64,000 nt of DNA. Source: Nitrosopumilus sp. Its GTDB lineage: Archaea > Thermoproteota > Nitrososphaeria > Nitrososphaerales > Nitrosopumilaceae. The position numbers were made by a program, and so were the translations under genes. The DNA is taken from NCBI GenBank assembly GCA_965218695.1, contig OZ244651.1, forward strand, positions 192,001 to 256,000, in the 5' to 3' direction. Below, piece by piece: positions 1-64,000 of this stretch; positions within the stretch are counted from its first letter, which is position 1, and each line of letters opens with the position of its first letter. Below the pieces are notes generated by a model, which was given only the letters and a program-made list of their open reading frames with translations, had not been told where the DNA came from and searched no databases.

Positions 1-142
1 CTACTCTTTGTTCTATCTTTCCTGCCTAGCGTATGGAGGTATCCGGCGCAGAACCGGCCTGAATGTGCCGATTTCGCCAATCTAATCGCGATCTGCGAAA
101 TTAGTTTTTCCGGATCTTTAATCCGATTACTACCCGTACCCC

Positions 143-763
143 ATGGGGGACAAGGCCGGGTACGTCGGGGTGTGCCTGGGAGACGGCGGCACCGTGTCAG
201 TCACGGTGGCCGGAACCCGGGGGGCGGCGGTGCTAGACGAGCACTACCCGCACTGGGACACGCCGCTTACCTGCGACGAGTTCTCCGTCTATAACGGGTT
301 CAAGAAACGCCAACGGTGCTGGGCGCACATGCTGCGGGAATCCGAATACCGCACGCACTCAAATGATCCGCTCATGGTACTGCTGCACCACAGGCTGCAG
401 ACGATATTCCACGACGCAAAATTCATCCCGCCAGACAAGGGCATAGACACAGGCCCCATGGCATTGGAGGTCAAGTCAATCGCGCAGGCGTACCTGCAGC
501 ACGGCCAGCGGGTGTTTGGCACCAAACTCCACAACGCTGCAGACCATCTCTTTACCTTCGTGAATCATCCCGGCATGGATCCCACTAACAACGAGACTGA
601 AAGGATGGTGCGCAGGATAGTGCTGCACAGGAAGATCCGCATGAGGATGGTAAATCCTGGCGGGATGAGGATGTTTGGCATTCTCATGACCTGTTTCCTT
701 ACGTGGAGGAGACGGGGGCTTGACATACACCAGAAAATCCTAGAGGTACTTGCCTGCACCTAA
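143..763 (+). pseudogene. IS66-family transposase, 3' portion (5' part interrupted or outside window); element right end TAAACAATTAC at 761-771
   Basis: Motifs QRCWAH and DPTNNETERMVR..V..RK typical of IS66 TnpC; end reads GTAATTG on the minus strand, like the other IS66 ends here. Confidence 0.8.
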
Positions 764-924
764 ACAATTACCCCGCCCGACTCTGCGAGGTTGGTGAATA
801 CATGATAACCCTACCCACCCACCACATGTGGCGGGCTGACCCCTAATTACGCATGGTCGCAAAGACCTGGTTGTTGAATGGGGCTATCCAAGCTGCTGTG
901 TTACTGGACTCCGAGTCCTGATAG

Positions 925-2040
925 ATGTATGCAGCTACCGGCCTGTCACACAAAAAAAGGGAGGTGAAAGAAATAGAAAAGAGTATTGGAATTGACATAG
1001 GAAAGAGAAAATGTGTAACGTGTATAATGGATCACAAGGGGACAATCCTGGAAAAGTCATCGTACAACAACACGTCCCGGGAGGCATTGGAGTTTGCAGC
1101 ATATCTAAAGGCCACATACGGCCAGTGCAAAGCAGTCTGCGAATCCACCGGAAACCACTGGATTAAGACTGCAGACGCCTTTGAATCCGCCGGAGTCCCG
1201 CTGACGCTTGCCAATCCGTTCAAGGTCAAGGCAATCGCATGGGCCAAAATAAAAAACGACACCATAGACGCAAGAACGCTTGCCAACCTGCTGCGGGCAG
1301 ACCTGGTTCCAGGCTGCCACATAGGTTCGGCCGAATCCAGGGGAATTAAGCAGGTCCTCAGGTACCAGATGACCCTAGTGCAGGACCGGACAAAAGTGAT
1401 CAACTTTGTGCACACGCTGACAGACAAATACGACATAAATCCAAAAAATGCAGGGACCAGCGTCTGGAGACCAAAGGTCCTAAAGTACCTTGAAGGAGCA
1501 GACATGAAGAATTTCAGGGACAGGTTTGTTCTGGACGGCTGCATATCGCAGATACGGTACTACAACGACGAGATAAAAAAGACCGAAGACGAGATCAAGT
1601 GCTACGTCCGAGACGCCCATGCCCCGAAGATACTGCTGAGCATGACGGGAATGAACGTGTTTTCTGCTGCACTGCTGGCAGCAGAGATCGACACCATCGA
1701 AAGGTTTGAGAACCCAAAAAAGCTCGTATCCTGGGCAGGCATGTGCCCGACGCTTCACCAGTCAGGCGACACGCTATACCACGGCAGGATGAAAAAGGAC
1801 TCGAACCGGAAGGTCAACTGGATCATGATCCAGTGTGCGCTTGTGGCAGTGTTCCATGACGCAAGGATGAAGGAACACTACACGCGCCTCCTGAAGAGGC
1901 ACAAGCACCACATCGCCATAACGCACGTCGCAAACAAGATGCTGACGATCATCTGGCACATGCTGACAGAAGGCAACCTGTACGAGGACAGAAACGAGAA
2001 ACTGTACCGCGCCAAGATCAAGGAAGTTATGAAGGCGTAG
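925..2040 (+). CDS. IS110-family DEDD recombinase/transposase (true start possibly GTG at 964)
   Basis: GIDIGK, CESTG and KNDTIDA DEDD motifs; C-terminal SWAGMCPTLHQSG serine motif. Confidence 0.93.
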   Translation: MYAATGLSHKKREVKEIEKSIGIDIGKRKCVTCIMDHKGTILEKSSYNNTSREALEFAAYLKATYGQCKAVCESTGNHWIKTADAFESAGVPLTLANPFKVKAIAWAKIKNDTIDARTLANLLRADLVPGCHIGSAESRGIKQVLRYQMTLVQDRTKVINFVHTLTDKYDINPKNAGTSVWRPKVLKYLEGADMKNFRDRFVLDGCISQIRYYNDEIKKTEDEIKCYVRDAHAPKILLSMTGMNVFSAALLAAEIDTIERFENPKKLVSWAGMCPTLHQSGDTLYHGRMKKDSNRKVNWIMIQCALVAVFHDARMKEHYTRLLKRHKHHIAITHVANKMLTIIWHMLTEGNLYEDRNEKLYRAKIKEVMKA

Positions 2041-2235
2041 ACGCAGAACCGGCAATGTCCGTAGACGATGATGCCTGATCTAGCGGATGCTGTGCACAAA
2101 TTATGGGAACTATGGGATGTTTCTACATGAATGCTGGGGGGCCAGCCCCCCAGACCCCCCGGAAGGGATTATGCGTGTCACACCGCGGGGCAAAAAGCCG
2201 TATTTTCTGCCGGTCGGGCAGGATTCTGCTTGCAG

Positions 2236-3448
2236 GGGTGTGTCCTAGAGGCATATACCCCCGGATGACAAAAGATATGGATCGGCGGATCACGGCATCG
2301 CCTAATGACTACAAAGAAACGCGACCAACGACAGTACGATTTGGTTCAGCAGTACCTGTCGGGCCTCATGCTGAATACCGTGCTGGGAATAATCAAGAAT
2401 CTTGGGGATCCGTACGCCGTCAGGCCCGGCCTGGGCGGCATGACGGCATACCCGCCTGGCGCCATGGCAGCTGTCTGCATCATGCTTGAGGCACAGCGCA
2501 CGACCTACCGTAAGATGGTCGGCATCCTCCGAAACAATAGCGCCATGGCAGCCAAGATGGGCCTAGAGAAAATTCCCTCCAAGAGCACGATAGCACGCGC
2601 CTACGGCCTGATCCCGGAATGGTACCTGGCAGAGGCACACCGGATTGCCATCAGGGAGGTGGAGGCAGGCTCCCTGGCAGCAGACGGTACCGGATACTCG
2701 TACCTGCGGTTTGTCAGGTGGTTTGACGTCAGGACCGACAGTTTTCGTACCAGAAAGGGATGGGTCAAACTGCACGCAATCGTGGATATCCGCACCAGGG
2801 TGATAATCGACTGCATGGTGACTGACAGCGCAGTGGCAGACATAAACGGGCTGTACGCGATGCTCGGCAGGTTAGGCCGGGGCACCGGCGACTTTTGCCT
2901 GGATTCTGCATACCTGGCAAGGCTCATGTGCAACATGATATCTGCGATGGGAATGGTGCCCCGCATCAAGCCAAAATCCAACACCATACGCAACGCCAGG
3001 GGAAGCCAGTCGTGGCGCGAGATGGTAAGCCTGTACATGGATGAACGGGACAGGTTTGACTCGGAATACCACCAGCGCAGCATCATCGAGGCAGTCTTTG
3101 CCGCCCTCAAGAAGATGTACGGGGACAGCACCAGGTGCCGAAAACACGAGAACCGGACAAGGGAGACTGCGATCCGTGTCATGTGCTACAACATCGAGCT
3201 CGTGGCCAGATTGCAGGCAAAAGACGGCAGGCTCACACAGGATCAAATCGCGACACTTGCAGCATAGCTGGCGCGTTTCACCACGCGCTTCCTAGCGGAG
3301 CCTCCGCACCGTGTCTTGGATTTGGGGGATTTTATGGGTTGTGGAGGATCGATGGTGCGGCACTGTTGGCGTCGACGGGTTCTGGCACCAATCATGTCTT
3401 TGGCATTCTGGTACATGAAATGGCATTTTTTATTACTAGGACACACCC
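2236..3448 (+). mobile_element. 1213-bp IS5-like element, copy A
   Basis: TIR GGGTGTGTCCTAG/CTAGGACACACCC; 9-bp TSD TGCTTGCAG/TGCATGCAG (1 mismatch). Confidence 0.92.
2305..3267 (+). CDS. IS5/IS4-type DDE transposase (320 aa)
   Basis: AADGTG, KLH, LDSAY and YHQRSIIEAVF motifs. Confidence 0.92.
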   Translation: MTTKKRDQRQYDLVQQYLSGLMLNTVLGIIKNLGDPYAVRPGLGGMTAYPPGAMAAVCIMLEAQRTTYRKMVGILRNNSAMAAKMGLEKIPSKSTIARAYGLIPEWYLAEAHRIAIREVEAGSLAADGTGYSYLRFVRWFDVRTDSFRTRKGWVKLHAIVDIRTRVIIDCMVTDSAVADINGLYAMLGRLGRGTGDFCLDSAYLARLMCNMISAMGMVPRIKPKSNTIRNARGSQSWREMVSLYMDERDRFDSEYHQRSIIEAVFAALKKMYGDSTRCRKHENRTRETAIRVMCYNIELVARLQAKDGRLTQDQIATLAA

Positions 3449-3612
3449 TGCATGCAGGTAACGCTTAAGAAGTCAAAAAACATACCCAAGGTGACAAGTT
3501 GGACGCAAAACCTGGATAAGTCCGGGGATGGGTTAACATAGATGCGTAATTCTTCTGACCGCCTAGTCTAGTCCGATACGTTCAATGATCCCATGATCGC
3601 CCGCACGCGATA

Positions 3613-4622
3613 ATGATCAAACACAACAGACGGGAAAGATACTGACAGTACTACGAACTTGCAAACGAAGTCGAGGCATCCCACCTGAGGAGGACGCTGA
3701 TTGAAATGATTCTTGAGAACCCCTGCCCGCGCTCCGAAAACGACAACAGGGGCCGTCCTCGGATTCACTCCAAGGACAAGCTGGATTTTGCCTGCCTGCC
3801 TGCCTGCTGATGAGGGCATACAACAACACATTCCGCAGGATCGAGTCAGACCTGCACGACATGCGGACTCCCTGGGACGGCGAACCCGTGCCGGATCACA
3901 CCACGATAGTCAGGCACCTCCAGATCATCCCGCCAGACTGGATGGATTTGGTGCTGGCCGAGACTGCTCGCCGATGCATCGCCGGGGCGTCCGGGGCAAC
4001 CGGACCGCTGGCTGCAGACAGCAGCGGAGTGGAGACTACCCGGTACGAGGACATCGAAAAACCCTGCAAAAGGGAGCGCGATTTCGTCGAGATGCGCCAA
4101 AAGGCCTACTGGAAATACCACGTAACGGCCATCATGGGGCTACAGATCGTGCTGGCCGCGTTTGGCACGCCTGGCAACGTCAACGACGTCACGATGCTGC
4201 CAGTCATGCTGGCAGAGATCAGGCGCCGCGGGTATGACTTTTCGGGGCGCGTCTTTGATGCGGACCGCGGGTATGACGCCGACTACAACTTCAAGGAGCT
4301 GTTCTGGATGGGCATGACGCCCAACATCAAGCAGAGAAAGGACGCCGTCAGCAGGGGCAAGCCAAGCAGGAAGAAGGCAGCCGGGCTGTTTGACTCGCAC
4401 GAGTACAGGACAAGAGCCCTGGTGGAAGGCATATTCGGGGCCGAGGAGAGCCGGCGGCACCAGCTTCACTGCAGGTTCGTGCGCGAAGACAATCGGCGCC
4501 GGTTTGCCAAGGGACGAGCAATCTCATGGAACATCCGGATCCTCAACCGGTTTAAGTGTGCCTGCCGGCTAAATATACCGATACCGTCCTACGGCGGTTC
4601 GGCTCGCACGGAGTGCGCCTGA
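3613..4622 (+). pseudogene. IS5-family transposase with in-frame TGA (3643-3645) and GCCT x4 frameshift (3790-3805)
   Basis: N-terminus aligns by eye with the intact homologue at 44568-45581 (RY*QY vs NYWNS; RGRPRIHS); PVPDHTTI, AADSSG and DADRGYD downstream. Confidence 0.85.
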
Positions 4623-6015
4623 TGATCCAACCCGTCCGTATCTGACCCCGTCCGTGAGAATGCGGCGGGAAATATTCAGATTAGGACATATCGGAATTAT
4701 GCACCAACCTCCGACTGTATGAGTTCACCTGCCCCTTATATCAGTCGACCAACTTCTTCGGCCACGCTCTTGCCATGTGCCCTCCACGTGAGGACGCATG
4801 TAACAAAATCTGCAAGACGCTTCATGGACTTGGGCCCACCCTTGGTCTGCCCGCTTATCTTGCGGAACACCACCAGATAGCGCAGTGCCCTCTCGCCGGC
4901 GTTGTTTGTAGGGTCGACACCTGGATGCTCCAGGAACGCAAACATGCGGTGCAGGTGCCTCTCAAGCTTGTCCAGCACCTTTTGCATGTCGTCATCGTTA
5001 CCACCACCTGCATCGCGATACCGGTCAAGCATGTCCTGCATGGTGCGGTTCATCGCATGCCGCAGATGTGGCGAGTGCGCCTCCTGCGCGGCCAGCAGTT
5101 TTGCCCTCTCAAACACCCACTTGTGGTCCTCGTGGAGCTGCCGCCGCCGCCGGACGCGTTTGGTCTTGGGAGGCACGGCACAGTATTTTTCTGCCAGGTG
5201 TCTTGTCTGCCGGAGGTCGTGCGCCCAGCACGACTGGTGCATGCCGCCCTTGTCAAACCTGTCATACCCGTTGTACCCGTCAGTTATCGCCACCCCGTCA
5301 AATTTGTCCATGGCATCGAGCATGAGCGTGGCCCTGCTCTGGCTGATGTTTATTGCGATATTTTTGCCCGACTGTGCCACGTTTGCGTGCACCCTCTGGC
5401 CGTCGTTTCGCCAGCTGGTCTCGTCAAACCCGGCACAGTCAGAAGCCTCCACTTCCCCGAGGATCCTGCCTGCCTCGTGGCCCGAGGCGTCCCCGACGCG
5501 CGCCATGATGTTGTTGACAGTGGATCCTGCAAGCTCAATGTCCGTTATGGAGCGCACCGCGACCGAGATTCCCTTGAGCGGCACCCGTGCCGCGCGCAGT
5601 TCTGAGACGAGCCCGACCAGTCCCTTGCCGAAGTTGCCCCGCCGCGGCAGGTCGTTTGGGGCATCTTCCCTGCGGCCGCATGAGCCGCATATTGCAGTCT
5701 CCACGCGGTGCCGCGTCTCGCACGCAGTCACCATGATGTCCGTGATGTCCCGCACGCGCGGACTGCCAATCGCCATCCGGCCGCCGCCGCACCCGCATTC
5801 CGGGAGTACCGGCACCTGTCTCCTGCCCGACTTCCTGCGCCCGAACCTGTGGGATACGGTCCTTTCCGGGTCGTGGGAGCGCGACGCCCCCACGTGTCCA
5901 TCTCTTCCCCCGCGCTTGGCTTTGTCTCCCTTTTCCTGTTTTTTTGCCCGCTCCCTCTTCTGGGCCTTCCATTCCAGGGATTCAGATGAGGGCGGCGTGT
6001 TGGGGTTTGTATAGT

Positions 6016-7486
6016 AGATTCTATGCGTAATCGCACTTAATTTTTAATTTTAGACAGCACGCATGAATTATTGTTGGATTTGCGGATTAATTCTGCATCA
6101 AGGCATGCGGTGCCGGAGACATTTTACAAGCATTTGCAGCAATACGTGCGCACCATCCCCGCACCGCGATGTGCACCGGTTCTGTTATCAGAACGGGGCG
6201 CTGCCTGCAGGCGGGACGGCCCCGTTCCAGTCAATGACTGTCTCCCACCTGCCAGGCGGCGGCGGGCCCTTGTCTATCTTGTCCCATAGCAGGTGCAGGT
6301 TTACCAGTCCGGTGGCCACGTTGAATTCGTAGTTGAACCTGCCTATGGTCCCGTCGTACGGGTCTGTCAGGCGCGCGTATCTCTTGAGCCTTCCGATGGA
6401 GTGCTCCACGCGCACCCGGACAGAGTTGACCAGGTGGTTGTGTTCTTTTTGCTTGGCAGTCAGGATCCGGCGGTTTTTTGATCTCTTGTGGGGGATCATG
6501 AGCGTTGAGCCCGGCAGATCCTTGCCGGTTCCCTGGTAGCCCCTGTCTGCCCAGACGCGGATCCTGTCTTTTTCCGGCGTGGAGGCCTCGCGCATGGAAT
6601 CGGCCCACCTGCCAAACGGCATAGGATCCTCCCTGAGCAGCGTAATGTCGCCGGTGGAGCCGACGGAGCTTTTCGAGATCCCGATTATCACCCCGTCGGC
6701 GTTGGTGTAGACTGTGGTGTTGTAGGTAAAGCGCTTCTTCTTGCCCGAGTACATCATGCGCCTGAGGGTCTTTTCTGACGGGCGCCGCACCGGACAGTGC
6801 GTGCCGTCTGCGATGATGTTGCCCCCGTCGGATCCGGGCACGATTTTTTTGAATTCCTCCTTGGTCTTGCACGAGGCCACCTCTTTTGAGACGTTTTTGG
6901 CAGTGGGAAGCACCCCGGCCAGCATCTTGTCCATCACCTTGAGGTACCTGCACACGCTGGTCTGGTCGATTCCGAATATTGCCTGCAGCGTGCCCTGCGT
7001 GGGGTTGTCTTTTTTGTGCATGAGCGACATGAGCAGGGCGTGCCGGAGGCGCAGCCTGCACCTGTTTCCCGGATCAGAGGCCCGGGATTCGTCGTCGCGA
7101 AACAGCGGCATGTCGCCGGATGCGGTGGCGTACGCCAACACCCGCTCCAGAACGTGCCGGAACTCCTCCCTGCTGCACAGGGTCGCAGAGCGCAGGCTGG
7201 ACTCGTCTGATATGACGCCGTCAAAGACCTCGATCCTGTGCAGGTCCGTGCTGTTCCCCGGGTCCCAGCCCTCCTCCCTGTTCTTCCACAGGCGGCGCTC
7301 GATGTCCAGCTCCTTGTCCTTTTGGTCTAATTCCTTGTCTTTCTGTGCCAGAGTCTCGTTTAGTTTTTTAATTTCCTGTTGCATCTTGCGTATGGCTTGA
7401 TCAGACGAATCCTGCATTTGGAATGTAGCGAGATTATGTCTGATCTAAACTTATTGGATTGATGGGTGGGATTACGCATAAAATCT
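6016..7486 (-). mobile_element. IS5/ISL2-like (Harbinger-related) element
   Basis: TIR AGATTCTATGCGTAATC/GATTACGCATAAAATCT; TSD AGT or TAGTA (boundary ambiguous by 1-2 bp). Confidence 0.85.
6188..7417 (-). CDS. DDE_Tnp_4-like transposase with N-terminal coiled coil and HTH
   Basis: IADGTH, YSGKKK, WADRGYQG and RVRVEHSIGRLK motifs. Confidence 0.9.
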   Translation of the reverse strand: MQDSSDQAIRKMQQEIKKLNETLAQKDKELDQKDKELDIERRLWKNREEGWDPGNSTDLHRIEVFDGVISDESSLRSATLCSREEFRHVLERVLAYATASGDMPLFRDDESRASDPGNRCRLRLRHALLMSLMHKKDNPTQGTLQAIFGIDQTSVCRYLKVMDKMLAGVLPTAKNVSKEVASCKTKEEFKKIVPGSDGGNIIADGTHCPVRRPSEKTLRRMMYSGKKKRFTYNTTVYTNADGVIIGISKSSVGSTGDITLLREDPMPFGRWADSMREASTPEKDRIRVWADRGYQGTGKDLPGSTLMIPHKRSKNRRILTAKQKEHNHLVNSVRVRVEHSIGRLKRYARLTDPYDGTIGRFNYEFNVATGLVNLHLLWDKIDKGPPPPGRWETVIDWNGAVPPAGSAPF

Positions 7487-7735
7487 AGTATGTCATGATG
7501 CGCTCGCTGTACCCCAAGGCCCTTTCAAGACGTTCGATCTTGGCAAGCACCTCTTCAATCTTGGACTCGAGCATGGCATTTTTCTTCCTTTCCTCAGCCA
7601 GTTCCCTCTCCAGCTGTTCCCTGTTCATGTGCCGTGGGTTCCCCATGGACAGGGATGTGTATTACCAGCATATGGATCAGTATGATCATTTTTTTGTGAC
7701 AGGAAGGACAGGTGAATTCATACCTCCGACTCTGC

Positions 7736-8948
7736 GGGTGTGTCCTAGAGAGATATACTCTAGGATGACAAAAGATATGGATCGGCAGATCACGGCATCG
7801 CCTAATGACTACAAAGAAACGCGACCAACGACAGTACGATCTGGTTCAGCAGTACATGCCGGGCCTCATGCTGAATACCGTGCTGGGGATAATCAAAGAG
7901 CTTGGGGATCCGTACGCCGTCTGGCCCGGCTTGGGCGGCATGACGGCATACCCGCCTGGCGCCATGGCAGCTGTCTGCATCATGCTTGAGGCACAGCGCA
8001 CGACCTACCGCAAGATGGTCGGCATTCTCCGAAGTAACGGCGTCATGGCAGCCAGGATGGGCCTGGACAGAATTCCCTCCAAGAGCACGATAGCACGCGC
8101 CTACGGCCTGATCCCGGAATGGTATCTGGCAGAGACACACCGGATTGCCATCAGGGAGGTGGGGACAGGCTCCCTGGCAGCAGACAGTACCGGGTACTCG
8201 TACCTGCGGTTTGTCAGGTGGTTTAACGTCCGGACCGACAGTTTTCGTACCAGAAAGGGATGGGTCAAGCTGCACGCAATCGTGGACATACGCACCAGGG
8301 TGATAATCGACTGCATGGCAACTGACAGCGCGGTGGCAGACATAAACGGGCTGTACGCGATGCTCGGCAGGCTCGGCCTAGGCACCGGTGACTTTTGCCT
8401 GGATTCTGCATACCTGGCAAGGCTAATGTGCAACATGATATCTGCGATGGGAATGGTGCCCCGCATCAAGCCAAAATCCAACACCATACGCAACGCCAGG
8501 GGAAGCCAGTCGTGGCGCGAAATGGTAAGCCTGTACATGGATGACAAGGACAGGTTTGACTCGGAATACCACCAGCGCAGCATCATCGAGGCAGTCTTTG
8601 CAGCCCTCAAGAAGATGTACGGGGACAGCACCAGGTGCCGAAAACACGAGAACCGGACAAGGGAGACTGCGATCCGTGTCATGTGCTACAACGTCGAGCT
8701 CGTGGCCAGATTGCAGGCAAAAGACGGCAGGCTCACACAGGATCAAATCGCGACACTTGCAGCGTAACCGGTGCGTCTTGACACGCGCCTCCTAGCGGAG
8801 CCTCCGCACAGTGTCTTGGATTTGGGGGATTTTATGGGTTGTGAAAGATTGACGGTGCGGCACTGTTGGCGTCGACGGGTTCTGGCACCAATCGTGTCTT
8901 TGGCATCTTGGCACATGAAATGGCATTTTTTATTACTAGGACACACCC
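7736..8948 (+). mobile_element. 1213-bp IS5-like element, copy B
   Basis: Same TIRs as copy A; TSD CGACTCTGC (7727-7735; right copy split by IS66). Confidence 0.92.
7805..8767 (+). CDS. IS5/IS4-type DDE transposase (320 aa)
   Basis: Close paralogue of 2305-3267. Confidence 0.92.
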   Translation: MTTKKRDQRQYDLVQQYMPGLMLNTVLGIIKELGDPYAVWPGLGGMTAYPPGAMAAVCIMLEAQRTTYRKMVGILRSNGVMAARMGLDRIPSKSTIARAYGLIPEWYLAETHRIAIREVGTGSLAADSTGYSYLRFVRWFNVRTDSFRTRKGWVKLHAIVDIRTRVIIDCMATDSAVADINGLYAMLGRLGLGTGDFCLDSAYLARLMCNMISAMGMVPRIKPKSNTIRNARGSQSWREMVSLYMDDKDRFDSEYHQRSIIEAVFAALKKMYGDSTRCRKHENRTRETAIRVMCYNVELVARLQAKDGRLTQDQIATLAA

Positions 8949-8953
8949 CGACT

Positions 8954-10492
8954 GTATGAATTCACCTGTCCTTCCTGTCACAAAAAAATGATCATACTGA
9001 TCCATATGCTGGCAATACACATCACTTTACATGGTAAATTCACGGCACATGAGCAGGGACCAGCTAAAAGAGGAACTCCTAGCACGGAACCGGGAGATTG
9101 CCACCCTCAAATCCGATCTTGAGAAGGCACTTGGCAGGATAGAACGTCTTGAAAGGGCCTTGGGGTACAGCGAACGCCTCATGACATACTATACAAACCC
9201 CAACACGCCGCCCTCATCTGAATCCCTGGAATGGAAGGCCCAGAAGAGGGAGCGGGCAAAAAAACAGGAAAAGGAGGGCAAATCCAAGCGCGGGGGAAGA
9301 AAGGGACACGCGGGGGCGTCGCGCCCCCACGACCCGGAAAGGACCGTATCCCACAGGTTCGGGCGCAGGAAGTCGGGCAGGAGGCGGGTGCCGGTGCTCC
9401 CGGAATGCGGGTGCGGCGGCGGCCGGATGGCGATTGGCAGTCCGCGCGTGCGGGACATCACGGACATCAGGGTGACTGCGTGCGAGACGCGGCACCGCGT
9501 GGAGACTGCAGTATGCGGCTCATGCGGCCGCAGGGAAGATGCTCCAAACGACCTGCCGCGGCGGGGCAACTTCGGCAAGGGCATGGTCGGACTCGTCTCA
9601 GAACTGCGCGCGGCACGGGTGCCGCTCAAGGGAATCTCGGTCGCGGTGCGCTCCATAACGGGCATTATGCTTGCAGGATCCACCGTCAACAACATCATGG
9701 CACGCGTCGGGGACGCCTCGGGCCACGAGGCAGGCAGGATCCTCGGGGAAGTGGAGGCTTCTGACTGTGCCGGGTTTGACGAAACCAGCTGGCGAAACGA
9801 CGGCCAGAAGGTACACGCAAACGTGGCACAGTCGGGCAAAAATATCGCAATAAACATCAGCCAGAGCAGGGCCACGCTCATGCTCGATGCCATGGACAAA
9901 TTTGACGGGGTGGCGATAACTGACGGGTACAACGGATATGACAGGTTTGACAAGGGCGGCATGCACCAGTCGTGCTGGGCGCACGACCTCCGGCAGACAA
10001 GGCACCTGGCAGAAAAATACTGCGCCGTGCCTCCCGAGACCAAACGTGTCCGGCGGCGGCAGCAGCAGCTCCACGAGGACCACAAGTGGGTGTTTGAGAG
10101 GGCAAAACTGCTGGCCGCGCAGGAGGCGCGCTCGCCACAGCTGCGGCATACGATGAACCGCACCATGCAGGACGTGCTTGACCGGTACCGCGATGCCGGT
10201 GGTGGTGGTAACGATGACGACATGCAAAAGGTGCTGGACAAGCTCGAGAGGCACCTGCACCGCATGTTTGCGTTCCTGGAGCATCCCGGCGTCGAGCCTA
10301 CAAACAACGCCAGCGAGAGGGCGCTGCGCTACCTGGTGGTGTTCCGCAAGATAAGCGGGCAGACCAAGGGCGGCTCCAAGGCCATGAAGCGCCTTGCAGA
10401 TTTTGTCACGTGCGTCCTCACGTGGAGGGCACATGGCAAGAGCGTGGCCGAAGAAGTTGGTCGACTGATATAAGGGGCAGGTGAATTCATAC
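8954..10492 (+). mobile_element. Single-ORF IS66-like element (intact)
   Basis: TIR GTATGAATTCACCTG; 8-bp TSD CCCCGACT (8946-8953, 10493-10500). Confidence 0.92.
9031..10473 (+). CDS. IS66-family transposase (480 aa)
   Basis: Coiled coil, NPNTPPSS, Zn finger, FDETSW, TDGY, QSCWAH and PTNNASERALR. Confidence 0.93.
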   Translation: MVNSRHMSRDQLKEELLARNREIATLKSDLEKALGRIERLERALGYSERLMTYYTNPNTPPSSESLEWKAQKRERAKKQEKEGKSKRGGRKGHAGASRPHDPERTVSHRFGRRKSGRRRVPVLPECGCGGGRMAIGSPRVRDITDIRVTACETRHRVETAVCGSCGRREDAPNDLPRRGNFGKGMVGLVSELRAARVPLKGISVAVRSITGIMLAGSTVNNIMARVGDASGHEAGRILGEVEASDCAGFDETSWRNDGQKVHANVAQSGKNIAINISQSRATLMLDAMDKFDGVAITDGYNGYDRFDKGGMHQSCWAHDLRQTRHLAEKYCAVPPETKRVRRRQQQLHEDHKWVFERAKLLAAQEARSPQLRHTMNRTMQDVLDRYRDAGGGGNDDDMQKVLDKLERHLHRMFAFLEHPGVEPTNNASERALRYLVVFRKISGQTKGGSKAMKRLADFVTCVLTWRAHGKSVAEEVGRLI

Positions 10493-10504
10493 CCCCGACT
10501 CTGC

Positions 10505-11717
10505 GGGTGTGTCCTAGTAATAAAAAATGCCATTTCATGTACCAGAATGCCAAAGACATGATTGGTGCCAGAACCCGTCGACGCCAACAGTGCCGCACCG
10601 TCAATCTTTCACAACCCATAAAATCCCCCAAATCCAAGACACTGTGCGGAGGCTCCGCTAGGAGGCGCGTGGTGAAACGCGCCAGCTATGCTGCAAGTGT
10701 CGCGATTTGATCCTGTGTGAGCCTGCCGTCTTTTGCCTGCAATCTGGCCACGAGCTCGACGTTGTAGCACATGACACGGATCGCAGTCTCCCTTGTCCGG
10801 TTCTCGTGTTTTCGGCACCTGGTGCTGTCCCCGTACATCTTCTTGAGGGCTGCAAAGACTGCCTCGATGATGCTGCGCTGGTGGTATTCCGAGTCAAACC
10901 TGTCCTTGTCATCCATGTACAGGCTTACCATCTCGCGCCACGACTGACTTCCCCTGGCGTTGCGTATGGTGTTGGATTTTGGCTTGATGCGGGGTACCAT
11001 TCCCATCGCAGATATCATGTTGCACATTAGCCTTGCCAGGTATGCAGAATCCAGGCAAAAGTCGCCGGTGCCCCGGCCTAACCTGCCGAGCATCGCGTAC
11101 AGCCCGTTTATGTCTGCCACTGCGCTGTCAGTCACCATGCAGTCGATTATCACCCTGGTGCGTATGTCCACGATTGCGTGCAGTTTGACCCATCCCTTTC
11201 TGGTACGAAAACTGTCGGTCCTGACGTCAAACCACCTGACAAACCGCAGGTACGAGTATCCGGTACCGTCTGCTGCCAGGGAGCCTGCCTCCACCTCCCT
11301 GATGGCAATCCGGTGTGCCTCTGCCAGGTACCATTCCGGGATCAGGCCGTAGGCGCGTGCTATCGTGCTCTTGGAGGGAATTTTCTCTAGGCCCATCTTG
11401 GCTGCCATGGCGCTATTGTTTCGGAGGATGCCGACCATCTTACGGTAGGTCGTGCGCTGTGCCTCAAGCATGATGCAGACAGCTGCCATGGCGCCAGGCG
11501 GGTATGCCGTCATGCCGCCCAGGCCGGGCCTGACGGCGTACGGATCCCCAAGATTCTTGATTATTCCCAGCACGGTATTCAGCATGAGGCCCGACAGGTA
11601 CTGCTGAACCAAATCGTACTGTCGTTGGTCGCGTTTCTTTGTAGTCATTAGGCGATGCCGTGATCCGCCGATCCATATCTTTTGTCATCCGGGGGTATAT
11701 GCCTCTAGGACACACCC
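10505..11717 (-). mobile_element. 1213-bp IS5-like element, copy C
   Basis: Same TIRs; perfect TSD CGACTCTGC at 10496-10504 and 11718-11726. Confidence 0.93.
10686..11648 (-). CDS. IS5/IS4-type DDE transposase (320 aa)
   Basis: Paralogue of 2305-3267. Confidence 0.92.
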   Translation of the reverse strand: MTTKKRDQRQYDLVQQYLSGLMLNTVLGIIKNLGDPYAVRPGLGGMTAYPPGAMAAVCIMLEAQRTTYRKMVGILRNNSAMAAKMGLEKIPSKSTIARAYGLIPEWYLAEAHRIAIREVEAGSLAADGTGYSYLRFVRWFDVRTDSFRTRKGWVKLHAIVDIRTRVIIDCMVTDSAVADINGLYAMLGRLGRGTGDFCLDSAYLARLMCNMISAMGMVPRIKPKSNTIRNARGSQSWREMVSLYMDDKDRFDSEYHQRSIIEAVFAALKKMYGDSTRCRKHENRTRETAIRVMCYNVELVARLQAKDGRLTQDQIATLAA

Positions 11718-11732
11718 CGACTCTGCTAAATA

Positions 11733-11740
11733 GATATAAG
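11733..11740 (+). promoter_or_regulatory. Putative TATA box GATATAAG
   Basis: AT-rich box ~24 bp upstream of the ATG at 11764, spacing typical of a leaderless archaeal gene. Confidence 0.5.
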
Positions 11741-11763
11741 GGAATTGGAGATCCTAAAACAAA

Positions 11764-12207
11764 ATGGCAACAAAGACAGTTCTTATATTTATACTGCCTG
11801 TATTGTTCTCGATAGTGTTTGGATCCGCAGTCATGGCCGATATTCTTCAAAAGCCTGATCGTACCCTGAATATGTGGCCTGTGTCATCTGAAACCACATC
11901 TCATTACACCCTTGAGATCATCGGACTATCCGAGCAATACTCTGTATCCGAGTCAATAACAGCACAATTCGTAGTATCTGATATCTCTTATGACTGCGCC
12001 GATCTGTATGTTACAATTTATTCAGAAAACGTGCCTGTCAGCCAAAACGGATTCTTTAAACAATGTTTTGGAAATGAAGGTATCATTCCGGTAGACGATA
12101 CGTTCTCTGAGACTATTGACACACCGGGATCCTATGAATTGGTGGCACAGCTTGGCTCAGAAAACTTGGGATTCATTCTGACTAGCGCAATATTTACTGT
12201 TAAATAG
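11764..12207 (+). CDS. Hypothetical secreted or membrane-anchored protein
   Basis: N-terminal hydrophobic segment, beta-rich body, host-like composition. Confidence 0.75.
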   Translation: MATKTVLIFILPVLFSIVFGSAVMADILQKPDRTLNMWPVSSETTSHYTLEIIGLSEQYSVSESITAQFVVSDISYDCADLYVTIYSENVPVSQNGFFKQCFGNEGIIPVDDTFSETIDTPGSYELVAQLGSENLGFILTSAIFTVK

Positions 12208-12252
12208 GAATATCCTATGATAAATATGAGGCGATTCTGAAGGTGTGGTGTC

Positions 12253-13170
12253 ATGGAAGTAACAGGTGATTCTCAAACCATAGAAGAGATCCGGGCAGAG
12301 ATTGATGAACTAAAAAGGAAGGCGATGATTCTGGATTCGTCGTCCACAAGCACTGTTAAGGAATCCTATTCAAAGAAATCCGTACCAAGGCCCACAGCCA
12401 AGAAACCTGCCGCAAAGCCTGCAGCCAAGAAACCTGCCGCAAAGCCTGCAGCCAAGAAACCTGCCGCAAAGCCTGCAGCCAAGAAACCTGCCGCAAAGCC
12501 TGCAGCCAAGAAACCTGCCGCAAAGCCTGCAGCCAAGAAACCTGCCGCAAAGCCTGCAGCCAAGAAACCTGCCGCAAAGCCTGCAGCCAAGAAACCTGCC
12601 GCAAAGCCTGCAGCCAAGAAACCTGCCGCAAAGCCTGCAGCCAAGAAACCTGCCGCAAAGCCTGCAGCCAAGAAGCCTGCAGCCAAGTCCAAACCAAAAA
12701 AATCCACAGCCAAGAAACCCGAGCCCAAAGAATCTGAAAAAACACCAGAGGAGGAGATGGAGGCAAACCTCTCTGATGAGGAGATTGAAAATTTTCGGAT
12801 TGAAAAGGTCGACATGGATAAACTCACAAACAAGGTATGCGTCATTCTGGCAGAACACGAATCAAACGGAATGCTTCAAAACGAACTGTGGAAGAAGCTC
12901 AAACTCTCAAATCGTGATGGTTCGCGTCTGTCATTGAAGCTTGAGAGAATGGGAACCATTACCCGAGAGAAGCTTCTTCAGAAGAACCGCTGGACTTACA
13001 AACTAATCCTAAAAAAGACCCCAGTCAGTACCAAATCGATCGAGAATGCCCCCTGTCTAGTGTGTCCTGTTGAACAAAGATGTACCATAGACGGTGAAAT
13101 CAGCCCTAAAAATTGTCAGCTTATTGAGGACTGGGTAATCAATTCGATGAAGAAGCCGAAGTCCCGATGA
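12253..13170 (+). CDS. RPC34-like / TFE-beta transcription factor (wHTH + FeS-cluster Cys motif) with Lys/Ala/Pro repeat N-terminus
   Basis: C-terminal [23 protein letters not shown] matches the archaeal RPC34/TFE-beta Cys motif; winged-helix-like segment upstream. Confidence 0.78.
12395..12687 (+). repeat. 27-bp coding tandem repeat, 10 perfect units plus a partial unit (AKKPAAKPA)
   Basis: CAGCCAAGAAACCTGCCGCAAAGCCTG repeated at 12395-12664. Confidence 0.95.
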
Positions 13171-13757
13171 AGCTCATAGACGCCCGCAAGGATCCTTACA
13201 GAAAACTGGCCCATGAGCAGGGCTATAGGAGTCGGGCTGCATACAAGCTCAAGGAACTGAACCAGTCTTACCGCATAATCGGTCCGGGGTTCAACGTACT
13301 CGATCTCGGATGTGCTCCCGGAGGCTGGACCCAGATGGCTGTAAAACTGGCAGGAAACCAGGGCAAGGTAATGGGAATAGATCTGTCCTATGTGGAGGAG
13401 ATTTCAGGAGCTTACATCATCCGAGATGATATAGGAAACGAGGCTGTCATAGACGAGATCATGTCGTATTTTGAACGTAAGGTCAACGCCGTAATATGCG
13501 ATCTCTCTCCGCAGGTCAGTGGAAACTGGTCAGTTGATCATGCTAAGCAGATCTCACTCAACTATGACTGTGCCCGAATCATGGATCAGGTTCTAGCACG
13601 CAAGGGGAATGCCGTCTTCAAGTTGTTTGACGGGGAGTATTCCATGGAGTTTCGGGACTACATACGCAAGAAGTTTGCCCGGACAAACCTTACCAAACCC
13701 AAGGCAAGTAGAAAACAGAGCAGCGAGTTGTACTGCGTATGCCTGGGCTTTATGTGA
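13167..13757 (+). CDS. rlmE: 23S rRNA 2'-O-methyltransferase RlmE/FtsJ
   Basis: YRSRAAYKL, VLDLGCAPGGW and KPKASRKQSSE. Confidence 0.93.
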   Translation: MKLIDARKDPYRKLAHEQGYRSRAAYKLKELNQSYRIIGPGFNVLDLGCAPGGWTQMAVKLAGNQGKVMGIDLSYVEEISGAYIIRDDIGNEAVIDEIMSYFERKVNAVICDLSPQVSGNWSVDHAKQISLNYDCARIMDQVLARKGNAVFKLFDGEYSMEFRDYIRKKFARTNLTKPKASRKQSSELYCVCLGFM

Positions 13758-14910
13758 TCGACGAAAAGATCTCCCCAACCTCGTCAATTCTGGCATCGGT
13801 TCTGAATCCTGTAGGGTCAAGCGATGTGGGGCTGGCAAGAAAACCCCTTCTCTGCAGGTAACGTATTGCGTCCTCCAGACTGGGTGGCGAGATCCCCCTA
13901 CTTGAGGCTACCTCGTCAAGTGTAAAATACGTTCCAGGCATCTCTGATTCCATCACGCATCTGTCGATGATCCTACGACAGGCCTTGTTTACATTCAAAC
14001 CTGCAACCTCTAATGACATTGCCTGCACAAACTCTCTCTCAAAGATCTGCCCTGTCCACAGGGACCCTGCCGTACTCACATCCTGTCTGCATATCTGGCA
14101 TTTGGAATCCATTACAGACGAGACTCTTCTGTGTTTGCAGTTATTACAGTGCAGAATGTAACCTATGTTCTCCTGCGGATCCGGCCTTCTTTGGACCCTG
14201 ACATACGTTCTGTAGTAGTGCATGTTGCTCTCTACAAACACCGGCGTTATCGTGACTCCCAGCCTTGCAGCAACCGTCCCCAGGCATCCCAGAATCAGCC
14301 TTATTGCAATCTCATTTCTATACACGGCCCTGACAGGAATTCCCCCGTATCTTCTCTTACACGCATCATTAAAGAGTCCGTTGAGCACTTGAAGATCCGT
14401 TGCCGTTGCAGAGAGAATTCCCTTGTGCATGGTTGCGCGAATCCCACAGTCAAAGAACTGGGCAGGCGAGCCAAACGGATCAATGTCGACAATTGCCCCC
14501 CTGCTTCCGCTTCTTGAACAACTACTCAGAAACCTGCATGCCTCATCCCCGGAAAACTCTACGTTTTCCATACCGTTGAGTTTTGCAGAATGGCGAGCCA
14601 TCTCCAGTGCAGACGGGTTTAGATCATTGATGATGACGCTCTGTACATCAAGCTCGTTTCCAACCCTTAGTCCTCTGGCCCCCACCCCGGAAAGCGCCTC
14701 CAGAAACACCCTTGCACCGTCAAAGCCTCTTAGAAATGCAGCATATGCGGCCATCGACAAGTCCCGGGTAAGAGACGCCCTGGGATTGAAAAACGCCGGC
14801 CTTCTTGGCGGAATACTCTCTGTCATTGACTTGCTTGGAACCAGCAACCTTGTCCTGCCCTCGACAATCTCCACAAGTGATCCGTCCAAAACTTCCAATT
14901 GACTCTCCAC
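13750..14910 (-). CDS. trm1: tRNA (G26-N2)-dimethyltransferase Trm1
   Basis: FFNP...RDLS, EALSGVGARGLR, DIDPFGSP and TATD motifs. Confidence 0.92.
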   Translation of the reverse strand: MESQLEVLDGSLVEIVEGRTRLLVPSKSMTESIPPRRPAFFNPRASLTRDLSMAAYAAFLRGFDGARVFLEALSGVGARGLRVGNELDVQSVIINDLNPSALEMARHSAKLNGMENVEFSGDEACRFLSSCSRSGSRGAIVDIDPFGSPAQFFDCGIRATMHKGILSATATDLQVLNGLFNDACKRRYGGIPVRAVYRNEIAIRLILGCLGTVAARLGVTITPVFVESNMHYYRTYVRVQRRPDPQENIGYILHCNNCKHRRVSSVMDSKCQICRQDVSTAGSLWTGQIFEREFVQAMSLEVAGLNVNKACRRIIDRCVMESEMPGTYFTLDEVASSRGISPPSLEDAIRYLQRRGFLASPTSLDPTGFRTDARIDEVGEIFSSIT

Positions 14911-14956
14911 TGTCGGAGACTACAACGGTTTAATACCTGTATCTTGGGACAAAATC

Positions 14957-15574
14957 GTGCAAATATCGGGGGTCGACGAGGCCGGGCGCGGTTCCATGCT
15001 GGGCCCGTTGGTAGTTGCAGGGATTAGGATAGAACGAAACCGGATACGCCAGTTGTCTGCACTGGGCATCAAGGACTCCAAGAAACTCTCTCCAAAATCC
15101 CGCCAGAACCTCTATCATAAGATAACCGGGATGGCAGACGACTACTGCATAGTAAGGGTACCCCCCAGATCCATTGATGCAAGCGTCAGAATGCACCACC
15201 TCAACATGTTGGAGGCCAGATACATGGCAAGGGTCGTCTCAAGACTAGCCCCTGACGTATCGTACGTTGATTCATGCGATGTCAACGCCGGCAGGTTTGG
15301 AAGGGAGGTCTCCCGTCTCTCCGGGCACAAGGTTCGTTCATACCATCATGCAGACAGCAAGTTTGTAGTGGTGTCTGCTGCCTCCATTCTTGCAAAGGTT
15401 GCCCGGGACGAGGCAGTTGCCAAACTGCGCCGGGTTCATGATCTGGGAAGCGGATACCCGTCGGATCGTACCACGGTAAAATTTGTAACCCGATACTATG
15501 AGGCACATCACGCCATGCCAAGCTTTGTGCGCAAGAGCTGGAAGCCGATCCGGCGAATCATGAATCAGTTATGA
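14957..15574 (+). CDS. rnhB: Ribonuclease HII
   Basis: GVDEAGRG, DSKKLS, SAASILAKVARD and GSGYPSD. Confidence 0.95.
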   Translation: MQISGVDEAGRGSMLGPLVVAGIRIERNRIRQLSALGIKDSKKLSPKSRQNLYHKITGMADDYCIVRVPPRSIDASVRMHHLNMLEARYMARVVSRLAPDVSYVDSCDVNAGRFGREVSRLSGHKVRSYHHADSKFVVVSAASILAKVARDEAVAKLRRVHDLGSGYPSDRTTVKFVTRYYEAHHAMPSFVRKSWKPIRRIMNQL

Positions 15575-16239
15575 TACCTTGCAATAACAATTGCATGATC
15601 CTTGTCATACGGGTGCAGGTCGATGGTCTGCATTATGTCAAATCTTCCTCTCAGCTTTTCTGACTCCTCCCTGACAATCCTCTGCGGTTCCTTTGTCACA
15701 TCTATGCTTCTTGTCTTGATTACCAGTAGCAGGTATCCCCCGTCCTTGAGAAACGCCTCGCAGTTCAATATTGCAATCCTTGTCTGATCCGGCTGCGCAA
15801 TGTCAGTATACACGACATCCACCCTGCCAAACACTGCAAAGTATTCCTTTGGGTTTCTTGCATCCTGAAGTACGGGAATTATGTTTGATCTGTGCGAGGC
15901 CACCCTGTCCAGAAAGTCCCTTGCAACCCTGCTTGCATGTTCCACACCAAAGACTATTCCGCCGGAGCCTACTATATCTGAGATATGGCTGACAGTGGTT
16001 CCAGTCGAGGCTCCAAGGTAGAGAACCTTGGTCCTGTTTTCAAATGGAAACTCTCCAAGACCGTTCATTATTGCAGCTGCCAGCTTGCTTCTGAACGGAT
16101 CCCACAACCTGTACTCTGTTCCCTTTTTGACTAGTAGTTTCTCCTTGTACACCTGGCATCCGGGCACCATGTTCTCCGTTGCCAGTCTTTTCTCCCCATC
16201 TGATCTTATCCAATGGAATGGTGGGTTATCTCCGTCCAA
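15565..16239 (-). CDS. flpA: Fibrillarin-like rRNA/tRNA 2'-O-methyltransferase (start reassigned to TTG 16239)
   Basis: YRLWDPFRSKLAAA, VLYLGASTGTTVSH and DIAQPDQ; directly follows nop5. Confidence 0.93.
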   Translation of the reverse strand: MDGDNPPFHWIRSDGEKRLATENMVPGCQVYKEKLLVKKGTEYRLWDPFRSKLAAAIMNGLGEFPFENRTKVLYLGASTGTTVSHISDIVGSGGIVFGVEHASRVARDFLDRVASHRSNIIPVLQDARNPKEYFAVFGRVDVVYTDIAQPDQTRIAILNCEAFLKDGGYLLLVIKTRSIDVTKEPQRIVREESEKLRGRFDIMQTIDLHPYDKDHAIVIARYHN

Positions 16240-17527
16240 ACTTTTCTCTCTTCTTGCCACTCGCATCGGGTTTTTTCCCGCCTTTTTTGTACCTGTCCCC
16301 TCTTCTGGAACTCTCCCCTCTTCTGGAATTGTTCCTTCCTCTGGAGCCGTCTCTTGGCCCGTCATGCCTGAACGGCTGGGTTCTTGGATCCCTCTCGACC
16401 GGGTTCTCATACTTTTTACCTATCTCATCCACCCTGATGTTGAGTTTTTCAAGCAGGGTGTTGTTTATCCCCTCTCCGTATACGTCCACCCTTGCTGCAA
16501 TTACCGCCTTTGCTGCAATTGCCCGCGCAATCTTTCCCCTCTGCCATCTCGGAGCGGAATGAACCATCGCATGCTGGAAGAGCAGTCCGTGCTTTGGGGG
16601 CTGGGATCCTGTCTTAAGTGATCTGAACAGGGCCCTTTCTGCTCCTATTACCTGTATGGTGCTGGCCGGCAGTGATGCCAACCTCTTGACGCTTCCGGCC
16701 CGTGCAAGAATTCTTGCACCAACTGCAGTCCCAAGTATGATCGAAAGGTTTGGTGCGACCTCCTCCATGCCGATTCTGATGTGTTCTTCAAGACTCCTTC
16801 GCATCTCGTACAGGCTTAGCAACTGTTTTGCCATGGACTGTACTATTGCCAGATTCCCATCAGAGATGTCCCCGCCCCTGCTCCTTGATGCCACCAGCAG
16901 AAGCATCTCTACCTTGGATTCTGGAAATCCTGCATTCTCAAAGGACTGCCTCGTAAGGGAGCTGCGCCTTCCTGCAGAGACGATCTGCGCGTAGCCGTTG
17001 ATGCTGTCAATGACGTTGTCCAGCTCTGGAAAATGCAGTCCGTACCACTCCCTCAGTCTGGAGCTTAACGCGTTTGCTATCTTGTCAATCTCATCAAGCG
17101 AGTTTATTGCCTGTATGATGTGCAGGTCCGGACTCTCAGAGGCCTCGGTAACTCTGGATGAGGAGAGTCCGAGTGCAAACTCCCTCAGTTTTCCCAGTGC
17201 GTCATGCGGATTGGATGCAAAACCCGAATCCACTATCACCTGGGGCTTGGATGCCTGGACTGCCTCAATCTCAGAATCCTCCATGATTCTGGCATCAATG
17301 GAGTTCCTCTTCAGAATGCTGAGAAGCGACTGGTCGCTCACTGTCACCCCCCTCTGAATGGATGTAAGGTAATCGCTCAGCTGGCTAAGCTCTGCCTTCT
17401 TGTTCTTTACTGCAAGATAGTCCCTGACCGATTCTCTGAACGCAAACGATTTCTGCAATGCCTCATCGTCAAACACCGCGATTCCAAGTTCTGTCAGGAT
17501 TACAGAATACATGACTGATACACCCAC
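16226..17527 (-). CDS. nop5: Nop5/Nop56 box C/D RNP protein
   Basis: REWYGLHFPEL, PASTIQVIGAERALF and PPKHGLLF. Confidence 0.93.
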   Translation of the reverse strand: MGVSVMYSVILTELGIAVFDDEALQKSFAFRESVRDYLAVKNKKAELSQLSDYLTSIQRGVTVSDQSLLSILKRNSIDARIMEDSEIEAVQASKPQVIVDSGFASNPHDALGKLREFALGLSSSRVTEASESPDLHIIQAINSLDEIDKIANALSSRLREWYGLHFPELDNVIDSINGYAQIVSAGRRSSLTRQSFENAGFPESKVEMLLLVASRSRGGDISDGNLAIVQSMAKQLLSLYEMRRSLEEHIRIGMEEVAPNLSIILGTAVGARILARAGSVKRLASLPASTIQVIGAERALFRSLKTGSQPPKHGLLFQHAMVHSAPRWQRGKIARAIAAKAVIAARVDVYGEGINNTLLEKLNIRVDEIGKKYENPVERDPRTQPFRHDGPRDGSRGRNNSRRGESSRRGDRYKKGGKKPDASGKKREKFGRR

Positions 17528-17648
17528 GAGGCCTTTAAAAAAGATACCAGAACCGTCTCAGGACAGATAGGTGTAGATGGGATGGCCGTGTCCATGTATG
17601 ATTGCACTGCCGCAGAGGATATGATGCCTGCAGACAGTTTTCTGGCGG

Positions 17649-17831
17649 CTAGCGCTTCCTTCTTCTCTGCCCGGGTTTGTTCTGTCCTGGAAACCTGCCA
17701 AGCACAAACCGCTTCTTGAAGTTGCTTTTGTTTCGAAGGCTGGAGTTGGTTCCGACGATCTTTCTTCCCTCCACCTTTGGAGTCTGTCCCCGTACCTTTC
17801 CTGCCTTGGTCAGCGAACCGTGGGTTGCCAT
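17649..17831 (-). CDS. rps30e: 30S ribosomal protein S30e
   Basis: HGSLTKAGKVRGQTPKV. Confidence 0.95.
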   Translation of the reverse strand: MATHGSLTKAGKVRGQTPKVEGRKIVGTNSSLRNKSNFKKRFVLGRFPGQNKPGQRRRKR

Positions 17832-17940
17832 ATCTTAGATGAGACTGCAAGTGAATTTATGTATTTGGAATGACTGACCTGTCACTTGTTTCATATCCAC
17901 TGACGCCTGCCATGAACTGCCGGGCAGAATGGTACTATTA

Positions 17941-19683
17941 CTACCAGTATTTGGTCTTTACAGTCTCGATTACCTGCTCGTGTTCCTTGCTCTTCTTTCG
18001 GGCGTATCTTTCCATGGCTCCTAGTGGAACGCCGCCGAGGGATCTTGCAATGGCATTAAAGAAATATCTCTGGGGACCCTTGGCACCCGTCTTGGTCATG
18101 AACTTCTGGATGCCATACTTGAAGTTGTGCTGCCATGTCTTGTAAAGGACACCAAGCTGTGCAGGCGTCATCTCGTTTCCAATGTTGAAAAAGTCGGACT
18201 TTTCAAGCAGTCCTATGGGAACAAATGTCAGCGCTGTGGCCGTAAACATCGATTCAGGCTGCTCGCGTTCCAGATCATTAATCAAACGTATGGTCTCCCA
18301 CGAGTCCTCCGGAGTCTCGTCGTTATCAAGTCCCATGATGAGGGTAAATGCCGGAATCCAGTAGTCCTGATTCAGGGTCTTGACGCCCTCCTTGACAACC
18401 CAGTGCCACTCGTCTGGGCTGTATGGTGCAAGCTTTCTATCGGCATACTTGCCTATCAGCCTCAGACTTCCTGTCTCAAATCCTGCCTGGACGCCGATCA
18501 TGTTGTCAGGCCCTGCCTTCATGATCTTTGAGAGGTTTGGAATCAGTTTTTCATCGGCAATGGCTCCTGCAAGCGTGCCGTGGGTCGGATTTGTATGTTT
18601 GACGCCTGTGGACATGATTGCCGTGAACAGCTCCTCTAGCGCCTCCCTGTTTGGCTCCATGCCCTTGGCGGTTCTAGGATTCATTCCATAGACAAAGATG
18701 TCGTCGCTGTGTATCCATGCAGACGTGGCACCGCCCTTCTTCATGTTGATCTCAATCTCTTTTTTGACCTTCTCTGGCGGATAGTATCTGAGCGACCTCA
18801 ATGTGACATCGCAAAACTTGCATCCCCTTCCGCAACCCCTCATCACCTCGACCATTCCGTGCATGCTGGGCTCCACTATGTTGGGAATCTCATCAAGATC
18901 CGGCCTGTCCCAAAAGTTCACGAACCTGGCATGTATCTTCTTGCCATCTCTTTCAAACTCCTTTATGTTGACCTTGAAATCGCTCCTCTTCCTGAACGGA
19001 TCCATGTTTTCAAAGTCGCCGTTAATCAGATAGTTGAAGAATCTTCCTGCGTGGCCGTCGATCTCGGGGGCTATCCCTCCAAGTTCCCCTTCCAAAATGG
19101 CATATATTCCAAATTCCTCGATCTTTGCCGGATCATAGTTGTACTGCCATGTTCCGGATGCGCCGGAGATTACCTTGGCCTTGCTTCCTGTCTTGGCCTT
19201 GGCAACCTTGATTCTATGATGAAGCTCCGTATTGTAGTATTCGTCATATGAGATCTGTTTTCTGCCGTACGTAAACGTCATGGTTACCGGACCCATTCCG
19301 AGCGGATCCATCTCGTATGTTCCTACAGCCTCTGTACTGGGCCCGATGAACTTCTCTATGTGATCCGGATGCGCCACCACCACCTCGCTTCTGTCAAATC
19401 CGTCTCGCAGCAGTCCTGCCTCAAGCTTTCTTAGTCCGTATGGTGCATAGTTTGCAACGCCGTTGGTATGGGGAGCGTAGTTGCAGATAAAATCAAACAG
19501 AACCTTGGGGGTTACCTGTTTTCCAAGAATCTTGTACAGCAGGCTGCTCTTGTCCCTGTGCGGATCGAGTGCAGGCGCACATCCAAAGAACGTGGCAAGA
19601 GACAGTCCCCTGTATGGAGACATCAAAGTACGATCTGCTGTCAGGACTATTTTTGGTGTTTTCATCCCCAACAGAATAATCAA
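17941..19683 (-). CDS. B12-binding-domain-like / radical SAM protein
   Basis: RGCGRGCKFC (CxxxCxxC) motif; N-terminal APYGLRKLEA...DPLG domain. Confidence 0.85.
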   Translation of the reverse strand: MIILLGMKTPKIVLTADRTLMSPYRGLSLATFFGCAPALDPHRDKSSLLYKILGKQVTPKVLFDFICNYAPHTNGVANYAPYGLRKLEAGLLRDGFDRSEVVVAHPDHIEKFIGPSTEAVGTYEMDPLGMGPVTMTFTYGRKQISYDEYYNTELHHRIKVAKAKTGSKAKVISGASGTWQYNYDPAKIEEFGIYAILEGELGGIAPEIDGHAGRFFNYLINGDFENMDPFRKRSDFKVNIKEFERDGKKIHARFVNFWDRPDLDEIPNIVEPSMHGMVEVMRGCGRGCKFCDVTLRSLRYYPPEKVKKEIEINMKKGGATSAWIHSDDIFVYGMNPRTAKGMEPNREALEELFTAIMSTGVKHTNPTHGTLAGAIADEKLIPNLSKIMKAGPDNMIGVQAGFETGSLRLIGKYADRKLAPYSPDEWHWVVKEGVKTLNQDYWIPAFTLIMGLDNDETPEDSWETIRLINDLEREQPESMFTATALTFVPIGLLEKSDFFNIGNEMTPAQLGVLYKTWQHNFKYGIQKFMTKTGAKGPQRYFFNAIARSLGGVPLGAMERYARKKSKEHEQVIETVKTKYW

Positions 19684-19703
19684 ATGATTTATTTTAAATC
19701 TTG

Positions 19704-20522
19704 CTACCGCTGATATGCCTCTAAAATTCCGGCCTTATTCCTGTAAAAATGCCCAAATTCCCTGTTTTGTAGAAGATGTTCTCCGTCAAAGACTGTTCCG
19801 TCCCTGCAGACAAGATCTTCTCCCGTACAGCAACTGCCGCAGATTCCCACCCCGCACTTCATCATCCGCTCAAGACTGGCCTGTACAAAGATTCCGCGTG
19901 AGTGCGCAGCCTGCACGGTCTTGTGCATCATAATCTCAGGTCCGCAGACGTACACGCCGTCATATGGCATCTTGCCGACTAGGCTCTTGACAAATTCGGT
20001 AACGAGTCCTCTCTCCCCATAACTCCCGTCGTCAGTAGATACCATTATCCTGTGCCGTTTGCCTGTCAGGAGCCTGCCTGCAAGATCTTCAAAGAATACC
20101 TCCTCTCTTGACCTTGCCCCGATTAGGACCGTGACATCGTCTTCTGGACTGACAGTGGTAAGCAGTCTCATTATGGGAACCAGGCCGGTACCGCCTCCCA
20201 CCATCAAGAGCCTGCCTGTCTTGAGGCAAAACGAGTTTCCATAGGGCCCGCGTACTCCGATCTTCCCCCCTACCCCTACCTGAAACAGTCCTGACGATGC
20301 AGGTCCGTGACGTCTTACGGTAAATGCAGCCTTTCCTGCCTCTTCTGATACCATCACACTCATGGGCAGCTCGTTTATGCCCGGAACCCAGACCATTGCA
20401 AACTGTCCGGGAAGGGCACTTGACATTATCTCATCTGAGAATACCAGGGTTCTGACAGTCGGGGTCTCATCAATCACCCTTTCGACTGTGACGATTGCAG
20501 GATGGTTACGATCCCTGTGCAA
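19704..20522 (-). CDS. pyrK: Dihydroorotate dehydrogenase electron transfer subunit
   Basis: PGQF, RGPYGN, GGGTG, CGPE and ERMMKCGVGICGSC. Confidence 0.93.
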   Translation of the reverse strand: MHRDRNHPAIVTVERVIDETPTVRTLVFSDEIMSSALPGQFAMVWVPGINELPMSVMVSEEAGKAAFTVRRHGPASSGLFQVGVGGKIGVRGPYGNSFCLKTGRLLMVGGGTGLVPIMRLLTTVSPEDDVTVLIGARSREEVFFEDLAGRLLTGKRHRIMVSTDDGSYGERGLVTEFVKSLVGKMPYDGVYVCGPEIMMHKTVQAAHSRGIFVQASLERMMKCGVGICGSCCTGEDLVCRDGTVFDGEHLLQNREFGHFYRNKAGILEAYQR

Positions 20523-21417
20523 GTCCCACCATGTCCGTTATCCTGGCAATGTCCATCTCTGTCATGTACTGTAATATGCCGCCGTTGATCTCGTCAAATA
20601 TGTTGATCCATCTGTCTCCCACTGCGCTTCCAATCTGGACTGCGCATGCTCCTGCCAGAAGAAACTCGACGGCATCCTCCCACGATGATATGCCACCGCA
20701 TCCGATGACAGGGATGTCGTACTTGGAGACTATCTCATAGACGCAGCGCAGCGCGATCTGCTTGATAGGGGTTCCGGAGAGCCCCCCGAACCCATTGCTG
20801 AGAATGGGCCTCTGTGTTCTGACATCAATTGCAATGGATCGGACAGTGTTTATGGCAGTTATTGCATCAATTCCCGCGCTGATGGCAGTCCCTACGGTAT
20901 CAAGGTAGTGTGTCGTGCCTAGGCCCACTTTTGCAATGACTGGCACGTCAGATGCGCCCTTGACTGCAGTCACGATATCCTCTACCAGCCTTGGGTCATC
21001 GCCTACCTCCAGTCCGACCTTCTCCACATGCGGACATGACAGGTTCAGCTCGTATGCCGTAACCCTGCAACCCTTAAACCGGGAGATCATCGTCTCAAAC
21101 TCCTCCGGGACGGAACCCACAAGACTTACAATTATTGGAACATCCTGGTTGGGTCTGATAATTTCTGCAAATGCCGTCGCTCCAGGATTGGACAGCCCTA
21201 CTGCATTGATCCATCCTCCCCCCTTTACGCTGATTATGGTGGGGTTGGAGTATCCCTCCCACGGCTCATTACTCAGGGACTTTGTTACAACTGCACCTGC
21301 CCCCGAACGGTACAGCCTGTCAAAGACATCCATGGAGATTCCAAGGATGCCTGATGCCAGTATCACCGGTCTGTCCAGTCGTATTGTGCCTATGCAGGTT
21401 GCTAAGCTGGGCTCCAC
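20506..21417 (-). CDS. pyrD: Dihydroorotate dehydrogenase catalytic subunit (start reassigned to GTG 21417)
   Basis: LASG, VTKS, NAVGLSNPG, ELNLSCP and GGLSG. Confidence 0.92.
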   Translation of the reverse strand: MEPSLATCIGTIRLDRPVILASGILGISMDVFDRLYRSGAGAVVTKSLSNEPWEGYSNPTIISVKGGGWINAVGLSNPGATAFAEIIRPNQDVPIIVSLVGSVPEEFETMISRFKGCRVTAYELNLSCPHVEKVGLEVGDDPRLVEDIVTAVKGASDVPVIAKVGLGTTHYLDTVGTAISAGIDAITAINTVRSIAIDVRTQRPILSNGFGGLSGTPIKQIALRCVYEIVSKYDIPVIGCGGISSWEDAVEFLLAGACAVQIGSAVGDRWINIFDEINGGILQYMTEMDIARITDMVGLAQGS

Positions 21418-22364
21418 CTTGTTCAATTGGCTTGGCTTTGAATATAACAGTTGTTTGCGCGTTATGTCAAAGGCAGTGGTCAAGTCCAAACCCATGGAGT
21501 TGTGGGCATGGCTGTGGAGATGTTTATGGATGGAATGGTGCCAGATCATATCATTCTCTTGCCCCCGAACATCCAGAAGATGGTCTGGGATACCGATCTC
21601 TAAGATACCGCCTACCTCATGCTGATAGACATGGGAACAGGAAGGTGCAGATCTGATTGGATGAATACTGCACAGGTCCCAATGGGCTGTGGCGACTTGC
21701 TGTTTTTTACGAGGTTGGTGAATACATGATAACCCTACCCACCCACCACATGTGGCGGGCTGACCCCTAATTACGCATGGTCGCAAAGACCTGGTTGTTG
21801 AATGGGGCTATCCAAGCTGCTGTGTTACTGGACTCCGAGTCATGATAGATGTATGCAGCTACCGGCCTGTCACACAAAAAAAGGGAGGTGAAAGAAATAG
21901 AAAAGAGTATTGGAATTGACATAGGAAAGAGAAAATGTGTAACGTGTATAATGGATCACAAGGGGACAATCCTGGAAAAGTCATCGTACAACAACACGTC
22001 CCGGGAGGCATTGGAGTTTGCAGCATATCTAAAGGCCACATACGGCCAGTGCAAAGCAGTCTGCGAATCCACCGGAAACCACTGGATTAAGACTGCAGAC
22101 GCCTTTGAATCCGCCGGAGTCCCGCTGACGCTTGCCAATCCGTTCAAGGTCAAGGCAATCGCATGGGCCAAAATAAAAAACGACACCATAGACGCAAGAA
22201 CGCTTGCCAACCTGCTGCGGGCAGACCTGGTTCCAGGCTGCCACATAGGTTCGGCCGAATCCAGGGGAATTAAGCAGGTCCTCAGGTACCAGATGACCCT
22301 AGTGCAGGACCGGACAAAAGTGATCAACTTTGTGCACACGCTGACAGACAAATACGACATAAAT

Positions 22365-24015
22365 GTAACTGCATAGTTTTTTGATCAAATGTTGAACTCC
22401 ATGCCTACGCGCGTCTATGCAGTTTTTTGACGTGGAGCCAGGCCCTCGCGCAGGATCGTGCCAAGATCATCTCCCCTTGCCTTGCATGTCTGCTTGATGC
22501 TCATCAGCGTGGCAATGGCATCTGCGCCATCCTTGGATCTGCTCCCGTTGCTGTTCTTGCGCAGGATGACGCACGGCCTGATGGCCCGCTCTGCCCGGTT
22601 GTTGTGGTATTCGACGCCGTCTGTCTCCAGAAACGCAAACAGGTGATCCCTTTCCCGCACCAGCCTCTTGCGCATCCTGTTGCAGTGCTTGCAGTCGCGG
22701 TCCTTTTCGAGCCTGCCGATAAGTGACGCGATACGACGATCCAGCCTCTTCTTTGCGGCAAGCGCGTCTGCCCCTCCCGGAACGGCGCCGTCGATGTGCG
22801 AGTCCCACAGTATCGCGCGCAGCGTCCTTGCGTGACGCTTGTAGTCGTAGCCGGGATTCTTGTATTTCAGGGTGTCCTTGATGTCCCGGGCGTAATGAAG
22901 GTGGCACTTTTGGTGTTCGGATCCGATGACGTTCCACGCGGCCCACGAGTCAGACGTGACGCATCCCGGGTAGTCCTTGCCGAGCATCTTTTTTGGAACC
23001 TTCGAGTTCCTGTGGCGGTGCACCTCGTAGATTACGGCGTACCTGGCTACAGCCACCCACAGCCAGTAGTTCGTGCCGTCGACGCGCCAGATTGTCTCGT
23101 CCCCGTTTATCGCACGCGAGTTTCTTACCTCCTCCTTGATCTTCTCGTACAGCGGCCCGAGCTCCCGGGCCATCCTGCACACCATGCGGTTTATCGCAGA
23201 TTCCGTGATTCTTGCCGAGTACATCATCATGACAATATTGCATATTCTGAGGTCTGACATGCCGTGCAGCCGGAGGATGACCATCATTATCATAAAGTTG
23301 ATCCCGTACCTGGAGTTTGGCAGTGCCAGCGGAGTCCTGCCGGACACGGTCCTCTTGCAGTTCCTGCAACGCCTTCTCTTTAGTCACCTTGATGTGCTTT
23401 AGTTCCGTCTTGGCAGCCTCCCTTACCACCTTTGTGTACGTGGACACGCATTCTGAGAGGTCGGAGCTGCCGCAGTTGTCGCACGTGTGGGGATCTGCCG
23501 TCTCCTCTGCGTCTATTCTTTCAGGACGCGCAAGGCCCGTGCGTTTGTGGTCACTTGGCTTGCCCTTGCCCTTGCCCTTGCCCTTGCCCTTGCCCTTTGC
23601 GCGGCGCCGGGTACTGCCGGTCTTTTTGTCCGGTTTTGCGCCGATGCTCCTTGCAACGGCAGCCGATATGATGCCCTTTGCCTCCTGCAACTCTGCCGTG
23701 AGATCCTGGATCTGTTTGAGGGCGGCAGCGTAAAGATCAGCGAGTTTGGCCATCTGCCGGTCTTTTTCGGCCATCTGCCGGTCTTTTTCGGCCATCTGCT
23801 CTGCCATCACACCCACTTTTTCCTCCAGTTCTGCAATCCTTGACTCGGAATTATCATCAGACATATGCAAACCGTGGGCAACAATGATCTAAAAATTAGG
23901 ACGGAGAGAAAAACTCGATCAAGTGATCAAAAATAGTTTTAAAAAATTAGACAGACGCGGATTTTCTGATTGTAGATATGGAGTTCAACATTTGATCAAA
24001 AAACTACACAGATAC
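22365..24015 (-). mobile_element. Single-ORF IS66-like element with ~38-bp TIRs
   Basis: GTAACTGCATAGTTTTTTGATCAAATGTTGAACTCCAT and its inverse; 8-bp TSD ACATAAAT (22357-22364, 24016-24023). Confidence 0.92.
22415..23870 (-). pseudogene. IS66-family transposase, frameshifted near 23375
   Basis: Coiled coil and first CxxC in one frame; CRNC, GDETIW, QKCHLH and NNRAERAIR in another. Confidence 0.82.
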
Positions 24016-24623
24016 ACATAAATCCAAAAAATGCAGGGACCAGCGTCTGGAGACCAAAGGTCCTAAAGTACCTTGAAGGAGCAGACATGAAGAATTTCAG
24101 GGACAGGTTTGTTCTGGACGGCTGCATATCGCAGATACGGTACTACAACGACGAGATAAAAAAGACCGAAGACGAGATCAAGTGCTACGTCCGAGACGCC
24201 CATGCCCCGAAGATACTGCTGAGCATGACGGGAATGAACGTGTTTTCTGCTGCACTGCTGGCAGCAGAGATCGACACCATCGAAAGGTTTGAGAACCCAA
24301 AAAAGCTCGTATCCTGGGCAGGCATGTGCCCGACGCTTCACCAGTCAGGCGACACGCTATACCACGGCAGGATGAAAAAGGACTCGAACCGGAAGGTCAA
24401 CTGGATCATGATCCAGTGTGCGCTTGTGGCAGTGTTCCATGACGCAAGGATGAAGGAACACTACACGCGCCTCCTGAAGAGGCACAAGCACCACATCGCC
24501 ATAACGCACGTCGCAAACAAGATGCTGACGATCATCTGGCACATGCTGACAGAAGGCAACCTGTACGAGGACAGAAACGAGAAACTGTACCGCGCCAAGA
24601 TCAAGGAAGTTATGAAGGCGTAG

Positions 24624-24903
24624 ACGCAGAACCGGCAATGTCCGTAGACGATGATGCCTGATCTAGCGGATGCTGTGCACAAATTATGGGAATGGCGGGT
24701 GTTTTTACATGAATGCTGGGGGGCCAGCCCCCCAGACCCCCCGAAGGAGGATTATGCATGTCACGCCGCGGGACAAAAGCCGCATTTTTGCGGATCTGGT
24801 AGGATCCTGCATGCAGGTAACGCTTAAGAAGTCAAAAAACATACCCAAGGTGACAAGTTGGACGCAAAACCTGGATAAGTCCGGGGATGGGTTAACATAG
24901 ATG
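24624..24903 (+). ncRNA. Candidate IS110/IS1111 bridge (seek) RNA region, 3' non-coding end
   Basis: ~280-bp non-coding end with blocks conserved in 4 copies, GC hairpins and segments complementary to the insertion target; transcription not shown. Confidence 0.55.
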
Positions 24904-24971
24904 CGTAATTCTTCTGACCGCCTAGTCTAGTCCGATACGTTCAATGATCCCATGATCGCCCGCACGCGATA

Positions 24972-25981
24972 ATGATCAAACACAACAGACGGGAAAGATA
25001 CTGACAGTACTACGAACTTGCAAACGAAGTCGAGGCATCCCACCTGAGGAGGACGCTGATTGAAATGATTCTTGAGAACCCCTGCCCGCGCTCCGAAAAC
25101 GACAACAGGGGCCGTCCTCGGATTCACTCCAAGGACAAGCTGGATTTTGCCTGCCTGCCTGCCTGCTGATGAGGGCATACAACAACACATTCCGCAGGAT
25201 CGAGTCAGACCTGCACGACATGCGGACTCCCTGGGACGGCGAACCCGTGCCGGATCACACCACGATAGTCAGGCACCTCCAGATCATCCCGCCAGACTGG
25301 ATGGATTTGGTGCTGGCCGAGACTGCTCGCCGATGCATCGCCGGGGCGTCCGGGGCAACCGGACCGCTGGCTGCAGACAGCAGCGGAGTGGAGACTACCC
25401 GGTACGAGGACATCGAAAAACCCTGCAAAAGGGAGCGCGATTTCGTCGAGATGCGCCAAAAGGCCTACTGGAAATACCACGTAACGGCCATCATGGGGCT
25501 ACAGATCGTGCTGGCCGCGTTTGGCACGCCTGGCAACGTCAACGACGTCACGATGCTGCCAGTCATGCTGGCAGAGATCAGGCGCCGCGGGTATGACTTT
25601 TCGGGGCGCGTCTTTGATGCGGACCGCGGGTATGACGCCGACTACAACTTCAAGGAGCTGTTCTGGATGGGCATGACGCCCAACATCAAGCAGAGAAAGG
25701 ACGCCGTCAGCAGGGGCAAGCCAAGCAGGAAGAAGGCAGCCGGGCTGTTTGACTCGCACGAGTACAGGACAAGAGCCCTGGTGGAAGGCATATTCGGGGC
25801 CGAGGAGAGCCGGCGGCACCAGCTTCACTGCAGGTTCGTGCGCGAAGACAATCGGCGCCGGTTTGCCAAGGGACGAGCAATCTCATGGAACATCCGGATC
25901 CTCAACCGGTTTAAGTGTGCCTGCCGGCTAAATATACCGATACCGTCCTACGGCGGTTCGGCTCGCACGGAGTGCGCCTGA
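24972..25981 (+). pseudogene. IS5-family transposase with the same TGA and GCCT frameshift as 3613-4622
   Basis: Appears identical to copy 1 by eye, including both lesions. Confidence 0.85.
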
Positions 25982-26200
25982 TGATCCAACCCGTCCGTAT
26001 CTGACCCCGTCCGTGAGAATGCGGCGGGAAATATTCAGATTAGGACATATCGGAATTATGCACCAACCTCGTTTTTCAGTAGATGGAAATGTGTTTTTTC
26101 AGGACAACCTGATCTTGCCGCGTTCCTTATGATCACTAGGCGTTCGCCATTATTAGACTCTGGGTGTTAAAAATGGAGCGCGCGAGTCTTACACGTTCAA

Positions 26201-27346
26201 ATGAAAAACAAGCAATCGCTCCAAATACAGTCCGCCGAATCTGCATATAAGATCATCGGCCCCGTACTGTTTTCCCTGTTGCAGATCAAGTTCTCAGACA
26301 GGTACAACGCCCTATACGGACCGGTCCACTTTTTTGAACGCTTGTTTGGCATGTGCAGGCACACCGAATACGCAGAGACTGCATGGTCCAGCGACCCGGA
26401 CGGCGGGACGGGCATTCCCACGGGCAGGTGGCTGCTTGACAGGATACGCCATATCCGGTACGACTACATGTTAAAGCGGTGCCAGGCAATAACGGATCGC
26501 ACCGTGCGCAGGATGAGGCGGCACGGCATGTTCAGGGAGCCGGTGGACATTGCAATCGACAAACACCTGGTCTGCAGGTACGACAGGTTCCGGAGGATCG
26601 TCAACACCATAAAGTCAAAACCAAAAAAGGGAACGTACAACTTTAACTGCCTGGCGACTGCAAACTGCATCGTGGCAGGCTCCAGGGCGTTTCTGGCAGC
26701 CCGGCTGGTCAGAAGGGGAGATACAGACCTCGAGGTGGTCTCAGGACTGATAGCAGACTGCAGAAGGCAGGGGATAAGGATCAAGTCACTAAAGATAGAC
26801 CGGGAGTTCTTTTCTGTGGACATCATTAACATGCTGGAGCGTGAAGGGATCCCGTTCATGGTGCCTGCAATCAAGACCAAGGGCGTCAAAAAAGCCGTAG
26901 AGGAGTTCAAAGACGGCGGGAAGGCGACGGTGTCGCGGCATTCCATAGATTCGGGACGCGATACTGCCGAGTTTACACTGATAATCCAAAAGAGGAAGAA
27001 CGGCCACTTTACGCTTGCCACCAACGCCACGGTGCCGCAGGTGCTGGGGTTCGAGTCCAGCAACGGCCTGACAGGCGCACACGGATTCGCAGAACAGTAC
27101 CGTCTCCGCTGGGGAGTGGAGACTGCGTACAGCAACTACGAGTCACTCAGGCCCCGCACCACGAGCAGGAACGAGTCGGTGCGCATGCTGCTGCTGTTCT
27201 TCCCGATATTCATTTACAACGCCTGGGCGCTGGTCCGCCACCTGCTCCGGATCTCATTCCACGGCAGGCACATGACGCTCATAAAGATGCTCAGGCTGTT
27301 TCTCAGGTTCATGAAAGAGTTGGGCCTGGCCGAACCACCCACGTGA
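26201..27346 (+). CDS. ISH3/IS4-like DDE transposase
   Basis: IAIDKH, IDREFFS and YRLRWGVETAY. Confidence 0.9.
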   Translation: MKNKQSLQIQSAESAYKIIGPVLFSLLQIKFSDRYNALYGPVHFFERLFGMCRHTEYAETAWSSDPDGGTGIPTGRWLLDRIRHIRYDYMLKRCQAITDRTVRRMRRHGMFREPVDIAIDKHLVCRYDRFRRIVNTIKSKPKKGTYNFNCLATANCIVAGSRAFLAARLVRRGDTDLEVVSGLIADCRRQGIRIKSLKIDREFFSVDIINMLEREGIPFMVPAIKTKGVKKAVEEFKDGGKATVSRHSIDSGRDTAEFTLIIQKRKNGHFTLATNATVPQVLGFESSNGLTGAHGFAEQYRLRWGVETAYSNYESLRPRTTSRNESVRMLLLFFPIFIYNAWALVRHLLRISFHGRHMTLIKMLRLFLRFMKELGLAEPPT

Positions 27347-27542
27347 ATTGTGTTTCTTGACGCATTCGTATGCAAGTGCCGGCCGCAAGGCTGCGCGGAC
27401 ATGCAGCAACCGGTGCCGGGGTGCCAACGGAATGTGCGCAGGACAGTCAACTGGGATTATCTTTCGGATTTGTGGGCAGCTGGTTGTTAATCATGGGTTT
27501 GATAAAGGGGGTGTCAGGCATGTGCAATTAGACACATTTCCA

Positions 27543-29734
27543 GTACGCGTTCACCTCCCCCCTTGCCAATTCCACGCTAGTCGGGATGTCATACATGGGC
27601 ATGTGATTGACTCCATCATGGAATCATCCACCAGAAGACACGTCGGTGTGAAAATGTATGGCAATGCCATCCTGCAGGCAGGCCTGAGGCTTTTTGCGGC
27701 ATGATCTGCGATGCATCCTGCCTAAGCCAAATGGTGCGGCAACGATCCGGATCTGCGGGATGTCGTGGCACGGTTATTTGAGATTCGGAAATATCGGGGG
27801 CGGTATTCCGGACCCGAACATGTCCTGCGAGGCATCGGCAGTCACCGCGTCCCCCGAGAACATTCCAAGCTTTTCTGCCGTGGCGTGAATCGTCTGGAGT
27901 TTGGCAAAAGTGTCGGCTGCCTTCCAGTTGGGAAACGCGTGGTGTATGTCGCGCGGCCTTACGATGTGCGTTCGTACGGCCCTCTCGCACGCGTTGTTGT
28001 TGCCGTCCATTCCAGGATGCCTGATAAACTCTGTAAGGTATGGCGCGGCGCGTTCAAGCGAGCCTGCAAAATCGCGGCTCTTCTCGTCTGAGACGCATCC
28101 GTTGCGGCAGGCATCGACGAGCGTCAGGATGCGTTTTTGCAGGGAATCCTGGCTTGATTTGACGTATTCTTCCAGTCCCGGGGTGTTTTTGACGAGTCGG
28201 CCTGCGTCGCAGGCCGACTCTTCTGCCCTGCCGGCCATCTCGAGTGCATTCCTTGCGGCGGTCTTGGCGTCCCGATATATCTTGAGCAGCGTCACGTACC
28301 ACGCATACTCGAAGGAATTGACTCCGTGGCGTATGGCCAGGCCCTCGCACTTGCGAACCACGTGGACAAAGCACGTCTGAAAGTCCCCCTCAAGGGCGTT
28401 GCCGGCACGGTACATGTCTGCCACGAACGGCCTGTTCAGCACCATCCAAAGCACGTCCCTCATGGTCTCCTTGGTCTTGTCAGGCCTGATGCATACCAGC
28501 ACGCAGTATTTTGAGATCAGTAGTATGGCCTGCACGTTCTTTCCTGCGACCTTTTCGCCGGACTCGTCTTCGGACACGCTTGGCGCCATGCTCATCTTTT
28601 CTGTTATCTGCGTGATGAGCGGCCGCCTCATCAGGCCGTTCCATGCGGTATGGCCGCCGGCGTCGGGTTCGGGGCGCGCAGGCGTGGGGAACGGCGCCCC
28701 GAACAAGGGAGACGGCATGTCCTCCTTTGGCTCCGGCAGCCTCGGGGCGTCTCCGAGGCTGCCGCGCGTTGCTATTGCCTCTAGGGCGTGGGATATGCAC
28801 CCCAGTGATGCCCTGATGCCGTGGTTTGATGCCAGCAGGTACTGCATGCTTCTGAGCGAAACCGATACCCTGTGCATGTTGGCAATCTTCTTTCTCAGGT
28901 TGGGGCCAAACCACGTTCCGGGAATCGAGTCCGCGTCAGGATACGTGACTGCCTGGCACGTGAGGCAGTACCCGGGCGCGATCATCTCGGCATAACAGAC
29001 TGGCTTGCCGGATTCGGTGACATCTATCACCGTCTTCCAAAAGGCATCCTCGGGCAGCATGTAGGTGCCGCCGCAGTTTTTGCACATGGGCGCACTGCAC
29101 ATCCTGATGTCAGCCGGCCTGCGGCCGTGGGAGACTCCCGGCTGACCCGGCCGGTGTCCGGGCTTTTTGCCCGTATCTGGGGCATCGCCCGTGTCTGCCC
29201 TTACCTGCGGATCACTTTTGAAGGCTCTTCGCTTCCGGGTAAACAGCACGGCGCCCCTGGATGAATGGTTCCAACTCTCGTGGACTGAAAGTTCCCGGGC
29301 CAGCTGCTTCTTCTCTGCCTTCAGGGTCCGGATCTCCTCTGCCTGGTGCGCCGTCTCCTCGATAACGACAGCCAGCGTCTTTCCGGTGGTTCCCAGAGAG
29401 GCTGCGACCAGGCCCAGCAGGATCTCCACGATTCCCCACACGCGGCGCAGCTCTGCCTGCAGTATGATCCTTTCGGATTTCGGGACAACCATTCAGGACT
29501 GCACCTGCATCCGCCGCGACGCCGTGCAGTTTGCATTCTTAAATACGGATTCTGCGTGTGTATATTGGCGCACGTGCGTGTGGGTCATGGTAATTCACAT
29601 CTCACGTGCAGCCGTTTTAATCACCTAATCTAAAAAATCTAATTTTGTTTGTAAATTCTGACCCATCCAATTGTCATATGTGCCAAAAGGCTCAACAGTG
29701 TCGCACCAAATGGAGGGGGGAGGTGAACGCGTAC
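27543..29734 (-). mobile_element. Single-ORF IS66-like element
   Basis: TIR GTACGCGTTCACCTCCCCC; 8-bp TSD CATTTCCA (27535-27542, 29735-29742). Confidence 0.92.
27774..29492 (-). CDS. IS66-family transposase (572 aa, with a Pro-rich insertion)
   Basis: PGHRPGQPG, two CxxC, DES, QTCFVH and NNNACERAVR. Confidence 0.85.
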   Translation of the reverse strand: MVVPKSERIILQAELRRVWGIVEILLGLVAASLGTTGKTLAVVIEETAHQAEEIRTLKAEKKQLARELSVHESWNHSSRGAVLFTRKRRAFKSDPQVRADTGDAPDTGKKPGHRPGQPGVSHGRRPADIRMCSAPMCKNCGGTYMLPEDAFWKTVIDVTESGKPVCYAEMIAPGYCLTCQAVTYPDADSIPGTWFGPNLRKKIANMHRVSVSLRSMQYLLASNHGIRASLGCISHALEAIATRGSLGDAPRLPEPKEDMPSPLFGAPFPTPARPEPDAGGHTAWNGLMRRPLITQITEKMSMAPSVSEDESGEKVAGKNVQAILLISKYCVLVCIRPDKTKETMRDVLWMVLNRPFVADMYRAGNALEGDFQTCFVHVVRKCEGLAIRHGVNSFEYAWYVTLLKIYRDAKTAARNALEMAGRAEESACDAGRLVKNTPGLEEYVKSSQDSLQKRILTLVDACRNGCVSDEKSRDFAGSLERAAPYLTEFIRHPGMDGNNNACERAVRTHIVRPRDIHHAFPNWKAADTFAKLQTIHATAEKLGMFSGDAVTADASQDMFGSGIPPPIFPNLK

Positions 29735-29763
29735 CATTTCCAACTACTGTTTTTTACGGTAAC

Positions 29764-29771
29764 TTTATAAG
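29764..29771 (+). promoter_or_regulatory. Putative radA TATA box TTTATAAG
   Basis: Consensus archaeal TATA ~22 bp upstream of the ATG. Confidence 0.7.
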
Positions 29772-29792
29772 TACGGTACCATACGGTATATC

Positions 29793-30914
29793 ATGGTAGA
29801 TGATATCAGACTCAATAGTTTGGAGGGCGTTGGCCCCGTAACTACAAGAAAGCTATCTGACGCAGGTATTCACAACGTTATGGATCTCATAGTAAGGGGT
29901 CCTGTGGAAATATCTGAGATAACCGGTATGGAGAGGGAGACTGCAGACAAGATTGTCAACAAGGCCAGACAGCATATGGTTGAAGGCGGAATGATTGCCA
30001 AGGATTTTGTTAGTGCAAGCGAGATCTACAAACACAGACAGAGCATCGGCAAGATTACAACCGGCACAAACTGCCTTGATACGTTGTTTGACGGCGGAGT
30101 TGAGACCCAGGCTCTGACAGAAGTCTATGGAGAGTTCGGATGCGGCAAGACACAATTTGCCCATACCATGTCTGTCATGGTTCAAAAAACCAAGGCGGAA
30201 GGCGGACTTGAGGGCGGTGTCTTGTATATTGACACTGAAAACACCTTCAGGCCCGAAAGAATCGTCTCGATTGCCCAGGCACATGAGATGGATCCAGAAA
30301 AGGTTCTAGACAACATCATCGTTGCACGTGCCTACAACAGCGCACACCAGACACTGATTCTAGAAGAGGCAGGTCAGGTAATTGAAGAGAACAACATCCG
30401 ACTGATCGTCGCAGATTCTGCAGTGGGGCTTTTCCGTTCCGAATATCTTGGAAGGGGAACGTTGTCCAACAGGCAACAAAAACTAAATCATTTTGTGCAC
30501 CTGTTGTCCCGAATTGCAGAGACATACAACTGTGCTGCAATTGCAACCAACCAGGTCATGGCATCCCCTGACGTCTTTTTTGGAGATCCAACACGTCCGA
30601 TTGGCGGAAACGTCGTTGCGCACACAAGCACCTACCGGATATACTTCAAGAAATCCGGCAAGAAGCGAATCGCCAGAATGGTCGACAGTCCTCACCACCC
30701 AGAGGAGGAGACAATATTTGCCCTAGGTGAGGCAGGCGTCGTGGATCTCGAAGAGACTGTCAAGAAGACCAAAAAGAGTACCAAAAAAGAGACTTCCAAA
30801 AAGTCCAATACTACGACATCCGATGAAACCGAATCCGAAAATGCTACTGCTGCTGCTGTGAGTGCAGAACCTGCAGCAGATCTCAGTGACGATGATCCTG
30901 AACCCATAGAGTAA
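29793..30914 (+). CDS. radA: DNA repair and recombination protein RadA
   Basis: N-terminal HhH, GEFGCGKTQ Walker A, YIDTENTFRPER and GGNVVAH. Confidence 0.96.
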   Translation: MVDDIRLNSLEGVGPVTTRKLSDAGIHNVMDLIVRGPVEISEITGMERETADKIVNKARQHMVEGGMIAKDFVSASEIYKHRQSIGKITTGTNCLDTLFDGGVETQALTEVYGEFGCGKTQFAHTMSVMVQKTKAEGGLEGGVLYIDTENTFRPERIVSIAQAHEMDPEKVLDNIIVARAYNSAHQTLILEEAGQVIEENNIRLIVADSAVGLFRSEYLGRGTLSNRQQKLNHFVHLLSRIAETYNCAAIATNQVMASPDVFFGDPTRPIGGNVVAHTSTYRIYFKKSGKKRIARMVDSPHHPEEETIFALGEAGVVDLEETVKKTKKSTKKETSKKSNTTTSDETESENATAAAVSAEPAADLSDDDPEPIE

Positions 30915-31197
30915 ACCACCCTCTTTTTATTTTATAATCAATTAGACCGGTCCCGCATGGCAGATTTCTTCCGGAATTGTTGAGGCCCGCATGGGGCAGA
31001 GTCATGATCCGGGACTTTTATCAAAGGATGCATTCTGGAATTCGGTCCTTTCGGTCATGCAATCCCTGCAGCAGCAGCATCCCGGTATATCCTATACACG
31101 GTATGGTGGCCGGTTCCTGCACGCCATTCCGATGTGCCATTACCTGGATGCCATCCAGAGGAAAAATATCTGCCATGTCTGTCCTCGGCTGTGAACC

Positions 31198-31689
31198 GGG
31201 GTTGTCGCATAAATCATGTTGAGCGTATGATCGTACGTCATTGACTCATACCGGCTAAGGATCACAAAGTGTGTCCCCTTTAATGAATCACAAGAGAAAG
31301 GCTAACTACTGGAATAGTTATCACAGGGCACACACTACTGAGCGCAACTTTCGGATAAAAATTATCGTGTCTTTGGTCGGGAGGAACCCGCCGCCGGCAA
31401 AACAGGGCAGTGGTAAACGCGGGAGACCCAGAATACACTCTGCAGAGAAGATGGCCTGCGTATGTGCCATCATGATCTTCGAGGGCCTCACGTTCAGGAA
31501 CGCGCAAAACTGCGTACCGGATGGTACCTTCCGTGGCACAAGCCGGTTCCGGACCATTCAACGATAGCGTGATTCCTTGAGACGATTCCAATCTGGTGAC
31601 TGGAACGAATCCTGAGGGAAGCTGCGCGTCAATGCATGGAGGCGGCAGGTACGACAGATTATGACTTGACGGATTTACGCGACCACCCC
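31198..31689 (+). mobile_element. Internally deleted, degenerate IS5-family element (492 bp) related to 44476-45624
   Basis: TIR GGGGTTGTCGCATAAAT / ATTTACGCGACCACCCC; 9-bp TSD CTGTGAACC; only a 5' transposase remnant remains. Confidence 0.85.
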
Positions 31690-31698
31690 CTGTGAACC

Positions 31699-33061
31699 AA
31701 CTTTGTTTCCTAATTATCTTCAACCACGCCTAACTCTTCCAGAGTCATGTCAGTCAGTCAGCCCAGACGAATTTGAATACCGTGTCAAACACTTTCAATA
31801 GAAAACTGTATTGATCAGAGAGGCGTGCAGACAGTCAGGCCAACAACCATGACTGAAAACACGCCATCTCCAGACAAGACGGGCACGCATGACGCTAAAA
31901 AATCTTTCAAATCAGAAGGGCGCAGGTTCCGGTACGATGACCGCAGGTACATAGACCGCGGTCAGCTGTGGTCCCTCCAGATAAACCAGGAGATCCTGAC
32001 GCGGGACGTGGAGAAGCTAAACAGCGGAAAGGTCGGCCACCCGTACGTGTTCTCAAACGCGTGCTTTGCAGCAGCGTTCCTGTTCAGGAATGCCACCGGC
32101 ATCAGGTACAGGCAGCTCCAGGGCCTGGCAGAGACCGTGGTTGGCAAGGAAAACTCACCCACGTACTCGGCATTCCAGAAGAGGATTGCCAAGCTTGGCT
32201 GCACCTTTGACGAGAAGGGTGCCGGCAACACGACTTCGGTGTGGTTTTCAGACGGCGGCGCCAGAACAGAGATCAGCCTGTTTGCATTTGACTCCACGGG
32301 GCTCAAGCCCACAAACCGCGGCGACTGGATGACGGCAAAGTGGGGGACCCGGCGCGGGTTCATAAAGATGCACGTCGGCGTGGACGCCAAGACCAAAAAG
32401 ATCTACGCCGTGGCAATCACTGACGACAGGTGCGGGGACTCTCCGCAGTTTGAGGAACTGGTGGAGCAGGCCTTTGCAAACGCAGAAAAATCACCAAGCG
32501 CAGACACGTCTGCAGGCACCAGGGTGGCAGCCGACGGCGCGTACGACGCCAGGAAGATCCACAGGTACTGTGACGATCGCGGCATCTCCCCGCTGATTCC
32601 AGTCCGCATAAACTTTGCCGGAAAGGCAAAAGGGTGCATGCCCCGCAAGAAGGCCGGATTCGAACAGCTTGGGGGGATGGACCACATTGACAAGACGGCC
32701 GAGCGCGAGTTTGCCGGCCTTTCGCGTGAACAGAAAAGGGAATTCCAGAAGGCGTGGCGCGAGGAGTCCGGGTACAACCAGCGGTGGTCAGCCGAGATTA
32801 CATTCTCCACGTTCAAGCGGGTGTTGGGCGAGTGCATAAGCGCCCGAAAATGGGAGAACGTCAAGGCCGAGATATACGGAAAGGTGCAGCTGTACAACCA
32901 GATGATCGATACTGCCATTGACAACGGGTACGGCACGCCAAGGATCGTACAAGTCTACAGACCCGAATCAAGGACGGCAGGAAATGGAGGGGATGCAGGA
33001 CGATGACATAGGCAGTATTGTACAGACGGGTGTCTCTGGTTCATAATTAGGAAACAAAGTT
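31699..33061 (+). mobile_element. IS5-family (IS903-like) element
   Basis: TIR AACTTTGTTTCCTAATTAT; 8-bp TSD TGTGAACC. Confidence 0.9.
31825..33006 (+). CDS. IS5-family transposase
   Basis: FDSTGLK, RRGFIKMH, ADGAYD and YNQRWSAEITFSTFK. Confidence 0.92.
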   Translation: MQTVRPTTMTENTPSPDKTGTHDAKKSFKSEGRRFRYDDRRYIDRGQLWSLQINQEILTRDVEKLNSGKVGHPYVFSNACFAAAFLFRNATGIRYRQLQGLAETVVGKENSPTYSAFQKRIAKLGCTFDEKGAGNTTSVWFSDGGARTEISLFAFDSTGLKPTNRGDWMTAKWGTRRGFIKMHVGVDAKTKKIYAVAITDDRCGDSPQFEELVEQAFANAEKSPSADTSAGTRVAADGAYDARKIHRYCDDRGISPLIPVRINFAGKAKGCMPRKKAGFEQLGGMDHIDKTAEREFAGLSREQKREFQKAWREESGYNQRWSAEITFSTFKRVLGECISARKWENVKAEIYGKVQLYNQMIDTAIDNGYGTPRIVQVYRPESRTAGNGGDAGR

Positions 33062-33109
33062 TGTGAACCAGCATGGTTTTAAATAGGGCTTTGGAAGGTT
33101 TTACACTAC

Positions 33110-33409
33110 ATGGCAACCAAGAAGCCCCACGGCCGCTCCCACGGGTTCAGACACAAGTCCAGATCCATTATGAAAAAGAAGGCACCGAGAGGCGTCTCGT
33201 TTCTGTTGCACGAATACCAGACAGGCCAGCAGGCACTTGTAATTATTGATCCTAGGCAGCACAAGGGGCTGCCGCACCGGAGATACCACGGCAAGGTTGG
33301 TGTGATAACCGATGTTGGCCGGCGAGCTGTAACACTTGATGTAAAACTTGGAAACAAATCGAAAACCTTAATCACTAGGCTGGATCATATAAAACCGTTC
33401 GGTGTATAG
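33110..33409 (+). CDS. rpl21e: 50S ribosomal protein L21e
   Basis: HGFRHKSR and HKGLPHRRYHGKVG. Confidence 0.94.
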   Translation: MATKKPHGRSHGFRHKSRSIMKKKAPRGVSFLLHEYQTGQQALVIIDPRQHKGLPHRRYHGKVGVITDVGRRAVTLDVKLGNKSKTLITRLDHIKPFGV

Positions 33410-33413
33410 AGAT

Positions 33414-33740
33414 ATGGAAGAAATACAAAAAAGACAGGCAATCTCACTGCCAGAGGCCAAACAGATTCTGGGCAAGGTTGATCCCGAGGACATGGATCAG
33501 ATTCAGCGCTGGACGTTTGACTATGTATCAAAATTTACATCAATTGATTCTGATAGCGCCGGGAGGATGAAGAAGATACTCATAGAGGAATGCGAACTGA
33601 CCGAAGACGAGGCAGTTGAAATCGTAAACATCAGACCAACAAGTATGGCCGAACTTCGCTCCTTTACTTTTGGGTGGAAGAAGCTGATTCTTGCCGAGAC
33701 TCTGGAAAGAATACTTAAGATAATCCGGGAGCATTCCTGA
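33414..33740 (+). CDS. rpo4: RNA polymerase subunit Rpo4 (RpoF)
   Basis: Conserved L21e-Rpo4-DUF655-KsgA gene order; EIVNIRP..ELR. Confidence 0.88.
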   Translation: MEEIQKRQAISLPEAKQILGKVDPEDMDQIQRWTFDYVSKFTSIDSDSAGRMKKILIEECELTEDEAVEIVNIRPTSMAELRSFTFGWKKLILAETLERILKIIREHS

Positions 33741-33760
33741 ATATTCAAGCGTGTTTAATC

Positions 33761-34327
33761 TTGGACCGGGCACAACAACCACCCAGAAGATATGAAGAAT
33801 ACACATATGTATTGGACTTTAACCCGCGGGGAAGATCGTCGACCATCCGCGGCAAGGATGGGATAATCGTGACTGCAATAGGGGAAGACCGGCTAACCCT
33901 CCTGGAGGTTCTCGGGGTGCCAAACTCGACATTTGATGTCGGGGAGCGGATCTACATTGGCAGGGAGGGGCGTACAAAGGTCCTCTCCGTATTGGGAAAG
34001 ATGGATTATTCCAGGATCTCAATGTCAGCGCAGAACGAACTGCCCGGAGTGGTTGAAAATATTGTGACTCGTAACGAGTCCAGGTTTGTTGAATATTTGA
34101 ACAACGCCAGACCCCTGACCCCAAGAATTCATGCATTGGAACTGATTCCGGGAATAGGCAAGATGTACATGAAGACAATGCTTGAGGAGCGGGAGATCAA
34201 AAAGTTTGAGAGCTACGAGGACCTGCAGGAACGTGTGGGACTCAAGGATCCGGTAAGGCACATCTCTGAAAGAATCATAGATGAGCTGACAGGACAGAGT
34301 CGGATGAATCTTTTTGTAAAGAAATGA
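33761..34327 (+). CDS. DUF655 family putative RNA-binding protein
   Basis: EEYTYVLDF, TPRIHALELIPGIG and FESYEDL; synteny. Confidence 0.88.
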   Translation: MDRAQQPPRRYEEYTYVLDFNPRGRSSTIRGKDGIIVTAIGEDRLTLLEVLGVPNSTFDVGERIYIGREGRTKVLSVLGKMDYSRISMSAQNELPGVVENIVTRNESRFVEYLNNARPLTPRIHALELIPGIGKMYMKTMLEEREIKKFESYEDLQERVGLKDPVRHISERIIDELTGQSRMNLFVKK

Positions 34328-35028
34328 CAAGGCAGCGACAACTGGGACAACACTTTCTAAACTCCGATTCCATTGCCAGACTGATAGTGTCTGAGGCCGG
34401 GATCACAAAGAATGATGTCGTCTTTGAACTGGGAACCGGTCTGGGAATACTCACGCCGCTGCTGTGCAGCATGGCAGGCCGTGTGATATCTATTGATGCT
34501 GACAGACAGCTTGCAGAGGATGCCAGATCCGCACTCTCTGATGTCAGAAACCTTGTCATACGGCACGGCGACGGCCTTGAGAGCACCTATAATTTTTCAA
34601 TCTTTGTATCAAACCTGCCATACTCTCGAAGCAGGGATGCAATCGAGTGGCTGGCCCAGAGGCAGTTCTCCCACGGAGTAATAATGGTTCAGCGGGAGTT
34701 TGCAGAAAAGCTGTTTGCCGTATCCTCTGCAAGAAGGGCAGTAAGCATAGTGGCCATGCATGCATTTGACATCCGGGTGATCTCTTCGGTGGGCAGGAAC
34801 AACTTCAAGCCGCCTCCCAAGGTCGGTTCTGTGATTCTGGGAATAACAAAAAGAGGCAGTCTGGACGAGGAACAGATACAAACCATCAACAGAATCTTCT
34901 CGTACAGGCGCAAGACTGTGAAAAACGTTTTACGGCAGTTCGGACTGGATTCAACAGAATGCCAACGAATAGACGACCTTTCAGGAGATGAGATAGTCGG
35001 CATTGCAAACCGGATTCTTGGCAGATGA
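34324..35028 (+). CDS. rsmA: 16S rRNA adenine dimethyltransferase KsgA/Dim1
   Basis: LGQHFL, ELGTGLG, SNLPY, MVQREFA and FKPPPKV. Confidence 0.92.
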   Translation: MTRQRQLGQHFLNSDSIARLIVSEAGITKNDVVFELGTGLGILTPLLCSMAGRVISIDADRQLAEDARSALSDVRNLVIRHGDGLESTYNFSIFVSNLPYSRSRDAIEWLAQRQFSHGVIMVQREFAEKLFAVSSARRAVSIVAMHAFDIRVISSVGRNNFKPPPKVGSVILGITKRGSLDEEQIQTINRIFSYRRKTVKNVLRQFGLDSTECQRIDDLSGDEIVGIANRILGR

Positions 35029-35536
35029 CGAGTATACCCCGTCTGAGGACACCTTCTTCATGGCAGATCACCTTGAAGACGAGACAGGTAGCATGGCACT
35101 GGATGTGGGAAGCGGCTCGGGATATCTGACCAAGCTGCTCTGCAGAAACTTTTCGCTGGTGGTGGGAACCGACATCAACTTCGGCGTATTAAGCAGACAG
35201 ACATACCGGACAGAAAACTTGGTGTGCTGTAATGGATCCGATGCCCTGCGGGCAAGGTTTGATCTCATAGTCTGCAACCTGCCGTATCTTGCAACCGATG
35301 AAATACTGGATGCTACAACCGACGGCGGTCCCGAGGGCTTTGAGATCCCCAAAAGAATCCTTGACTCCGTATGCGGGAATATTCAAAATAACGGCAAGTT
35401 TGTCTTTGTGACGTCCTCGCTGTCAAACCATGAACGACTGATCTGCTACACCCAAAGCCTGGGGCTGAGGACCAGGATAGTTGCAAGAAAGAGACTCTTT
35501 TTTGAGGAACTGATTCTTGTAGAGGCGGCACGCTGA
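35003..35536 (+). CDS. HemK2/MTQ2-like methyltransferase
   Basis: YTPSEDTF, LDVGSGSG, NLPYL and FFEEL. Confidence 0.87.
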   Translation: MQTGFLADDEYTPSEDTFFMADHLEDETGSMALDVGSGSGYLTKLLCRNFSLVVGTDINFGVLSRQTYRTENLVCCNGSDALRARFDLIVCNLPYLATDEILDATTDGGPEGFEIPKRILDSVCGNIQNNGKFVFVTSSLSNHERLICYTQSLGLRTRIVARKRLFFEELILVEAAR

Positions 35537-35537
35537 A

Positions 35538-36569
35538 TTATCTTCTGAGCATACCGACTGCATATGCGATTATGGCATCTGTCATCTGTGTTGTTGAGGC
35601 GCTGCCTCCGATATCCCACGTTACGGCCCTGCCCTCGTTGACTACCCGCTCTGTTGCAGAAAATACCGCATCCCTGATTGCAGTCTCTCCCAGATAGTCT
35701 GCCATCCAGGCTCCTGAAAGGATGGCCGCAGTAGGATTTACCTTGTTCTGGCCTGCAAACTGCGGCGCACTGCCGTGTGCGGCCTCAAACATCGCAAAGT
35801 CGTCACCCATGTTTGCCGAATAAATGAGCCCTATGGATCCCACCAGTCCTGATACAAGCTCCGAGATTATGTCCATGAACAGGTTTGTACTTACCAGGAC
35901 GGTCCCGTTGAACTGCTCCGGGGCCACAACCAGCTGTTGTGCCATATTGTCTATGTATATCTCCGATACCTCCACATCCGTCCCTTCTGCGGCCCTTACT
36001 GCGGCATTCCAGAATATGCCGTCAGTCTGTTTCAGGATGTTCCTCTTGGTTATTGCCACCATCTTCTTCATATCGTGATCCCTGGCCCACTCCATTGCAG
36101 AGTTGAGCAGCCTGTCGCACCCGCTTCTTGTTATCTTTCTGATGGCAATTGCATCGTCATCTGTAATCTTGGTCTCGATGCCTGCATACAGCCCCTCGGT
36201 GGCCTCCCTGAAGCATACGCAGTCGAGTTTCCTGCCCGGGGTCAGCCTCTCAAAGGTCTTTGCAGGCCTGATGTTGGCGTACAGGTTGAACTTTTGGCGC
36301 AGAGTGACTGCAACGCTTCTTGGCGCATCTGGAACGGGAATAGTCGTGGTCGGACCCTTGAAGCATGCATCCGAGTCTTCCAGAATCTTGGCAGTCCCTT
36401 CCGGAATGTATGATGAATCTCTCCTGCCGTTCCTGTCCCACTGCTCGGATCCTGCATCGCACAGGATGATCTCAGACTGGACGTTGCACTCCCTGAGAAC
36501 CCTGAGCATCGAGTCTACGACCTCTGGCCCGATCCCGTCTCCCCTCATCACTGCAGTCTTTTTGCCCAA
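35538..36569 (-). CDS. Isocitrate/isopropylmalate dehydrogenase family protein
   Basis: GDGIGPEV, LYANIRP, REATEG and FEAAHGSAP. Confidence 0.92.
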   Translation of the reverse strand: MGKKTAVMRGDGIGPEVVDSMLRVLRECNVQSEIILCDAGSEQWDRNGRRDSSYIPEGTAKILEDSDACFKGPTTTIPVPDAPRSVAVTLRQKFNLYANIRPAKTFERLTPGRKLDCVCFREATEGLYAGIETKITDDDAIAIRKITRSGCDRLLNSAMEWARDHDMKKMVAITKRNILKQTDGIFWNAAVRAAEGTDVEVSEIYIDNMAQQLVVAPEQFNGTVLVSTNLFMDIISELVSGLVGSIGLIYSANMGDDFAMFEAAHGSAPQFAGQNKVNPTAAILSGAWMADYLGETAIRDAVFSATERVVNEGRAVTWDIGGSASTTQMTDAIIAYAVGMLRR

Positions 36570-36700
36570 AACTGTCAGGCCTTACGGCGTTTATTATTTA
36601 ATCCTACTCCAGCTAAGCGAAATGTGCTTTGATCTAGGCAAAATCTGACAAGAATGCAAGCAGATCAATAAGGGTACGGCCCTATGGTTTTTGTTGTCTA

Positions 36701-37801
36701 TACTGACACGCAAAAGTCTTTGAGCAAATGCCCTAGCCAACCGCAAAGTTTCTAGATCAGACTTTCTTTCATGGAGACATGGACGACTCCAAACTGGAAG
36801 AACTAAAAAAAGCGTGCAAAAAAGAAAAAGACCACAAGGTTCGGGCTAGGATGGTCACGGTACGCATGGTTCGCGTGTTCAACATGACCGTGGAGGAGAC
36901 TGCCGACATCCAAGGACGGAGCCCAAACTGGGTCCGCAACTGGTTGAGCCGCTTCGATGACGGAGGCCTGCAAGGCCTCCGTGATCTTCCCAGATGCGGA
37001 CGGCCCAGAAAGATCCCGCAAGACGTCATCGACGGAATAATTGCAAAGACGGCATGCCATAAAATCACGCCCTCGGAACTGCAACAGAACATACACCATG
37101 ACACGGGCGTAAAGCTTCACATCACGTACGTCAGGAAGATCATGCACCAGTACGGCCTGTCCCCGAAGGCACCACGGAAAGTCCATGTTAACAGGGCCAA
37201 CAAAAAGGCCGTGCAGAACTGGAAATACCGCTTCAACAAGCGCGTTTCACGCCTAGAAAAGGAGGGATTTACCACGGTAATGGAGGACGAGGCAATCTTC
37301 ATACACGACGTGATAGTCGGCCGTAAATATTGGTCCCTGGTGGGCCATCCCATAAGCGTGCCGTACACCGGCAGCCACAAGAGGATCGCAGCGTACGGCT
37401 CGATCGCAAAAGACGGCAGGCAGTTTTTCCGGACGTACGAGAAATTTGACGGACCCACGTTTGTCAGATACCTCAAGGATCTGCACCGGCATTTTGGCAA
37501 GGTGGTAGTGACGGCAGACCGGGCCCCGCAGCACCGCTCAAAACTGGTAAAGGAATTTCTGCGCAGCAACAGGGATGTCAAGATGATCTATCTGCCAAAG
37601 GGCTCGCCGTACCTCAACGCGATGGAGGAATGCTGGCACCAAGGAAAGCGCGTCCTGCTCGTCTCGGAATATTACCGGACATTTCAGGACATGCACCGGG
37701 CAGTTTCGTTGTATTATCGAACCGCCAGGTTCAAGCTTGACATCCTCAAATTTACCAGCCGAAAATATGAGGCATTGTGCACAAACTTTTGATCGTCAGT
37801 A
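36701..37801 (+). mobile_element. IS630-family element
   Basis: TIR TACTGAC..CAAAAGT; TA duplication. Confidence 0.9.
36779..37792 (+). CDS. IS630-family transposase
   Basis: HTH, GRPRK, EDEA, ADRAPQH and LPKGSPYLNAMEECW. Confidence 0.93.
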   Translation: MDDSKLEELKKACKKEKDHKVRARMVTVRMVRVFNMTVEETADIQGRSPNWVRNWLSRFDDGGLQGLRDLPRCGRPRKIPQDVIDGIIAKTACHKITPSELQQNIHHDTGVKLHITYVRKIMHQYGLSPKAPRKVHVNRANKKAVQNWKYRFNKRVSRLEKEGFTTVMEDEAIFIHDVIVGRKYWSLVGHPISVPYTGSHKRIAAYGSIAKDGRQFFRTYEKFDGPTFVRYLKDLHRHFGKVVVTADRAPQHRSKLVKEFLRSNRDVKMIYLPKGSPYLNAMEECWHQGKRVLLVSEYYRTFQDMHRAVSLYYRTARFKLDILKFTSRKYEALCTNF

Positions 37802-37934
37802 TAGACAAAAAACCAAGCAGGGCCGCGATCTACTGAACAATCCAAGAATATATCAAGATGTCGCAAGCGGCATGAAAAACATGCTTGCCTGCGCCAACAC
37901 GTCAAACAGGTACAATGCGGTATTTGGAACAGAC

Positions 37935-39698
37935 GTAATTGTTTCGCTTTTTGAAGTAACCGGATGGCCTAGCGGACATCCATGGTACCGGGAATGAATC
38001 TAATAATTTCGTACTCGGGATGACAAAGTTAGACCATCGCGATCCAAGTACGAGTGGGTGCCAGTCCCTTCGATCTTTGGAAATGAAGGAACCAGCACGC
38101 CGAACATGCTTGGAGGCGGAGGAATTTAAGGCAATGCACGAACACTCCTTGCCGCAAATCCCGCTGGATGCCGGGGCGTGCATGGAACCAGGGTGCAGGT
38201 GCTGCCTGCACTGGGCAAAAATGTTCGGCGACGTGCTAGGCCCAACCCGCAAGATCCTGGAGGCAGCCTGCGAAATTGCAGGCGAGTCGGGCGCAGACTG
38301 GAAGGAGGCCGGGCGCCTGCAGGCGCTCGTCTCGTCCCTCACAGAGGACAACAAGAGGTACGCCAAGACAAACAGGGATCTCAACGCCAAGGCAAACGGG
38401 ATCAGCGTCCCCGCGCCCAAGAAGAAGGCCGGTCAGGGAAAGAAGGCCGCCGGCAGGCCCAAGGGGCAGAAACCCACCGTCAACTGCAGGCCAAAGCGCG
38501 TGGACCGCGTCGAGGAGATCGACTGCAAGGAGTGCCCCGACTGCGGCGGCGGGCTCTCTGGGAGGGTGACTGCCGAGTACGATCGCATCGTGACTGTCAT
38601 GCGCGTCCTGTTGGAGAACGTCAGGTACGTCATCAAGCGGCGCTGGTGCCGCGTGTGCAAAAGACAGGTCTCCGGGAGGGTTCCCGGCGCGGCAAAACAC
38701 GCGCGCCGTTCATCAAACTTTGACGCGGTCATGACGTCCCTGAACATGAATGGCATGTCGCATGCCAGGACCGCAGAATTTGGCGGCGACGCGTTGGGGC
38801 ACGTAACCTCGCGCTCGTCTGCCTACCGCGGCAAGATCAGGCAGGCCGGGCGCATGGCGCCGGAACGCGATTCGGTAAGGGAGCGCGTGCTGGAGGCGCC
38901 ACACCTGAACGTAGACGAGTTTCACTGGCCGCTGGGCGGCAAGCGCGGCTACGGGATAGTGGCTCTGGCAAAAAATCACTGCCTCGTGGAGGTGGCCGAC
39001 TCGCGGGACATCAAGACGCTCCGCCAGACGCTCCCGGGCTACCGGGGAACCATAACGCAGGACTCGTATCCCGGGTGGCTCCACGTGGGATCGTGCCGCC
39101 AGATGTGCGTGTGGCACCAGGAACGCCTGGTGCAAAAGGACGTCCTGACCAACCCCGGGGGTGACGTTCCGGCGTTTCTGGACAGGCTGTCGGCAATCCA
39201 CATGAAGATTTACCGCGCCTCCAGGATCAAGGACCGGCACCCAAGGATCGTCGCTGCCCGCTGCATAGACGCGGAGCTGCGCGAGCTGATGAACGAACCG
39301 TTTGCAGGCGACGGGGACGGCACCATCGCCCGGCACAAGAAGAGGTACCCGCGGGAGGGATATTTCATGACCACCTGCCTGCACGTGGACGGCATCGAGC
39401 CTGACAACAACGCAGTCGAGAGGGCCAACCGGAGGTTCGTGGCCGTAAGGAGCGACGGGGGCGGGAACCGCTCCAGGAAGGGCATGGATGCCAACTCGAT
39501 CCTGTTCACGCTGCTGGCAACTGACAGGATCAACAAGGACAGCTTCTTTGATCACCTGGTCCGCTCGTCTTCCGGGGACGGATGAGGCGCCGTCCGACGG
39601 CACGTGCAGTGCGTCACGGGGAAAAAGAGTCCACGGTAAGGGGAAGGCTGCACCCGCTCCGCTGCCAAGCAGCCCACTTCAAAAAGCGAAACTATTAC
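37935..39698 (+). mobile_element. Single-ORF IS66-like element
   Basis: TIR GTAATTGTTTCGCTTTTTGAAGT; 8-bp TSD GAACAGAC. Confidence 0.92.
38020..39585 (+). CDS. IS66-family transposase (521 aa)
   Basis: CPDC/CRVC, VDEFHW, QMCVWH and PDNNAVERANR. Confidence 0.9.
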   Translation: MTKLDHRDPSTSGCQSLRSLEMKEPARRTCLEAEEFKAMHEHSLPQIPLDAGACMEPGCRCCLHWAKMFGDVLGPTRKILEAACEIAGESGADWKEAGRLQALVSSLTEDNKRYAKTNRDLNAKANGISVPAPKKKAGQGKKAAGRPKGQKPTVNCRPKRVDRVEEIDCKECPDCGGGLSGRVTAEYDRIVTVMRVLLENVRYVIKRRWCRVCKRQVSGRVPGAAKHARRSSNFDAVMTSLNMNGMSHARTAEFGGDALGHVTSRSSAYRGKIRQAGRMAPERDSVRERVLEAPHLNVDEFHWPLGGKRGYGIVALAKNHCLVEVADSRDIKTLRQTLPGYRGTITQDSYPGWLHVGSCRQMCVWHQERLVQKDVLTNPGGDVPAFLDRLSAIHMKIYRASRIKDRHPRIVAARCIDAELRELMNEPFAGDGDGTIARHKKRYPREGYFMTTCLHVDGIEPDNNAVERANRRFVAVRSDGGGNRSRKGMDANSILFTLLATDRINKDSFFDHLVRSSSGDG

Positions 39699-40834
39699 GA
39701 ACAGACGATCTAAATCACGGCATGCTGAGGGGAGCCACCATGGATTCGTCCGTAGGCGGGTGCGCAAACGCGGTAAAGCGCACGCACTGCGACGCTCCCT
39801 CCGACAGGTGGCATGCATCGGCAATCAAGGGGATGGAGCAGGGCACGGTTCAGCGCGCATTCGAAGAAATGGTGGCAGTGCAACTTGACACATTCAAAAA
39901 ACTGGGCAAATTCCCAAAAGAAGGACTGGACATCGCAATCGACATGCACCTCATACCGCGTTATGACCGGGCACCCGGAGGGGAGCTGACCCGTTCCAAA
40001 TACAAAAACGGAACCACGTATTTTGAGCGTTACATGACAGTCCAGTGCGTAAACGACAAGATGCGCATGGTCCTTGCAGCATCATACCTCAAAAGGCTCG
40101 AATTCGTGCCTGATTACGTGGATGCAGTCCTCAAGACCATGGCAGGGATGGGCATCAGGATCCGCCTGGCGCTGCTTGACCGGGAATTCTTCTCAGTCGA
40201 CACGATAAGCAGGCTGCGGGCAAACGGCGTAAGGTACCTGATGCCGTGCAGGAACACGCCCAACGTGGTGGAAGCCCTGCAGGATTTTGCACAAGGAAAG
40301 AGGGAAAGGATCTCAACAAACGTGATTGAGAACAACCAGGGCTCCGTCGAATATTCCATGATAATAACTGAAAGAAAAAACGCCAAAGACCCTGATGTCC
40401 CGGAAGAGAAATACATCGGGTTTGCAACAAACCACCCCACAATCAAGACGGAGGCTTATGCCAAAAGATGGGGAATAGAGACCGGGTACGGTAAAATCGA
40501 GGAGTGCAGGGCCAAGACGCGGATTTCGGACATGGAATCGCGGATGTTGTGTTTTTACTATTCCCTAACATTGTACAATGAATGGATAATCGTCAGGGCA
40601 ATGCTTTCTGACGGTACCGAAAGGCAGAGTGTCATGACCATGCTCACGTTCAAGGTGCAGTTGGAATCACTCCTCATACGCCAGTCCAAACCGCCTACCT
40701 GATCTCAGATGAGGCACTTTTCGCTTAGCTGTACTCTGAATGTTCAGGTACAGGCCTTCCGGCCGTGATGTAATACATGATCCGTACTTTCTATAGATTC
40801 GATTTAATACGTGATGCAGCCATGACAAATCTAA

Positions 40835-41584
40835 ATGCTGATTGTCCAGATATCTGATCTCCATGTAGGCTCCCAGTTCCTGCCAGAAAAGTTTGGTGTT
40901 TTGGAAGACGAGATCAACGGACTGAATCCGGATGTCATCGTCGTTACGGGGGATCTGACCAACGAGGGCCTGGTAGGCGAGTATGAGCGGTGCAGGACGC
41001 TGCTGGAGAGGCTTTCGACGGGGAGGAGGATGATTGCAGTCAGCGGAAACCATGACTACCGAAACACCGGCTACCTGCTGTTCAAAAAATTCTTTCCGTT
41101 TGAGCCGGTAAACGAGCTTGATGATGACACCGTTCTGGTCACTGTGGGAACTGCCAGACCGGACAGAAACGAGGGGGAGGTGGGATACAGGCAGAACCTC
41201 TGGCTGGAGCGAACCATGAAAAAGTATGCAGACCGGGTAAAGATTGTTGCAATGCATCACCACCTTATTGCCATTCCTGATACGGGATCGGATCAGCTTA
41301 CTGTGGTTGATGCAGGCGACGTACTGCGGACCGTACTGGATGCCGGGGTGGACGTTGTCATGTGCGGACACAAGCACAGGCCGTGGGCGTGGAACCTTGG
41401 CACCCTGACTGTCCTCAATGCAGGCACCCCCACATCCGAACGGGTACGCGGCCTGTTTGAGAACACCTACAACATCATCAGCATCTCCAACAGGCAGATA
41501 AGCATAGATCTCAAGATTGTAGGCGGAAAAAGGATCCCAATGGAGGAATTTGTGAGAGACTACAGCCAATCTCGCGTCGAATGA
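40835..41584 (+). CDS. Calcineurin-like metallophosphoesterase
   Basis: SDLH, TGDL, GNHD, HHH and GHKH. Confidence 0.92.
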   Translation: MLIVQISDLHVGSQFLPEKFGVLEDEINGLNPDVIVVTGDLTNEGLVGEYERCRTLLERLSTGRRMIAVSGNHDYRNTGYLLFKKFFPFEPVNELDDDTVLVTVGTARPDRNEGEVGYRQNLWLERTMKKYADRVKIVAMHHHLIAIPDTGSDQLTVVDAGDVLRTVLDAGVDVVMCGHKHRPWAWNLGTLTVLNAGTPTSERVRGLFENTYNIISISNRQISIDLKIVGGKRIPMEEFVRDYSQSRVE

Positions 41585-41615
41585 TTTTTTTAGATACTGA
41601 TTCTAGGGCTCTTGT

Positions 41616-41702
41616 GCGGGGATCGCCTAGCCTGGTAGGGCGTGGGATTGCTAATCCCATGTCCGCAAGGACACGGGGGTTCAAATCCCCCTCCCCGCGC
41701 CA
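41616..41702 (+). tRNA. tRNA-Ser(GCT) with encoded CCA
   Basis: Acceptor GCGGGGA/TCCCCGC, anticodon loop TTGCTAA, long variable arm, GGTTCAAATCC. Confidence 0.95.
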
Positions 41703-41738
41703 TTAAAACTTTATAGTGAGTTCCAGAAGAGTTATTCC

Positions 41739-41900
41739 ATGGGACGAAGAAAGACTCAAAAGATTATTCGCACTGGCCCAAAGAACGCAACCACGGGAAT
41801 GTGTCCACTCTGCAAGACCATTGGCAGGGTGTTTCTCCTTGGCCCCCCCGGAGAAGAGAGGGGAAAGTGTGAAAAGTGCCGTCAGGAATTTGAATTATAG
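41739..41900 (+). CDS. 53-aa Zn-ribbon protein, Elf1-like (below the ORF-track length cutoff)
   Basis: MGRRKTQKIIR...CPLC...CEKCRQEFEL; TATA TTTATAG ~23 bp upstream. Confidence 0.7.
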   Translation: MGRRKTQKIIRTGPKNATTGMCPLCKTIGRVFLLGPPGEERGKCEKCRQEFEL

Positions 41901-42158
41901 CCTTGCATGAAATCTGCCCTGATTTTTACAGTCCGCCGGCACCTGTCGCCGGATGCGCAGATCGCATGCGTCCTGACCGACCCATGCATTCTGAAGCCTC
42001 ATTCCAGAAACCCCCATGCAAGCACTGCATGTCCGTAGCATGCCTGTCCGATTTGTGCCTGCGCCTTCAGGCATCATCATCATCCTAGGAGTATCGTGCG
42101 TGAGGGATCCCGTGCCAAACCATTAACTTTTTAAGAAAAATCATTTCCATAGATCTGT

Positions 42159-42332
42159 ATGGATCCTCCTGAAGCAGAAACGGTATATGGTCGTGTTGCA
42201 AAACTTGAAGACGAGGTCGCCCTTCTTAGAAGCGAGATCGATATCATAAAAAAGGCAATGAGAAGCAAGATTATACGCCATGAGATAGCGATGATCAAGA
42301 ACGGCGCAGATGTAAATTCTATAGTTGATTGA
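42159..42332 (+). CDS. 57-aa coiled-coil hypothetical protein (below the ORF-track length cutoff)
   Basis: MDPPEAETVYGRVAKLEDEVALLRSEIDIIKK...; TTTTAAG box upstream. Confidence 0.65.
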   Translation: MDPPEAETVYGRVAKLEDEVALLRSEIDIIKKAMRSKIIRHEIAMIKNGADVNSIVD

Positions 42333-43086
42333 TCCTTTGTTTTGTCTCGTTGATCAACTCTAGAACGAAATCCATATCATCTGCATCCGGACTGATCTCC
42401 AGATATCTTGCAAGATCCTCCAGTCCCTGTTCCGGATTTGACATCCTGCACTCCAGAATCCCCCTGTCCCTGATGTCCGGAGGGGACTCTGGCATGACGG
42501 CCAGGATCATGTTTGTGCACCTGAGCGCCCTGTCATAATCAAGCATCCTGGCATAGGAATCCCTTGCCTCGTGCATCATCTCCACAAGAATCCATCTCTG
42601 GTTCATCTGTCCGGAGGCCCCGTGCCGCATCCTGTCTTGTTGCTGCAGTAGCAGCCTGCCGCGGGCCGTATCAAGGATCATGCCGCCGCATTCCACCATG
42701 ACAGATTCTGCATTCCTGAAAATCACAGCGTCCAGTCCGACAAATCTTGCAACCTCTGCATACAGGACGGCCATGCACATGACAGTCCCCCTCCTCCTGT
42801 CAATCAGGTTGTTTAGGAACGTGCCGGATGCATCACCATCTGCATCAAAGCCCAGATTCCCAAAGAGATGCTCGTTTAGCATCCGGACCCTGTCTGCCGG
42901 ATCATTAATGGCTCCTGCCTGCTCCCTCAGGGACATCCCAATCCTGCCTACTCTTCGGACATATTCGTCCACATCAAGATCCGGATGCTCCAGAATCTGT
43001 GCCGTCTTTAGCGCCTTTTCAACCAGATTGAATCCGGGATTCTCCACAAACGAGAGCCATTCGGCTACAAGCGGATCAAACTTCAA
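42319..43086 (-). CDS. SirB1 / transglutaminase-like + TPR protein (start reassigned to TTG 43086)
   Basis: LNEHLFGNLGF, FLNNLIDRRRG, RDRG and C-terminal TPR; TTGA overlap with the upstream gene. Confidence 0.8.
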   Translation of the reverse strand: MKFDPLVAEWLSFVENPGFNLVEKALKTAQILEHPDLDVDEYVRRVGRIGMSLREQAGAINDPADRVRMLNEHLFGNLGFDADGDASGTFLNNLIDRRRGTVMCMAVLYAEVARFVGLDAVIFRNAESVMVECGGMILDTARGRLLLQQQDRMRHGASGQMNQRWILVEMMHEARDSYARMLDYDRALRCTNMILAVMPESPPDIRDRGILECRMSNPEQGLEDLARYLEISPDADDMDFVLELINETKQRINQL

Positions 43087-44300
43087 CTCTGCCGGCTCAT
43101 CTTTTTGACATACATCTGCGGATCCTTGAGCTCCCTTGTACTTGGAGGCACCTCGATTATCTTTTTGAATGCGCTCCTGCCAAGGCTCTCGTAGACTGTC
43201 CTGGTGAAATCCTTGCCCATACTCTTTCTGACCTGGTATGACGAAAAATCCGTCCCCATGAACGTGGCCAGGTAGTTTTGAAAGTCCTGATCGTCTCGCA
43301 GAATGTTCTCGATTGCAAATCCTGCCATCCCCTCCATTGCGGTAAATGCTGCATGGTGCTGCTGTATGGGAACAAGCCACCTCCTGTAGATGTCCAAGAG
43401 CTGAGGAACGGCTTGGCCGATCTGGGGATCTATCTCTACGTGCGTAAACGTCATGACGTCCGGCCCAATCTGCTCAATCAGAAAGTGATCCGGATTCAAA
43501 AAGAAGAACAGGTTGGCCCTCTTTGCAATTGGAAAGTCGTCTGGCACCGCCTGCAGCTGGCAGTACTCTGAGAGCCTGCTGACAGTATCGTCATCAAGTG
43601 ACAGTATTATGCCTGCAAGCTCCTCGTTGATTCTGTTGACCTCTGCTGCAGCACGCCTGTTTACCTGCTGCAGGTTCTCCTGCGCCGAGTGGATGATCTC
43701 CTCCAGGACTGTCATCTTTATGGCTCCCCTGTACCCTGAATTCACGTCTCCAAACTTTGACTCGTACGGTTCCCCCTGCTTGTGGAGGATTATCTGCGGA
43801 TACCTTGAGAGGATGAATCTGTTCAGGTATATCACGGAGTCCAGATAGTCGCCATACGTGGTGGTAATCTTTGATATGTACTGTATCGCATACGTCGAAT
43901 AAACAAAATACTTTGCCGTATCCTGCTGCATCAGTTCTGCTACCCTGCCGTGATCCTCCTTTGCAACCGCTGCAAAAAGATCCCTGACATACTCTGTTGC
44001 CCCCCTTTGTGCAAAGACCTTCCTGCCCTTGAGCATCTTCAGCTTGTCAAGCTCCGGAAACTCCAGCTGCAGTCCCTCCGGAATGCTGACTCCGAGGAAT
44101 TCCTCTGCCTTGCGTCTGTATGATGCAAGGGCCTCTGCTGCAACCTCGCTGATGTCCTGAAACCGCACCCTTTCACCGATATCCTCTGCGGCCATGGCAG
44201 CCATGCGTGTAATCTCCTTCTCCTCGTCGATCTCCACTGTCAGCTGGCCAAACAGGGCCTCGGCAAACTCCTCAAACTCACCCAATTCGAATAGGATCAA
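43083..44300 (-). CDS. Hypothetical protein, possibly zincin-like
   Basis: 405-aa ORF; LEEIIHSAQ and AMEGMA resemble zincin motifs. Confidence 0.75.
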   Translation of the reverse strand: MILFELGEFEEFAEALFGQLTVEIDEEKEITRMAAMAAEDIGERVRFQDISEVAAEALASYRRKAEEFLGVSIPEGLQLEFPELDKLKMLKGRKVFAQRGATEYVRDLFAAVAKEDHGRVAELMQQDTAKYFVYSTYAIQYISKITTTYGDYLDSVIYLNRFILSRYPQIILHKQGEPYESKFGDVNSGYRGAIKMTVLEEIIHSAQENLQQVNRRAAAEVNRINEELAGIILSLDDDTVSRLSEYCQLQAVPDDFPIAKRANLFFFLNPDHFLIEQIGPDVMTFTHVEIDPQIGQAVPQLLDIYRRWLVPIQQHHAAFTAMEGMAGFAIENILRDDQDFQNYLATFMGTDFSSYQVRKSMGKDFTRTVYESLGRSAFKKIIEVPPSTRELKDPQMYVKKMSRQS

Positions 44301-44475
44301 GGCACACTACATTTAACGCTATCCTGTCCCCTGGCATGTCAGATCCGCTGTCCGTGCCATCTCAGAGCCATGGCATTTGAGAATAAACGGGCGTACAACC
44401 ATGCAGTACATGGTGAATCTGGTCGTCGGCGCCAGATGGCCAATCCCGTACCTGCCGCCACGATGCAGGGGGGGG

Positions 44476-45624
44476 GGGGTTGTCGCATAAATCAGTCAAG
44501 CCATAACCTGCCTTGCTTTTAGGTTCCGTCTGGCATGTACTAGGAATTCATCGCGGCTTTTTTGGCGTCATGCGTAGGCTACCCTGACTCCCAGGTTCGT
44601 GGTATGCTCCAGCCTGTTGAGGACCTCGATGTTCCAGCCTATCGCCTTTAGCAGCCCGAACCTTCTCTGGTTAACGTCCTTGCGGAACCTGCAGTACAGC
44701 TGGTGGTGTTCTGTCTCCTCGGCTCCGAATATTCCCTCGATCATCCCGCGCTGCTTGTAGAGGATGGCATCGAACAGTTTGGCTGCCTTTTTCCGATGTT
44801 TTTTGCCCCTGCTCTTTGCGTTCTTTCTCTGCTTGATGTTGGGAACCATGCCAAGCGCAAAGACGGCCTCGCAGTTGCTGTCAGAGTCGTATCCCTTGTC
44901 GGCGTTGAACCTCCACCCGGCAAAGATTCCCTTCATTCCAGCAATGCGGTTCAGCATCGTCTTGAGCACGGCAGTGTCCGTCGTGCGGTTGGACGTGATC
45001 CTGCAGGACAGTATGATCTGCAGTCCGACTGCCGCCGTCACGTGCCACTTGACGTACCGTTTCACCCTTTTTGGGACGAATTCGTGCCTGATTTTGTCCG
45101 GCCAGTCGGCGGTTTCGTACCTGTCCGTCTCCACTCCGGTGCTGTCTGCGGCCAGTATCCCTTCTATCGTGTCGGCTGCATCCATGCATTGGCGCGCAGT
45201 CTCCCTCAGGATTCGCTCCAGCCACCGGATTGGAATCGTCTCCAAGAATCGCGCGATCGTTGAATGGTCCGGAACCGGCTCGTGCCACGGAAGGTACCAC
45301 CCGGGCACGCAGTTTTGCGCGTCCCTGGACGTGAGACCCTCGAAGATCATGATGGCGCATATGCAGGCCATCTTCTCTGCCGAGTGTATTCTGGGTCTTC
45401 CGCGTTTACAGTTGCCTTGTTTTGCCGGCAGTGGGTTCCTCCGGACCAAAGACACGATAGTTTTTATCCGAAAGTCACGCTCTGTAGTATGTGCCCTGTG
45501 ATAACTATTCCAGTAGTTAGTCCTTCTCTTGTGATTCATTGAAGGAGGGCACACTTTATGATCCTTACCGGTATGAGTCAATGGTACGCGATCATACGCT
45601 CAACGTGATTTATGCGACAACCCC
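44476..45624 (-). mobile_element. IS5-family element
   Basis: TIR GGGGTTGTCGCATAAATC; 9-bp TSD CGATGCAGG (44461-44469, 45625-45633); 6 extra G at the left junction. Confidence 0.9.
44568..45581 (-). CDS. IS5-family transposase (intact)
   Basis: PVPDHSTI, AADSTG, ADKGYD and YKQRGMIEGIFG. Confidence 0.92.
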   Translation of the reverse strand: MTHTGKDHKVCPPSMNHKRRTNYWNSYHRAHTTERDFRIKTIVSLVRRNPLPAKQGNCKRGRPRIHSAEKMACICAIMIFEGLTSRDAQNCVPGWYLPWHEPVPDHSTIARFLETIPIRWLERILRETARQCMDAADTIEGILAADSTGVETDRYETADWPDKIRHEFVPKRVKRYVKWHVTAAVGLQIILSCRITSNRTTDTAVLKTMLNRIAGMKGIFAGWRFNADKGYDSDSNCEAVFALGMVPNIKQRKNAKSRGKKHRKKAAKLFDAILYKQRGMIEGIFGAEETEHHQLYCRFRKDVNQRRFGLLKAIGWNIEVLNRLEHTTNLGVRVAYA

Positions 45625-45668
45625 CGATGCAGGACAACAATGAAATACCAATACTGTGTGATAATGGT

Positions 45669-45974
45669 ATGGTAACACAGATCGTAATCCCGATAATCGT
45701 GGTGGCGATCATCGGACTGTCAGGATATTTCATATACAAGTTTGTGATATTTGATTTCTACTGCAAGAGATCCGTAGCCCAGATGCTTCGCGCATACAAT
45801 ATCCAAAAGACCCCCTCCCAGATAATCCAGGAGTACTATGCCCTGAAGGGCGAATCGATCCCTGCAAAGGACGTCATGGAACTCGAACGCAACTATCGGC
45901 AGACAGAGCCCGAGCAGTTCCTTGAAATGTATGATGCGGTGCGGGAAAGCCACAAGCGAAACGGAATAGAGTAA
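45669..45974 (+). CDS. Small membrane-anchored hypothetical protein
   Basis: N-terminal TM helix starting MVTQIVIP; the upstream ORF extension begins in the IS end. Confidence 0.72.
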   Translation: MVTQIVIPIIVVAIIGLSGYFIYKFVIFDFYCKRSVAQMLRAYNIQKTPSQIIQEYYALKGESIPAKDVMELERNYRQTEPEQFLEMYDAVRESHKRNGIE

Positions 45975-46116
45975 CACCAGTCCTCATGGGAGCATATTGC
46001 TCGGGTGTGAGGCATGTAGGTACGTCCGTGCCTGTTGCAGGAAACCGCTTCTGATGTGGCATATTGGGGAATATGGAAATAATTGAAAATAAAAATGAAG
46101 GAATTGGCGGCCAGTT

Positions 46117-46980
46117 TCAAGGATTTGTTGGGATTGCGATGAATGGCGTTCCGCCTTCGCCCACGACGAGCGGCAGTTTGCCGTCCCATGCTTGCGTCTT
46201 CAACCATTCAAGGTAGTTCGGGTTCGCGGCCAGCGCGTCGTTGATGATGGATATGGCTTCTGCCTCTCCCTTGGCCTCTGCGATGTTCGCGTTTGCGAGT
46301 CCTATGGAGTTTGCCTCCCTCTGTTTTGCCTCGACTTCTATCCTGAGCAGGTCGTTTTCAGCCTTTAGTGCCTTTTGCTCCGCTTCCACCTTTGACTCGA
46401 TTGCCTGCGAGAATAATGATGAAAACTCAAAGTCGGTGATCGATATTACCTCTGTTACTATTCCAAACTGGTTCAGCCTCTCTCGGATGGATACTTCTAT
46501 ATCGGATTTGACCAGTGGACGTTTCGTAATCAGCTCTTCTGCGTTGTAGGTTGCCGTTACCTGCTTGACCGTCTCTTCTATTGCGGGCTGGATAACCCTG
46601 TTTTCATAGTCCAGTCCCAGATTCTGGTACAGGGTGTGTATTGCCTCCTTGTCCGGGTGGTAGTTTACAGTTACAGTAGTCTCTACTGTCTGCAGGTCCT
46701 TTGATGAGCCTCTGGTGTTCTTTTCATACTTTAACGTACGAACCTCGATGTTGATTACCTCGTCCTGAAATGGCACCACAAAATGCAGCCCCTCACCCAG
46801 CGGAGGCTTTGTCAAATCCACTGCGTTCCAATGTAAAAGGACGCCCCTGTGCCCTGCCTCTACAATCTTTACTGATGCAAATATTGCAAGGCCAACTACT
46901 ATGAGTGCTATGATGGCTATTGCAACTCCTTTTGCCGCATTCGCGTTTACGTTGGTTCCTGGTGATCTGTATCTTGACAA
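46117..46980 (-). CDS. Prohibitin / SPFH (band 7) family protein
   Basis: N-terminal TM helix, GHRGV, GLHFVVPF, SKDLQ, AIESKV and WDGKLP. Confidence 0.92.
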   Translation of the reverse strand: MSRYRSPGTNVNANAAKGVAIAIIALIVVGLAIFASVKIVEAGHRGVLLHWNAVDLTKPPLGEGLHFVVPFQDEVINIEVRTLKYEKNTRGSSKDLQTVETTVTVNYHPDKEAIHTLYQNLGLDYENRVIQPAIEETVKQVTATYNAEELITKRPLVKSDIEVSIRERLNQFGIVTEVISITDFEFSSLFSQAIESKVEAEQKALKAENDLLRIEVEAKQREANSIGLANANIAEAKGEAEAISIINDALAANPNYLEWLKTQAWDGKLPLVVGEGGTPFIAIPTNP

Positions 46981-47034
46981 TTGTACATGTATGATGCATC
47001 CTTCTATTATATTATCCTTGGTAATAGCCTGTTG

Positions 47035-48550
47035 AATACATGATAACCCTGCCCACCCACCATGTGTGACGGGCTGACCCCTGATTATGCATGGTCGTCA
47101 AGGCCTTCTTGTTGAATGGGGCTATCCGAGCTGCTGGGTTACTGGACTTCGAGTCCTGATAGATGCATGCAGCTTCCAGCCTGTCACACACGGAAAGGAG
47201 GTGAGAGAAATAGAAAAGAGTATTGGAATCGACATAGGAAAAAGGAAATGCGTGGCATGCGTGATGGAACACGACGGGGTGATCCTCGAAGAGTCATCGT
47301 ATGACAACACGGCCAAGGACGCGCTAGAGTTTGCCACGTCCGCAAAGGCCAGGTACGGCACATGCAGGGCAGTCTGCGAGTCCACCGGGAACCACTGGAT
47401 AAAGACTATCGATGCCTTTGAACACGTGGGAATCCCCATCGCCCTTGCAAACCCGTTCAAGATCAAGGCAATCGCGTCTGCCAGCATAAAAAACGACACC
47501 ATCGACGCAAGAACGCTTGCCCACCTGTTAAGATCCAACCTGATTCCCGCCTGCCATATTGGTTCGGCCGAATCTAGGGGGATAAAACAGATCCTCAGGT
47601 ACCAGATCCGCCTGGTGCAGGACAGGACGAGGGCGATAAATTTCGTGCACACGCTGACTGACAAGTATGACGTAAACCCGAAAGACGGCGGGAAAAACGT
47701 CTGGACCAAAAGGGTCCTGGCGTACCTTGAAGAAGCGGACGTGGAGAGTCCCCATGACAGGTTCGTCCTGGACCGCTGCATAGCCAAGATACGGCACTAC
47801 AATGACGAGATAAAAAAGACCGGGAACGAGATCAGGCGCTACGTCCGTGACGCCCACGGCCCAAAGATACTGATGAGCATTACCGGAATGGATGCGTTTT
47901 CTGCGGCGCTCCTGGCAGCAGAGATTGACACCATCGACAGGTTCGGGAACCCAAAAAAGTTCGTGTCCTGGGCGGGCATGTGCCCGACGCTCCACCAGTC
48001 AGGCGACACGTCATACCACGGCAGGATGAAAAAGGACTCGAACCGGAAGGTCAACTGGGTCATGGTCCAGTGCGCGCTGGTGGCAGTGAGACACGACCCG
48101 AGGATGAAGGAATACTACGTGCGCCTCATGAAGAGGCACAGGCACAACATCGCCATAACGCACGTCGCAAACAAGATGCTGACGATCATCTGGCACATGT
48201 TGACAGAAGACAACCTGTACGAGGACAGAAACGAAAAGCTGTACCGCGCCAAGATCAGACAAGTCATGAGGGCGTAATCCGGGAACCGGTGATGATAGGC
48301 GGTACCGGATCTAGCGGATGCTGTGCACGAATTATGGGAATAATGAAACATGCTTGCATGAATGCTGGGGGACGCCCCCCAGACCCCCCGGAAGGGATTA
48401 TGCATGTCACTCCGCGGGGCAACAAGCCACGTTTTCTGCGGATCTGGCAGGATTCTGCATGCAGGTAATGCTTAAGAAGACAAAAAACACACCCAAAATG
48501 ACAAGCTGGACGCAAAACCTGGATAAGTCCGGGGATGGGTTACATAGATG
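47035..48550 (+). mobile_element. IS110-family element, copy 3 (second variant)
   Basis: Ends AATACATGATAACCC ... GGGTTACATAGATG. Confidence 0.9.
47087..48277 (+). CDS. IS110-family DEDD recombinase (true start probably GTG near 47201)
   Basis: GIDIGK, CESTG, KNDTIDA and HQSG. Confidence 0.93.
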   Translation: MHGRQGLLVEWGYPSCWVTGLRVLIDACSFQPVTHGKEVREIEKSIGIDIGKRKCVACVMEHDGVILEESSYDNTAKDALEFATSAKARYGTCRAVCESTGNHWIKTIDAFEHVGIPIALANPFKIKAIASASIKNDTIDARTLAHLLRSNLIPACHIGSAESRGIKQILRYQIRLVQDRTRAINFVHTLTDKYDVNPKDGGKNVWTKRVLAYLEEADVESPHDRFVLDRCIAKIRHYNDEIKKTGNEIRRYVRDAHGPKILMSITGMDAFSAALLAAEIDTIDRFGNPKKFVSWAGMCPTLHQSGDTSYHGRMKKDSNRKVNWVMVQCALVAVRHDPRMKEYYVRLMKRHRHNIAITHVANKMLTIIWHMLTEDNLYEDRNEKLYRAKIRQVMRA

Positions 48551-48635
48551 CATAATTACGCCTAGCTGCAGTGAGTGATGTTGACTGTGTTCTAGACCGA
48601 AAAAGCTAAAGATCAGTGGATCCTAGAGTGTCGGA

Positions 48636-49610
48636 TTGAAGACGGACAACGAAAAATACATCAGGCGCGGCCAGGCATTAATTATTCGCGATGACCCGGA
48701 GAGATGCATCGAGGTCAAAAAGGCCAACCGTCACAAGGTCGGGGCTCCTTTCCAGTATGCAGACTCGTTCTTTGCCTCCCTGGCGGCAGTAAAATCGATG
48801 ATCCACATCCCCTACAGGAACCTGATGGGCATGGTCGTGGAGGTGCTCAGGGAGGAGCAAGTGCCCCACTATACCACCATCTTCAGAAGGATCCAGTCGC
48901 TGGATGTCCAGAGGAATGGCAGAATCATCACGGTCACCGGCAGCAAGGGCGCTGCAATCAGGCTTGCAGTGGATTCTACCGGCCTCAAGCAGCACAACAG
49001 GGGGGAGTGGATACGGCAAAAGTGGAAGGTAAGACGCGGATTTGTAAAGATGCACATTCTGGTTGACGTGGATACAAAAAAGATACTGGCAGTCCGTGTC
49101 ACCGATGATCGGACAGGGGATTCTCCCATGTTCGTTCCGCTGCTTGATGACGCTCTGGAGAACTGCGTGGGTCCGACATCAGAGTCCCGTCATGCTGGCA
49201 GTCCCGCAAAATGTTCTGCGTATGGCGATGGCGCTTACGCCTCTCGGGACAACCTAAAGGCATGCAGGGAGCGCAACGTGACCCCGCTCATCAAACTCAA
49301 GGTAAGCTCCACCCCGAAAGGAAAGGGCGCAGGCGACGTGTGGGGCATGGCAGTCCGGGACCAGTTTGGCGGCTCTGATCCCAATCGGGTGAAATGGCTG
49401 CCCGATGATGAAAAGAAAAGTAATCAGGAGGCGTGGAAGACTCGAGTCGGATACGGCAAAAGGTGGATTGTGGAGATTGTGTTTTCTGCATTCAAGAGAA
49501 TGTTCGGGGAACACCTGTACTCATTGAAATGGAAGAACATGATCCAGGAGGTCAATCTCAAGGTGGCCACCTACAACAAGCTGATAGACATGGGAGCAGG
49601 GGCAATGTAG
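48636..49610 (+). CDS. IS5-family (IS903-like) transposase
   Basis: PHYTTI, VDSTGLK, RRGFVKMH, GDGAYA and YGKRWIVEIVFSAFK. Confidence 0.92.
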   Translation: MKTDNEKYIRRGQALIIRDDPERCIEVKKANRHKVGAPFQYADSFFASLAAVKSMIHIPYRNLMGMVVEVLREEQVPHYTTIFRRIQSLDVQRNGRIITVTGSKGAAIRLAVDSTGLKQHNRGEWIRQKWKVRRGFVKMHILVDVDTKKILAVRVTDDRTGDSPMFVPLLDDALENCVGPTSESRHAGSPAKCSAYGDGAYASRDNLKACRERNVTPLIKLKVSSTPKGKGAGDVWGMAVRDQFGGSDPNRVKWLPDDEKKSNQEAWKTRVGYGKRWIVEIVFSAFKRMFGEHLYSLKWKNMIQEVNLKVATYNKLIDMGAGAM

Positions 49611-49661
49611 AGTCGGATAGGCGAATCCGGTACAAGTCTTGGGTGACTGAGTTGAATTATG

Positions 49662-51187
49662 CATCTATGTAACCCATCCCCGGACTTATCCAGGTTTTGC
49701 GTCCAGCTTGTCATTTTGGGTGTGTTTTTTGTCTTCTTAAGCGTTACCTGCATGCAGAATCCTGCCAGATCCGCAGAAAACGTGGCTTGTTGCCCCGCGG
49801 AGTGACATGCATAATCCCTTCCGGGGGGTCTGGGGGGCTGGCCCCCCAGCATTCATGTAGAAACATCCCACAATTCCCATAATTCGTGCACAGCATCCGC
49901 TAGGGCCGGCACTGCATTTACTGACACCACCGGTTCCGCGTCTACGCCTCCTTCATGACTTGTCTGATCTTGGCGCGGTACAGCTTTTCGTTTCTGTCCT
50001 CGTACAGGTTGTCTTCTGTCAACATGTGCCAGATGATCGTCAGCATCTTGTTTGCGACGTGCGTTATGGCGATGTTGTGCCTGTGCCTCTTCATGAGGCG
50101 CACGTAGTATTCCTTCATCCTCGGGTCGTGTCTCACTGCCACCAGCGCGCACTGGACCATGACCCAGTTGACCTTCCGGTTCGAGTCCTTTTTCATCCTG
50201 CCGTGGTATGACGTGTCGCCTGACTGGTGGAGCGTCGGGCACATGCCCGCCCAGGACACGAACTTTTTTGGGTTCCCGAACCTGTCGATGGTGTCAATCT
50301 CTGCTGCCAGGAGCGCCGCAGAAAACGCATCCATTCCGGTAATGCTCATCAGTATCTTTGGGCCGTGGGCGTCACGGACGTAGCGCCTGATCTCGTTCCC
50401 GGTCTTTTTTATCTCGTCATTGTAGTGCCGTATCTTGGCTATGCAGCGGTCCAGGACGAACCTGTCATGGGGACTCTCCACGTCCGCTTCTTCAAGGTAC
50501 GCCAGGACCCTTTTGGTCCAGACGTTTTTCCCGCCGTCTTTCGGGTTTACGTCATACTTGTCAGTCAGCGTGTGCACGAAATTTATCGCCCTCGTCCTGT
50601 CCTGCACCAGGCGGATCTGGTACCTGAGGATCTGTTTTATCCCCCTAGATTCGGCCGAACCAATATGGCAGGCGGGAATCAGGTTGGATCTTAACAGGTG
50701 GGCAAGCGTTCTTGCGTCGATGGTGTCGTTTTTTATGCTGGCAGACGCGATTGCCTTGATCTTGAACGGGTTTGCAAGGGCGATGGGGATTCCCACGTGT
50801 TCAAAGGCATCGATAGTCTTTATCCAGTGGTTCCCGGTGGACTCGCAGACTGCCCTGCATGTGCCGTACCTGGCCTTTGCGGACGTGGCAAACTCTAGCG
50901 CGTCCTTGGCCGTGTTGTCATACGATGACTCTTCGAGGATCACCCCGTCGTGTTCCATCACGCATGCCACGCATTTCCTTTTTCCTATGTCGATTCCAAT
51001 ACTCTTTTCTATTTCTCTCACCTCCTTTCCGTGTGTGACAGGCTGGAAGCTGCATGCATCTATCAGGACTCGAAGTCCAGTAACCCAGCAGCTCGGATAG
51101 CCCCATTCAACAAGAAGGCCTTGACGACCATGCATAATCAGGGGTCAGCCCGTCACACATGGTGGGTGGGCAGGGTTATCATGTATT
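49662..51187 (-). mobile_element. IS110-family element, copy 4 (inverted)
   Basis: Reverse complement of the copy 3 ends. Confidence 0.9.
49942..51135 (-). CDS. IS110-family DEDD recombinase
   Basis: Protein identical to 47087-48277 except the last residues. Confidence 0.93.
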   Translation of the reverse strand: MHGRQGLLVEWGYPSCWVTGLRVLIDACSFQPVTHGKEVREIEKSIGIDIGKRKCVACVMEHDGVILEESSYDNTAKDALEFATSAKARYGTCRAVCESTGNHWIKTIDAFEHVGIPIALANPFKIKAIASASIKNDTIDARTLAHLLRSNLIPACHIGSAESRGIKQILRYQIRLVQDRTRAINFVHTLTDKYDVNPKDGGKNVWTKRVLAYLEEADVESPHDRFVLDRCIAKIRHYNDEIKKTGNEIRRYVRDAHGPKILMSITGMDAFSAALLAAEIDTIDRFGNPKKFVSWAGMCPTLHQSGDTSYHGRMKKDSNRKVNWVMVQCALVAVRHDPRMKEYYVRLMKRHRHNIAITHVANKMLTIIWHMLTEDNLYEDRNEKLYRAKIRQVMKEA

Positions 51188-51432
51188 CAACAGGCTACTT
51201 GGTAACGGACGTGCAGTACGGACTCGCCCAATACATTTCTAGGGACGAATTTGCATGAATCATGCCTGTGTTTATAAGGGATCCGAGTGCGTACGGCGTG
51301 CATGCTCGCCGCCTCCAAAATCAGGCGTGTCCATTTGCATGATTCATGTCCATGCAGATCCCGTAGGCCGGATTTTGCAAATGTGGAGAACGCCCGGGCA
51401 TATCAACAGATTTATCTCATGACTGCATACGG

Positions 51433-51903
51433 TTGGTAATGGAGCACGACTTTATCTGGGCGTACATGCTCATATTTCTGGCAATCCCACTTGCAAGAAT
51501 CATTCCCAGACTGCTGTCCCGAAGAGCCCGGGGTGACCGATACCCGGACATTGGGCAGGAATCAAGCCCCAAGGCGTCCAAAGGGGAGCCGGAGCCGTCA
51601 AAGCATGAAGACATCTCAGGACATGAAGACCCATCAGGAAAAGATGCCGACAGGCACCAAAAGATACCAGAGCCATCCAAGCCGCAGACAAAAGAGATGG
51701 TCGTTCTTGGCGAGCTTCACAGGGGGGCCAGAACCTTTGAGAACATTCAAAAGAATACGGGCATGGACGGCGGCGTCCTTGAGAGGATCCTTGAGAAACT
51801 GGAGAAAGACGGCCTGCTAAAGGTGGTCCAAAGACAGCGCATGCTTGGTTCCAGAGTCGAACTGCACCCCACCGACAAGGGGTTCAGGGAGTACTACTCT
51901 TAG
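51433..51903 (+). CDS. Membrane-anchored winged-helix hypothetical protein
   Basis: N-terminal TM helix, disordered linker, C-terminal wHTH-like LEKLEKDGLL...TDKG. Confidence 0.75.
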   Translation: MVMEHDFIWAYMLIFLAIPLARIIPRLLSRRARGDRYPDIGQESSPKASKGEPEPSKHEDISGHEDPSGKDADRHQKIPEPSKPQTKEMVVLGELHRGARTFENIQKNTGMDGGVLERILEKLEKDGLLKVVQRQRMLGSRVELHPTDKGFREYYS

Positions 51904-52029
51904 TCGTGTGGCTCGTATCTGGTGACAAGGCCGCTGCATGCTCCTGTGTCCAACAAACATGATGCAATGCCTGAAGAGATTGACTGGGGCGTGGAAAACA
52001 CCATGCGCATTCCTCTGCATTATTTTATA

Positions 52030-52144
52030 TGCCGGGGGCGGGTTTCGAACCCGCGACCTCCAGATTATGAGTATTGCCTTAGTTGGAGAAACCCTGGAGT
52101 TTGCCAATCAAGCTGGCACTCTAACCAGGCTGAGCTACCCCGGC
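52030..52144 (-). tRNA. tRNA-Met(CAT), elongator-type, with a 40-nt intron at position 30/31 (52073-52112)
   Basis: GCCGGGG acceptor; spliced stem CCAGA/TCTGG with loop CTCATAA; BHB central helix TGCC/GGCA with bulges AGC and ATA. Confidence 0.9.
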
Positions 52145-52227
52145 ACGTTACTTGTGTGAATCCATAGGGAATTAAATGCTACGCCGAGCAAGCCGAAGGA
52201 GTCAAAACCTCACTCCATACAACGGAT

Positions 52228-54066
52228 TCATCTGGACATCTCTGACCATTTTGGTTTCTCGTTTTGAACCCACAGGAACTTCTTTTGCAGTGCCGACGTG
52301 TACATCTTCTCCCATTCTACACCCACATGATCAGCCCATGCCTTGAACATGCGGGGATCGATATAGTTTCGAAGGGATGTGCCGAGGTTGTAGTCCTTGG
52401 TCTTCCCTGTCAGGGTGATCTGCAGTTTCATCTTCTCGATCTGCATACCATGTCTTTCCTTCTGCCCTCTGATCTGCTTGTTCAATCTCCTGATTCTTTT
52501 GTTTTTGTTCTTCCTCTGAATGTCGGTTTTTGGTTCACTGTCTTTTACCTGCGTCCGCCTCTTCTCTGTTTTTTCCCATGGCTTTTTTTCCATCCTGATC
52601 TTGAGATTGTCCCTCCTCTTTTGCAGTCCCTTTTCAAACGTCTTGGGGATGGTTCTCTTGTGGTTGCATTTTTTGGCGGCCTCAAGGTTTGCCAGTTTTG
52701 CGTGATGAATCTTTGCATCTACACTCTTTTCTTTTATCGTGTCGTGTTTTGCAAGATAATCCTTGACTGCCTTGGTGGCAAGATAAGTCCTGAACACCTT
52801 GGCAGTCATTCCCGGTACTATTTTTGAATAGTATGCATTGACCCGTCTTGAGGTGATCTTGTCAAAGATCTCATCCTTTGGCTTCTTCTTGCCAATTATC
52901 CTCTTGAGGTTTTCCTGAAACTGCTTGTCATCACCTTCTGCCTTTACCGTCTTCTGCCATTCTACGCTGTCTTTTCCAAGAAAATCAAATTTTACTGCAT
53001 TCTCCGTGATGGTGATATGCTCCTTTCTCAGGGTAGTGGCACCTACCGTGTCTGCCTCGTCAGAATCCTTCTCGTCACCTACCCTCATCGCAGTACTGTA
53101 AATAAGATAGCATACAGTAGCGATTGTACGGGTTTTTTCATCCTTACTTTTCATGTCCCGCACCATCTCTTTCAGTATCTCGCCAATCTCCTTTCCCAGC
53201 GTTGCTACCTTGTCGTACTTTTCCTTGTCCTTGTCCTGCTTTACTCCGGCAGTATCTGCAAGCCACACATACTTTGTGTTCCCTGTAAGGTGATCCGTCC
53301 ACTTGGCAAGCCATGTCGCATCACTCTGGGAGACGATCTTGCCCCAATCTCCCTTGGGCACCTTGGCCTGCTTTCCAAGGTTCAGCGTCACATCCTTGAA
53401 GTCAACCCGTGGTTTCCACCTGCCCCTGAGCGGATGATCGCCCCTTCCGATGAATATTCCGGGTGGCTCTGCCATGTAGTTTGCAATATCCACCTTTTTC
53501 CCGTTCATGATGGCAGTGCCGTATTTCCTTTTCAATTTATCCCGTTCTGCATTCTTTTCTTTTGCACGCGCCTCTCTTTCTTCTTTCTTCTTTTTTGCAC
53601 GCGCCTCTCTTTCTTCTTTTATTTTCTTTGCAAATTCCTCTCTTTCTTCCTTTGTCATCTTTGCCATGGCTTCCTTTTCCTCCTTTCTCTTCTTTATTCG
53701 CGCCTCTTTCTCTTCCTTTCTCTTCTTTATTCGCGCCTCTTTCTCTTCCTCCTTCCTTTTCTCCCGCTCGGCTTTTTCCTCGTCGACTATCCTGTAGGCG
53801 TCTGAAAAATCGATATCCTTGTAGGAGATCTTTCTGAATTCTCGGTTCAGGGTTTTGGCAAAATCCACCGTAAAGTTTTTTTGAAACACACTGTCCTGTA
53901 CGTATGGCGTGTCCTTCTTTTTTGCCCACTGATAAACCATCTCTTCCTGTTCAATGTTCAGGTCTACCTCCTCCCCACGAATCCTTATCTTGATCTGGCG
54001 GGACTCGTATGCCGGCGGGAACCGTATTCCGTTATGCTGTAGGGCTTTCCATTTCATTCTCTTCAA
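52228..54066 (-). CDS. DNA topoisomerase IB (eukaryotic-like)
   Basis: WKALQHNG, EPPGIFIGRGDHP, AMRVGDEK, DFLGKDS, TAKVFRTY, CNH and GTSLRNYIDPR. Confidence 0.95.
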   Translation of the reverse strand: MKRMKWKALQHNGIRFPPAYESRQIKIRIRGEEVDLNIEQEEMVYQWAKKKDTPYVQDSVFQKNFTVDFAKTLNREFRKISYKDIDFSDAYRIVDEEKAEREKRKEEEKEARIKKRKEEKEARIKKRKEEKEAMAKMTKEEREEFAKKIKEEREARAKKKKEEREARAKEKNAERDKLKRKYGTAIMNGKKVDIANYMAEPPGIFIGRGDHPLRGRWKPRVDFKDVTLNLGKQAKVPKGDWGKIVSQSDATWLAKWTDHLTGNTKYVWLADTAGVKQDKDKEKYDKVATLGKEIGEILKEMVRDMKSKDEKTRTIATVCYLIYSTAMRVGDEKDSDEADTVGATTLRKEHITITENAVKFDFLGKDSVEWQKTVKAEGDDKQFQENLKRIIGKKKPKDEIFDKITSRRVNAYYSKIVPGMTAKVFRTYLATKAVKDYLAKHDTIKEKSVDAKIHHAKLANLEAAKKCNHKRTIPKTFEKGLQKRRDNLKIRMEKKPWEKTEKRRTQVKDSEPKTDIQRKNKNKRIRRLNKQIRGQKERHGMQIEKMKLQITLTGKTKDYNLGTSLRNYIDPRMFKAWADHVGVEWEKMYTSALQKKFLWVQNEKPKWSEMSR

Positions 54067-54371
54067 TTTCGATCCTGTGTATGTATATCAACTTACCGTA
54101 AAACGTCAAAATAACGCATGGTTGTTCCACAAGTGGCAGAAACCTTGATGTGTCGTGGTAGCATGCCTGAAGATGCATGCTGGATCAAATTGCATCACAT
54201 CATGATGCAGTGCATCCAATTCTGACACCATACGAGTTCATCCTGCTGTGGAAAAATATCCAAAATGGCGTGTTTTTCTGGTCGTTACACATATCATGTA
54301 AAATTCATGTATGTGTCTGTTGTTGGATTTTCCGTGTCTACAAATCAGATTGAGCTATTTTTCCCGTGGTG

Positions 54372-55199
54372 CTATCTGGGAAAGAGCTCCTTGCTCATGT
54401 ATTCTTCAAACTCCAAATCCGTCTTTTCCTCCTTTGCCTGCATGAACATGGCCGCATCTGTCCCTATAAGGTATCTTGGCAGCATCTTTTGATCATGAAT
54501 CGCCTTTAGGACGGTCGCTGCAACCTGTGCAGGCGGCGTCCCCATATCTATCATCATTTTTAGACCCATCTGTATGTGGTCAGTAAGTTTCTTGTACCTG
54601 GGATCCTTGCTCGAGTCCGGCGTTTTCATGGCCTCAAGAAAGTTTGTCTTGACCACTCCTGGCTCAATCAGCGTTGTCCTAATTCCAAACTGGCCAAGTT
54701 CATACCTGAGACATTCCCCCAACCCCTCAAGCGCAAACTTTGAACTGATGTATGCCGGAAAGCCGGGCAGGCCCATTCTTCCTGCAACCGAACTGATGTT
54801 TACTATGTCCCCTGAACCCTGTCTTCTCATGACCGGGGCTACCTCCTGGATGATCCGTACAATGCCAAAAAAATTCGTCTCAAACTGCTTTCTAAAATCA
54901 TCCGTTGATATCTCTTCTGTGCATCCAAACTGTGCATATCCGGCATTATTTACCAGCACATCGATCCTCTGGCAGTCATCCAGGATCTTTCCAATTGCAG
55001 ACACCACCGATTTCTCCTTGGTTACATCCATCTCGATGATGTTGATTGGAAGGCCCTCATTTACGGCAGATTCCAGTCCCGAGGATTTCTTGGTATCCCT
55101 CATGCTTGCAAATGTTTTGTATCCGTCTCTTGCAAGTGCCAACGCCGTCTCTAATCCTATGCCTGATGAACTTCCTGTTACAAGGGCTATCTTTTCCAT
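54372..55199 (-). CDS. Short-chain dehydrogenase/reductase
   Basis: TGSSSGIG, NNAG and YISSK. Confidence 0.93.
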   Translation of the reverse strand: MEKIALVTGSSSGIGLETALALARDGYKTFASMRDTKKSSGLESAVNEGLPINIIEMDVTKEKSVVSAIGKILDDCQRIDVLVNNAGYAQFGCTEEISTDDFRKQFETNFFGIVRIIQEVAPVMRRQGSGDIVNISSVAGRMGLPGFPAYISSKFALEGLGECLRYELGQFGIRTTLIEPGVVKTNFLEAMKTPDSSKDPRYKKLTDHIQMGLKMMIDMGTPPAQVAATVLKAIHDQKMLPRYLIGTDAAMFMQAKEEKTDLEFEEYMSKELFPR

Positions 55200-55350
55200 G
55201 GATATGCTGTTACCTTGCCATATTTATGCTGTTTTGGATTGTTGCAGCACGATACTGTCTGTCACGTATGCCCTTTGGATGTTGTGTGTCCCATGAATTA
55301 ATCCCAGCCAAGTTCCGTCCAAGACATGTTTTCCAGACTATCAATGACTA

Positions 55351-56438
55351 TAGTGTCAATCAAAAGTCTTCTACGTCAGTCTGAGCGTAACATTTTTTGA
55401 TCACTCCGCACTACCGCCCACATGGATGAAAAAAGCAAAAAGCTGTTAATCCAGGCCTACAAGAAAGAGAAGAGGGGAACCATAAAGGACAGGATCCACG
55501 CCGTCTGCATGGTCAAGATCAGGGGGCTGGGCGTATCCGAGGTGGCATCACTGTGCTTTTGCGACCCGCACACTGTCACAAGCTGGGTCCGGCATTTTGA
55601 TAGCGAGGGTCTTGCAGGCCTGGAAGACAGGCCCCGCCCGGGCAGGCCGCCCAAGGTCGGGCTTGAGAAGATTGCGGGGCTTGCAGCAAGGACTGGCAGC
55701 ATCACAACTCCAAAGCAGCTCAAAGAAAACATACGCAAAGAATTCAAGGTGACATACCACATTTCAAACGTCACAAAGATAATGCACAGGCTTGGCCTGT
55801 CTGCCAAGACGGCCCGGCGCATCCACGTCAACAGGCCAGAGATCAAAAAGATCAGGCAGTGGCAGCGCAACGCCAAAAGGCGGATTTCACGCCTGCAAGA
55901 GAAGGGTTTTCTCCCAGTCGTCTTTGACGAGGCCATATTTGTAGACGATCCGGCATCGGGCGTAAAGTATTGGTCGCCAGAAGGCGAGCCGATTGTCACG
56001 ACATACAAGGGACGGCACGGAAAGGTGGTGGCATACGGTTCCATTGTAACAGACGGCAGGCAGTTCTTCAGGACGCATGAAAAATTTGACAAGGAGACGG
56101 TCCTGCAGTATCTCAAGGATCTGGTCAGGCATTTTGGAAAGGTGGTCGTAATCATGGATAATGCGCCACAACACAAGTCAAGGATCGTGATGAAATTTCT
56201 AAAGGAAAATCCCGACATCAAGGTCATGTGGCTTCCAGCTGCAACGCCCGAGCTTAGCGGCGTGGAGGAGTACTGGCACCAGGCAAAACGTAACGTGCTG
56301 GTGTCCGAGTACTATGCCACGATAGTGCAGATGCGCAACGCGATGTCGGAGTATTTCAGGACCGCGCGTCCAAGGATTGACGTAATGGAGTTTATCTGTA
56401 GAAAGTCCCTAAATGTAAAAAACTTTTGATCGACACTA
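55351..56438 (+). mobile_element. IS630-family element
   Basis: TIR TAGTGTCAATCAAAAGT / ACTTTTGATCGACACTA; TA duplication. Confidence 0.9.
55422..56429 (+). CDS. IS630-family transposase
   Basis: GRPPK, FDEA, MDNAPQH and PELSGVEEYW. Confidence 0.93.
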   Translation: MDEKSKKLLIQAYKKEKRGTIKDRIHAVCMVKIRGLGVSEVASLCFCDPHTVTSWVRHFDSEGLAGLEDRPRPGRPPKVGLEKIAGLAARTGSITTPKQLKENIRKEFKVTYHISNVTKIMHRLGLSAKTARRIHVNRPEIKKIRQWQRNAKRRISRLQEKGFLPVVFDEAIFVDDPASGVKYWSPEGEPIVTTYKGRHGKVVAYGSIVTDGRQFFRTHEKFDKETVLQYLKDLVRHFGKVVVIMDNAPQHKSRIVMKFLKENPDIKVMWLPAATPELSGVEEYWHQAKRNVLVSEYYATIVQMRNAMSEYFRTARPRIDVMEFICRKSLNVKNF

Positions 56439-56577
56439 TATATGAAGGCAGTCTGTCAAAGCCAGCAGGTCTGATGTTGGTATGATTTCAAGTTCAAGTG
56501 CGGTTTTACGAGTCTGGTATTTGATACAAGCCCGCACCGCTGCAAAAACCGCGACTTGTCCCTTTAGAGGATGAAAA

Positions 56578-57375
56578 ATGAGGACGGCTTTTTATATAAT
56601 TATCCCGGTAGCGATATTTTCAATAGTGTTTGTCAATGCGCTTTTTGGCCATTTGATTTTTGCATCAGACGCCTCTCAGGCAACCAGCAAGTATTCGGTG
56701 TATGTGCATTTGTTGACTGAATGGGGCAGCAACTCCAAAAATATTATTTTTGACGTAACAAATTCCTGGTACCGGTCAGGCAATAACGCTGATCGGGATC
56801 TTGTATTTGATGCAGAATCCAAAGAGTATAACGCAAACAATCTTCAAGAAATACATGAAAAATCATACGTCGAGCTAAAGCACGAATTTAGTGACTGCAA
56901 GGAGGAATGGCAGCCGGTGCTATACCGGAGGGCAGTGGACGCCGTGCAGCATGGAATTGAATATGTCCGGGGAAGTCAGCTAAGCACAGATCCCGGCATT
57001 TCAGTTTATCCAGACGTTGATAATGCCAATTATGACAACCTTGAGCAGCAATCAAAAATTAAAAACGGATACCTGCAGTTTCTCCCAATATGCACATCCA
57101 AAAGTAACACGTCCTATGACTATAGCATAAGGACAGACAACGGAGATGTTGGGTTCGATGTATATTTTGTCCCGTCCCCGGCACAGGTTGAAACATTTTC
57201 CAGTCCTGATTTTGAGCACTACTCCGAGCCTGGTTGCTATGGACAAAACAAGCAGAGCTATAGCGGCACATGCCATAACATTCAAAGAAATGGCGGCCTG
57301 CTGGTAATACTTCCGGACGAACTCAGGCCATCTACCACAAAAGTCACTGTAAACATGTATGAAAAAGACCAGTGA
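56578..57375 (+). CDS. Hypothetical secreted or membrane-anchored protein
   Basis: N-terminal hydrophobic helix; 265-aa ORF. Confidence 0.75.
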   Translation: MRTAFYIIIPVAIFSIVFVNALFGHLIFASDASQATSKYSVYVHLLTEWGSNSKNIIFDVTNSWYRSGNNADRDLVFDAESKEYNANNLQEIHEKSYVELKHEFSDCKEEWQPVLYRRAVDAVQHGIEYVRGSQLSTDPGISVYPDVDNANYDNLEQQSKIKNGYLQFLPICTSKSNTSYDYSIRTDNGDVGFDVYFVPSPAQVETFSSPDFEHYSEPGCYGQNKQSYSGTCHNIQRNGGLLVILPDELRPSTTKVTVNMYEKDQ

Positions 57376-57550
57376 TGCAGGCAGTCATTTTATTGTTCAT
57401 GGCCCAACTCTAAATGATGTGGAAAATGGCAGTAAGTTTGACTACAGCGCAGGCGTCAACAGCATAACATGATAAAAAAATTCGACATTCTTTTTTATTT
57501 TTTTATATTAATATTTTTAAAAATGGAAGCATGTTTGGGAATATTCCTGC

Positions 57551-60049
57551 TCATACCAGAGGCCTCTCTCCTTCAACAGGCTCGACAATCTTTGTCTCCT
57601 CCCCGCCAATAATCCTCTCAAGAATCTCCCGTGACGCATTCTTGTGCAGGTACTCGTTGTTGTTTCCGCATCTGTATGAGAACGTGCAGCGGGGGCACCC
57701 TGACTCTGCCTTGCATGGGCACTCCCCCACGATGGCAAGTCCCCTCCTGAGCACCTTCTCAAACCTGTCATAGAGGGCCTTGCTGGCACCGCTGCCCCCC
57801 ACCGCCCCGTCATATACAAAAATCAGACCCGACGTACCCAGCGATATGCCGCCAAGATCCTGGGAAACCCCCCCGGTAATCATGTTGCCTCCCTCAATCA
57901 CCACATGCTCTGTCGCATGGTATCCGCTGGCCTCTACATACTCTGGATTCTCTGCAGTGCCGGCGGATTTGACGGGCCTTGGAGCATGAAAGACGATTCC
58001 CTTTGTGACAAAGTCATACTCGATGGGTTCATCGAGCAGAAACTTTTCCCCCTGACCGACCTCTTCGCCAAATCTGATCCTGACATACCCGTAGACTGTC
58101 TTTTTGATGTGCAGCCTGCAGAATGCAACCTCGATGCCGTACGCATTCCTCCTCTCCATGACCATCCTGATCGTGGGCCATTCCTCGGTAAGCGCCCTTG
58201 TGTAGTACGGGTAATCCCAGGTAATCCTCTCCAGCCTGGCGTGCCTCCCGGCAGCATCAAATTCACTTACCCTGTACTTGGTGCCTGCCAGAAGATAGAT
58301 GGCATCCTTGTGCAGCTCCCCCAGCGCAATCGGAAGTGCCCTCTCTCCCACCTTTTTGCCATCCAAAAGTATGTCTACTGACTCCCCAATCCCCCTGATG
58401 CTGTACTGCGCCAGCTGCCGAATCCTGTTCGGAACCGGAAGTACCCTGTCGTTGGAAACTTTGAGATTCCCCCTCATGATGTGGCTTTCTATGACATCCC
58501 TGTGCTCTGCCATCCCGCGTACCGATATTGGCATGTCGCAGGCCATGGCCAGTATCTGAAACTCCTCTATGAACGGGTTGTCCGGATCAACGTAGATCCT
58601 CTCGATGTCCTCAAAGTAGTCATCAGAATGATTCCTATAGTACTGGGAGATGGGATCATTTCCAAGCACCAGGAACGCGTACCCGCGCTGCCCCTTTCTT
58701 GCCGATCTCCCTATTCTCTGGATCAGCCTGTTTACCGGTACTGCCGATGAGACCACACAGTCAACATCCCCAATGTCTATGCCAAGTTCCAGCGTGGGGG
58801 TGCACGATATTGCCTGCAGGCTGCCATCCCTGAACTGTTGCTCGACTGCCCTCCTGTAGCCCGACATCAGGCCCGCCCTGTGAACCCTTATGTCGATCTT
58901 TTTTCGCTGCGCCTGAATCGCCAGCAGTTCGGCGTTCAGGTGGGAGTTGCTGAAGATCATCGTCTTGTGGTGCTGCTTTGTCATCTTTTTTGCAATATCC
59001 GTCATCAGGTTTCTCTGTGACATGAGGGACGGAAACAGCATTGCAAAGTCTATGCCTCCCCTTCTTCCTGCGCCGCAGATAACACGCATCTCTTGGCCAA
59101 ACAACTGACTGCAAAACTCTTCGGAGTTTTCAAGGGTTGCAGATGCTGCCACGATCTGCAGTTTGTTCCTGCATATTCTCCTGAACCTCTTTATGATGTA
59201 GTGCACGTTTGAGCCAAAGATTCCAGAGTAGACATGCGCCTCATCAACCACAAGAATCCTGGCTGATGCCAGAAGCGATGCAAACCTAGTATGCCTCCAC
59301 ATGTGGTAGTGTAGCACGTCAAAGTTTGTCACTATTATTTTGGGAGAATTCTTGATGATTCTGATTCTGTCTACTTGTGCAGTATCCCCGTCAAACACCT
59401 CTGCGCTAATCCCCATTGCCCCTGCAAGCTCCCGAATCTTTGTAATCTGATCGCGTGCAAGCGCCTTTGTGGGATATACAAACACCGCAAAGACTCCCGT
59501 GCCTGCCTCCCCTGCAACCCTCTGTATTGTGGGAACCATGAACGCCTCGGTCTTGCCTGACGCGGTGGGTGCCTCAATGACCACGCTCTGTCCTGCCATG
59601 ATCCCTGTGATCGCCTCCTCCTGAAACCTGTAAAACCTCTCTATTCCCCTTTCTGCCAGATGCCTGCAGATGGGCTCACTCAGGCCCGACTCGTTCACAC
59701 TGACACCCATGTCCGGTTCGGGACCTGTCATGTCCCTATACTGCGCCACATAGTACCTGCGCGAGAAGAGTATCCCCCTGACTGTCTCGTCTGGCTCGGA
59801 GTCTCTGATCATTGCAGCAACCTCTTCCCTGCTTCTGATCATCTCAAGCTCTTCAAACTTCTGCCCAGCCCCGTCTGTGACCAGTCCTTGGTCAAACCTT
59901 GCAAGAAACTCCAGAAATATCTCATCTGTACTCCCTAACGGTTCAACCATGTCTCCGATTCCGCAACTGCTGCATGAGACGTGCATCATCTTGTTGAATG
60001 TCTTTTGAATATCCATTCCTGATCTGCATTTGGGACAGGCAAACTTCAC
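57551..60049 (-). CDS. DEAH-box helicase with C-terminal DUF1998-like Zn domain (Hrq1/SftH-like); start reassigned to GTG 60049
   Basis: APTASGKT, DEAH, SAT, TLELGIDIG, QRIGRSAR and CPC...GCPRC. Confidence 0.9.
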   Translation of the reverse strand: MKFACPKCRSGMDIQKTFNKMMHVSCSSCGIGDMVEPLGSTDEIFLEFLARFDQGLVTDGAGQKFEELEMIRSREEVAAMIRDSEPDETVRGILFSRRYYVAQYRDMTGPEPDMGVSVNESGLSEPICRHLAERGIERFYRFQEEAITGIMAGQSVVIEAPTASGKTEAFMVPTIQRVAGEAGTGVFAVFVYPTKALARDQITKIRELAGAMGISAEVFDGDTAQVDRIRIIKNSPKIIVTNFDVLHYHMWRHTRFASLLASARILVVDEAHVYSGIFGSNVHYIIKRFRRICRNKLQIVAASATLENSEEFCSQLFGQEMRVICGAGRRGGIDFAMLFPSLMSQRNLMTDIAKKMTKQHHKTMIFSNSHLNAELLAIQAQRKKIDIRVHRAGLMSGYRRAVEQQFRDGSLQAISCTPTLELGIDIGDVDCVVSSAVPVNRLIQRIGRSARKGQRGYAFLVLGNDPISQYYRNHSDDYFEDIERIYVDPDNPFIEEFQILAMACDMPISVRGMAEHRDVIESHIMRGNLKVSNDRVLPVPNRIRQLAQYSIRGIGESVDILLDGKKVGERALPIALGELHKDAIYLLAGTKYRVSEFDAAGRHARLERITWDYPYYTRALTEEWPTIRMVMERRNAYGIEVAFCRLHIKKTVYGYVRIRFGEEVGQGEKFLLDEPIEYDFVTKGIVFHAPRPVKSAGTAENPEYVEASGYHATEHVVIEGGNMITGGVSQDLGGISLGTSGLIFVYDGAVGGSGASKALYDRFEKVLRRGLAIVGECPCKAESGCPRCTFSYRCGNNNEYLHKNASREILERIIGGEETKIVEPVEGERPLV

Positions 60050-60087
60050 AATATGTGCAGGCAGGGACTGATTTATTGCTATATCTG

Positions 60088-61300
60088 GGGTGTGTCCTAG
60101 TAATAAAAAATGCCATTTCATGTGCCAGGATGCCAAAGACATGATTGGTGCCAGAACCCGTCGACACCAACAGTGCCGCACCATTAATCCCCCACAACCC
60201 ATAAAATCCCCCAAATCCAAGACACTGTGCGGAGGCTCCGCTAGGAGGCGCGTGTCAAGACGCGCCGGTTACGCTGCAAGTGTTGCGATTTGATCCTGTG
60301 TGAGCCTGCCGTCTTTTGCCTGCAATCTGGCCACGAGCTCGACGTTGTAGCACATGACACGGATCGCAGTCTCCCTTCTCCGGTTCTCGTGTTTTCGGCA
60401 CCTGGTGCTGTCCCCGTACATCTTCTTGAGGGCTGCAAAGACTGCCTCGATGATGCTGCGCTGGTGGTACTGCGAGTCAAACCTGTCCTTGTCATCCATG
60501 TACAGGCTTACCATTTCGCGCCACGACTGACTTCCCCTGGCGTTGCGTATGGTGTTGGATTTTGGCTTGATGCGGGGCACCATTCCCATCGCAGATATCA
60601 TGTTGCACATGAGCCTTGCCAGGTATGCAGAATCCAGGCAAAAGTCACCGGTGCCTAGGCCGAGCCTGCCGAGCATCGCGTACAGCCCGTTTATGTCTGC
60701 CACCGCGCTGTCAGTTGCCATGCAGTCGATTATCACCCTGGTGCGTATGTCCACGATTGCGTGCAGCTTGACCCATCCCTTTCTGGTACGAAAACTGTCG
60801 GTCCTGACGTTAAACCACCTGACAAACCGCAGGTACGAGTACCCGGTACTGTCTGCTGCCAAGGAGCCTGTCCCCACCTCCCTGATGGCAATCCGGTGTG
60901 TCTCTGCCAGATACCATTCCGGGATCAGGCCGTAGGCGCGTGCTATCGTGCTCTTGGAGGGAATTCTGTCCAGGCCCATCCTGGCTGCCATGACGCTGTT
61001 ACTTCGGAGAATGCCGACCATCTTGCGGTAGGTCGTGCGCTGTGCCTCAAGCATGATGCAGACAGCTGCCATGGCGCCAGGCGGGTATGCCGTCATGCCG
61101 CCCAAGCCGGGCCAGACGGCGTACGGATCCCCAAGCTCTTTGATTATCCCCAGCACGGTATTCAGCATGAGGCCCGGCATGTACTGCTGAACCAGATCGT
61201 ACTGTCGTTGGTCGCGTTTCTTTGTAGTCATTAGGCGATGCCGTGATCTGCCGATCCATATCTTTTGTCATCCTAGAGTATATCTCTCTAGGACACACCC
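60088..61300 (-). mobile_element. 1213-bp IS5-like element, copy D
   Basis: Same TIRs; 9-bp TSD CTATATCTG. Confidence 0.93.
60269..61231 (-). CDS. IS5/IS4-type DDE transposase (320 aa)
   Basis: Paralogue of 7805-8767. Confidence 0.92.
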   Translation of the reverse strand: MTTKKRDQRQYDLVQQYMPGLMLNTVLGIIKELGDPYAVWPGLGGMTAYPPGAMAAVCIMLEAQRTTYRKMVGILRSNSVMAARMGLDRIPSKSTIARAYGLIPEWYLAETHRIAIREVGTGSLAADSTGYSYLRFVRWFNVRTDSFRTRKGWVKLHAIVDIRTRVIIDCMATDSAVADINGLYAMLGRLGLGTGDFCLDSAYLARLMCNMISAMGMVPRIKPKSNTIRNARGSQSWREMVSLYMDDKDRFDSQYHQRSIIEAVFAALKKMYGDSTRCRKHENRRRETAIRVMCYNVELVARLQAKDGRLTQDQIATLAA

Positions 61301-61338
61301 CTATATCTGCCATCATTTATTAGACAAGAGCAGATTCC

Positions 61339-62118
61339 TTGAATCTAAAAATGGTAGAGATTAAGACCAACTGCATCTACAACATGGACTGCGTTGATGG
61401 CATGGCAATGATTCCTGACGGCATGATTGATCTCGTCATTACGGATCCCCCGTTTGCCATAAGGTTTGGTGGAAGAAAGGCAAACTACAACCGGCTACCA
61501 TCAAGGGTGCTCTCCGGATACAGCGAGATCAAGGCCGATGACTATTACCGTTTTACCCGCGAATGGATGACCCAGGCATTCCGGATCCTCAAGGATTCTG
61601 GAAGCATGTACGTCTTTTCAGGCTGGAACAACCTCAAGGACGTTCTTCAGGCACTTGACGATGTGGGGTTTGTAACTGTCAACCACATCATATGGAAGTA
61701 CCAGTTTGGGGTAGTCACCAAAAGGAGGTTTGTGACCTCCCACTACCACTGCCTCTTTGTCTGCAAGGACGACTCCAAGAAGCAATTCTATCCGTTCTCC
61801 AGATTCGGCAAGGACCAAAGGGAGGACGGGCGGAGCCTTCACTATAGGGACAAGGAGGATGTCTGGGAGATCAAGAGGGAGTATTGGAGTGGTTCTGAAA
61901 AGACCCCGACCAAGCTGCCTGCAGATCTGATAAAAAAGATACTGGCATACTCTAGCCAGGAACAGGACACTGTACTGGATCCGTTTCTTGGTTCCGGACA
62001 GGTTGCAGTCGTAAGCAAGTCATGCGGCAGGAATTTTGTGGGCTTTGAGATAGTCCCGGAATATTACCGGTTTGCCAAAAGGAGGCTTGACGAGAACCTG
62101 TACAAGATAGACTCATGA
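61339..62118 (+). CDS. N4/N6 DNA methyltransferase, beta-class motif order (start may be ATG 61351)
   Basis: TDPPF before VLDPFLGSG; no restriction endonuclease adjacent. Confidence 0.9.
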   Translation: MNLKMVEIKTNCIYNMDCVDGMAMIPDGMIDLVITDPPFAIRFGGRKANYNRLPSRVLSGYSEIKADDYYRFTREWMTQAFRILKDSGSMYVFSGWNNLKDVLQALDDVGFVTVNHIIWKYQFGVVTKRRFVTSHYHCLFVCKDDSKKQFYPFSRFGKDQREDGRSLHYRDKEDVWEIKREYWSGSEKTPTKLPADLIKKILAYSSQEQDTVLDPFLGSGQVAVVSKSCGRNFVGFEIVPEYYRFAKRRLDENLYKIDS

Positions 62119-62149
62119 CAAGACACCACTACCACCGCCCATGATGGAT

Positions 62150-62500
62150 TCATGATGATACATCACCCTGACTGTTTGGCCTGCTACCGCCCATCTTGTC
62201 TGAAATGATCTTTCGCAGCTCCTCGTCTGTCTTTCCATCCACGCTGGCCCCTGCCGACTTTGCCATTGCCTCAAGCTTCTCCCTCTCTGTTCCCACGGGC
62301 CCTGTAATCTCCTGCATCTTGCCTGATGCATCATCCATGTGCTCCTGTATGCCTTTTTTGGCCTTGTTGTATTCGTTGACTGCCTTTCCAATCTTCCTTG
62401 CAGTGCCTGGAAGCTTTCCTGTACCCAGAATGAGGATCAGTGCTGCAAATATGATGATTATCCACTCGCTACCGCCTATGTTCAGCCCATACTCCTGCAT
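62150..62500 (-). CDS. tatA: Twin-arginine translocase TatA/E family subunit
   Basis: GGSEWIII...GTGKLPGTARKIGKAVNEY. Confidence 0.85.
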   Translation of the reverse strand: MQEYGLNIGGSEWIIIIFAALILILGTGKLPGTARKIGKAVNEYNKAKKGIQEHMDDASGKMQEITGPVGTEREKLEAMAKSAGASVDGKTDEELRKIISDKMGGSRPNSQGDVSS

Positions 62501-62886
62501 GGTGTGTAATGGTCAGGATTGAAATTAAATGTAATGTTGTTTGATTGACCGGACCTGGCATGAACTCCCTGGTTCACAAAAAAAAGGACAGACCTGTCAG
62601 TTCCAGACCTGCGTGTCTAAGTTGCAGGCTACCAGGGTCACCGGCAGGAACCACAATGTGCGTAAAATGTTTTTCAGGAATTAATCCCAAATTATGCAGA
62701 CTGATAACACGCATCCTTCTGATTGGGCGCCTGCAGGCCGTCTGAGAATGTCCCTGACAGGTTTTGCCATTTTTTATCCTGTCTGGAAACCCGCATATTC
62801 TCCGATGTCCGTACCTTATCCCCTCACGGAAACTGCCTGTCTGTGGCGTCGGGATTTGGCCATGCATTATTCTGCATGGAAATGGC

Positions 62887-64000
62887 CTAGCTTCGAATCC
62901 ATTGGGGCTCCAGACTCTTTCTTGAGAGTACTGCCATGACGGTAACTGCGATTCCTATCGCAAACAACACCACGTACGGCATTCCGCCTCCAAACGACTG
63001 CGTCAGCGAGCCTCCGATAATCGGACCAACCGCCCACCCTGCACCAAACACGGCCTCGTACGCGCCGATCATTCTGCCTGACATCTTGCTCTGGGTCTTG
63101 GTCAGGATTATCTCCAAGGTAAGCGGAAATATCACGCTGAACCCGAACCCCATCAGGATGACGGCAAGTACAAACCCGGCAAACGAGTCTGCAACAGCCG
63201 AGATGCCAAGCCCCGCTGCAAGCGTAAACGCTGCAACAATCAAGGTCAGACTCGTCCTTCTTGCAACCTTTCCTGTCAGTCCCAGCGAGACTACGCGCGA
63301 GATCCCGAGGATAAAGAACAGCATCAGGATGTCCGTGTCTGTCATACCCCTGTCGTTGAGGAATGCCGGATAGATTGTAAGGACTATTCCCAAAGACGAC
63401 GTGCAGAAGATCAGCATGACGATTATCTGCGGGAATCTCCTCATCTCCCTGATTGACACAAACGAGAACTTTTGGATACTTTTTTTGGGATCCCCTCTGG
63501 ACTCCCTTTTTAGGACCATGAGTGCTGCCACTATTGCCACCACCACAGACAGCCCTGTCATCTCAAAGAGCATCCTGTAGGTGACGTCTGCGTTCTCAAG
63601 CAGAAACGATCCGATCATGGGGCCTATCATAAACCCTATTGCAAAGAACATCGTAAACCATGAGATGTTTCTCACCCTGTCTCTTCTGGAGCTGTGGTTG
63701 GATATGATGGACTCGCACGGCGGCCAGAAGAACGCGTGGGACACGCCTATCATGATCCTGAGCAGTACCATCTCAGGAACCGTCTGCACGACCGAGAGAA
63801 GGTATATCGAGGTCATGCTGATTGCGGTCCCTGCCACCAGCAGGTACCCGCTGTTGAATCTGTCAAGCAGAATGCCTACAAAAAGAGGAATGAACATGTA
63901 TGGGATGAAATTGGCCAGTCCGATGATGCCAAGATCAGAGTATGATGCGCCGACCACGTTCTTGGCAAAGACAGGCAGGATCGGCCCGTGCAGTCCGTAG
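62887..64000 (-). CDS. MFS transporter (5' end outside the window)
   Basis: Many TM helices, GILLDRF motif A; frame stays open to the window edge. Confidence 0.88.
   Translation of the reverse strand, partial: YGLHGPILPVFAKNVVGASYSDLGIIGLANFIPYMFIPLFVGILLDRFNSGYLLVAGTAISMTSIYLLSVVQTVPEMVLLRIMIGVSHAFFWPPCESIISNHSSRRDRVRNISWFTMFFAIGFMIGPMIGSFLLENADVTYRMLFEMTGLSVVVAIVAALMVLKRESRGDPKKSIQKFSFVSIREMRRFPQIIVMLIFCTSSLGIVLTIYPAFLNDRGMTDTDILMLFFILGISRVVSLGLTGKVARRTSLTLIVAAFTLAAGLGISAVADSFAGFVLAVILMGFGFSVIFPLTLEIILTKTQSKMSGRMIGAYEAVFGAGWAVGPIIGGSLTQSFGGGMPYVVLFAIGIAVTVMAVLSRKSLEPQWIRS

Follow-up and report, generated by a model that had tools for sequence, protein, structure and literature searches.

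Organization of the locus

The window, a 64,000-nt stretch of a Nitrosopumilus sp. genome (OZ244651.1:192001-256000), contains IS110-family insertion sequences (IS) located inside the terminal inverted repeats of two IS5-type elements, referred to here as host A and host B. The following features are numbered from the first base of the window:

787-796, plus strand: host A copy 1, outer 10 bp of its left repeat, GAGGTTGGTG, ending in the TG core
797-3544, plus strand: IS110 element c1, 1535 bp without the nested IS at 2236-3448
925-2040, plus strand: DEDD transposase gene of c1 (ORF prediction)
2236-3448, plus strand: nested 1213-bp IS5-type element in c1, present in the genome in more than 30 copies and encoding a transposase of 320 aa
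3545-4711, plus strand: remainder of host A copy 1, with CGTAATT (inner 7 bp of the left repeat), a frame-broken transposase and an empty right repeat at 4695-4711 (TGCATAATT type)
21711-26070, plus strand: second host A::IS110 composite, with IS110 element c2 at 21721-24903 and the host remainder at 24904-26070
47025-47034, plus strand: outer half of the host B left repeat, TAGCCTGTTG, preceded by the 8-bp target duplication CTTGGTAA
47035-48550, plus strand: IS110 element c3 (sub-lineage B1), with guides GATTATGCA and TTCTTGTTG and a predicted RNA at about 47065-47189
48551-49661, plus strand: host B (IS5 family), bounded by its two split repeats and encoding a transposase at 48636-49610 (NF033579, 200.3 bits, cut-off 140)
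49662-51187, minus strand: IS110 element c4, inverted, in the host B right repeat; 97.9% identity to c3
51188-51197, minus strand: outer half of the host B right repeat, reading CAACAGGCTA on the plus strand, followed by the second CTTGGTAA

Element c1 splits the left repeat of host A copy 1 into GAGGTTGGTG (787-796) and CGTAATT (3545-3551), and identical strings flank c2 (21711-21720 and 24904-24910). The right repeats of both host copies, AATTATGCACCAACCTC, are intact and empty (4695-4711 and 26054-26070). An initial annotation had described these splits and empty repeats, and all its coordinates are correct. A third, intact copy of host A (G000:C1:879138-880314, left repeat GAGGTTGGTGCGTAATT) displays 17-bp repeats and a 9-bp duplication, GTATTTCTG. 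In both hosts the insertion point lies after position 10 of the 17-bp repeat, around a duplicated TG core; because TG is present at both ends, the exact junction is ambiguous by two bases. The second core copy of c1 is the TG at 3543-3544. Elements c1 and c2 reach 2748 and 3183 bp only because each holds a further nested IS, which in c1 interrupts the CTGCATGCAG palindrome of the IS110 right end and in c2 is of the IS66 type (about 22365-24007).

Host B is flanked by two IS110 copies in inverted orientation. Both of its repeats rebuild to TAGCCTGTTG followed by CATAATT, and TGCRTAATT therefore occupies positions 9-17 of the repeat in both hosts, with an identical split offset, as the initial annotation had it. 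The host transposases were also rightly called clearly different (26% identity over 172 residues). Host B has the features of the IS5 family, namely the NF033579 match and the 8-bp duplication; host A has a match to PF01609, and the NCBIfam IS5 models remain below cut-off (49.3 vs 140) on its frame-broken 270-aa ORF. The IS110 elements of hosts A and B belong to different sub-lineages, with 83% DNA and 77% protein identity. Elements c5 and c6 occupy other host-B-type copies; they have diverged by 5% from c3 and c4, and their hosts have diverged too. Independent events at the same offset are represented by c5 and c6 as well as by c3 and c4, which sit in both repeats of one host B copy bearing an 8-bp duplication. 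In another genome, an element with a 95%-identical transposase lies in the right repeat of a host-A-type element, where the repeat reads TGCGTAATT (L016/L041).

The IS110 elements have IS1111-type ends

Pfam domains PF01548 and PF02371 were both found in the ORFs at 925-2040, 47087-48277 and 49942-51135, and NCBIfam model NF033542, "IS110 family RNA-guided transposase", scored 219.7 (c1) and 231.8 bits (cut-off 140). Because the ATG at 925 falls within the predicted donor loop, translation of the c1 transposase probably begins at the GTG at 964, which is in frame. An alignment of the sister protein (47087-48277) to the IS621 transposase, 8wt6 (E 3.2e-12), has the motifs IGID, ESTG, DTIDAR and SG at corresponding places (IGIDigK, cEStGnh, nDTiDAR and hqSGdt in the alignment); these would contain the catalytic D-E-D-D residues and the C-terminal SG motif.

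TG is present at both junctions of the nine complete copies, the empty sites hold a single TG, and there is no ordinary target duplication. Empty versions of the targets are host A copy 3 (GAGGTTGG-TG-CGTAATT), a host-B-type TAGCCTGTTGCATAATT in a contig of sequencing run X6, and target C (…GTTAT-TG-GTGAATTT).

The ends have several features of IS1111-type elements. Sub-terminal inverted repeats ATGATAACCC (802-811 in c1) and GGGTTAACAT (near 3530-3539) are complementary at 9/10 positions and occupy bases 6-15 counted inward on the left side and bases 4-13 counted inward on the right side. If the core is counted with the left end, the extensions beyond them are 7 bp on the left (TG+AATAC) and 3 bp on the right (AGA). 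Of the two segments in the predicted RNA, the one complementary to the top strand comes first (5′) and the one complementary to the bottom strand second. The C-terminal motif of the transposase is GMcPtlhqSG, compared with the stated IS1111 motif GL-P----S(t)G. The IS1111 arrangement has the guide RNA downstream of the transposase gene; here it is predicted upstream, at IS positions 31-155. A downstream non-coding region of ~290 nt is present, and its ATTATGCR block, GGATTATGCRTGTCAC (near 2168-2183), was considered as a second guide and rejected, being the same in 9/9 aligned copies whatever the target, unrelated ones included. The 10-bp repeats and the reversed strand order set the elements apart from the narrow-sense, IS621-like IS110 group. 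Judged from sequence, the element combines ends and a guide order of the IS1111 type with a predicted RNA upstream of the transposase gene.

Predicted bridge/seek RNA

The first ~155 nt of each IS110 element are predicted to encode an RNA of ~125 nt. It contains a target loop and a donor loop, as is characteristic of the family, which vary with target and donor, respectively. In c1, the RNA comprises the following parts:

827-951, plus strand: predicted bridge/seek RNA, in which a closing stem encloses two stem-loops, each opened by a large internal loop
845-853, plus strand: target loop 5′ strand, AATTACGCA, reverse complement of TGCGTAATT (core and inner repeat half)
868-876, plus strand: target loop 3′ strand, TGGTTGTTG, sense of the outer repeat half and core (AGGTTGGTG, 7/9)
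897-905, plus strand: donor loop 5′ strand, TGTGTTACT, complementary to the left-end AATACA with one G-T wobble
919-930, plus strand: donor loop 3′ strand, TGATAGATGTAT, including ATAGATG, the right end and core

Two single-sequence folds have the same architecture (z −2.1 and −2.6), and the consensus fold of 8 sequences contains 34 pairs. Among 20 distinct sequences, 94.5% of cells are paired, and 12/31 pairs have changed on both sides in a compensatory manner. None of 500 shuffles was as good, and slid controls were only 35-47% paired. An Rfam scan of 46900-51400 (c3, host B and c4) at E up to 1 detected no bridge-RNA family and one unrelated match, sR32 (E 0.7). None of the contigs from four sequencing runs connected the two sides of an IS110, and neither a circle junction nor an excision product was observed; the informative contig ends are loose ends with uninterrupted host-B-type repeats only.

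Predicted guides match targets and donor ends

The 5′ strand of the first loop, AAUUAYGCA, is the reverse complement of TG and the inner repeat half, TGCRTAATT. The individual strands AAUUACGCA, AAUUAUGCA and GAUUAUGCA are the reverse complements of TGCGTAATT, TGCATAATT and TGCATAATC, respectively. The 3′ strand, GGUUGUUG or UCCUGUUG, is the sense of the outer half and TG, and it changes with the target: GGUUGUUG is found with GGTTGGTG in host A, and UCCUGUUG and UCUUGUUG with GCCTGTTG in host B. The R position is tracked as well, with CG in the host A target and CG in its guide, and CA in the host B target and UG in its guide. In genome G018, a relative (L056) sits in the perfect target of the c1 3′ strand, GAGGTTGTTG. 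Other guides are found in sub-lineages C, D, E and F of this family, whose insertion sites lack the TGCRTAATT motif. The initial annotation had proposed that the guide recognises an inner motif of the repeat. A guide is indeed predicted and one of its strands is complementary to that motif, but the other strand reads the outer half. A single guide for both hosts is not borne out, as the outer-half strand and the R base differ between the sub-lineages and match each host.

An alignment of 14 left ends contains two variable blocks within conserved sequence that track the flanks. In 27 pairs of guide and left flank, a mean of 4.33/7 positions matched in cognate pairs compared with 2.22 in non-cognate ones. 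When the 23 distinct left flanks were permuted, 0/100,000 permutations reached the observed sum, and the same was true for the 16 from other genomes alone (0/100,000). The exhaustive permutation of right flanks, in which 1/120 reaches the observed sum, is limited to 5 target classes because right ends are unlocatable for most loci of other genomes; those placed are L041, L043, L046 and L050 in other genomes and L033 in this one. The matching is imperfect in places. At the position adjoining the core, the A-type 3′ guide does not match its own target (U vs G), and the right-flank guide of c7 is shifted by one base, matching 2/7 in the fixed register and 8/9 when shifted. For L046 and L050, agreement with the predicted right flanks is poor in the register applied, and the low-scoring relatives L018, L034, L051 and L068 match their left flanks at 2-3/7 only.

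The donor loop varies with the ends of the element. Its 5′ strand varies in step with the six bases that begin the left end and changes in relatives, AATGCA being accompanied by UGCGUU, and AAAGCA by GCUUU. The 3′ strand is GAUAGAUG where the right end reads AGA-TG (nine complete copies of this genome, L041 and L043), and GAUAGGUG in 3/3 elements with a located right end AGG-TG (L033, L046 and L050).

Occupied and empty sites

All six IS110 insertions in terminal repeats of this genome are at TGCRTAATT. The initial annotation had linked occupancy to this motif; the motif alone is a poor predictor, since 6/49 exact sites are occupied genome-wide, excluding the guide copies of IS110 itself. As annotated, repeats with a deviant core are empty: GGGGTTGTCGCATAAAT at 31198 and 44476, and AGATTCTATGCGTAATC at 6016. 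A third GGGGTTGTCGCATAAAT copy is at 45624 on the minus strand. The outer half of host-B-type ends reads AGCC[T/C]GT where occupied (4/4) and AGCGTGT where empty (6/6), so that the empty copies differ by one base. The latter ends are:

610306, 1128412, 1129526, 1440905, 1877365 and 1878479: empty AGCGTGT host-B-type ends

Three empty host A right repeats read CATAATT, compared with CG in the A-type guide. Some good sites are also empty: 879146 and C9:27621 carry the exact c1/c2 target, and 375412 (TAGCCTGT-TG-CGTAATT) fits the B2 guide as well as the site of c6 itself does, one U-G wobble allowed. Occupancy follows both halves of the target; the host B contrast is suggestive only, because it comes from a handful of related copies.

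Proposed mechanism and alternatives

We consider it very probable that IS110 landing at the identical base of two IS5-type repeats is RNA-guided, with guides fitted to each host. The evidence comprises the anatomy of the junctions, a conserved RNA fold with compensatory changes, and covariation of guides with targets and donors in this and other genomes. The elements would constitute one lineage of IS110-family (DEDD) RNA-guided insertion sequences, in which the left end, preceding the transposase gene, encodes a bridge/seek RNA of ~125 nt. The first internal loop of the RNA would read the target on both strands around the TG core, and the second would likewise read the element's own joined ends (…ATAGA-TG-AATACA…). 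Recombination of a circular element with the target would then place the IS at one exact base and in one orientation, with TG on either side. Because TG is at repeat positions 9-10 in hosts A and B, each 17-bp repeat would be cut after position 10. There would be two programmes rather than one, belonging to two sub-lineages whose guides diverged to fit each host repeat; the inner-motif guide would be shared apart from one or two bases because both repeats share TGCRTAATT. We infer RNA production, transposase binding and the chemistry of the reaction by analogy with IS621, ISEc11 and relatives.

The pattern could instead have arisen mainly by the copying of occupied hosts, through transposition of host::IS110 composites or gene conversion between host copies, a possibility that we take seriously while leaning against it. 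Elements c1 and c2, hosts included, differ by one SNP and one clustered tract over about 2.7 kb, and their host parts are 100% identical over 1169 bp. Two independent hits are therefore not required, and copies 1 and 2 may be the result of a single event. Target duplications were considered as a test of their independence, but cannot separate the two scenarios: each host copy shows the start of a 9-bp duplication whose right copy is broken after 5 bases by another IS. In this genome, A-type IS110 is found only inside copies of host A. Gene conversion does occur here, as a 125-bp tract of c1 beside the nested IS is of the c7/c8 type. The nested IS is at the same position in c1 and c7, and because of this tract gene conversion is a simpler reading than site-specific hits, which we rejected. 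Copying fails, however, for c3 and c4, which are inverted, lie at both ends of one host and share only 17 bp of target. It also fails for c5 and c6 with their 5% divergence and diverged hosts, and for the host-A-type element that, in another genome, carries the insertion in its right repeat. Furthermore, a composite would need to move with 10/17 bases of its left repeat.

It is very unlikely that one guide common to all copies reads only the inner TGCRTAATT, making any IS5-type repeat with the motif a target and the outer half irrelevant. Such a guide would agree with the location of all six terminal-repeat insertions at the motif, with the complementarity of the target-loop 5′ strand, and with the emptiness of repeats that lack TG at positions 9-10 (GGGGTTGTCGCATAAAT). 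However, 43/49 exact motif sites are empty, about 20 of them at the ends of repeated elements (six AGCGTGT, nine CGG[CT][TC]GT, three host A right and three host-A-type left), as are dozens more IS ends with TGCGTAATC; moreover, where the outer half differs, so does the second loop strand, and the guide tracks the R position too. We give hardly any credence to recognition by protein, in which the IS110 transposase or a repeat-bound IS5 transposase would direct insertion and the left-end complementarity would be incidental. Before 2024, IS1111-type targeting of inverted repeats had been described without a known mechanism, to judge from titles cited in PMC11208160 and PMC11187229, and no present result favours a protein. 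Transposases that are 77-95% identical have wholly different targets, which match their own loop strands; the donor loop tracks the element's own ends; and the family is RNA-guided by experiment according to the parts of PMC11208160 and PMC11187229 used here.

Implications

RNA guidance with guides fitted to each host, our preferred reading, makes the locus a natural example and not a new mechanism: both the bridge/seek RNA, described in 2024, and landing in the end-repeats of other transposons are already known. Our literature search found no paper dealing with IS110 in ammonia-oxidising archaea, nor one on its insertion into IS5 repeats; the supplementary catalogues of PMC11208160 and PMC11187229 may include relatives. 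At least six guide programmes of one IS110 lineage are present in one archaeal genome, most aimed at other insertion sequences. Occupied and empty sites that differ by one base lie side by side and form a compact natural series, in which such pairs could serve directly to probe how far a TG-core recombinase tolerates mismatches. The combination of IS1111-type ends and guide order with a predicted upstream RNA bears on how the RNA moved between ends during the evolution of the family. The nesting of IS within IS in ammonia-oxidising archaea would be partly programmed rather than a random pile-up.

We tentatively speculate, while holding it doubtful, that the IS110 lineage is an RNA-guided parasite of other insertion sequences, engaged in an arms race with its IS5-type victims. 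Each sub-lineage would be programmed to cut the repeat or transposase gene of a particular IS5-type family, disabling the victim and gaining a harmless landing site. Victims with a changed repeat (AGCGTGT for AGCCTGT) would escape and multiply, and the guides would re-adapt. A relative in genome G002 carries the guide UCGUGCUG and is located in a TAGCGTGTTG end. If such an arms race exists, the guide loops and IS5 repeats of these archaea are a readable record of natural guide reprogramming.

Comparison with known systems

IS4321 and IS5075 reportedly target the terminal repeats of Tn21-family transposons (Partridge and Hall, 2003), and IS1383 is said to target the inverted repeats of IS1384 (Müller and colleagues, 2001). 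Like these, the present element is a DEDD-transposase IS at a fixed position and orientation in the terminal inverted repeat of another element; it likewise bears its own sub-terminal inverted repeats and generates no ordinary target duplication. Unlike them, it has an archaeal host, IS5-family victims and a predicted guide RNA upstream of the transposase gene, and within a single genome several of its sister sub-lineages have acquired guides for different victims. The target of one sub-lineage is an internal site of a third IS5-type element.

IS621 has a CT core. The present element differs from it in the TG core, the long sub-terminal repeats and the additional conserved right-end non-coding region of ~290 nt, and resembles it in a protein that aligns with the catalytic motifs of 8wt6. 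As far as the excerpted text of Durrant et al. 2024 (PMC11208160) describes the IS621 bridge RNA, the two systems share an RNA in the left end, upstream of the recombinase gene, with a target loop and a donor loop, both internal and each reading one flank per strand with the 2-nt core included. The strand order in each loop is reversed relative to that description.

The ends resemble those of the IS1111 seekRNA elements ISEc11, ISKpn4 and ISPa11, as presented in part of Siddiquee et al. 2024 (PMC11187229). These have sub-terminal repeats of "usually 11-13" bp, compared with 10 bp here; a range of 7-17 bp for IS1111 is given in the excerpted text of PMC11208160. Also shared with the portrayal in PMC11187229 are the terminal extensions, which measure 7 bp (left, TGAATAC) and 3 bp (right, AGA) provided that TG is assigned to the left end, and the placement, stated there for IS1111, of the strand matching the top strand 5′ of the strand matching the bottom strand. 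Unlike the seekRNAs in those excerpts, the predicted RNA has its target and donor loops together, enclosed by a closing stem. Its gene lies upstream of the transposase gene, unlike in most seekRNA elements; the same excerpts name a few IS1111-type elements with this arrangement (ISMtsp17), and ISHvo10 and ISAcp5 with long non-coding regions on both sides, as in the present element. Natural reprogramming among relatives, which that source describes for seekRNA elements, is likewise a feature of the IS110 lineage studied here.

Split terminal repeats of two host elements

The window (G000:C1:192001-256000) is part of an archaeal genome with a size of 2.63 Mb and a G+C content of 52.8%. It contains a RadA/Rad51 gene and a dense set of insertion sequences from four families (IS5, IS66, ISH3 and IS110); the relatives found with the IS110 transposase carry the label Nitrosopumilus MAGs. 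Two IS5-type elements, hosts A and B, have 17-bp terminal repeats split by IS110-family elements (c1 and c2 in host A, c3 and c4 in host B).

787-796 and 3545-3551: left repeat of host A, copy 1 (GAGGTTGGTG and CGTAATT), split by c1 (797-3544)
2236-3448: 1213-bp IS5-type element within the 2.7-kb c1
4695-4711: intact right repeat of host A, copy 1
21711-21720 and 24904-24910: left repeat of host A, copy 2 (identical strings), split by c2 (21721-24903)
about 22365-24007: IS66-type element within the 3.2-kb c2
26054-26070: intact right repeat of host A, copy 2
6016, 31198 and 44476: deviant repeats
45624, minus strand: further deviant repeat of the 31198/44476 kind
29793-30914: RadA/Rad51 gene
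47035-48550, plus strand: c3
48636-49610: transposase gene of host B
49662-51187, minus strand: c4

All coordinates of the initial annotation were borne out on re-reading of the sequence. Its view that the repeats of clearly different hosts are split at the same offset also holds; the transposases of hosts A and B are 26% identical over 172 residues. The break can be placed only to within two bases, because TG, the core, is present at both junctions. The host B gene has an IS110 copy on each side, mutually inverted. The rebuilt host B repeats read TAGCCTGTTG followed, across the break, by CATAATT at both ends, and an 8-bp direct repeat, CTTGGTAA, flanks the whole c3-host B-c4 block.

With the nested elements taken out, IS110 itself measures about 1535 bp. 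The host A and host B IS110s share 83% DNA and 77% protein identity and are different sub-lineages. Copies c1 and c2, hosts included, are near-identical, and one insertion may therefore underlie both. They differ by one SNP and one clustered tract (IS positions 1324-1449), which in c1 matches copies c7 and c8 from elsewhere in the genome and adjoins the same nested element. The tract suggests gene conversion.

IS110 family and its predicted guide RNA

BLAST and end searches of the whole genome identified nine complete or nearly complete IS110 copies and about ten fragments. Each complete copy is bordered by TG on both sides.

Table. Target classes of the IS110 family in the genome (class; target; copies)
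A; GAGGTTGG-TG-CGTAATT; c1, c2
B; TAGCC[T/C]GT-TG-CATAATT; c3, c4, c5, c6
C; GGTGTTGT-TG-GTGAACTTTT; c7, c8, fragment c12
D; CATTTTTGG-TG-ATCTGGC; c9
E; AAAGTTCG-TG-…; c10, c11
F; GCATCA-TG-CGGTCCT; diverged copy at 448255

The class C target is internal rather than in a terminal repeat, and lies about 685 bp inside uninterrupted copies of a repeated element of about 1.53 kb. The c7 flank matches the window transposase gene at 6188-7417 (IS5-type family) at 72% identity. Sub-lineage C insertions inside this IS5-type element are located at G000:C1:2047998-2050748, 392095-394879 and 630374, and four target C sites (1020813, 2369371, 1638632 and 1806010) are uninterrupted. A pair of IS110 right-end fragments (about 95 nt each; G000:C1:2266391-2266648) is arranged face to face with a gap of about 70 bp, and TG-TGGATCT follows each.

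The IS110 left ends are near-invariant (alignment, n=14) apart from two short blocks. The first, bounded by CCCCU and UGG, reverse-complements TG together with the right flank in each of sub-lineages A, B1, B2, C and D. The block between GRCCU and AAUGGGG is the sense sequence of the left flank plus TG in each of these and in E.

Table. Variable blocks of the left ends (sub-lineage; CCCCU/UGG block; GRCCU/AAUGGGG block)
A; AAUUACGCA; GGUUGUUG
B1; GAUUAUGCA; UCUUGUUG
B2; AAUUAUGCA; UCCUGUUG
C; AAAUUCACC; AGUUGUUG
D; AUCAGAUCA; GUUUAGUG
E; second block only; GGUUCGUG

In the predicted fold, the two blocks face each other across a single internal loop, the target loop, one block on each strand; a CCCC/GGGG stem bounds this loop on one side and a GGUC/GACC stem on the other. 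Another predicted stem-loop of the same design follows 3' of the first, and a 12-bp stem closes around both. Checked on 20 distinct sequences, the fold has 94.5% of its cells paired, with changes on both sides in 12 of its 31 pairs; none of 500 shuffles is as good, and slid controls are only 35-47% paired.

The second loop of the predicted RNA, the donor loop, reads the element's own ends. Its 3' strand contains AUAGAUG, corresponding to the right end plus core, and UGUGUU on its 5' strand is complementary, one wobble included, to AAUACA, the six bases that open the left end. The joined ends would read …CATAGA-TG-AATACATG…, the circle junction expected from the sequence. Among relatives, the donor strands vary in step with the element ends: the loop has AGG in L033 (this genome), L046 and L050, all three of the elements in which a right end reading AGG-TG was located; the left end AATGCA is accompanied by UGCGUU, and AAAGCA by GCUUU.

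A covariance model of the RNA (R1), built from the left-end alignment, was searched in 100 related genomes and found the guide RNA in 13 of them (10 of 60 from the same genus and three from other families of the order). Guides and left flanks were compared at seven non-core positions in 27 pairs from this genome's elements and the covariance-model loci. The cognate mean is 4.33/7 versus 2.22/7 for non-cognate pairs. None of 100,000 permutations reaches the observed sum for the 23 distinct left flanks, nor when only the 16 left flanks of other genomes are taken. For right flanks, with five target classes only, the observed sum is attained once in 120 permutations. Copy c7 counts against the right-flank match in the fixed register (2/7; 8/9 if shifted by one base). 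The fit is also poor for the left flanks of the weakly scoring relatives L018, L034, L051 and L068, and for the predicted right flanks of L046 and L050.

Occupancy of candidate sites and recurrence of the offset

The initial annotation proposed that the guide recognizes an inner repeat motif, TGCRTAATT (repeat positions 9-17), conserved across IS5 lineages. This proposal is supported in part. One strand of the predicted guide does match the motif; the second reads the outer half, left of the core, and the IS110s that occupy hosts A and B are different sub-lineages, each with its own programme. Six of the 49 exact motif sites in the genome are occupied, the IS110's own guide excluded. The looser TGCRTAAT[TC] has 149 sites: six occupied junctions, seven in the IS110 left end, which are antisense of the guide, and 136 others. 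Among these last are several dozen termini from a large IS family that read …TAGAAGCCA-TG-CGTAATC….

The other, outer half of the target is what the site sequences suggest separates occupied from empty sites, although the copies compared are related by descent and the contrast is not a test. All four occupied B-type ends read AGCC[T/C]GT and form five contiguous pairs beyond the core with a B-type guide, one wobble counted. The six empty host-B-type ends all read AGCGTGT, with three contiguous pairs, and only one of 43 empty sites (375412) reaches five. Host A has three empty right repeats, which read CATAATT and mismatch the C of the A-type guide. Occupancy is incomplete: host A copy 3 (879138-880314, with the 9-bp duplication GTATTTCTG) and a diverged, intact copy on contig 9 both have the c1/c2 target without an insertion. 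An uninterrupted TAGCCTGTTGCATAATT is present in a contig of an unrelated run.

A single ancestral insertion may account for c1 and c2, and independent hits occur elsewhere. Copies c3 and c4, 97.9% identical, occupy opposite ends of one host B copy, and c5 and c6, about 95% identical to c3, reside in other, diverged host-B-type copies. In another genome (L016/L041), an element whose transposase is 95% identical occupies the right repeat of an IS of the host A type; the repeat reads TGCGTAATT and the guide GAUUACGCA and CGUUGGUG. L056 (G018:C1:614286), a relative with the exact left guide of c1, sits in GAGGTTGT-TG, with end variant GAGGTTGTTG. These hits argue that the identical offset is a recurrent outcome programmed by the predicted guide, whatever the status of c1 and c2. 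L061 (G002:C1:1201923) has left guide UCGUGCUG and sits in a TAGCGTGTTG end, a variant empty in this genome; the left guides of L061 and L056 are tuned to repeat variants in other genomes.

Nested and neighboring elements

In c1 (window 2236-3448) and c7 (G000:C1:2048094-2049306), two IS110 copies that are only 89% identical, the 1213-bp IS5-type element (more than 30 genome copies) interrupts the right-end palindrome CTGCATGCAG at one and the same base. The adjoining 125 bp of c1 are of c7/c8 type, and gene conversion between IS110 copies is a more probable route of spread for the element than two targeted hits.

In each of the three near-identical host A copies (window 3790-3809 and 25149-25168, and copy 3 at 879138-880314), the reading frame of the transposase breaks at a run of the tetranucleotide CTGC, and ORFs of 174 and 270 aa are left. 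The contig 9 copy, 79.6% identical, has an intact 333-aa ORF and two empty repeats. About 5 bp past the right repeat of both window copies (4712-4717 and 26071-26076), inside the 9-bp duplication, another IS begins: an IS66-type element starting at 4717 and an ISH3-type element at 26076-27542. The IS66-type inverted pair 4717-6016/9187-10492 (95.6% identical) is bracketed by CTCCGACT and CCCCGACT. The block 4709-10500 behaves as one inserted unit; with it taken out, host A copy 1 regains its 9-bp duplication, CGACTCTGC.

The non-coding IS110 right-end region of about 290 nt (window 2041-2235 plus 3449-3544; 48278-48548) is conserved across sub-lineages. It contains a hairpin rich in G+C, GCTGGGGGGCCAGCCCCCCAG, together with an ATTATGCR block, which stays the same when the target changes. 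A tandem array at 12386-12687 (27-bp period, about 11 copies, 93-98% identical) is located inside ORF 12253-13170. In the stretch 44465-44480, a run of about 14 G directly precedes repeat GGGGTTGTCGCATAAAT of the IS5-type element 44476-45624.

Comparison with known systems

IS110-family members are already known to land in terminal repeats of other transposons. IS4321/IS5075 reportedly insert in Tn21-type terminal repeats, and IS1383 is said to insert in IS1384 repeats. The transposase studied here is an IS110-family DEDD enzyme (Pfam, NCBIfam, alignment to IS621). The element has 10-bp sub-terminal repeats, ATGATAACCC/GGGTTAACAT, and terminal extensions of 7 bp (TGAATAC) and 3 bp (AGA). Its ends are, on these sequence features, of IS1111 type, for which 7-bp and 3-bp extensions are described by Siddiquee et al. 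(PMC11187229). The guide strand order, with the top-strand match 5' of the bottom-strand match, agrees with the IS1111-type order given there, whereas the RNA is encoded upstream of the transposase gene, as is usual for the IS110 type. The same text names ISMtsp17 among a few IS1111-type exceptions with upstream RNA, and describes ISHvo10 and ISAcp5 as diverged, with long non-coding regions on both sides; the present element resembles these two, with about 165 nt of non-coding sequence upstream and about 290 nt downstream. With its predicted RNA, the element would be a well-resolved addition to the known RNA-guided IS110 kind.

Follow-up and report, generated by a model that had tools for sequence, protein, structure and literature searches.

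Site-specific tandem accretion is known for Tn7 at attTn7, the IR hunters of the IS110 family are sequence-specific in their targeting, and IS231A reportedly inserts into the ends of Tn4430, a preference for terminal repeats that is ascribed to DNA bending. In IR-targeting by IS30 and targeted insertion by IS911, as set out in the part of PMC9333248 available to us, a newcomer integrates beside a resident terminal repeat and the two IS ends come to abut; the element's transposase recognises its own inverted repeat as the target, and the resulting IRL–IRR joint has a tiny spacer and is unstable. The IR hunters IS4321 and IS5075 sit in the ends of Tn21-family elements under the guidance of a bridge or seek RNA (PMC11208160 and PMC11187229, each in excerpt), and IS26 undergoes targeted conservative insertion beside another IS26 (available part of PMC4196232). 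Tandem accretion at an attachment site has been described for casposons in ef-2 and for arrays of integrase elements (PMC6563490, in excerpt), and the accessible section of the review PMC6199540 lists among its references a 1987 paper on the association of IS231 with Tn4430.

The stack of ISs described here lies in a window of 64,000 nt (the whole stretch of DNA that was analysed) and contains IS5-like elements (A, F and C), IS66-like elements (B and a relic, E) and an IS110-like element. It recalls IS231A, as an IS4/IS5-type element favouring the terminal repeats of another transposon, whereas IS231A has one defined target sequence and the stack has many different resident families as targets. 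As with IS30 and IS911 in the available part of PMC9333248, insertion occurs right beside the end of a resident element; unlike that system, the stack joins different families, with orientation unconstrained and ordinary duplications formed. Its neighbours come from other families, are spaced by 5–12 bp or a full target duplication and lie in both orientations, which sets them apart from IR-targeting of the IS30 type. A strong preference for landing next to a resident IS, and the building of arrays, are shared with IS26, which, in the excerpt of PMC4196232, differs from the stack in needing an identical IS26, making no new duplication and leaving direct repeats that share one IS copy. Like the IR hunters in the excerpted sources, elements here live in the termini of other transposons, and the IS110-like element, 10 bp inside an end of F, has relatives with conserved flanks; unlike the IR hunters, the IS66-like and IS5-like elements insert without a common target sequence. 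Tandem elements parted by the same duplicated target also occur in casposon and integrase arrays (PMC6563490, in excerpt), which, together with Tn7, are the known kind that behaves as the preliminary description had imagined for this locus, with the site regenerated at each insertion. Those elements are, in that excerpt, site-specific everywhere, whereas the remaining copies of A, F and B have targets that are unrelated in sequence. A literature search that left most subscription journals outside its range yielded no account in which IS66-family elements insert at the ends of foreign ISs, none in which heterologous elements share target duplications, and almost no mechanistic literature on the IS66 family that we could find.

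Anatomy of the stack

The features of the locus, in window coordinates, are as follows.

143–771, + strand: E, relic IS66-like element with the C-terminal part of a transposase (ORF 143–763); its right end, at about 771, is followed by CCCGCC (772–777)
778–786: T1, copy 1 of CGACTCTGC, the left duplication of D
787–4711, + strand: D, a composite in which F is interrupted by an IS110-like element
787–796 (left stub) and 3543–4711 (body): F, IS5-like, within D; ORF 3810–4622, Pfam DDE_Tnp_1
797–3542: IS110-like element within D; ORF 925–2040, Pfam DEDD_Tnp_IS110 and Transposase_20
2236–3448, + strand: A1, IS5-like A nested in the IS110-like part of D; ORF 2305–3267, DDE_Tnp_1 and DUF772
4712–4716: CGACT
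4717–7723, − strand: B2, IS66-like, split by C; shortened ORF 4736–5893, DDE_Tnp_IS66
about 6017–7485, − strand: C, IS5-like (DDE_Tnp_4), nested in B2; ORF 6188–7417
7724–7731: CTCCGACT, then CTGC
7727–7735: T2, copy 2 of CGACTCTGC, also the left duplication of A2
7736–8948, + strand: A2, intact IS5-like A; ORF 7805–8767
8949–8953: CGACT
8954–10492, + strand: B1, intact IS66-like element; ORF 9031–10473, 480 aa
10493–10500: CCCCGACT, then CTGC
10496–10504: T3, copy 3 of CGACTCTGC
10505–11717, − strand: A3, intact IS5-like A, inverted relative to A1 and A2; ORF 10686–11648
11718–11726: T4, copy 4 of CGACTCTGC
11727–12207, + strand: unique right flank with a TATA-like box, TAAATAGATATAAGGG (11727–11742), and ORF 11764–12207

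The 9-mer CGACTCTGC occurs exactly four times in the window (at 778, 7727, 10496 and 11718) against 0.54 expected, with four or more copies in 0 of 100 shuffles, and all four adjoin an IS terminus. These positions had been given in the preliminary description and are borne out by the exact count, as is CGACT at 4712–4716 and 8949–8953 by direct reading of the sequence. Its further observations also hold: three IS5-like units with 9-bp duplications (the composite D, A2 and A3) have the one site CGACTCTGC in common, and the two IS66-like copies B2 and B1 follow CGACT at the same offset, with duplications that include the last three bases of the left neighbour (CTC of D and CCC of A2). The duplications concerned are CTCCGACT at 4709–4716 and 7724–7731 for B2 and CCCCGACT at 8946–8953 and 10493–10500 for B1, both of 8 bp, and T2 is made of CGACT from the duplication of B2 plus CTGC from the right duplication of D. 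The inventory itself had to be enlarged: matches to Pfam and NCBIfam profiles reveal five transposase types in the interval where three had been proposed, and the count of at least five insertion events rises to at least seven. D, taken for a single 9-bp-duplicating element, does have that duplication, and is in fact a composite of IS5-like F, the IS110-like element and A1.

The IS110-like element entered F 10 bp inside its left end; an intact F with a 9-bp duplication, GTATTTCTG, is found at C1:879138–880314. A second copy of the composite lies at window positions 21711–26070. A1 is flanked by TGCTTGCAG (2227–2235) and TGCATGCAG (3449–3457), a 9-bp duplication reading TGCtTGCAG/TGCaTGCAG. C has an inverted repeat (6011–6036 and 7466–7491) with TAG on either side in what looks like a 3-bp duplication; it is single-copy at the DNA level, the closest other copy being 72% identical. 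The left flank of the stack is itself a relic, E, which is single-copy in the genome and whose upstream part is disrupted by other insertions; its match to Pfam DDE_Tnp_IS66 (2.6e-14) covers just the last part of the profile, and its NCBIfam IS66 score (86.8 bits) falls under the cut-off.

The IS66 family is characterized by an 8-bp target duplication and by terminal inverted repeats beginning with GTA, and its canonical members carry the accessory genes tnpA and tnpB. B has the IS66-type DDE domain (Pfam DDE_Tnp_IS66, 102 bits against a cut-off of 23.1; NCBIfam transpos_IS66, 171.6 bits, slightly below the cut-off of 180), a perfect 8-bp duplication in 23 of 24 copies and the ends GTATGAATTCAC...GTGAATTCATAC. 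It is without the accessory genes, its one 480-aa ORF standing alone in 1539 bp, and therefore presumably resembles the single-ORF, ISBst12-like subgroup. A, F and C carry Pfam DDE_Tnp_1 or DDE_Tnp_4 domains, and every NCBIfam IS5 model stays under its cut-off for them, with scores of 111, 49 and 77, respectively, against 140 each. The IS110-like element scores 219.7 bits with NCBIfam transpos_IS110 (cut-off 140), and its flanks in the genome (14 left, 10 right) have a common ..GTTG/GGTG | TGCRTAATT-like sequence.

Insertion at IS termini across the genome

Neither A nor B shows specificity for a target sequence. The 17 other copies of A with 8/9 or 9/9 duplications and the 24 copies of B in the genome lie at duplications unrelated in sequence, unlike the single target expected of site-specific accretion. 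The target logo of A has no information within the 9 bp, apart from which there is a weak T at −3, a weak A at +3 and AT-rich flanks. CGACTCTGC has 55 copies in the genome, and outside the stack 0 of 51 adjoin an IS terminus. What survives of the idea of one reused site is that three 9-bp-duplicating elements made repeated use of a single 9-bp target and duplicated it; the sequence CGACTCTGC itself does not stand as the cause, given its 51 unoccupied copies, the lack of a consensus among A targets and the placement of B at the same position, three bases inside and five outside, at other IS ends where the outer five bases are GCACC or ACAAC.

Termini, by contrast with random points, are enriched as targets genome-wide. 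Of the 24 copies of B, 10–11 have the end of another IS no more than 15 bp away, a distance at which a random point would meet a catalogued terminus with p=0.008 (P for at least 10 of 24, about 2e-15), and the residents belong to at least seven families (A, F, X, H, I, J, M and perhaps L). In six copies the duplication of B straddles the IS/flank junction in a fixed manner, either 3+5 (B1 at A2, B2 at D, C1:114455 beside A and C1:473314 beside X) or 4+4 (C1:683687 beside H and C1:1402511 beside I). No copy among the 24 is buried deep within an IS, in a genome with 26.5% of its bases in repeats (P = 6e-4). More generally, 32 of the 675 termini in the catalogue have another terminus facing them no more than 17 bp away, the figure for random points being 0.31%; the catalogue is home-made and misses some families (H, F and N). 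One duplication exactly common to two elements recurs at three or more other loci, namely TGTGAACC-O-TGTGAACC-N-TGTGAACC at window positions 31190–33070, GAATTTC-P-GAATTTC-P'-GAATTTC and CTAAG-I-CTAAG-I-CTAAG, where chance would give about 0.09 such events genome-wide; near-exact sharing links A with a G unit, N with F and H with A.

Clustering at a coarser scale is inflated by selection for harmless sites; termini are also denser at 31–100 bp (0.23 per bp) than at 1–3 kb (0.03 per bp), and part of the excess is therefore not mechanistic. Many families have no terminus-adjacent copies (0/22, 0/22 and 0/20 termini, for example), so the effect varies from family to family: it is strongest for B, A and I and does not hold universally. 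All of this evidence comes from one genome. Elsewhere in the genus, a search of 60 other genomes found B in 2, in both cases as no more than fragments, and in none of the other complete genomes searched; its expansion is lineage-specific.

From the sequence, we consider it probable that the stack is a real pile-up produced by ordinary DDE transposition, in which the thing reused is the resident IS/flank junction and not CGACTCTGC. Each 9-bp-duplicating insertion (F/D, A2 and A3) would restore the identical nine bases at either edge of the newcomer. Incoming elements in this IS-saturated genome would strongly favour the few bases at or beside a resident IS terminus, so that the regenerated duplication would be struck again. 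B would centre its 8-bp staggered cut on the junction, with three bases in and five out or with four on each side, whatever the family of the resident. The attractor would probably be a deformable or nicked junction, or a bent terminus bound by transposase. The duplication logic at the locus is wholly self-consistent, including the 3-base orphans CTC and CCC.

A broader proposal, which we put forward tentatively and with some doubt, is that in this archaeon any resident IS/flank junction may be a hot target independent of family, at which heterologous transposases would read a physical mark, for instance a nick that persists, a gap or a bend induced by transposase. B would centre its 8-bp cut there, elements duplicating 9, 8, 7 or 5 bp would re-cut exactly at the old boundary, and stacks with shared duplications would therefore grow, in what would be a general and previously undescribed kind of target choice. 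A bolder sub-case of this junction reading would have the promoter-proximal copy favoured and the stack a time-ordered record.

Order of insertion and rival explanations

The duplications of B2 and B1 contain the last three bases of their left neighbours, and both IS66-like copies are therefore later than those neighbours: B2 came after D and B1 after A2. C is younger than B2, and A1 is younger than the IS110-like element; the duplications leave the relative order of D, A2 and A3 unfixed.

It is possible to imagine instead that each newcomer enters the copy of the 9-mer beside the downstream promoter, where DNA bent by TBP/TFB, for example, might attract transposases, and that older elements are pushed off in the order D, B2, A2, B1, A3. 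The arrangement fits five successive insertions into the rightmost copy, and T4 directly adjoins the TATA-like box, which is conserved in two related species. In these closest genomes (G002, 90%, and G018, 79%) homology starts exactly at 11727 and continues rightward, the DNA left of the box being unrelated; the genome encodes TBP, which marks it as archaeal, and AT-rich, TATA-like sequence is found close to several other stacks too. The earlier statement that distal members are broken or nested is upheld in so far as nested insertions are confined to the two leftmost members, D and B2. As for the proposed dating by divergence, private substitutions number 3 in B2, 2 in A2 and 0 in both B1 and A3, which agrees with the left being older, and B2 and A2 belong to minor subfamilies (A2 being 95% identical to A3) whereas B1 and A3 belong to large, recent ones. 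These almost undiverged copies have too few changes for dating, however, and the counts vary with subfamily size, the other two members of the A2 subfamily having 2 and 1. Polar, leader-like growth and a full chronological record are compatible with the data, but with D, A2 and A3 unordered any final arrangement would count as compatible. Moreover, the F part of D has a second copy that matches it perfectly over 1169 bp, and at other IS ends, whose distances to TATA-like motifs differ, B is again placed 3+5, which argues that the IS terminus, and not the promoter, explains the placement of B. A shorter or empty allele was found neither by a right-flank search of 41 relatives nor in metagenome contigs, where exact scans gave 0 matches for T4 with the right flank and 0 for the E end with T1. 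We regard growth directed by the promoter as unlikely.

Insertion hot spots are known for Tn10 and IS903, and CGACTCTGC in its local context might likewise be preferred by IS5-like transposases, both copies staying hot after each insertion and IS termini being irrelevant. Three IS5-like insertions at one site would fit, as would the weak symmetric flank preference of A. The presence of A at one identical internal site, CTGCAAGCA, in two IS110-like copies just 88% alike would on this account mean that A has repeatable hot spots, and it does hint at hot spots other than IS termini. On the other hand, the remaining copies of the 9-mer are unoccupied, although most of them may lie in genes, and the nine bases of A targets are uninformative. 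Each insertion also swaps one flank of every copy for IS DNA, so that the context of the 9-mer is not preserved. An attractive CGACTCTGC would leave unexplained both the IS66-like geometry at unrelated sequences and the duplications common to unrelated families at other loci, and it appears to us quite improbable.

That the stack reflects wrongly assembled multi-copy ISs, or that IS copies gave rise to it through homologous recombination or unequal exchange, can hardly be credited: the high repeat content of the genome would favour such errors and same-family direct tandems (I-I and P-P') could come from unequal exchange at flanking duplications, but the duplications of every element of the locus match, the 3-base orphans included, where misassembly or dispersed recombination would break them, the inverted and 5% different A2 and A3 and a D of another family do not derive from duplication of one unit, and the 2.46-Mb contig holds hundreds of ISs with intact duplications. 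On the same grounds, unequal exchange as the source of a tandem duplication (A2 and A3 being inverted and 5% apart) and recombination between dispersed copies (all duplications being intact) were rejected, as was composite movement, in which inner and outer duplications would mismatch. Seven public runs from three studies contain part of the stretch; in the four examined, which consist entirely of short-read contigs, none of the listed pieces crosses from one IS to the next inside the stack, which might be taken to favour an artefact and says nothing for or against the assembly. The runs with the best coverage may come from the source sample itself. Two pieces, X2 (record 16) and X5 (record 24), run from 11690 through T4 into the flank, with 28 letters on the IS side, below the bridging threshold.

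Consequences of the proposed preference for IS termini

If termini are indeed preferred by unrelated transposases, this would explain how heavily colonised genomes come to hold tight nests of ISs that spare host genes, and it would amount to a self-limiting, low-cost route of IS expansion. For annotation, shared duplications allow a partial order of insertion to be read from sequence alone. The fixed geometry of B, three bases inside and five outside, offers a concrete and testable handle on target choice by IS66 transposases. A preference of this kind, if true, would bring in a structural class of target choice, independent of sequence, beside the known ones of consensus sites, own repeats and RNA guides.

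Structure of the stack and order of its insertions

The 9-mer CGACTCTGC occurs in the window at 778, 7727, 10496 and 11718, four times against 0.54 expected (none of 100 shuffles gave four or more). Direct reading of the sequence, combined with a repeat map of the window, gave the following order of elements (window coordinates).

to 771: E, relic IS66-like element; then CCCGCC
778-786: T1, 9-mer
787-4711: D, composite element; then CGACT
4717-7723, minus strand: B2, IS66-like, interrupted by C (IS5-like) at ~6017-7485; then CTCCGACT + CTGC
7727-7735: T2, 9-mer
7736-8948: A2, IS5-like; then CGACT
8954-10492: B1, IS66-like; then CCCCGACT + CTGC
10496-10504: T3, 9-mer
10505-11717, inverted: A3, IS5-like
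11718-11726: T4, 9-mer; then a TATA-like box and ORF 11764-12207

With both B insertions subtracted, the 9-mer stands on either side of D, of A2 and of A3. B2 has the 8-bp repeat CTCCGACT at each end and B1 has CCCCGACT; the initial three bases of these repeats are the final three of D and of A2, respectively. B2 is therefore later than D, and B1 later than A2. The preliminary description had the locus right in all these respects.

In Pfam, the A protein (320 aa) carries DDE_Tnp_1 and DUF772, the single 480-aa ORF of B carries DDE_Tnp_IS66, and C carries DDE_Tnp_4; the left-flank ORF (143-763) is the C-terminal portion of another IS66-type transposase. With NCBIfam, IS110 scored above cut-off, the IS66 match to B slightly under its own (171.6 versus 180) and the IS5-like proteins far under theirs. 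D consists of the IS5-like element F (intact copy at C1:879138-880314 of the main contig) interrupted 10 bp from its left end by an IS110-like element, in which a further A copy, A1, is nested with its own 9-bp duplication. A second such composite, at window 21711-26070, lacks A1, is split by a 1.6-kb IS66-like element (ends GTAACTGCATAG) and has flanking 9-mers that agree at only six of nine positions; the two F parts are identical over 1169 bp. The relic E gene is interrupted at C1:191960-192135 (straddling the window start, window 1-135) by a ~175-bp element whose terminal inverted repeats are long and perfect (GTAGTAATCGGATTAAAGATCCGGAAAAAC...) and which looks like a MITE. Downstream of the stack, at window 12319-12777, ~12-17 tandem 27-bp units lie within ORF 12253-13170 (305 aa, no clear family).

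The duplications fix only that B2 followed D, B1 followed A2, C followed B2 and A1 followed the IS110-like element, and give no order among D, A2 and A3. Polar growth directed by the promoter, as proposed previously, is an unlikely reading. The arrangement is compatible with five successive promoter-proximal insertions, and also with many other orders. Dating by divergence, suggested at the same time, gave thin evidence. B2 and A2 have three and two private substitutions and are members of small subfamilies; B1 and A3 have none and are members of the large recent ones; and the F part of D has not diverged from its second copy. These data are compatible with 'left is older', but differences of 0-3 substitutions are too weak to count. 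The search for a shorter allele in related genomes found homology that starts at the TATA-like box and extends only to the right, and among 60 other genomes of the genus B was present only as fragments, in two. Two exact scans of metagenome contigs at the stack gave zero matches, and public sequencing runs yielded short-read contigs that did not bridge the stack elements. In the closest relative (G002, L033 1423-1500), a ~78-bp insert separates the TATA-like box from the start codon of the ORF 11764 homologue and a TnpB-like gene ends immediately upstream of that box, so that the same promoter edge is a rearrangement boundary there too.

Target sites of the A and B elements

The claim that the 9-mer is itself a favoured site did not hold. 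It occurs 55 times in the genome; outside the stack there are 51 copies (48 in unique DNA, three within low-copy repeats), not one of which abuts an insertion sequence (IS), although many may be inside genes, where an insertion would not persist. Among 22 full-length A copies, the 17 outside the stack with clean 9-bp duplications include no two alike; their symmetrised frequency table holds zero information within the nine bases, with a weak T at -3, a weak A at +3 and AT-rich flanks. A local sequence hot spot is therefore improbable, even though A occupies one identical 9-bp site (CTGCAAGCA) at C1:194236 (A1) and C1:2048094, within IS110-like copies only 88% identical. These two A copies differ by 0.25%; either A hit a hot spot twice, independently, or gene conversion produced the shared site.

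The archaeal genome (2.63 Mb, nine contigs, four TBP genes) is extraordinarily IS-rich; 26.5% of its bases lie in repeats (at least 200 bp, at least 85% identity), and 675 IS termini were catalogued. Of the 24 B copies, 23 have a perfect 8-bp duplication, without common sequence, and 10-11 lie within 15 bp of another IS terminus, with neighbours from at least seven families. A random point falls that close with a probability of 0.008 (P ~2e-15 for at least 10 of 24). Despite about a quarter of the genome being IS, no B copy lies deep within another element (P = 6e-4). In six terminus-adjacent copies the duplication straddles the IS/flank junction (slash), and B is demonstrably the second arrival in all six.

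B1/A2: 3 bases inside, 5 outside, CCC/CGACT
B2/D: 3 inside, 5 outside, CTC/CGACT
C1:114455, beside an A copy: 3 inside, 5 outside, GGTGC/GGG
C1:473314, beside element X: 3 inside, 5 outside, GCC/ACAAC
C1:683687, beside H: 4 + 4
C1:1402511, beside I: 4 + 4

By these positions, 'after CGACT' at the stack means five bases beyond an IS end. These are ordinary insertions, with staggered cuts and the target regenerated on both sides, that show a strong, sequence-independent positional preference for IS/flank junctions; an artefact or recombination is contradicted by the intact duplications and is most improbable.

Shared duplications at other loci

Short words flanking at least three repeat boundaries were scanned for, and the hits read directly. 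A second stack at window 31190-33070 (C1:223190-225070) has the form TGTGAACC-O-TGTGAACC-N-TGTGAACC, where O (493 bp, ends GGGGTTGTCGCATAAATC...) and N (1.36 kb, ends AACTTTGTTTCC...) are two further elements. Exact reuse was also found in GAATTTC-P-GAATTTC-P'-GAATTTC and CTAAG-I-CTAAG-I-CTAAG, with ~0.09 exact reuses expected by chance in the whole genome. Near-exact cases comprise A followed by a unit beginning with G, whose 8-bp duplication starts exactly at the end of A; N and F, with 7-bp and 9-bp duplications of common start; and H and A, displaced from each other by a single base. Altogether, 32 of the 675 termini face another within 17 bp, versus 0.31% for random points. Facing termini thin out with distance: their density is 0.8 per bp at 0-17 bp, 0.23 at 31-100 bp and 0.03 at 1-3 kb. 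Overlaid on this is some clustering at a coarser scale, for which selection for harmless sites is the probable cause. Terminus-adjacency depends on the family, being present in B, A and I and lacking in many others. At C1:1281403-1282628, two Q termini (CAGTAGTCGG...) face each other across an A copy whose flanking 9-mers agree at seven of nine positions; A looks as if it had inserted into the short spacer where two Q ends abutted. The direct repeats flanking J at C1:686942-688372 and C1:2103101-2104535 (ends TGTATAGTCCCG...) appear unusually long, at 15-16 bp.

Possible mechanism and relation to known systems

The IS/flank junction may carry a physical feature favoured by incoming transpososomes, possibly a bend caused by the resident transposase when bound, or a nick at the bond cleaved by this transposase itself. 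With B, the junction would fall in the middle of the 8-bp target, the region where known DDE complexes distort target DNA most. Where elements share a duplication, one of the cuts would fall on the exact bond joining the resident IS to its flank.

IS30 IR-targeting, IS911 targeted insertion (PMC9333248) and IS26 (PMC4196232) all place an element next to a resident one, and all require a resident of the element's own family, whereas the partners at the stack are heterologous. IS110-family elements hunt transposon ends by sequence (PMC11208160, PMC11187229), and site-specific casposons and integrase elements form tandem arrays with shared duplications (PMC6563490); the IS66-like and IS5-like insertions at the stack, in contrast, share no target sequence. 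The IS110-like element of D fits the end-hunting pattern: its copies (window 797-3542 and 13 others in the genome) have conserved flanks, GTTG or GGTG on one side and TGCRTAATT on the other, and these flanks are terminal repeats belonging to IS5-like elements. Judged from these flanks, it is probably a sequence-specific end hunter, in line with the behaviour of RNA-guided transposases of the IS110 family. The stack as such is striking, but can be explained as a by-product. That elements insert next to resident ones was already known; this case departs from the known systems compared in its heterologous partners, in the lack of a target sequence and in the fixed junction geometry of the IS66-like B.

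Follow-up and report, generated by a model that had tools for sequence, protein, structure and literature searches.

Brf1 and archaeal TFB are both TFIIB-family factors. Integration of the LTR retrotransposon Ty3 at yeast Pol III genes is described as being directed by TFIIIB, which contains TBP and Brf1 (10.1101/2021.07.27.453949, PMC6673722). TRE5-A and DGLT-A of Dictyostelium, as well as Ty1 and Ty3 of yeast, are reported to target positions upstream of tRNA genes (PMC6101501, PMC5006619). In Escherichia coli, hot spots of IS5 and IS1 upstream of the glpFK, bgl, flhDC, and fucAO promoters have been tied to destabilised DNA and DNA-binding proteins (PMC5493358, PMC11043490). For archaea, intergenic ISs are cited as being non-random with respect to the orientation of neighbouring genes (Florek, Gilbert & Plague 2014, ref. 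34 in PMC9208149); the citing text mentions neither bp-level anchoring to BRE/TATA nor family-specific offsets. No prior account of IS anchoring beside archaeal promoters was found in the literature searched.

In the window, the whole analysed stretch of 64,000 nucleotides from Nitrosopumilus sp., ISs are inserted just upstream of the TATA boxes of protein-coding genes. This resembles the targeting described for Ty3 in the bp-level anchoring to the TATA-binding initiation complex, although dependence on TBP/TFB is only a candidate here, and in the reuse of sites as a safe haven in a compact genome. Ty3 as described is a retroelement whose integrase acts at the TSS downstream of TATA, whereas here several families of DNA transposons are found upstream of BRE. 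A Ty3-type LTR retrotransposon with a retroviral-type integrase was rejected, as the elements are ISs with DDE_Tnp_1, IS66, or rve transposases, inverted repeats, and target-site duplications (TSDs). Ty3-type integration within a few bp of the TSS was also rejected, as TSDs precede BRE/TATA and are 35-44 bp away from the start codon.

The reported targeting of tRNA genes is similar in that mobile elements with no relation to each other use a single class of safe site near promoters in gene-dense genomes. Those elements are eukaryotic retrotransposons described at Pol III genes only, whereas the promoters used here are those of ordinary protein genes, transcribed by the single archaeal polymerase, and no insertion was observed ~37 bp before any of 41 predicted tRNAs. 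The E. coli hot spots, too, are described as IS5-family DDE elements at reproducible positions upstream of promoters, influenced by DNA structure and bound proteins. They concern a few loci under selection for activation and have an activating effect, whereas the pattern here spans the genome and several families, keeps a fixed distance to the core promoter element, and is apparently neutral. IS5 of E. coli duplicates a 4-bp YTAR target. Such a target was rejected here, where TSDs are 5-15 bp long and unrelated in sequence. The bacterial pattern reportedly described by Plague in 2010, with an excess of ISs between convergent genes and a deficit near promoters, was rejected as well: convergent spacers contain 15 insertions versus 31.3 expected, and divergent spacers 70 versus 53.6.

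The elements of the window and the promoters beside them are as follows.

778-786, 7727-7735, 10496-10504, 11718-11726: four copies of the 9-bp target CGACTCTGC, the leftmost 15 bp past the stop codon of the gene at 143-763
787..4711, plus strand: IS5-like 'B' element with inverted repeat GAGGTTGGTG and 9-bp TSD CGACTCTGC; IS110-family 'A' inserted 8 bp inside the left end, F6 copy nested at 2236-3448
4717..7723, plus strand: F4 copy (IS66 family) with TSD CTCCGACT, broken by a single-copy F24-like element at ~6017-7485
7736..8948, plus strand: F6 (IS5-like, 9-bp TSD) in the target CGACTCTGC
8954..10492, plus strand: second F4 copy with TSD CCCCGACT, inserted at the F6/target junction
10505..11717, minus strand: second F6 copy, in reverse orientation, likewise in the 9-bp target CGACTCTGC
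11727..11766, plus strand: intact promoter of the gene at 11764-12207, with BRE-like TAAATA and TATA-like GATATAAG at 11733-11740
21711..26070, plus strand: second B+A module (IS5-like, older than G5) with F7 nested at 22365-24015 and TSD GTTTTTTAC
26077..29749, plus strand: G5 (DDE) with 5-bp TSD TTTTT at 26072/29750 (right end 29754); F37 nested at 27543-29734
29758..29795, plus strand: radA promoter with TTTATAAG at 29764-29771 and ATG at 29793
31699..33061, plus strand: F30 (IS5-like) with TSD TGTGAACC at 31691/33062
36610..40731, minus strand: F19 with 5-bp TSD TACTC at 36605/40732; F17 and F22 nested
44470..45625, minus strand: element E (IS5-like) with 20-bp inverted repeat GGGGGTTGTCGCATAAATCA and TSD GATGCAGG at 44462/45626
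47025..51197, no strand assigned: 'C' element with an IS110-type 'A' copy in each end and TSD CTTGGTAA at 47017/51198
55351..56438, plus strand: F13 (IS630-like), the exception, in a TA target (TA at 55349/56439), 149 and 137 bp from the flanking starts
60088..61300, minus strand: F6 with TSD CTATATCTG at 60079/61301

All eight junctions in the window were re-derived, and the TSD pairs are identical letter for letter. The two B elements, at 787..4711 and 21711-26070, are twins with 99% identity. The ancestral spacer at the first site (CGACTCTGC) is 60 bp, consisting of 23 bp after the stop codon and 37 bp. Between TSD edge and start codon lie 37 bp at 11726 (ATG at 11764), 35 bp at 29757 (38 bp for G5), 40 bp at 33069 (F30; L21e start at 33110, TTTTAAATA from 33077), and 35 bp at 36605 (F19; TTG at 36569 of a minus-strand isocitrate/isopropylmalate dehydrogenase gene). 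The distance is 35 bp at 45633 (element E; in-frame ATG at 45669), 36 bp at 47017 (C element; TTG at 46980 of a minus-strand SPFH gene), and 41 bp at 61309 (F6; DNA methylase start at 61351, TTTATTAG at 61316-61323). The radA promoter is uninterrupted in a related genome. The remaining IS copies of the window sit within other ISs, not beside promoters.

The original prediction proposed a spacing of exactly 6 bp between TSD and TATA at four sites, with other values at the rest. With its own TATA calls, which are uncertain by 1-2 bp, the gap is indeed 6 bp at 11726, 29757, 45633 (where the TATA-like ATGAAATA at 45640 is weak), and 61309; it is 7 bp at 33069 and 3 bp at 36605 (TTAAATAA) and 47017 (AATATAAT). 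As a general rule the value does not hold. The gap is family-specific (5-11 bp): 5-8 bp in F6, 8-10 bp in the families with 5-bp TSDs, and 9-11 bp in F4. The position 29757 is a real TSD end, but it belongs to the 9-bp TSD GTTTTTTAC of the older IS5-like module, not to G5, whose TSD ends at 29754. The left copy of GTTTTTTAC is at 21702-21710, and the right copy was later split by G5 into 26071-26076 and 29755-29757. The IS630 element had been taken as the sole deviant. It does lie off promoters, but across the genome the pattern is also missing from the Harbinger-like families and from F0 and F7 of IS66.

The genome is 2.63 Mb, in which 366 full-length IS copies were catalogued, 320 of them with TSDs. 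The insertion data are fixed copies in one assembly and contigs. IS copies were cut out of the genome before genes were called and the promoter motif was derived; gene calls and starts are from our own simple caller, with 31% GTG/TTG starts. A sharp BRE/TATA signal is seen at -37 to -24 before start codons, as for leaderless genes, and the motif mostly starts at -39 to -36. The AT content climbs to 0.70-0.75 at -29 to -24 (1040 start codons). The genome as a whole is 53% GC.

The distance between TSD edge and start codon falls within 35-44 bp for 46 of the 183 intergenic insertions confirmed by a TSD, while uniform placement in the same spacers expects 9.7, and the observed count was reached in 0 of 20,000 simulations. 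If distances under 35 bp are forbidden, 45 of 180 are observed versus 18.5 expected. In the 238 promoter-side distances, 36 bp appears 11 times, 37, 38, and 39 bp seven times each, and 40 bp four times; distances of 23-28 bp are absent. There is no peak on the stop-codon side of insertions. The placement of ISs just upstream of TATA boxes, first claimed for the window, is thus real and genome-wide, well above the random intergenic null.

The effect is seen in 14 IS families, which include IS5-like, 5-bp-TSD DDE, one IS66, rve-type, and one TnpB-like family. The peak contains 12 of 22 insertions of F6, 3 of 6 of F29, 3 of 5 of F30, and 4 of 9 of F19, and none of F0 (0/17), F12 (0/14), F11 (0/14), and F7 (0/14). 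No shuffle was as extreme as the observed heterogeneity among families in a permutation test (0/5000). Not all DDE transposases take part: the IS630-like family, the DDE_Tnp_4 families, and two of the three IS66 families show no such pattern genome-wide. F6, F16, F30, F33, B, and E fit the IS903-like group of the IS5 family, with DDE_Tnp_1, with or without DUF772 or DDE_Tnp_1_5. Members of this group have a 9-bp TSD and a length of ~1.05-1.4 kb; those here have TSDs of 8-10 bp and lengths of 1213-1363 bp. F13 has the DDE_3 transposase and TA duplication of IS630/Tc1-mariner elements.

The motif at the TSD edge can be scored independently of gene calls. With a BRE/TATA motif trained on this same genome, a top-1% match lies at offset -3 to +3 from the TSD edge at 91 of 115 sites of the 14 families, which were grouped after the peak was seen; control offsets give 18-28. 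In the same families, the match is present at 51 of 70 sites outside the peak and at 14 of 21 genic sites. These subsets and the heterogeneity test are independent of the post hoc grouping. Other families show the match at 26 of 148 sites (controls 29-33). The promoter-side flank is 0.87-0.96 AT at +10 to +13 and the distal flank is flat. Insertions recur: 15 sites carry 2-4 independent insertions, often of different families, and make ~24 pairs versus 3.0 expected. Only 3 of 94 insertions of the promoter-seeking families are in convergent spacers. The idea that several unrelated transposase types share one site, anchored on BRE/TATA rather than on target sequence, is supported by these observations.

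The positional bias, family specificity, one-sidedness, and recurrence are observed. It is probable that a subset of IS families picks its target at insertion by reference to the host promoter. We infer that the bias arises at insertion, as it behaves more like an insertion bias than a selective sieve; TBP/TFB, or the bend they make, is a plausible candidate cue. The staggered cut would be placed immediately upstream of the BRE/TATA element, which would leave the promoter-proximal TSD edge 5-11 bp before the TATA T-run and ~35-44 bp before the start of mostly leaderless genes. At least four transposase types would act in this way: IS5-like DDE_Tnp_1 (8-10-bp TSDs), DDE_Tnp_1 with 5-bp TSDs, one IS66 family, and the rve type (9-15-bp TSDs). 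The copy would be tolerated because the promoter stays intact, and the same promoter edge would remain available for further insertions. The most likely cue would be the promoter as it is in the cell, bound and bent by TBP and TFB with its BRE side exposed; occupied DNA would be blocked and the first free turn upstream favoured. A protein contact common to unrelated transposases is unlikely, and therefore the cue may be DNA shape rather than a protein.

A different explanation, which we consider unlikely, is that naked AT-rich TATA-like tracts attract insertion through flexibility, melting, or stress-induced destabilisation, with the cut about one helical turn away. Copies that hit the box itself or the TSS side would then disappear because they inactivate the gene, so that only the upstream side remains. 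A generic DNA property fits one site common to many unrelated transposases better than a protein contact. The motif at genic sites is in line with it, and so is the TSD centre, ~11-12 bp from the TATA T-run in both 9-bp and 5-bp families by arithmetic on the measured gaps. The E. coli IS5/IS1 hot spots upstream of promoters have likewise been attributed to destabilised AT-rich DNA (PMC5493358). However, at equal motif score, promoter-positioned motifs are used at 5.2-5.7% in the three lower score bins, versus 0.4-1.6% for other intergenic motifs (~3.5-13x less) and 0.04-0.4% for genic ones; in the top two bins, where counts are tiny, usage of the two intergenic classes is similar. The motif turns its BRE side to the TSD at 25 of 37 sites without an annotated start, a weak test, near the 448 of 603 of known promoters; at genic sites without a start it does so in 6 of 9, also a weak test. 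The preference at equal score in the lower bins and this orientation are the indirect support for TBP/TFB as a candidate cue. An ORF start is found at 33-46 bp on 68 of 96 motif-bearing sides, versus 24 in the control window. Pure post-insertion selection, in which insertion is random and survivors are those that spare the promoter and the upstream gene, is very improbable. It would explain anchoring by short spacers, such as the 60-bp ancestral spacer of the first window site, and 6 of 47 peak rows are in spacers below 80 bp, but 28 of the 47 are in spacers of at least 150 bp, and the excess persists under the null that bars the closest distances. Selection alone does not fit because the effect is family-specific, convergent spacers, the safest places, are depleted, promoters are used repeatedly, and overlap of the TSD with BRE/TATA is rare. 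Such overlap would be harmless because the duplication preserves BRE/TATA, yet only 4 TSDs of 8-10 bp overlap it and 27 are just outside. Families outside the 14 are retained at other places in spacers and also within genes, which hold 59 of their 148 sites. IS copies are ~99.9% identical to their own family consensus and are therefore young, which also argues against such a sieve.

Still less credit is due to adaptive retention, in which an insertion at the BRE edge usefully alters downstream expression, by an outward promoter or by removal of an upstream operator, and is positively selected. E. coli IS5 is described as switching on silent operons from upstream positions, but here ISs point either way at random with respect to the gene (27 in the same direction, 20 opposite), the genes hit are housekeeping or unknown ones that are unrelated to each other (RadA, L21e, the dehydrogenase, the SPFH protein, the methylase), and many families with different ends would need to produce one effect. 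It is hardly conceivable that the pattern was created by the choice of IS boundaries or gene starts, or by the use of the same data to train the motif. The home-made gene caller and its many GTG/TTG starts speak for this, but the TSDs were verified by letter, contigs from public runs cross nested IS copies with joins exactly at the derived boundaries, and the motif test stays flat at control offsets and in other families. RadA relatives align from residue 1, the pattern was first found by eye in the original prediction, and its return in other genomes also speaks against an artefact. Targeting at insertion by reference to the promoter could be extended, tentatively and at less than even chance, to TBP and TFB on BRE/TATA serving DDE transposases of many kinds as a general landing pad, with the bound DNA blocked and the first free turn upstream of BRE preferred and harmless. 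If so, Ty3/TFIIIB targeting would have a counterpart, and possibly an evolutionary forerunner, in prokaryotes, and TFIIB-family complexes would have tethered or steered integrases before eukaryotes arose.

The same layout is seen in other genomes. F6-like copies in four of them, from three genera, have a TATA-like box at +7/+8 in 9 of 10 cases, as judged by eye.

The original prediction was that insertion sequences (IS) lie just upstream of archaeal TATA boxes, at exactly 6 bp in four cases. This observation is confirmed and generalised here. All the junctions named there are real, and the gaps between the target-site duplication (TSD) and the TATA box were reproduced as 6, 6, 6, 6, 7, 3, and 3 bp with its own TATA calls. 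The IS630-like exception also stands; this copy of family F13 has its flanking start codons at distances of 149 and 137 bp.

Insertions at promoters in the window. Distances are from the promoter-side TSD edge, which faces the start codon. F and G numbers are IS families catalogued here; A, B, C, and E are further elements of the window.
TSD CGACTCTGC; F6; 37 bp to the start; ATG 11764, gene of an unknown protein
TSDs GTTTTTTAC and TTTTT; B module and G5; 35 and 38 bp to the start; radA, 29793
TSD TGTGAACC; F30; 40 bp to the start; L21e
TSD TACTC; F19; 35 bp to the start; dehydrogenase gene, minus strand
TSD GATGCAGG; E; 35 bp to the start; in-frame ATG 45669
TSD CTTGGTAA; C with two copies of A; 36 bp to the start; SPFH gene, minus strand
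TSD CTATATCTG; F6; 41 bp to the start; DNA methylase gene

Some of these sites were hit more than once. The first was hit five times, once by the B module and twice each by F6 and F4, which accounts for the four copies of its 9-mer. Upstream of radA, the older B-module TSD ends at 29757 and the G5 TSD at 29754. The radA promoter (TTTTTACGGTAACTTTATAAG...ATG) is present letter for letter in a related genome with ordinary DNA upstream, and is an empty site. RadA itself is 94% identical to RadA of a Nitrosopumilus metagenome-assembled genome, and its best 80 related loci are all from Nitrosopumilaceae/Thaumarchaeota. Comparison of the window with contigs of seven public runs confirmed the nested-IS joints. 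One contig of run X1 spans 36609 to 40758 with 20 different letters between them, and probably represents a relative without the F19 insertion.

The assembly is 2,627,169 bases in 9 contigs, and the GC content of the main contig is 52.8%. Repeated DNA at 85% identity or higher occupies 706,651 bases (26.9% of the genome). Clustering of self-BLAST intervals gave 41 IS families with at least three interval copies, and repeating this after partial cleaning of the genome added 13 groups. Element ends and TSD lengths were set for each family from aligned flanks, resulting in a final library of 38 families. F40, with ambiguous ends, was dropped; the TSDs of F28 and G0/A are ambiguous, and the genome-wide counts exclude A, B, C, and E. 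Full-length copies were excised iteratively, those with perfect TSDs first. This yielded 366 full-length copies, of which 320 have a TSD, and an IS-free genome of 2,110,384 bases. The 46 copies without an acceptable TSD are omitted from every site count. TSDs fall into classes of 2 bp (IS630-like), 3 bp (DDE_Tnp_4), 4-7 bp, 8-10 bp, and 12-15 bp (rve-type); the genome-wide TSDs of the rve-type families F18 and F35, at 12-15 bp, are unusually long. The median identity of copies to their family consensus is ~99.9%, so the copies are young, which indicates a recent multi-family IS burst. It comprises at least 366 full-length copies of about 40 families, and the GC content of the genome is unusually high for a member of the Nitrosopumilaceae.

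Gene prediction with a self-trained dicodon caller gave 2109 genes (82% coding). Upstream of 1040 confident genes the AT content is ~0.50 and rises only at -29 to -24, where it reaches 0.70-0.75. The motif obtained by expectation maximisation is an A-rich BRE-like patch followed by TTTWAWA, starting mostly at -39 to -36. This layout would be expected if most mRNAs are leaderless.

Of the 320 TSD-confirmed copies, 183 lie between genes and 80 within them; the remaining 57 (47 nested and 10 adjacent) lie inside or next to other IS and were left out of the distance statistics. The genome-wide check against a random intergenic null, suggested with the original prediction, gave a narrow peak. Promoter-side distances of 30-34, 35-39, 40-44, and 45-49 bp were observed 3, 34, 13, and 5 times, respectively. 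At single-base resolution, 36 bp was seen 11 times and 37, 38, and 39 bp 7 times each, and there were none at 23-28 bp. The 35-44 bp peak contains 46 of the 183 intergenic insertions, against 9.7 expected from uniform placement in the same spacers (maximum 24 in 20,000 simulations). When the null also barred distances under 35 bp, 18.5 were expected and 45 observed among 180 usable insertions (maximum 32). Spacers of at least 150 bp hold 28 of the 47 peak rows. There is no distance peak on the stop-codon side of intergenic insertions. Nor is there any insertion ~37 bp upstream of the 41 tRNAs called by aragorn in the IS-free genome, the nearest being at 78 and 90 bp. One flank looked tRNA-like by eye; aragorn did not call a tRNA there.

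The peak is dependent on the IS family. None of 5000 label shuffles matched the observed heterogeneity among families.

Pfam assignment of IS families and share of unique copies in the 35-44 bp peak.
DDE_Tnp_1, IS5-like: F6 12/22, F16 2/9, F30 3/5, F33 2/6; also elements B and E
Weak DDE_Tnp_1, 5-bp TSDs: F10 4/15, F19 4/9, F31 2/5, G5 1/3, G8 1/3
IS66: F4 5/18, F0 0/17, F7 0/14
rve: F18 2/8, F29 3/6, F35 2/4
TnpB-like: G10 2/2
DDE_Tnp_4: F2 0/5, F11 0/14
IS630-like: F12 0/14, F13 0/11
IS110-family, DEDD transposase: element A
F9: 0/9

The same pattern is seen independently of gene calls. Positions at set distances from the TSD edge were scored with an 18-column BRE/TATA matrix. In the 14 families with peak copies, 91 of 115 unique sites (about 80%) had a top-1% match at an offset between -3 and +3 on at least one side, compared with 28, 21, and 18 in three control windows. 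Matches were also found at 51 of the 70 sites of these families that are not in the start-codon peak (controls 12-17) and at 14 of their 21 genic sites (controls 3-4). All other families showed matches at 26 of 148 sites (controls 29-33). An ORF start (at least 40 codons) lies 33-46 bp away on 68 of the 96 motif-bearing sides (control window 24), indicating that many of the "non-peak" sites are promoters mis-annotated by the gene caller. AT content in the flank reaches 0.87-0.96 at +10 to +13 on the promoter side and stays flat on the distal side. The spacing of exactly 6 bp, which holds at the four named sites with the original TATA calls, is not a rule, since the gaps are family-specific. 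The TSD-to-T-run gap is mostly 5-8 bp for F6 (mode 7), 5-7 bp for F16, F30, and F33, 8-10 bp for the 5-bp-TSD families, and 9-11 bp for F4; overall, 88 of 95 gaps are within 5-11 bp.

Promoter-anchored target choice, rather than selection alone acting on the surviving insertions, is supported by family specificity, rare BRE/TATA overlap, depletion in convergent spacers, and recurrence. Selection on the flanks should ignore the identity of the transposase, so the family-specific effect argues against a pure sieve. A TSD overlapping BRE/TATA would keep an intact copy by the gene, yet such overlaps are rare: 4 of the 8-10-bp TSDs overlap BRE/TATA against 27 in an equally wide zone just outside, and for the 12-15-bp TSDs the numbers are 0 and 4. 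Convergent spacers contain 15 insertions against 31.3 expected, and divergent spacers 70 against 53.6; this depletion and enrichment also speak against selection alone. Insertions in convergent spacers account for 3/94 in the 14 families and 12/89 in the others. Recurrent hits point the same way. At 15 sites, 2-4 insertions occurred independently within 15 bp; they make ~24 pairs, where 3.0 would be expected. Different families are often involved, and most of the sites adjoin a start codon. The youth of the copies likewise argues against a pure sieve. IS orientation relative to the gene is random (27 vs 20), which argues against outward promoters in the elements and was also counted against selection alone. 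PMC9208149 cites a study from 2014 on biased orientation of IS in Archaea.

The cue for this target choice could be the protein-bound promoter or naked DNA. At equal matrix score, in the three lower bins, 5.3%, 5.2%, and 5.7% of motifs before a start codon are used, compared with 0.4%, 0.65%, and 1.6% of other intergenic motifs and 0.04-0.4% of genic ones. This preference favours the functional promoter as the cue. Where there is an ORF start, the BRE side of the motif faces the TSD on 59 of 75 sides, and where there is none, on 25 of 37; the figure for known promoters is 448/603, and that for genic sites without a start is 6/9, a small sample. Four unrelated transposase types use a common site, arguing against a specific protein contact. 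The TSD centre, by arithmetic on the gaps, is ~11-12 bp from the T-run in the 9-bp and 5-bp families alike, which fits a steric or DNA-shape rule. TBP/TFB would be a well-motivated candidate for the cue.

Of the 200 other family members searched, 8 contain F6-like DNA. Among 17 F6-like loci examined in four of these genomes, 10 have recognisable inverted repeats and a 9-bp TSD. In 9 of the 10, a TATA-like box starts 7-8 bases past the TSD on one side, with an ATG usually ~35-39 bases away, both judged by eye. F10 at ~568383 of contig G000:C1 in this genome and an F6-like element at locus L134 of a congener (G110) have inserted at an apparently identical promoter (…GTTATTAAWGGGTGCCCCATCATGCA…ATG), which may belong to a mobile gene and not to an orthologous host gene.

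Integration steered by transcription-initiation factors is a textbook theme in eukaryotes (Ty3, Ty1, Tf1, and Dictyostelium elements). Target choice of prokaryotic IS is usually put down to short sequences, DNA structure, replication forks, or selection. The literature searched, a partial collection, contained no account of IS being targeted to archaeal BRE/TATA. Targeting to the upstream edge of BRE/TATA would explain why many housekeeping promoters are intact in an archaeon with a 27% repeat load, and bears on the question of whether safe-haven targeting via TFIIB-family complexes is ancient. The system is directly testable using purified transposase with and without TBP/TFB. It is also suggested that IS junctions could mark promoters for annotation in uncultured archaea.

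Several other structures were observed in the window. Two different DDE elements carry element A 8 bp in from their termini, once per copy of B (787-4711 and 21711-26070) and at both ends of C (47025-51197). Element A looks like an IS110-type element site-specifically targeting IS ends. At 7736-11717, two inverted F6 copies share one 9-bp target in the order TSD-F6-TSD-F6-TSD, and this arrangement recurs in another species, with two F6-like copies on a common target at locus L120 of G110. Repeated promoter hits could have produced it, as could targeting of the ends of F6 itself. The F4 copy at 4717-7723 is broken at ~6017-7485 by a single-copy F24-like element with a 409-aa ORF, an element that the catalogue missed owing to its 75% identity filter. 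Within the gene 12253-13170, a ladder of self-hits marks a tandem array (12386-12687) whose period is 27 bp. The left end of element E has a run of ten G (44470-44479) against five in the right-end repeat, a difference that slippage or a homopolymer error in the assembly may explain. In the region 60088-61316, which holds an F6 copy, an 847-aa minus-strand ORF (57551-…) extends 7 bases beyond the F6 target in the IS-free reconstruction. Either its 5' end or promoter is disrupted by F6, or its true start is further in.

What the first reader, a model, noticed from the sequence alone, without database searches (positions are those of the whole stretch)
47017..51205. Archaeal IS110 that inserts into the TIRs of IS5 elements, occupying both ends of one element
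Seen: removing the two IS110 copies (47035-48550 and 49662-51187) restores perfect TIRs TAGCCTGTTGCATAATT around the transposase at 48636-49610, flanked by the TSD CTTGGTAA. Each IS110 sits exactly 10 bp inside a TIR, in the same orientation relative to it, at TG|CATAATT, with no TSD of its own. Known: IS110 recombinases are RNA-guided (bridge/seekRNA), and the bacterial IS1111-group elements IS4321/IS5075 target Tn21-family TIRs. Inference: this is an RNA-programmed IS-of-ISs in an archaeon. It uses abundant IS ends as safe harbours and may immobilise them, or it may build a new composite with ~1.2-kb inverted arms.
Basis: partly seen in the sequence, partly recalled or inferred. Interest (0 to 1): 0.9.

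Follow-up and report, generated by a model that had tools for sequence, protein, structure and literature searches.

The report
Guided IS110 copies splitting IS5 ends
Two copies of an RNA-guided IS110/IS1111-type insertion sequence sit at the same position inside both terminal repeats of one IS5 element in an ammonia-oxidising archaeon, and the element's own non-coding RNA spells out that position, so this is a clean natural example of a known mechanism, not a new one.

Summary
Two IS110-family elements (47035-48550 +, 49662-51187 -) each sit 10 bp inside a 17-bp terminal repeat of one IS5-family element, in the same orientation relative to the repeat. Removing them restores perfect repeats and an 8-bp duplication.

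All 4 genomic copies of this subfamily sit at that same position in IS5 ends. Other subfamilies (about 80% identical) sit at other fixed sites, mostly in other insertion sequences.

The left non-coding end encodes a ~130-nt RNA: a long closing stem around two stem-loops with internal loops. One loop carries the left flank on its 3' side and the complement of the right flank on its 5' side, overlapping at a TG core. These segments change with the flanks across subfamilies and across elements from 16 of 151 sampled genomes of the class. The second loop carries the element's own right-end sequence and changes with it.

This is bridge/seekRNA-guided targeting. The element has IS1111-type subterminal repeats and guide order, but its RNA lies upstream of the transposase gene.

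Expression, circles and activity were not shown. Immobilisation of IS5 and composite formation remain untested.

No unoccupied exact target remains. The six intact-looking empty IS5 ends all differ at the same guide-matched position.

The parts
47017..47024 (.). Left copy of the 8-bp target-site duplication made by the IS5 element
   Evidence: Identical to 51198-51205.
47025..47034 (+). Outer 10 bp of the left IS5 terminal inverted repeat, cut off from the rest by the IS110 insertion
   Evidence: Together with 48551-48557 it forms the 17-bp repeat. Intact versions are found at empty IS5 ends elsewhere.
47035..48550 (+). IS110-family element, copy A1 (1516 bp)
   Evidence: Ends defined by alignment of 9 genomic copies.
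47060..47194 (+). Bridge/seekRNA-like non-coding RNA gene in the left end of A1: a closing stem around a target-binding stem-loop and a donor-binding stem-loop
   Evidence: Covariance model hit at 155.4 bits. RNAalifold. MFE -63.3 kcal/mol, z -2.81. 23 of 34 pairs have compensatory changes in 26 sequences.
47083..47091 (+). Right-target guide: reverse complement of the TG core plus the first 7 bases of the right flank (IS5 repeat positions 9-17; 8 of 9 Watson-Crick plus one G-T)
   Evidence: Co-varies with the right flank in 14 elements.
47108..47114 (+). Left-target guide: same sense as IS5 repeat positions 4-10 including the TG core (6 of 7 identical, the seventh a U-G wobble; copies A3/A4 match 7 of 7)
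   Evidence: Co-varies with the left flank (reading).
47159..47165 (+). Left-donor guide: identical to the last 7 bases of the element's own right end (48544-48550)
   Evidence: Changes together with the right end in diverged elements.
47201..48277 (+). DEDD recombinase/transposase gene (358 aa from a GTG behind a GGAGG; an upstream in-frame ATG at 47087 would give 396 aa but lies inside the RNA)
48278..48550 (+). Right non-coding end (273 bp), strongly conserved between subfamilies apart from the patch 48273-48366. Holds the right subterminal inverted repeat. Function otherwise unknown
   Evidence: 66 predicted pairs, 0 compensatory.
48551..49661 (+). Body of the IS5-family element, with the inner 7 bp of each terminal repeat (48551-48557, 49655-49661) and an intact 324-aa transposase ORF (48636-49610)
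   Evidence: 96% identical to two uninterrupted genomic copies.
49662..51187 (-). IS110-family element, copy A2 (1526 bp), with its RNA gene at 51028-51162 (-) and its recombinase ORF ending at 49942
51188..51197 (-). Outer 10 bp of the right IS5 terminal inverted repeat
51198..51205 (.). Right copy of the 8-bp IS5 target-site duplication
797..3544 (+). Related IS110 element B1 (about 82% identical), 10 bp inside the left terminal repeat of a different 1.18-kb IS5-like element. Its right end is interrupted by a nested 1211-bp insertion sequence
21721..24903 (+). Related IS110 element B2, at the same site in another copy of that IS5-like element. Its recombinase gene is interrupted by a nested 1.65-kb insertion sequence

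Best explanation
This is an RNA-guided insertion sequence of the IS110 family in the broad sense. It has IS1111-type ends, and its guide RNA is written for the terminal repeat of an IS5-family element.

Proposed mechanism:
1. The left non-coding end is transcribed into a ~130-nt RNA. A long stem closes two stem-loops, each with a large internal loop.
2. In the first loop, the 3' side repeats IS5 repeat positions 4-10, so it would pair with the bottom strand. The 5' side is complementary to positions 9-17, so it would pair with the top strand. The two overlap at a TG core.
3. In the second loop, the 3' side repeats the last 7 bases of the element itself.
4. The DEDD recombinase bound to this RNA brings the joined ends of an excised circular copy to the IS5 repeat and exchanges strands at TG.
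5. The element therefore lands 10 bp inside the repeat, always with its left end next to the outer piece, and makes no duplication.
6. Both ends of one IS5 carry the site, so both were hit.

Shown here: the anatomy, the site specificity, the RNA structure with compensatory changes, and the co-variation of guide segments with flanks and with the element's own right end.

Inferred from the family (PMC11208160, PMC11187229): transcription, RNA-protein complex, circular intermediate and strand exchange at the core.
For: Site specificity:
- 4 of 4 copies of subfamily A share the same left and right flanks at the same orientation.
- The two copies of subfamily B share another site, and three insertions of subfamily C share a third.

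Guide segments:
- The alignment of 9 copies shows two variable segments in an otherwise conserved left end. They equal the left flank and the complement of the right flank for subfamilies A, B and D, and for C with a one-base shift.
- The same holds for a 47%-identical element in the same genome, with left guide 6 of 6, right guide 6 contiguous pairs, and donor guide changing with the right end.
- It also holds for a 39%-identical element of another family-level group, with left 11 of 11, right 8 of 9 and donor 7 of 7.

Permutation tests:
- Left guide versus left flank, 18 elements, six positions outside the core: own pairs average 4.39 against 2.35 for other pairs. 0 of 100000 shuffles reach the observed sum.
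- Right guide versus right flank, 14 elements, seven positions: 4.93 against 2.60, 0 of 100000.

Further loci:
- In 19 further loci from other genomes I read (by eye) at least 6 contiguous identities including the core in 16.
- The donor guide located the true right end, next to the subterminal repeat, in 12 of 21 loci. It occurs in three sequence variants that match the three right-end variants.

RNA structure:
- 92.1% of cells are paired, against 30-45% when partners are slid.
- 23 of 34 pairs show compensatory change.
- 0 of 500 shuffles reach any of the five measures.

Protein: Pfam and NCBIfam assign the IS110 family RNA-guided transposase above cut-off.
Against: - No RNA run holds the region and only assembled contigs were available. 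No circle junction or empty-site joint was seen. Transcription, excision and activity are therefore unshown.
- The right-donor guide could not be assigned consistently across the family.
- Subfamily C fits only with a one-base register shift (2.5 of 7 in fixed register). Two elements from other genomes have right flanks that do not fit their guide (2.5 and 1.5 of 7). Three left flanks fit poorly (2, 2 and 3 of 6).
- Subfamilies B and D have one mismatch next to the core.
- The elements compared are related, so the permutation counts overstate independence. The 26-sequence alignment was fitted to the model's structure.
- Copies A1 and A4 differ by about 5%, as do the IS5 parts next to them. That pair could be one insertion duplicated together with its IS5.
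Confidence: 0.85

Rival explanations
1. The recombinase protein itself recognises the IS5 terminal repeat, or a DNA structure it forms. The left-end segments resemble the flanks for another reason.
For: No expression or binding data exist for this element. The targets of subfamilies A, B and F are similar IS5-type repeats, which a protein could also read.
Against: Elements with 74-79% identical recombinases use unrelated sites (subfamilies C and D), and the two RNA segments change exactly with them. The same code holds down to 39% protein identity. The segments lie 48-80 nt inside the element, in loops of a structure kept by compensatory changes. They are therefore not copied flank.
Confidence: 0.04
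2. The copies spread passively. One or two old insertions into an IS5 end were multiplied by transposition or recombination of the IS5 carrying them, not by repeated targeted insertion.
For: A1 and A4 are 95% identical, and the adjoining IS5 parts are 95% identical too. B1 and B2 lie in IS5-like copies that are over 99% identical.
Against: A1 and A2 occupy opposite ends of one IS5, so they are at least two events. A3 lies in an IS5 relative only 86% identical. An IS5 whose 17-bp repeats are split 10 + 7 should be a poor substrate for its own transposase (inference). The outer flanks of all copies differ. At least three independent events are needed for subfamily A. Passive spread also does not explain guide-flank co-variation in other genomes.
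Confidence: 0.08
3. The inverted pair is an assembly artefact of a repeat-rich genome.
For: The genome holds dozens of near-identical repeats. The arms are 100% identical over 1248 bp. Only one contig of a public run bridges a junction with 31 or more bases on both sides (record 25 of run X6, 46900-47209).
Against: The two copies differ in a ~95-nt patch and in length (1516 against 1526 bp). The 8-bp duplication and both half-repeats are exactly in place. The same junction type occurs at three other loci. The contig holding the window is 2.46 Mb.
Confidence: 0.02

Closest known systems
[quoted passage not shown]
   Same: A DEDD-transposase element with subterminal inverted repeats inserts at one fixed position and orientation inside the terminal repeat of another mobile element, without a duplication. 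The recombinase here aligns with the IS5075 transposase over residues 8-341 (20% identity, E 6e-18).
   Different: The host is an archaeon. The target is the 17-bp repeat of an IS5-family insertion sequence, not the 38-bp repeat of a Tn3-family transposon. The guide RNA lies upstream of the transposase gene, not downstream. Protein identity is only about 20%.
IS621 and its bridge RNA (IS110 group; PMC11208160, passages read)
   Same: The non-coding RNA lies in the left end upstream of the recombinase gene. It has two internal loops, one for the target and one for the donor, each with two guide segments that meet at a dinucleotide core. The natural targets are multi-copy sequences.
   Different: The order of the guides within the loop is the reverse. 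Here the top-strand complement comes first, which PMC11187229 describes as the IS1111 order. The subterminal repeats are long (10-15 bp) against 2-3 bp. The core is TG. A long closing stem makes a three-way junction. The PDB match to the IS621 transposase has E 2.5e-12, and its best-scoring stretch covers residues 218-300.
seekRNA elements ISEc11, ISKpn4, ISPst6, ISPa11 (IS1111 family; PMC11187229, passages read)
   Same: Subterminal repeats. The terminal extensions total 10 bp, which equals 7 left and 3 right if the core is counted on the left. [quoted passage not shown] Natural reprogramming occurs between close relatives. The preferred targets are repeated sequences.
   Different: In those elements the RNA is encoded downstream of the transposase gene. 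The paper lists exceptions: ISMtsp17 has its non-coding region upstream, and ISHvo10 and ISAcp5 have long non-coding regions on both sides. The present elements resemble those exceptions. I could not see the paper's supplementary tree or tables.

Membership tests
IS110 family in the broad sense (DEDD recombinase insertion sequences) | Recombinase with DEDD_Tnp_IS110 and Transposase_20 domains | tested here: met
   Pfam 83.7 and 87.3 bits. NCBIfam NF033542 at 232 bits against a cut-off of 140.
IS110 family in the broad sense (DEDD recombinase insertion sequences) | No terminal inverted repeats at the very tips, no target duplication beyond the core, and one fixed site and orientation | tested here: met
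   4 of 4 subfamily A copies are at the same site and orientation.
IS110 family in the broad sense (DEDD recombinase insertion sequences) | Element-encoded RNA whose loops carry guides for both sides of the target | tested here: met
IS110 family in the broad sense (DEDD recombinase insertion sequences) | Second loop with guides for both element ends (donor) | tested here: inconclusive
   The left-donor guide equals the right end and changes with it. The right-donor guide could not be assigned consistently.
IS110 family in the broad sense (DEDD recombinase insertion sequences) | Circular intermediate with abutted ends | not testable with these tools
   Only assembled contigs were on hand and no joint was reported.
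IS1111 group | Subterminal inverted repeats of about 7-17 bp with short asymmetric extensions | tested here: met
   There is a 10-bp repeat starting at base 6 from either tip (9 of 10), and a 15-bp perfect repeat in a relative. The extensions are 5 + 5 with the core on the right, which equals 7 + 3 with the core on the left.
IS1111 group | Guide RNA encoded downstream of the transposase gene | tested here: not met
   The guide-bearing RNA is upstream in all 18 genomic hits and in all 26 loci from relatives. A conserved 273-bp downstream region exists, but it shows no target-linked variation and no compensatory pairs.
IS1111 group | Top-strand complement precedes bottom-strand match in the RNA | tested here: met
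   The criterion is taken from PMC11187229 (passage read).
IS1111 group | Transposase clusters with IS1111-group transposases in a tree | not tested
   There is only a pairwise alignment with the IS5075 transposase and a PDB match to IS621. I had no set of reference proteins for both groups, so no tree was built.
IS5 family (the target element) | DDE transposase of the IS5 family, short terminal inverted repeats, target duplication | tested here: met
   NCBIfam NF033579 at 200 bits against a cut-off of 140. 17-bp repeats and an 8-bp duplication.

The most novel reading that the evidence does not exclude
An arms race between two insertion-sequence families inside one archaeal genome. The guided IS110 lineage acts as a hyperparasite that finds and splits the terminal repeats of IS5-type elements, disabling them, and its guides track IS5 repeat variants.

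Supporting pattern:
- Every end with the cognate sequence is already occupied (4 occupied, 0 exact empty sites).
- The 6 intact-looking empty ends all carry the same single change at repeat position 5, opposite the left guide. That is what escape from guidance would look like.
- Sister subfamilies and relatives in other genomes are tuned to other IS5-type repeat variants, at the same 10-bp offset.
Probability: 0.2. Interest if true: 0.7.

Novelty: new member of a known kind. Interest (0 to 1): 0.45.

Why it matters
It extends RNA-guided IS110/IS1111 recombination to ammonia-oxidising archaea with sequence-level evidence.

It also supplies a natural retargeting series. At least eight guide/target pairs occur in one genome, and some two dozen more in relatives. 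All share one RNA scaffold, which could inform guide rules (tolerated mismatches, wobble, register) for bridge-recombinase engineering.

It shows that in a repeat-rich archaeal genome the multi-copy sequences chosen by such elements are mostly other insertion sequences. This parallels the Tn21-repeat, attC and REP targeting known in bacteria.

The combination of IS1111-type ends and guide order with an upstream RNA bears on how the RNA gene moved between element ends during the family's evolution.

The pattern of occupied cognate ends against empty mismatched ends gives a directly testable case of one transposon family constraining another.

Tried and rejected
- Rfam: only two tRNAs in the window. 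No curated family covers the left-end RNA.
- Sequencing runs: no RNA holder listed. All 23 rows are assembled contigs.
- Laying four runs: no joints, so no circle junction and no empty site. Only one contig bridges a junction with 31 or more bases on both sides.
- Right non-coding end as a second structured RNA: 66 predicted pairs, none compensatory. Left as unexplained conservation.
- Right-donor guide: I tried pairing the 5' side of the second loop with the first five bases of the left end, and with the subterminal repeat. Neither held across diverged elements (reading), so I make no claim.
- Model R1 on a haloarchaeal relative (34.5% protein identity) and on IS5075: no significant hit (best E 0.1 to 0.6).
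- Target of subfamily E: a ~70-nt repeat beside a HATPase_c gene, not shown to be an insertion sequence. I therefore do not count it as an IS end.
- Subfamily D sits 28 bp beyond the end of a multi-copy repeat, not inside it.
- Donor for the diverged patch 48273-48366: none in the genome.
- A tree to place the recombinase in the IS110 or IS1111 group was not built, for lack of reference proteins.
- Literature: four searches listed no paper describing IS110-family elements in IS5 terminal repeats or in ammonia-oxidising archaea. This covers the held library only. Supplementary tables of PMC11208160 and PMC11187229, which list predicted RNAs and targets for ISfinder elements, were not seen and may include related archaeal elements.

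Full report
**What is there**

- an 8-bp direct repeat (47017-47024 and 51198-51205);
- the outer 10 bp of an IS5 terminal repeat on each side (47025-47034, 51188-51197);
- two IS110-family elements in inverted orientation (47035-48550 on the + strand, 49662-51187 on the - strand);
- between them the IS5 body, with the inner 7 bp of each repeat and an intact 324-aa transposase ORF (48636-49610).

Taking the two elements out restores a perfect 17-bp inverted repeat.

The repeat finder gives arms of 1248 nt at 100% and 191 nt at 98%, separated by a diverged patch just after the stop codon.

Pfam and NCBIfam place the outer ORFs in the IS110 family of RNA-guided transposases and the inner ORF in the IS5 family, all above the curated cut-offs.

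The left flank and the element both end in TG. The elements make no other duplication.

The genome (2.63 Mb, 9 contigs, 52.8% G+C) encodes an archaeal AmoA. The nearest named relative of the recombinase is in a Nitrosopumilus MAG (66% identity). The host is therefore an ammonia-oxidising archaeon.

**Census in the genome**

BLAST of one element against the genome finds four copies of the same subfamily (A; 92-100% identical). One of them has an internal deletion. All four lie at the same position and orientation in IS5-type ends:
- two in the window's IS5;
- one in the right end of an 86%-identical IS5 relative;
- one in the left end of a truncated IS5.

Further subfamilies, about 80% identical in DNA and 74-79% in protein, each have their own site.
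- Subfamily B has two copies, both in the window at 797-3544 and 21721-24903. They lie 10 bp inside the left repeat of a different 1.18-kb IS5-like element with a DDE_Tnp_1 transposase.
- Subfamily C has three insertions. They lie inside the transposase gene of a 1.5-kb DDE_Tnp_4 insertion sequence.
- Subfamily D has one copy, 28 bp beyond a multi-copy repeat.
- Subfamily E has two truncated copies, 10 bp inside a short repeat of unknown nature.
- A left-end fragment (F) abuts the outer 10 bp of yet another IS5-type repeat variant.

At least 10 of the 17 insertions with a readable left flank are therefore in other insertion sequences. Several copies are themselves broken by nested insertion sequences.

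**The RNA**

An alignment of nine copies shows a well-conserved left non-coding end with two short variable segments.

RNAalifold and single-sequence folding give a long closing stem around two stem-loops, each with a large internal loop.

A covariance model built from eight copies gave these results:
- It finds the RNA upstream of the recombinase gene in 18 places in this genome.
- It finds it in elements of relatives down to 39% protein identity.
- It finds it in 16 of 151 genomes sampled across the class.

On 26 sequences from other genomes:
- 92.1% of cells pair, against 30-45% with slid partners.
- 23 of 34 pairs show compensatory change.
- The one 'helix' without any compensatory change is the one RNAalifold drew through the second internal loop. 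It is therefore probably not a helix.
- That alignment was fitted to the model, which favours the structure. The slid controls still argue strongly for it.

**The guides**

In the first internal loop, the 3' side (47108-47114 in copy A1) repeats IS5 repeat positions 4-10 including the TG. The 5' side (47083-47091) is the reverse complement of positions 9-17.

The two segments change with the flanks:
- Subfamilies A and B differ by one base in the right guide, and by the complementary base in the right flank.
- Subfamily D differs at five positions, all complementary.
- Subfamilies C, E and F carry their own left flanks.
- Copies A3/A4 match the IS5 repeat 7 of 7. A1/A2 have one U-G wobble.

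A 47%-identical element elsewhere in the genome, and elements from other genomes, follow the same code.

Permutation tests:
- Left guide: 18 elements, own 4.39 of 6 against 2.35 for other pairs, 0 of 100000 shuffles as high.
- Right guide: 14 elements, own 4.93 of 7 against 2.60, 0 of 100000.

Misfits are real and are listed under evidence against:
- Subfamily C needs a one-base shift.
- Two foreign elements have non-matching right flanks.
- Three left flanks fit poorly.

For 19 further loci I read the agreement by eye (16 with six or more contiguous identities including the core).

In the second loop, the 3' side (47159-47165) equals the last seven bases of the element. It occurs in three variants that match three right-end variants. 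I could not assign the partner guide on its 5' side.

**Which kind of IS110**

The element has a 10-bp subterminal inverted repeat starting at base 6 from each tip. A relative has a perfect 15-bp one.

With the core counted on the left, the extensions are 7 and 3 bp. PMC11187229 gives this geometry for the IS1111 family (passage read).

The RNA is upstream of the gene, however. Both papers give this as the IS110-group position.

PMC11187229 notes exceptions: ISMtsp17 with an upstream non-coding region, and ISHvo10 and ISAcp5 with long regions on both sides. The present elements have 166 bp upstream and 273 bp downstream and look like those exceptions.

The recombinase aligns end to end with the IS5075 transposase at 20% identity. 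The best-scoring stretch of its match to the IS621 transposase in the PDB is C-terminal (residues 218-300). The best plasmid hits are haloarchaeal. No tree was built, so the group assignment rests on element anatomy.

**Targets left over**

No unoccupied exact copy of the 14-nt site exists in the genome. Fifteen sites differ by one base:
- Six are IS5 ends. All six carry the same change at repeat position 5, opposite the left guide.
- Eight lie about 70 bp inside a 1432-bp rve-type insertion sequence and differ at the outermost guide position. None of these is occupied.
- One is another IS5-type variant.

The pattern is also what escape from guidance would look like. With few and related copies, though, it may be mere lineage history.

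**What is not shown**

- There is no expression, circle or activity evidence.
- Whether a split repeat immobilises the IS5, and whether the 4.2-kb unit can move as a composite, is untested.
- The 100% identity of the 1248-bp arms points to a very recent second insertion from the first copy, or to gene conversion between the arms.
- The unique ~95-nt patch in A1 has no donor in the genome.
- The strong conservation of the right non-coding end has no explanation yet.

**Verdict**

In kind, this is a new archaeal member of the known RNA-guided IS110/IS1111 elements, and its behaviour parallels IS4321/IS5075. Its value is as a rich natural retargeting series, and as a possible case of one insertion-sequence family policing another.

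Noticed in passing
window 2237-3447, and G000:C1:2048084-2049315: The same 1211-bp insertion sequence (about 30 genomic copies) is nested at the same palindromic site in the right end of two IS110 copies from different subfamilies (B1 and C1). The duplication is 11 bp and the nested copies are 99.7% identical. This points to either a strong site preference of that element or exchange of right ends between subfamilies.
   Followed up: partly
window 48278-48550 (and the right ends of all copies): The 273-bp right non-coding end is more conserved between subfamilies than the coding region. It includes a G/C-rich hairpin and a segment resembling subfamily A's right guide that does not vary with the target. 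No compensatory pairs were found and its function is unknown.
   Followed up: partly
window 48273-48366: Copy A1 carries a ~95-nt patch just after its stop codon. It differs from A2, A3 and A4 (about 76% identity, with indels) although the preceding 1248 bp are identical to A2. No donor sequence exists in the genome.
   Followed up: yes
whole genome G000: The genome is extremely rich in insertion sequences. These include about 30 copies of the 1211-bp element, about 20 of a 1.65-kb element, at least 35 near-identical copies of another repeat of 1074 bp or more, 8 copies of an rve-type element, and several IS5-type families. Many are nested in one another.
   Followed up: partly
window 52030-52144 (- strand): A tRNA match 115 nt long against a 71-position model. 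It probably contains an intron, as is common in archaea.
   Followed up: no
runs X1 and X2, loose ends at window 47113 and 47143: Contigs of public runs continue from the conserved left-end RNA into a version with different guide segments that I did not find among the copies examined in G000. Further subfamilies therefore exist in those samples.
   Followed up: no
L039 and L054 (genome G179): In another genus of the family, two copies of a related element lie 10 bp inside the end of a repeat whose outer 10 bp resemble the IS5-type repeat variant of fragment F. The left guide matches 7 of 7 and the right guide fits only moderately.
   Followed up: partly
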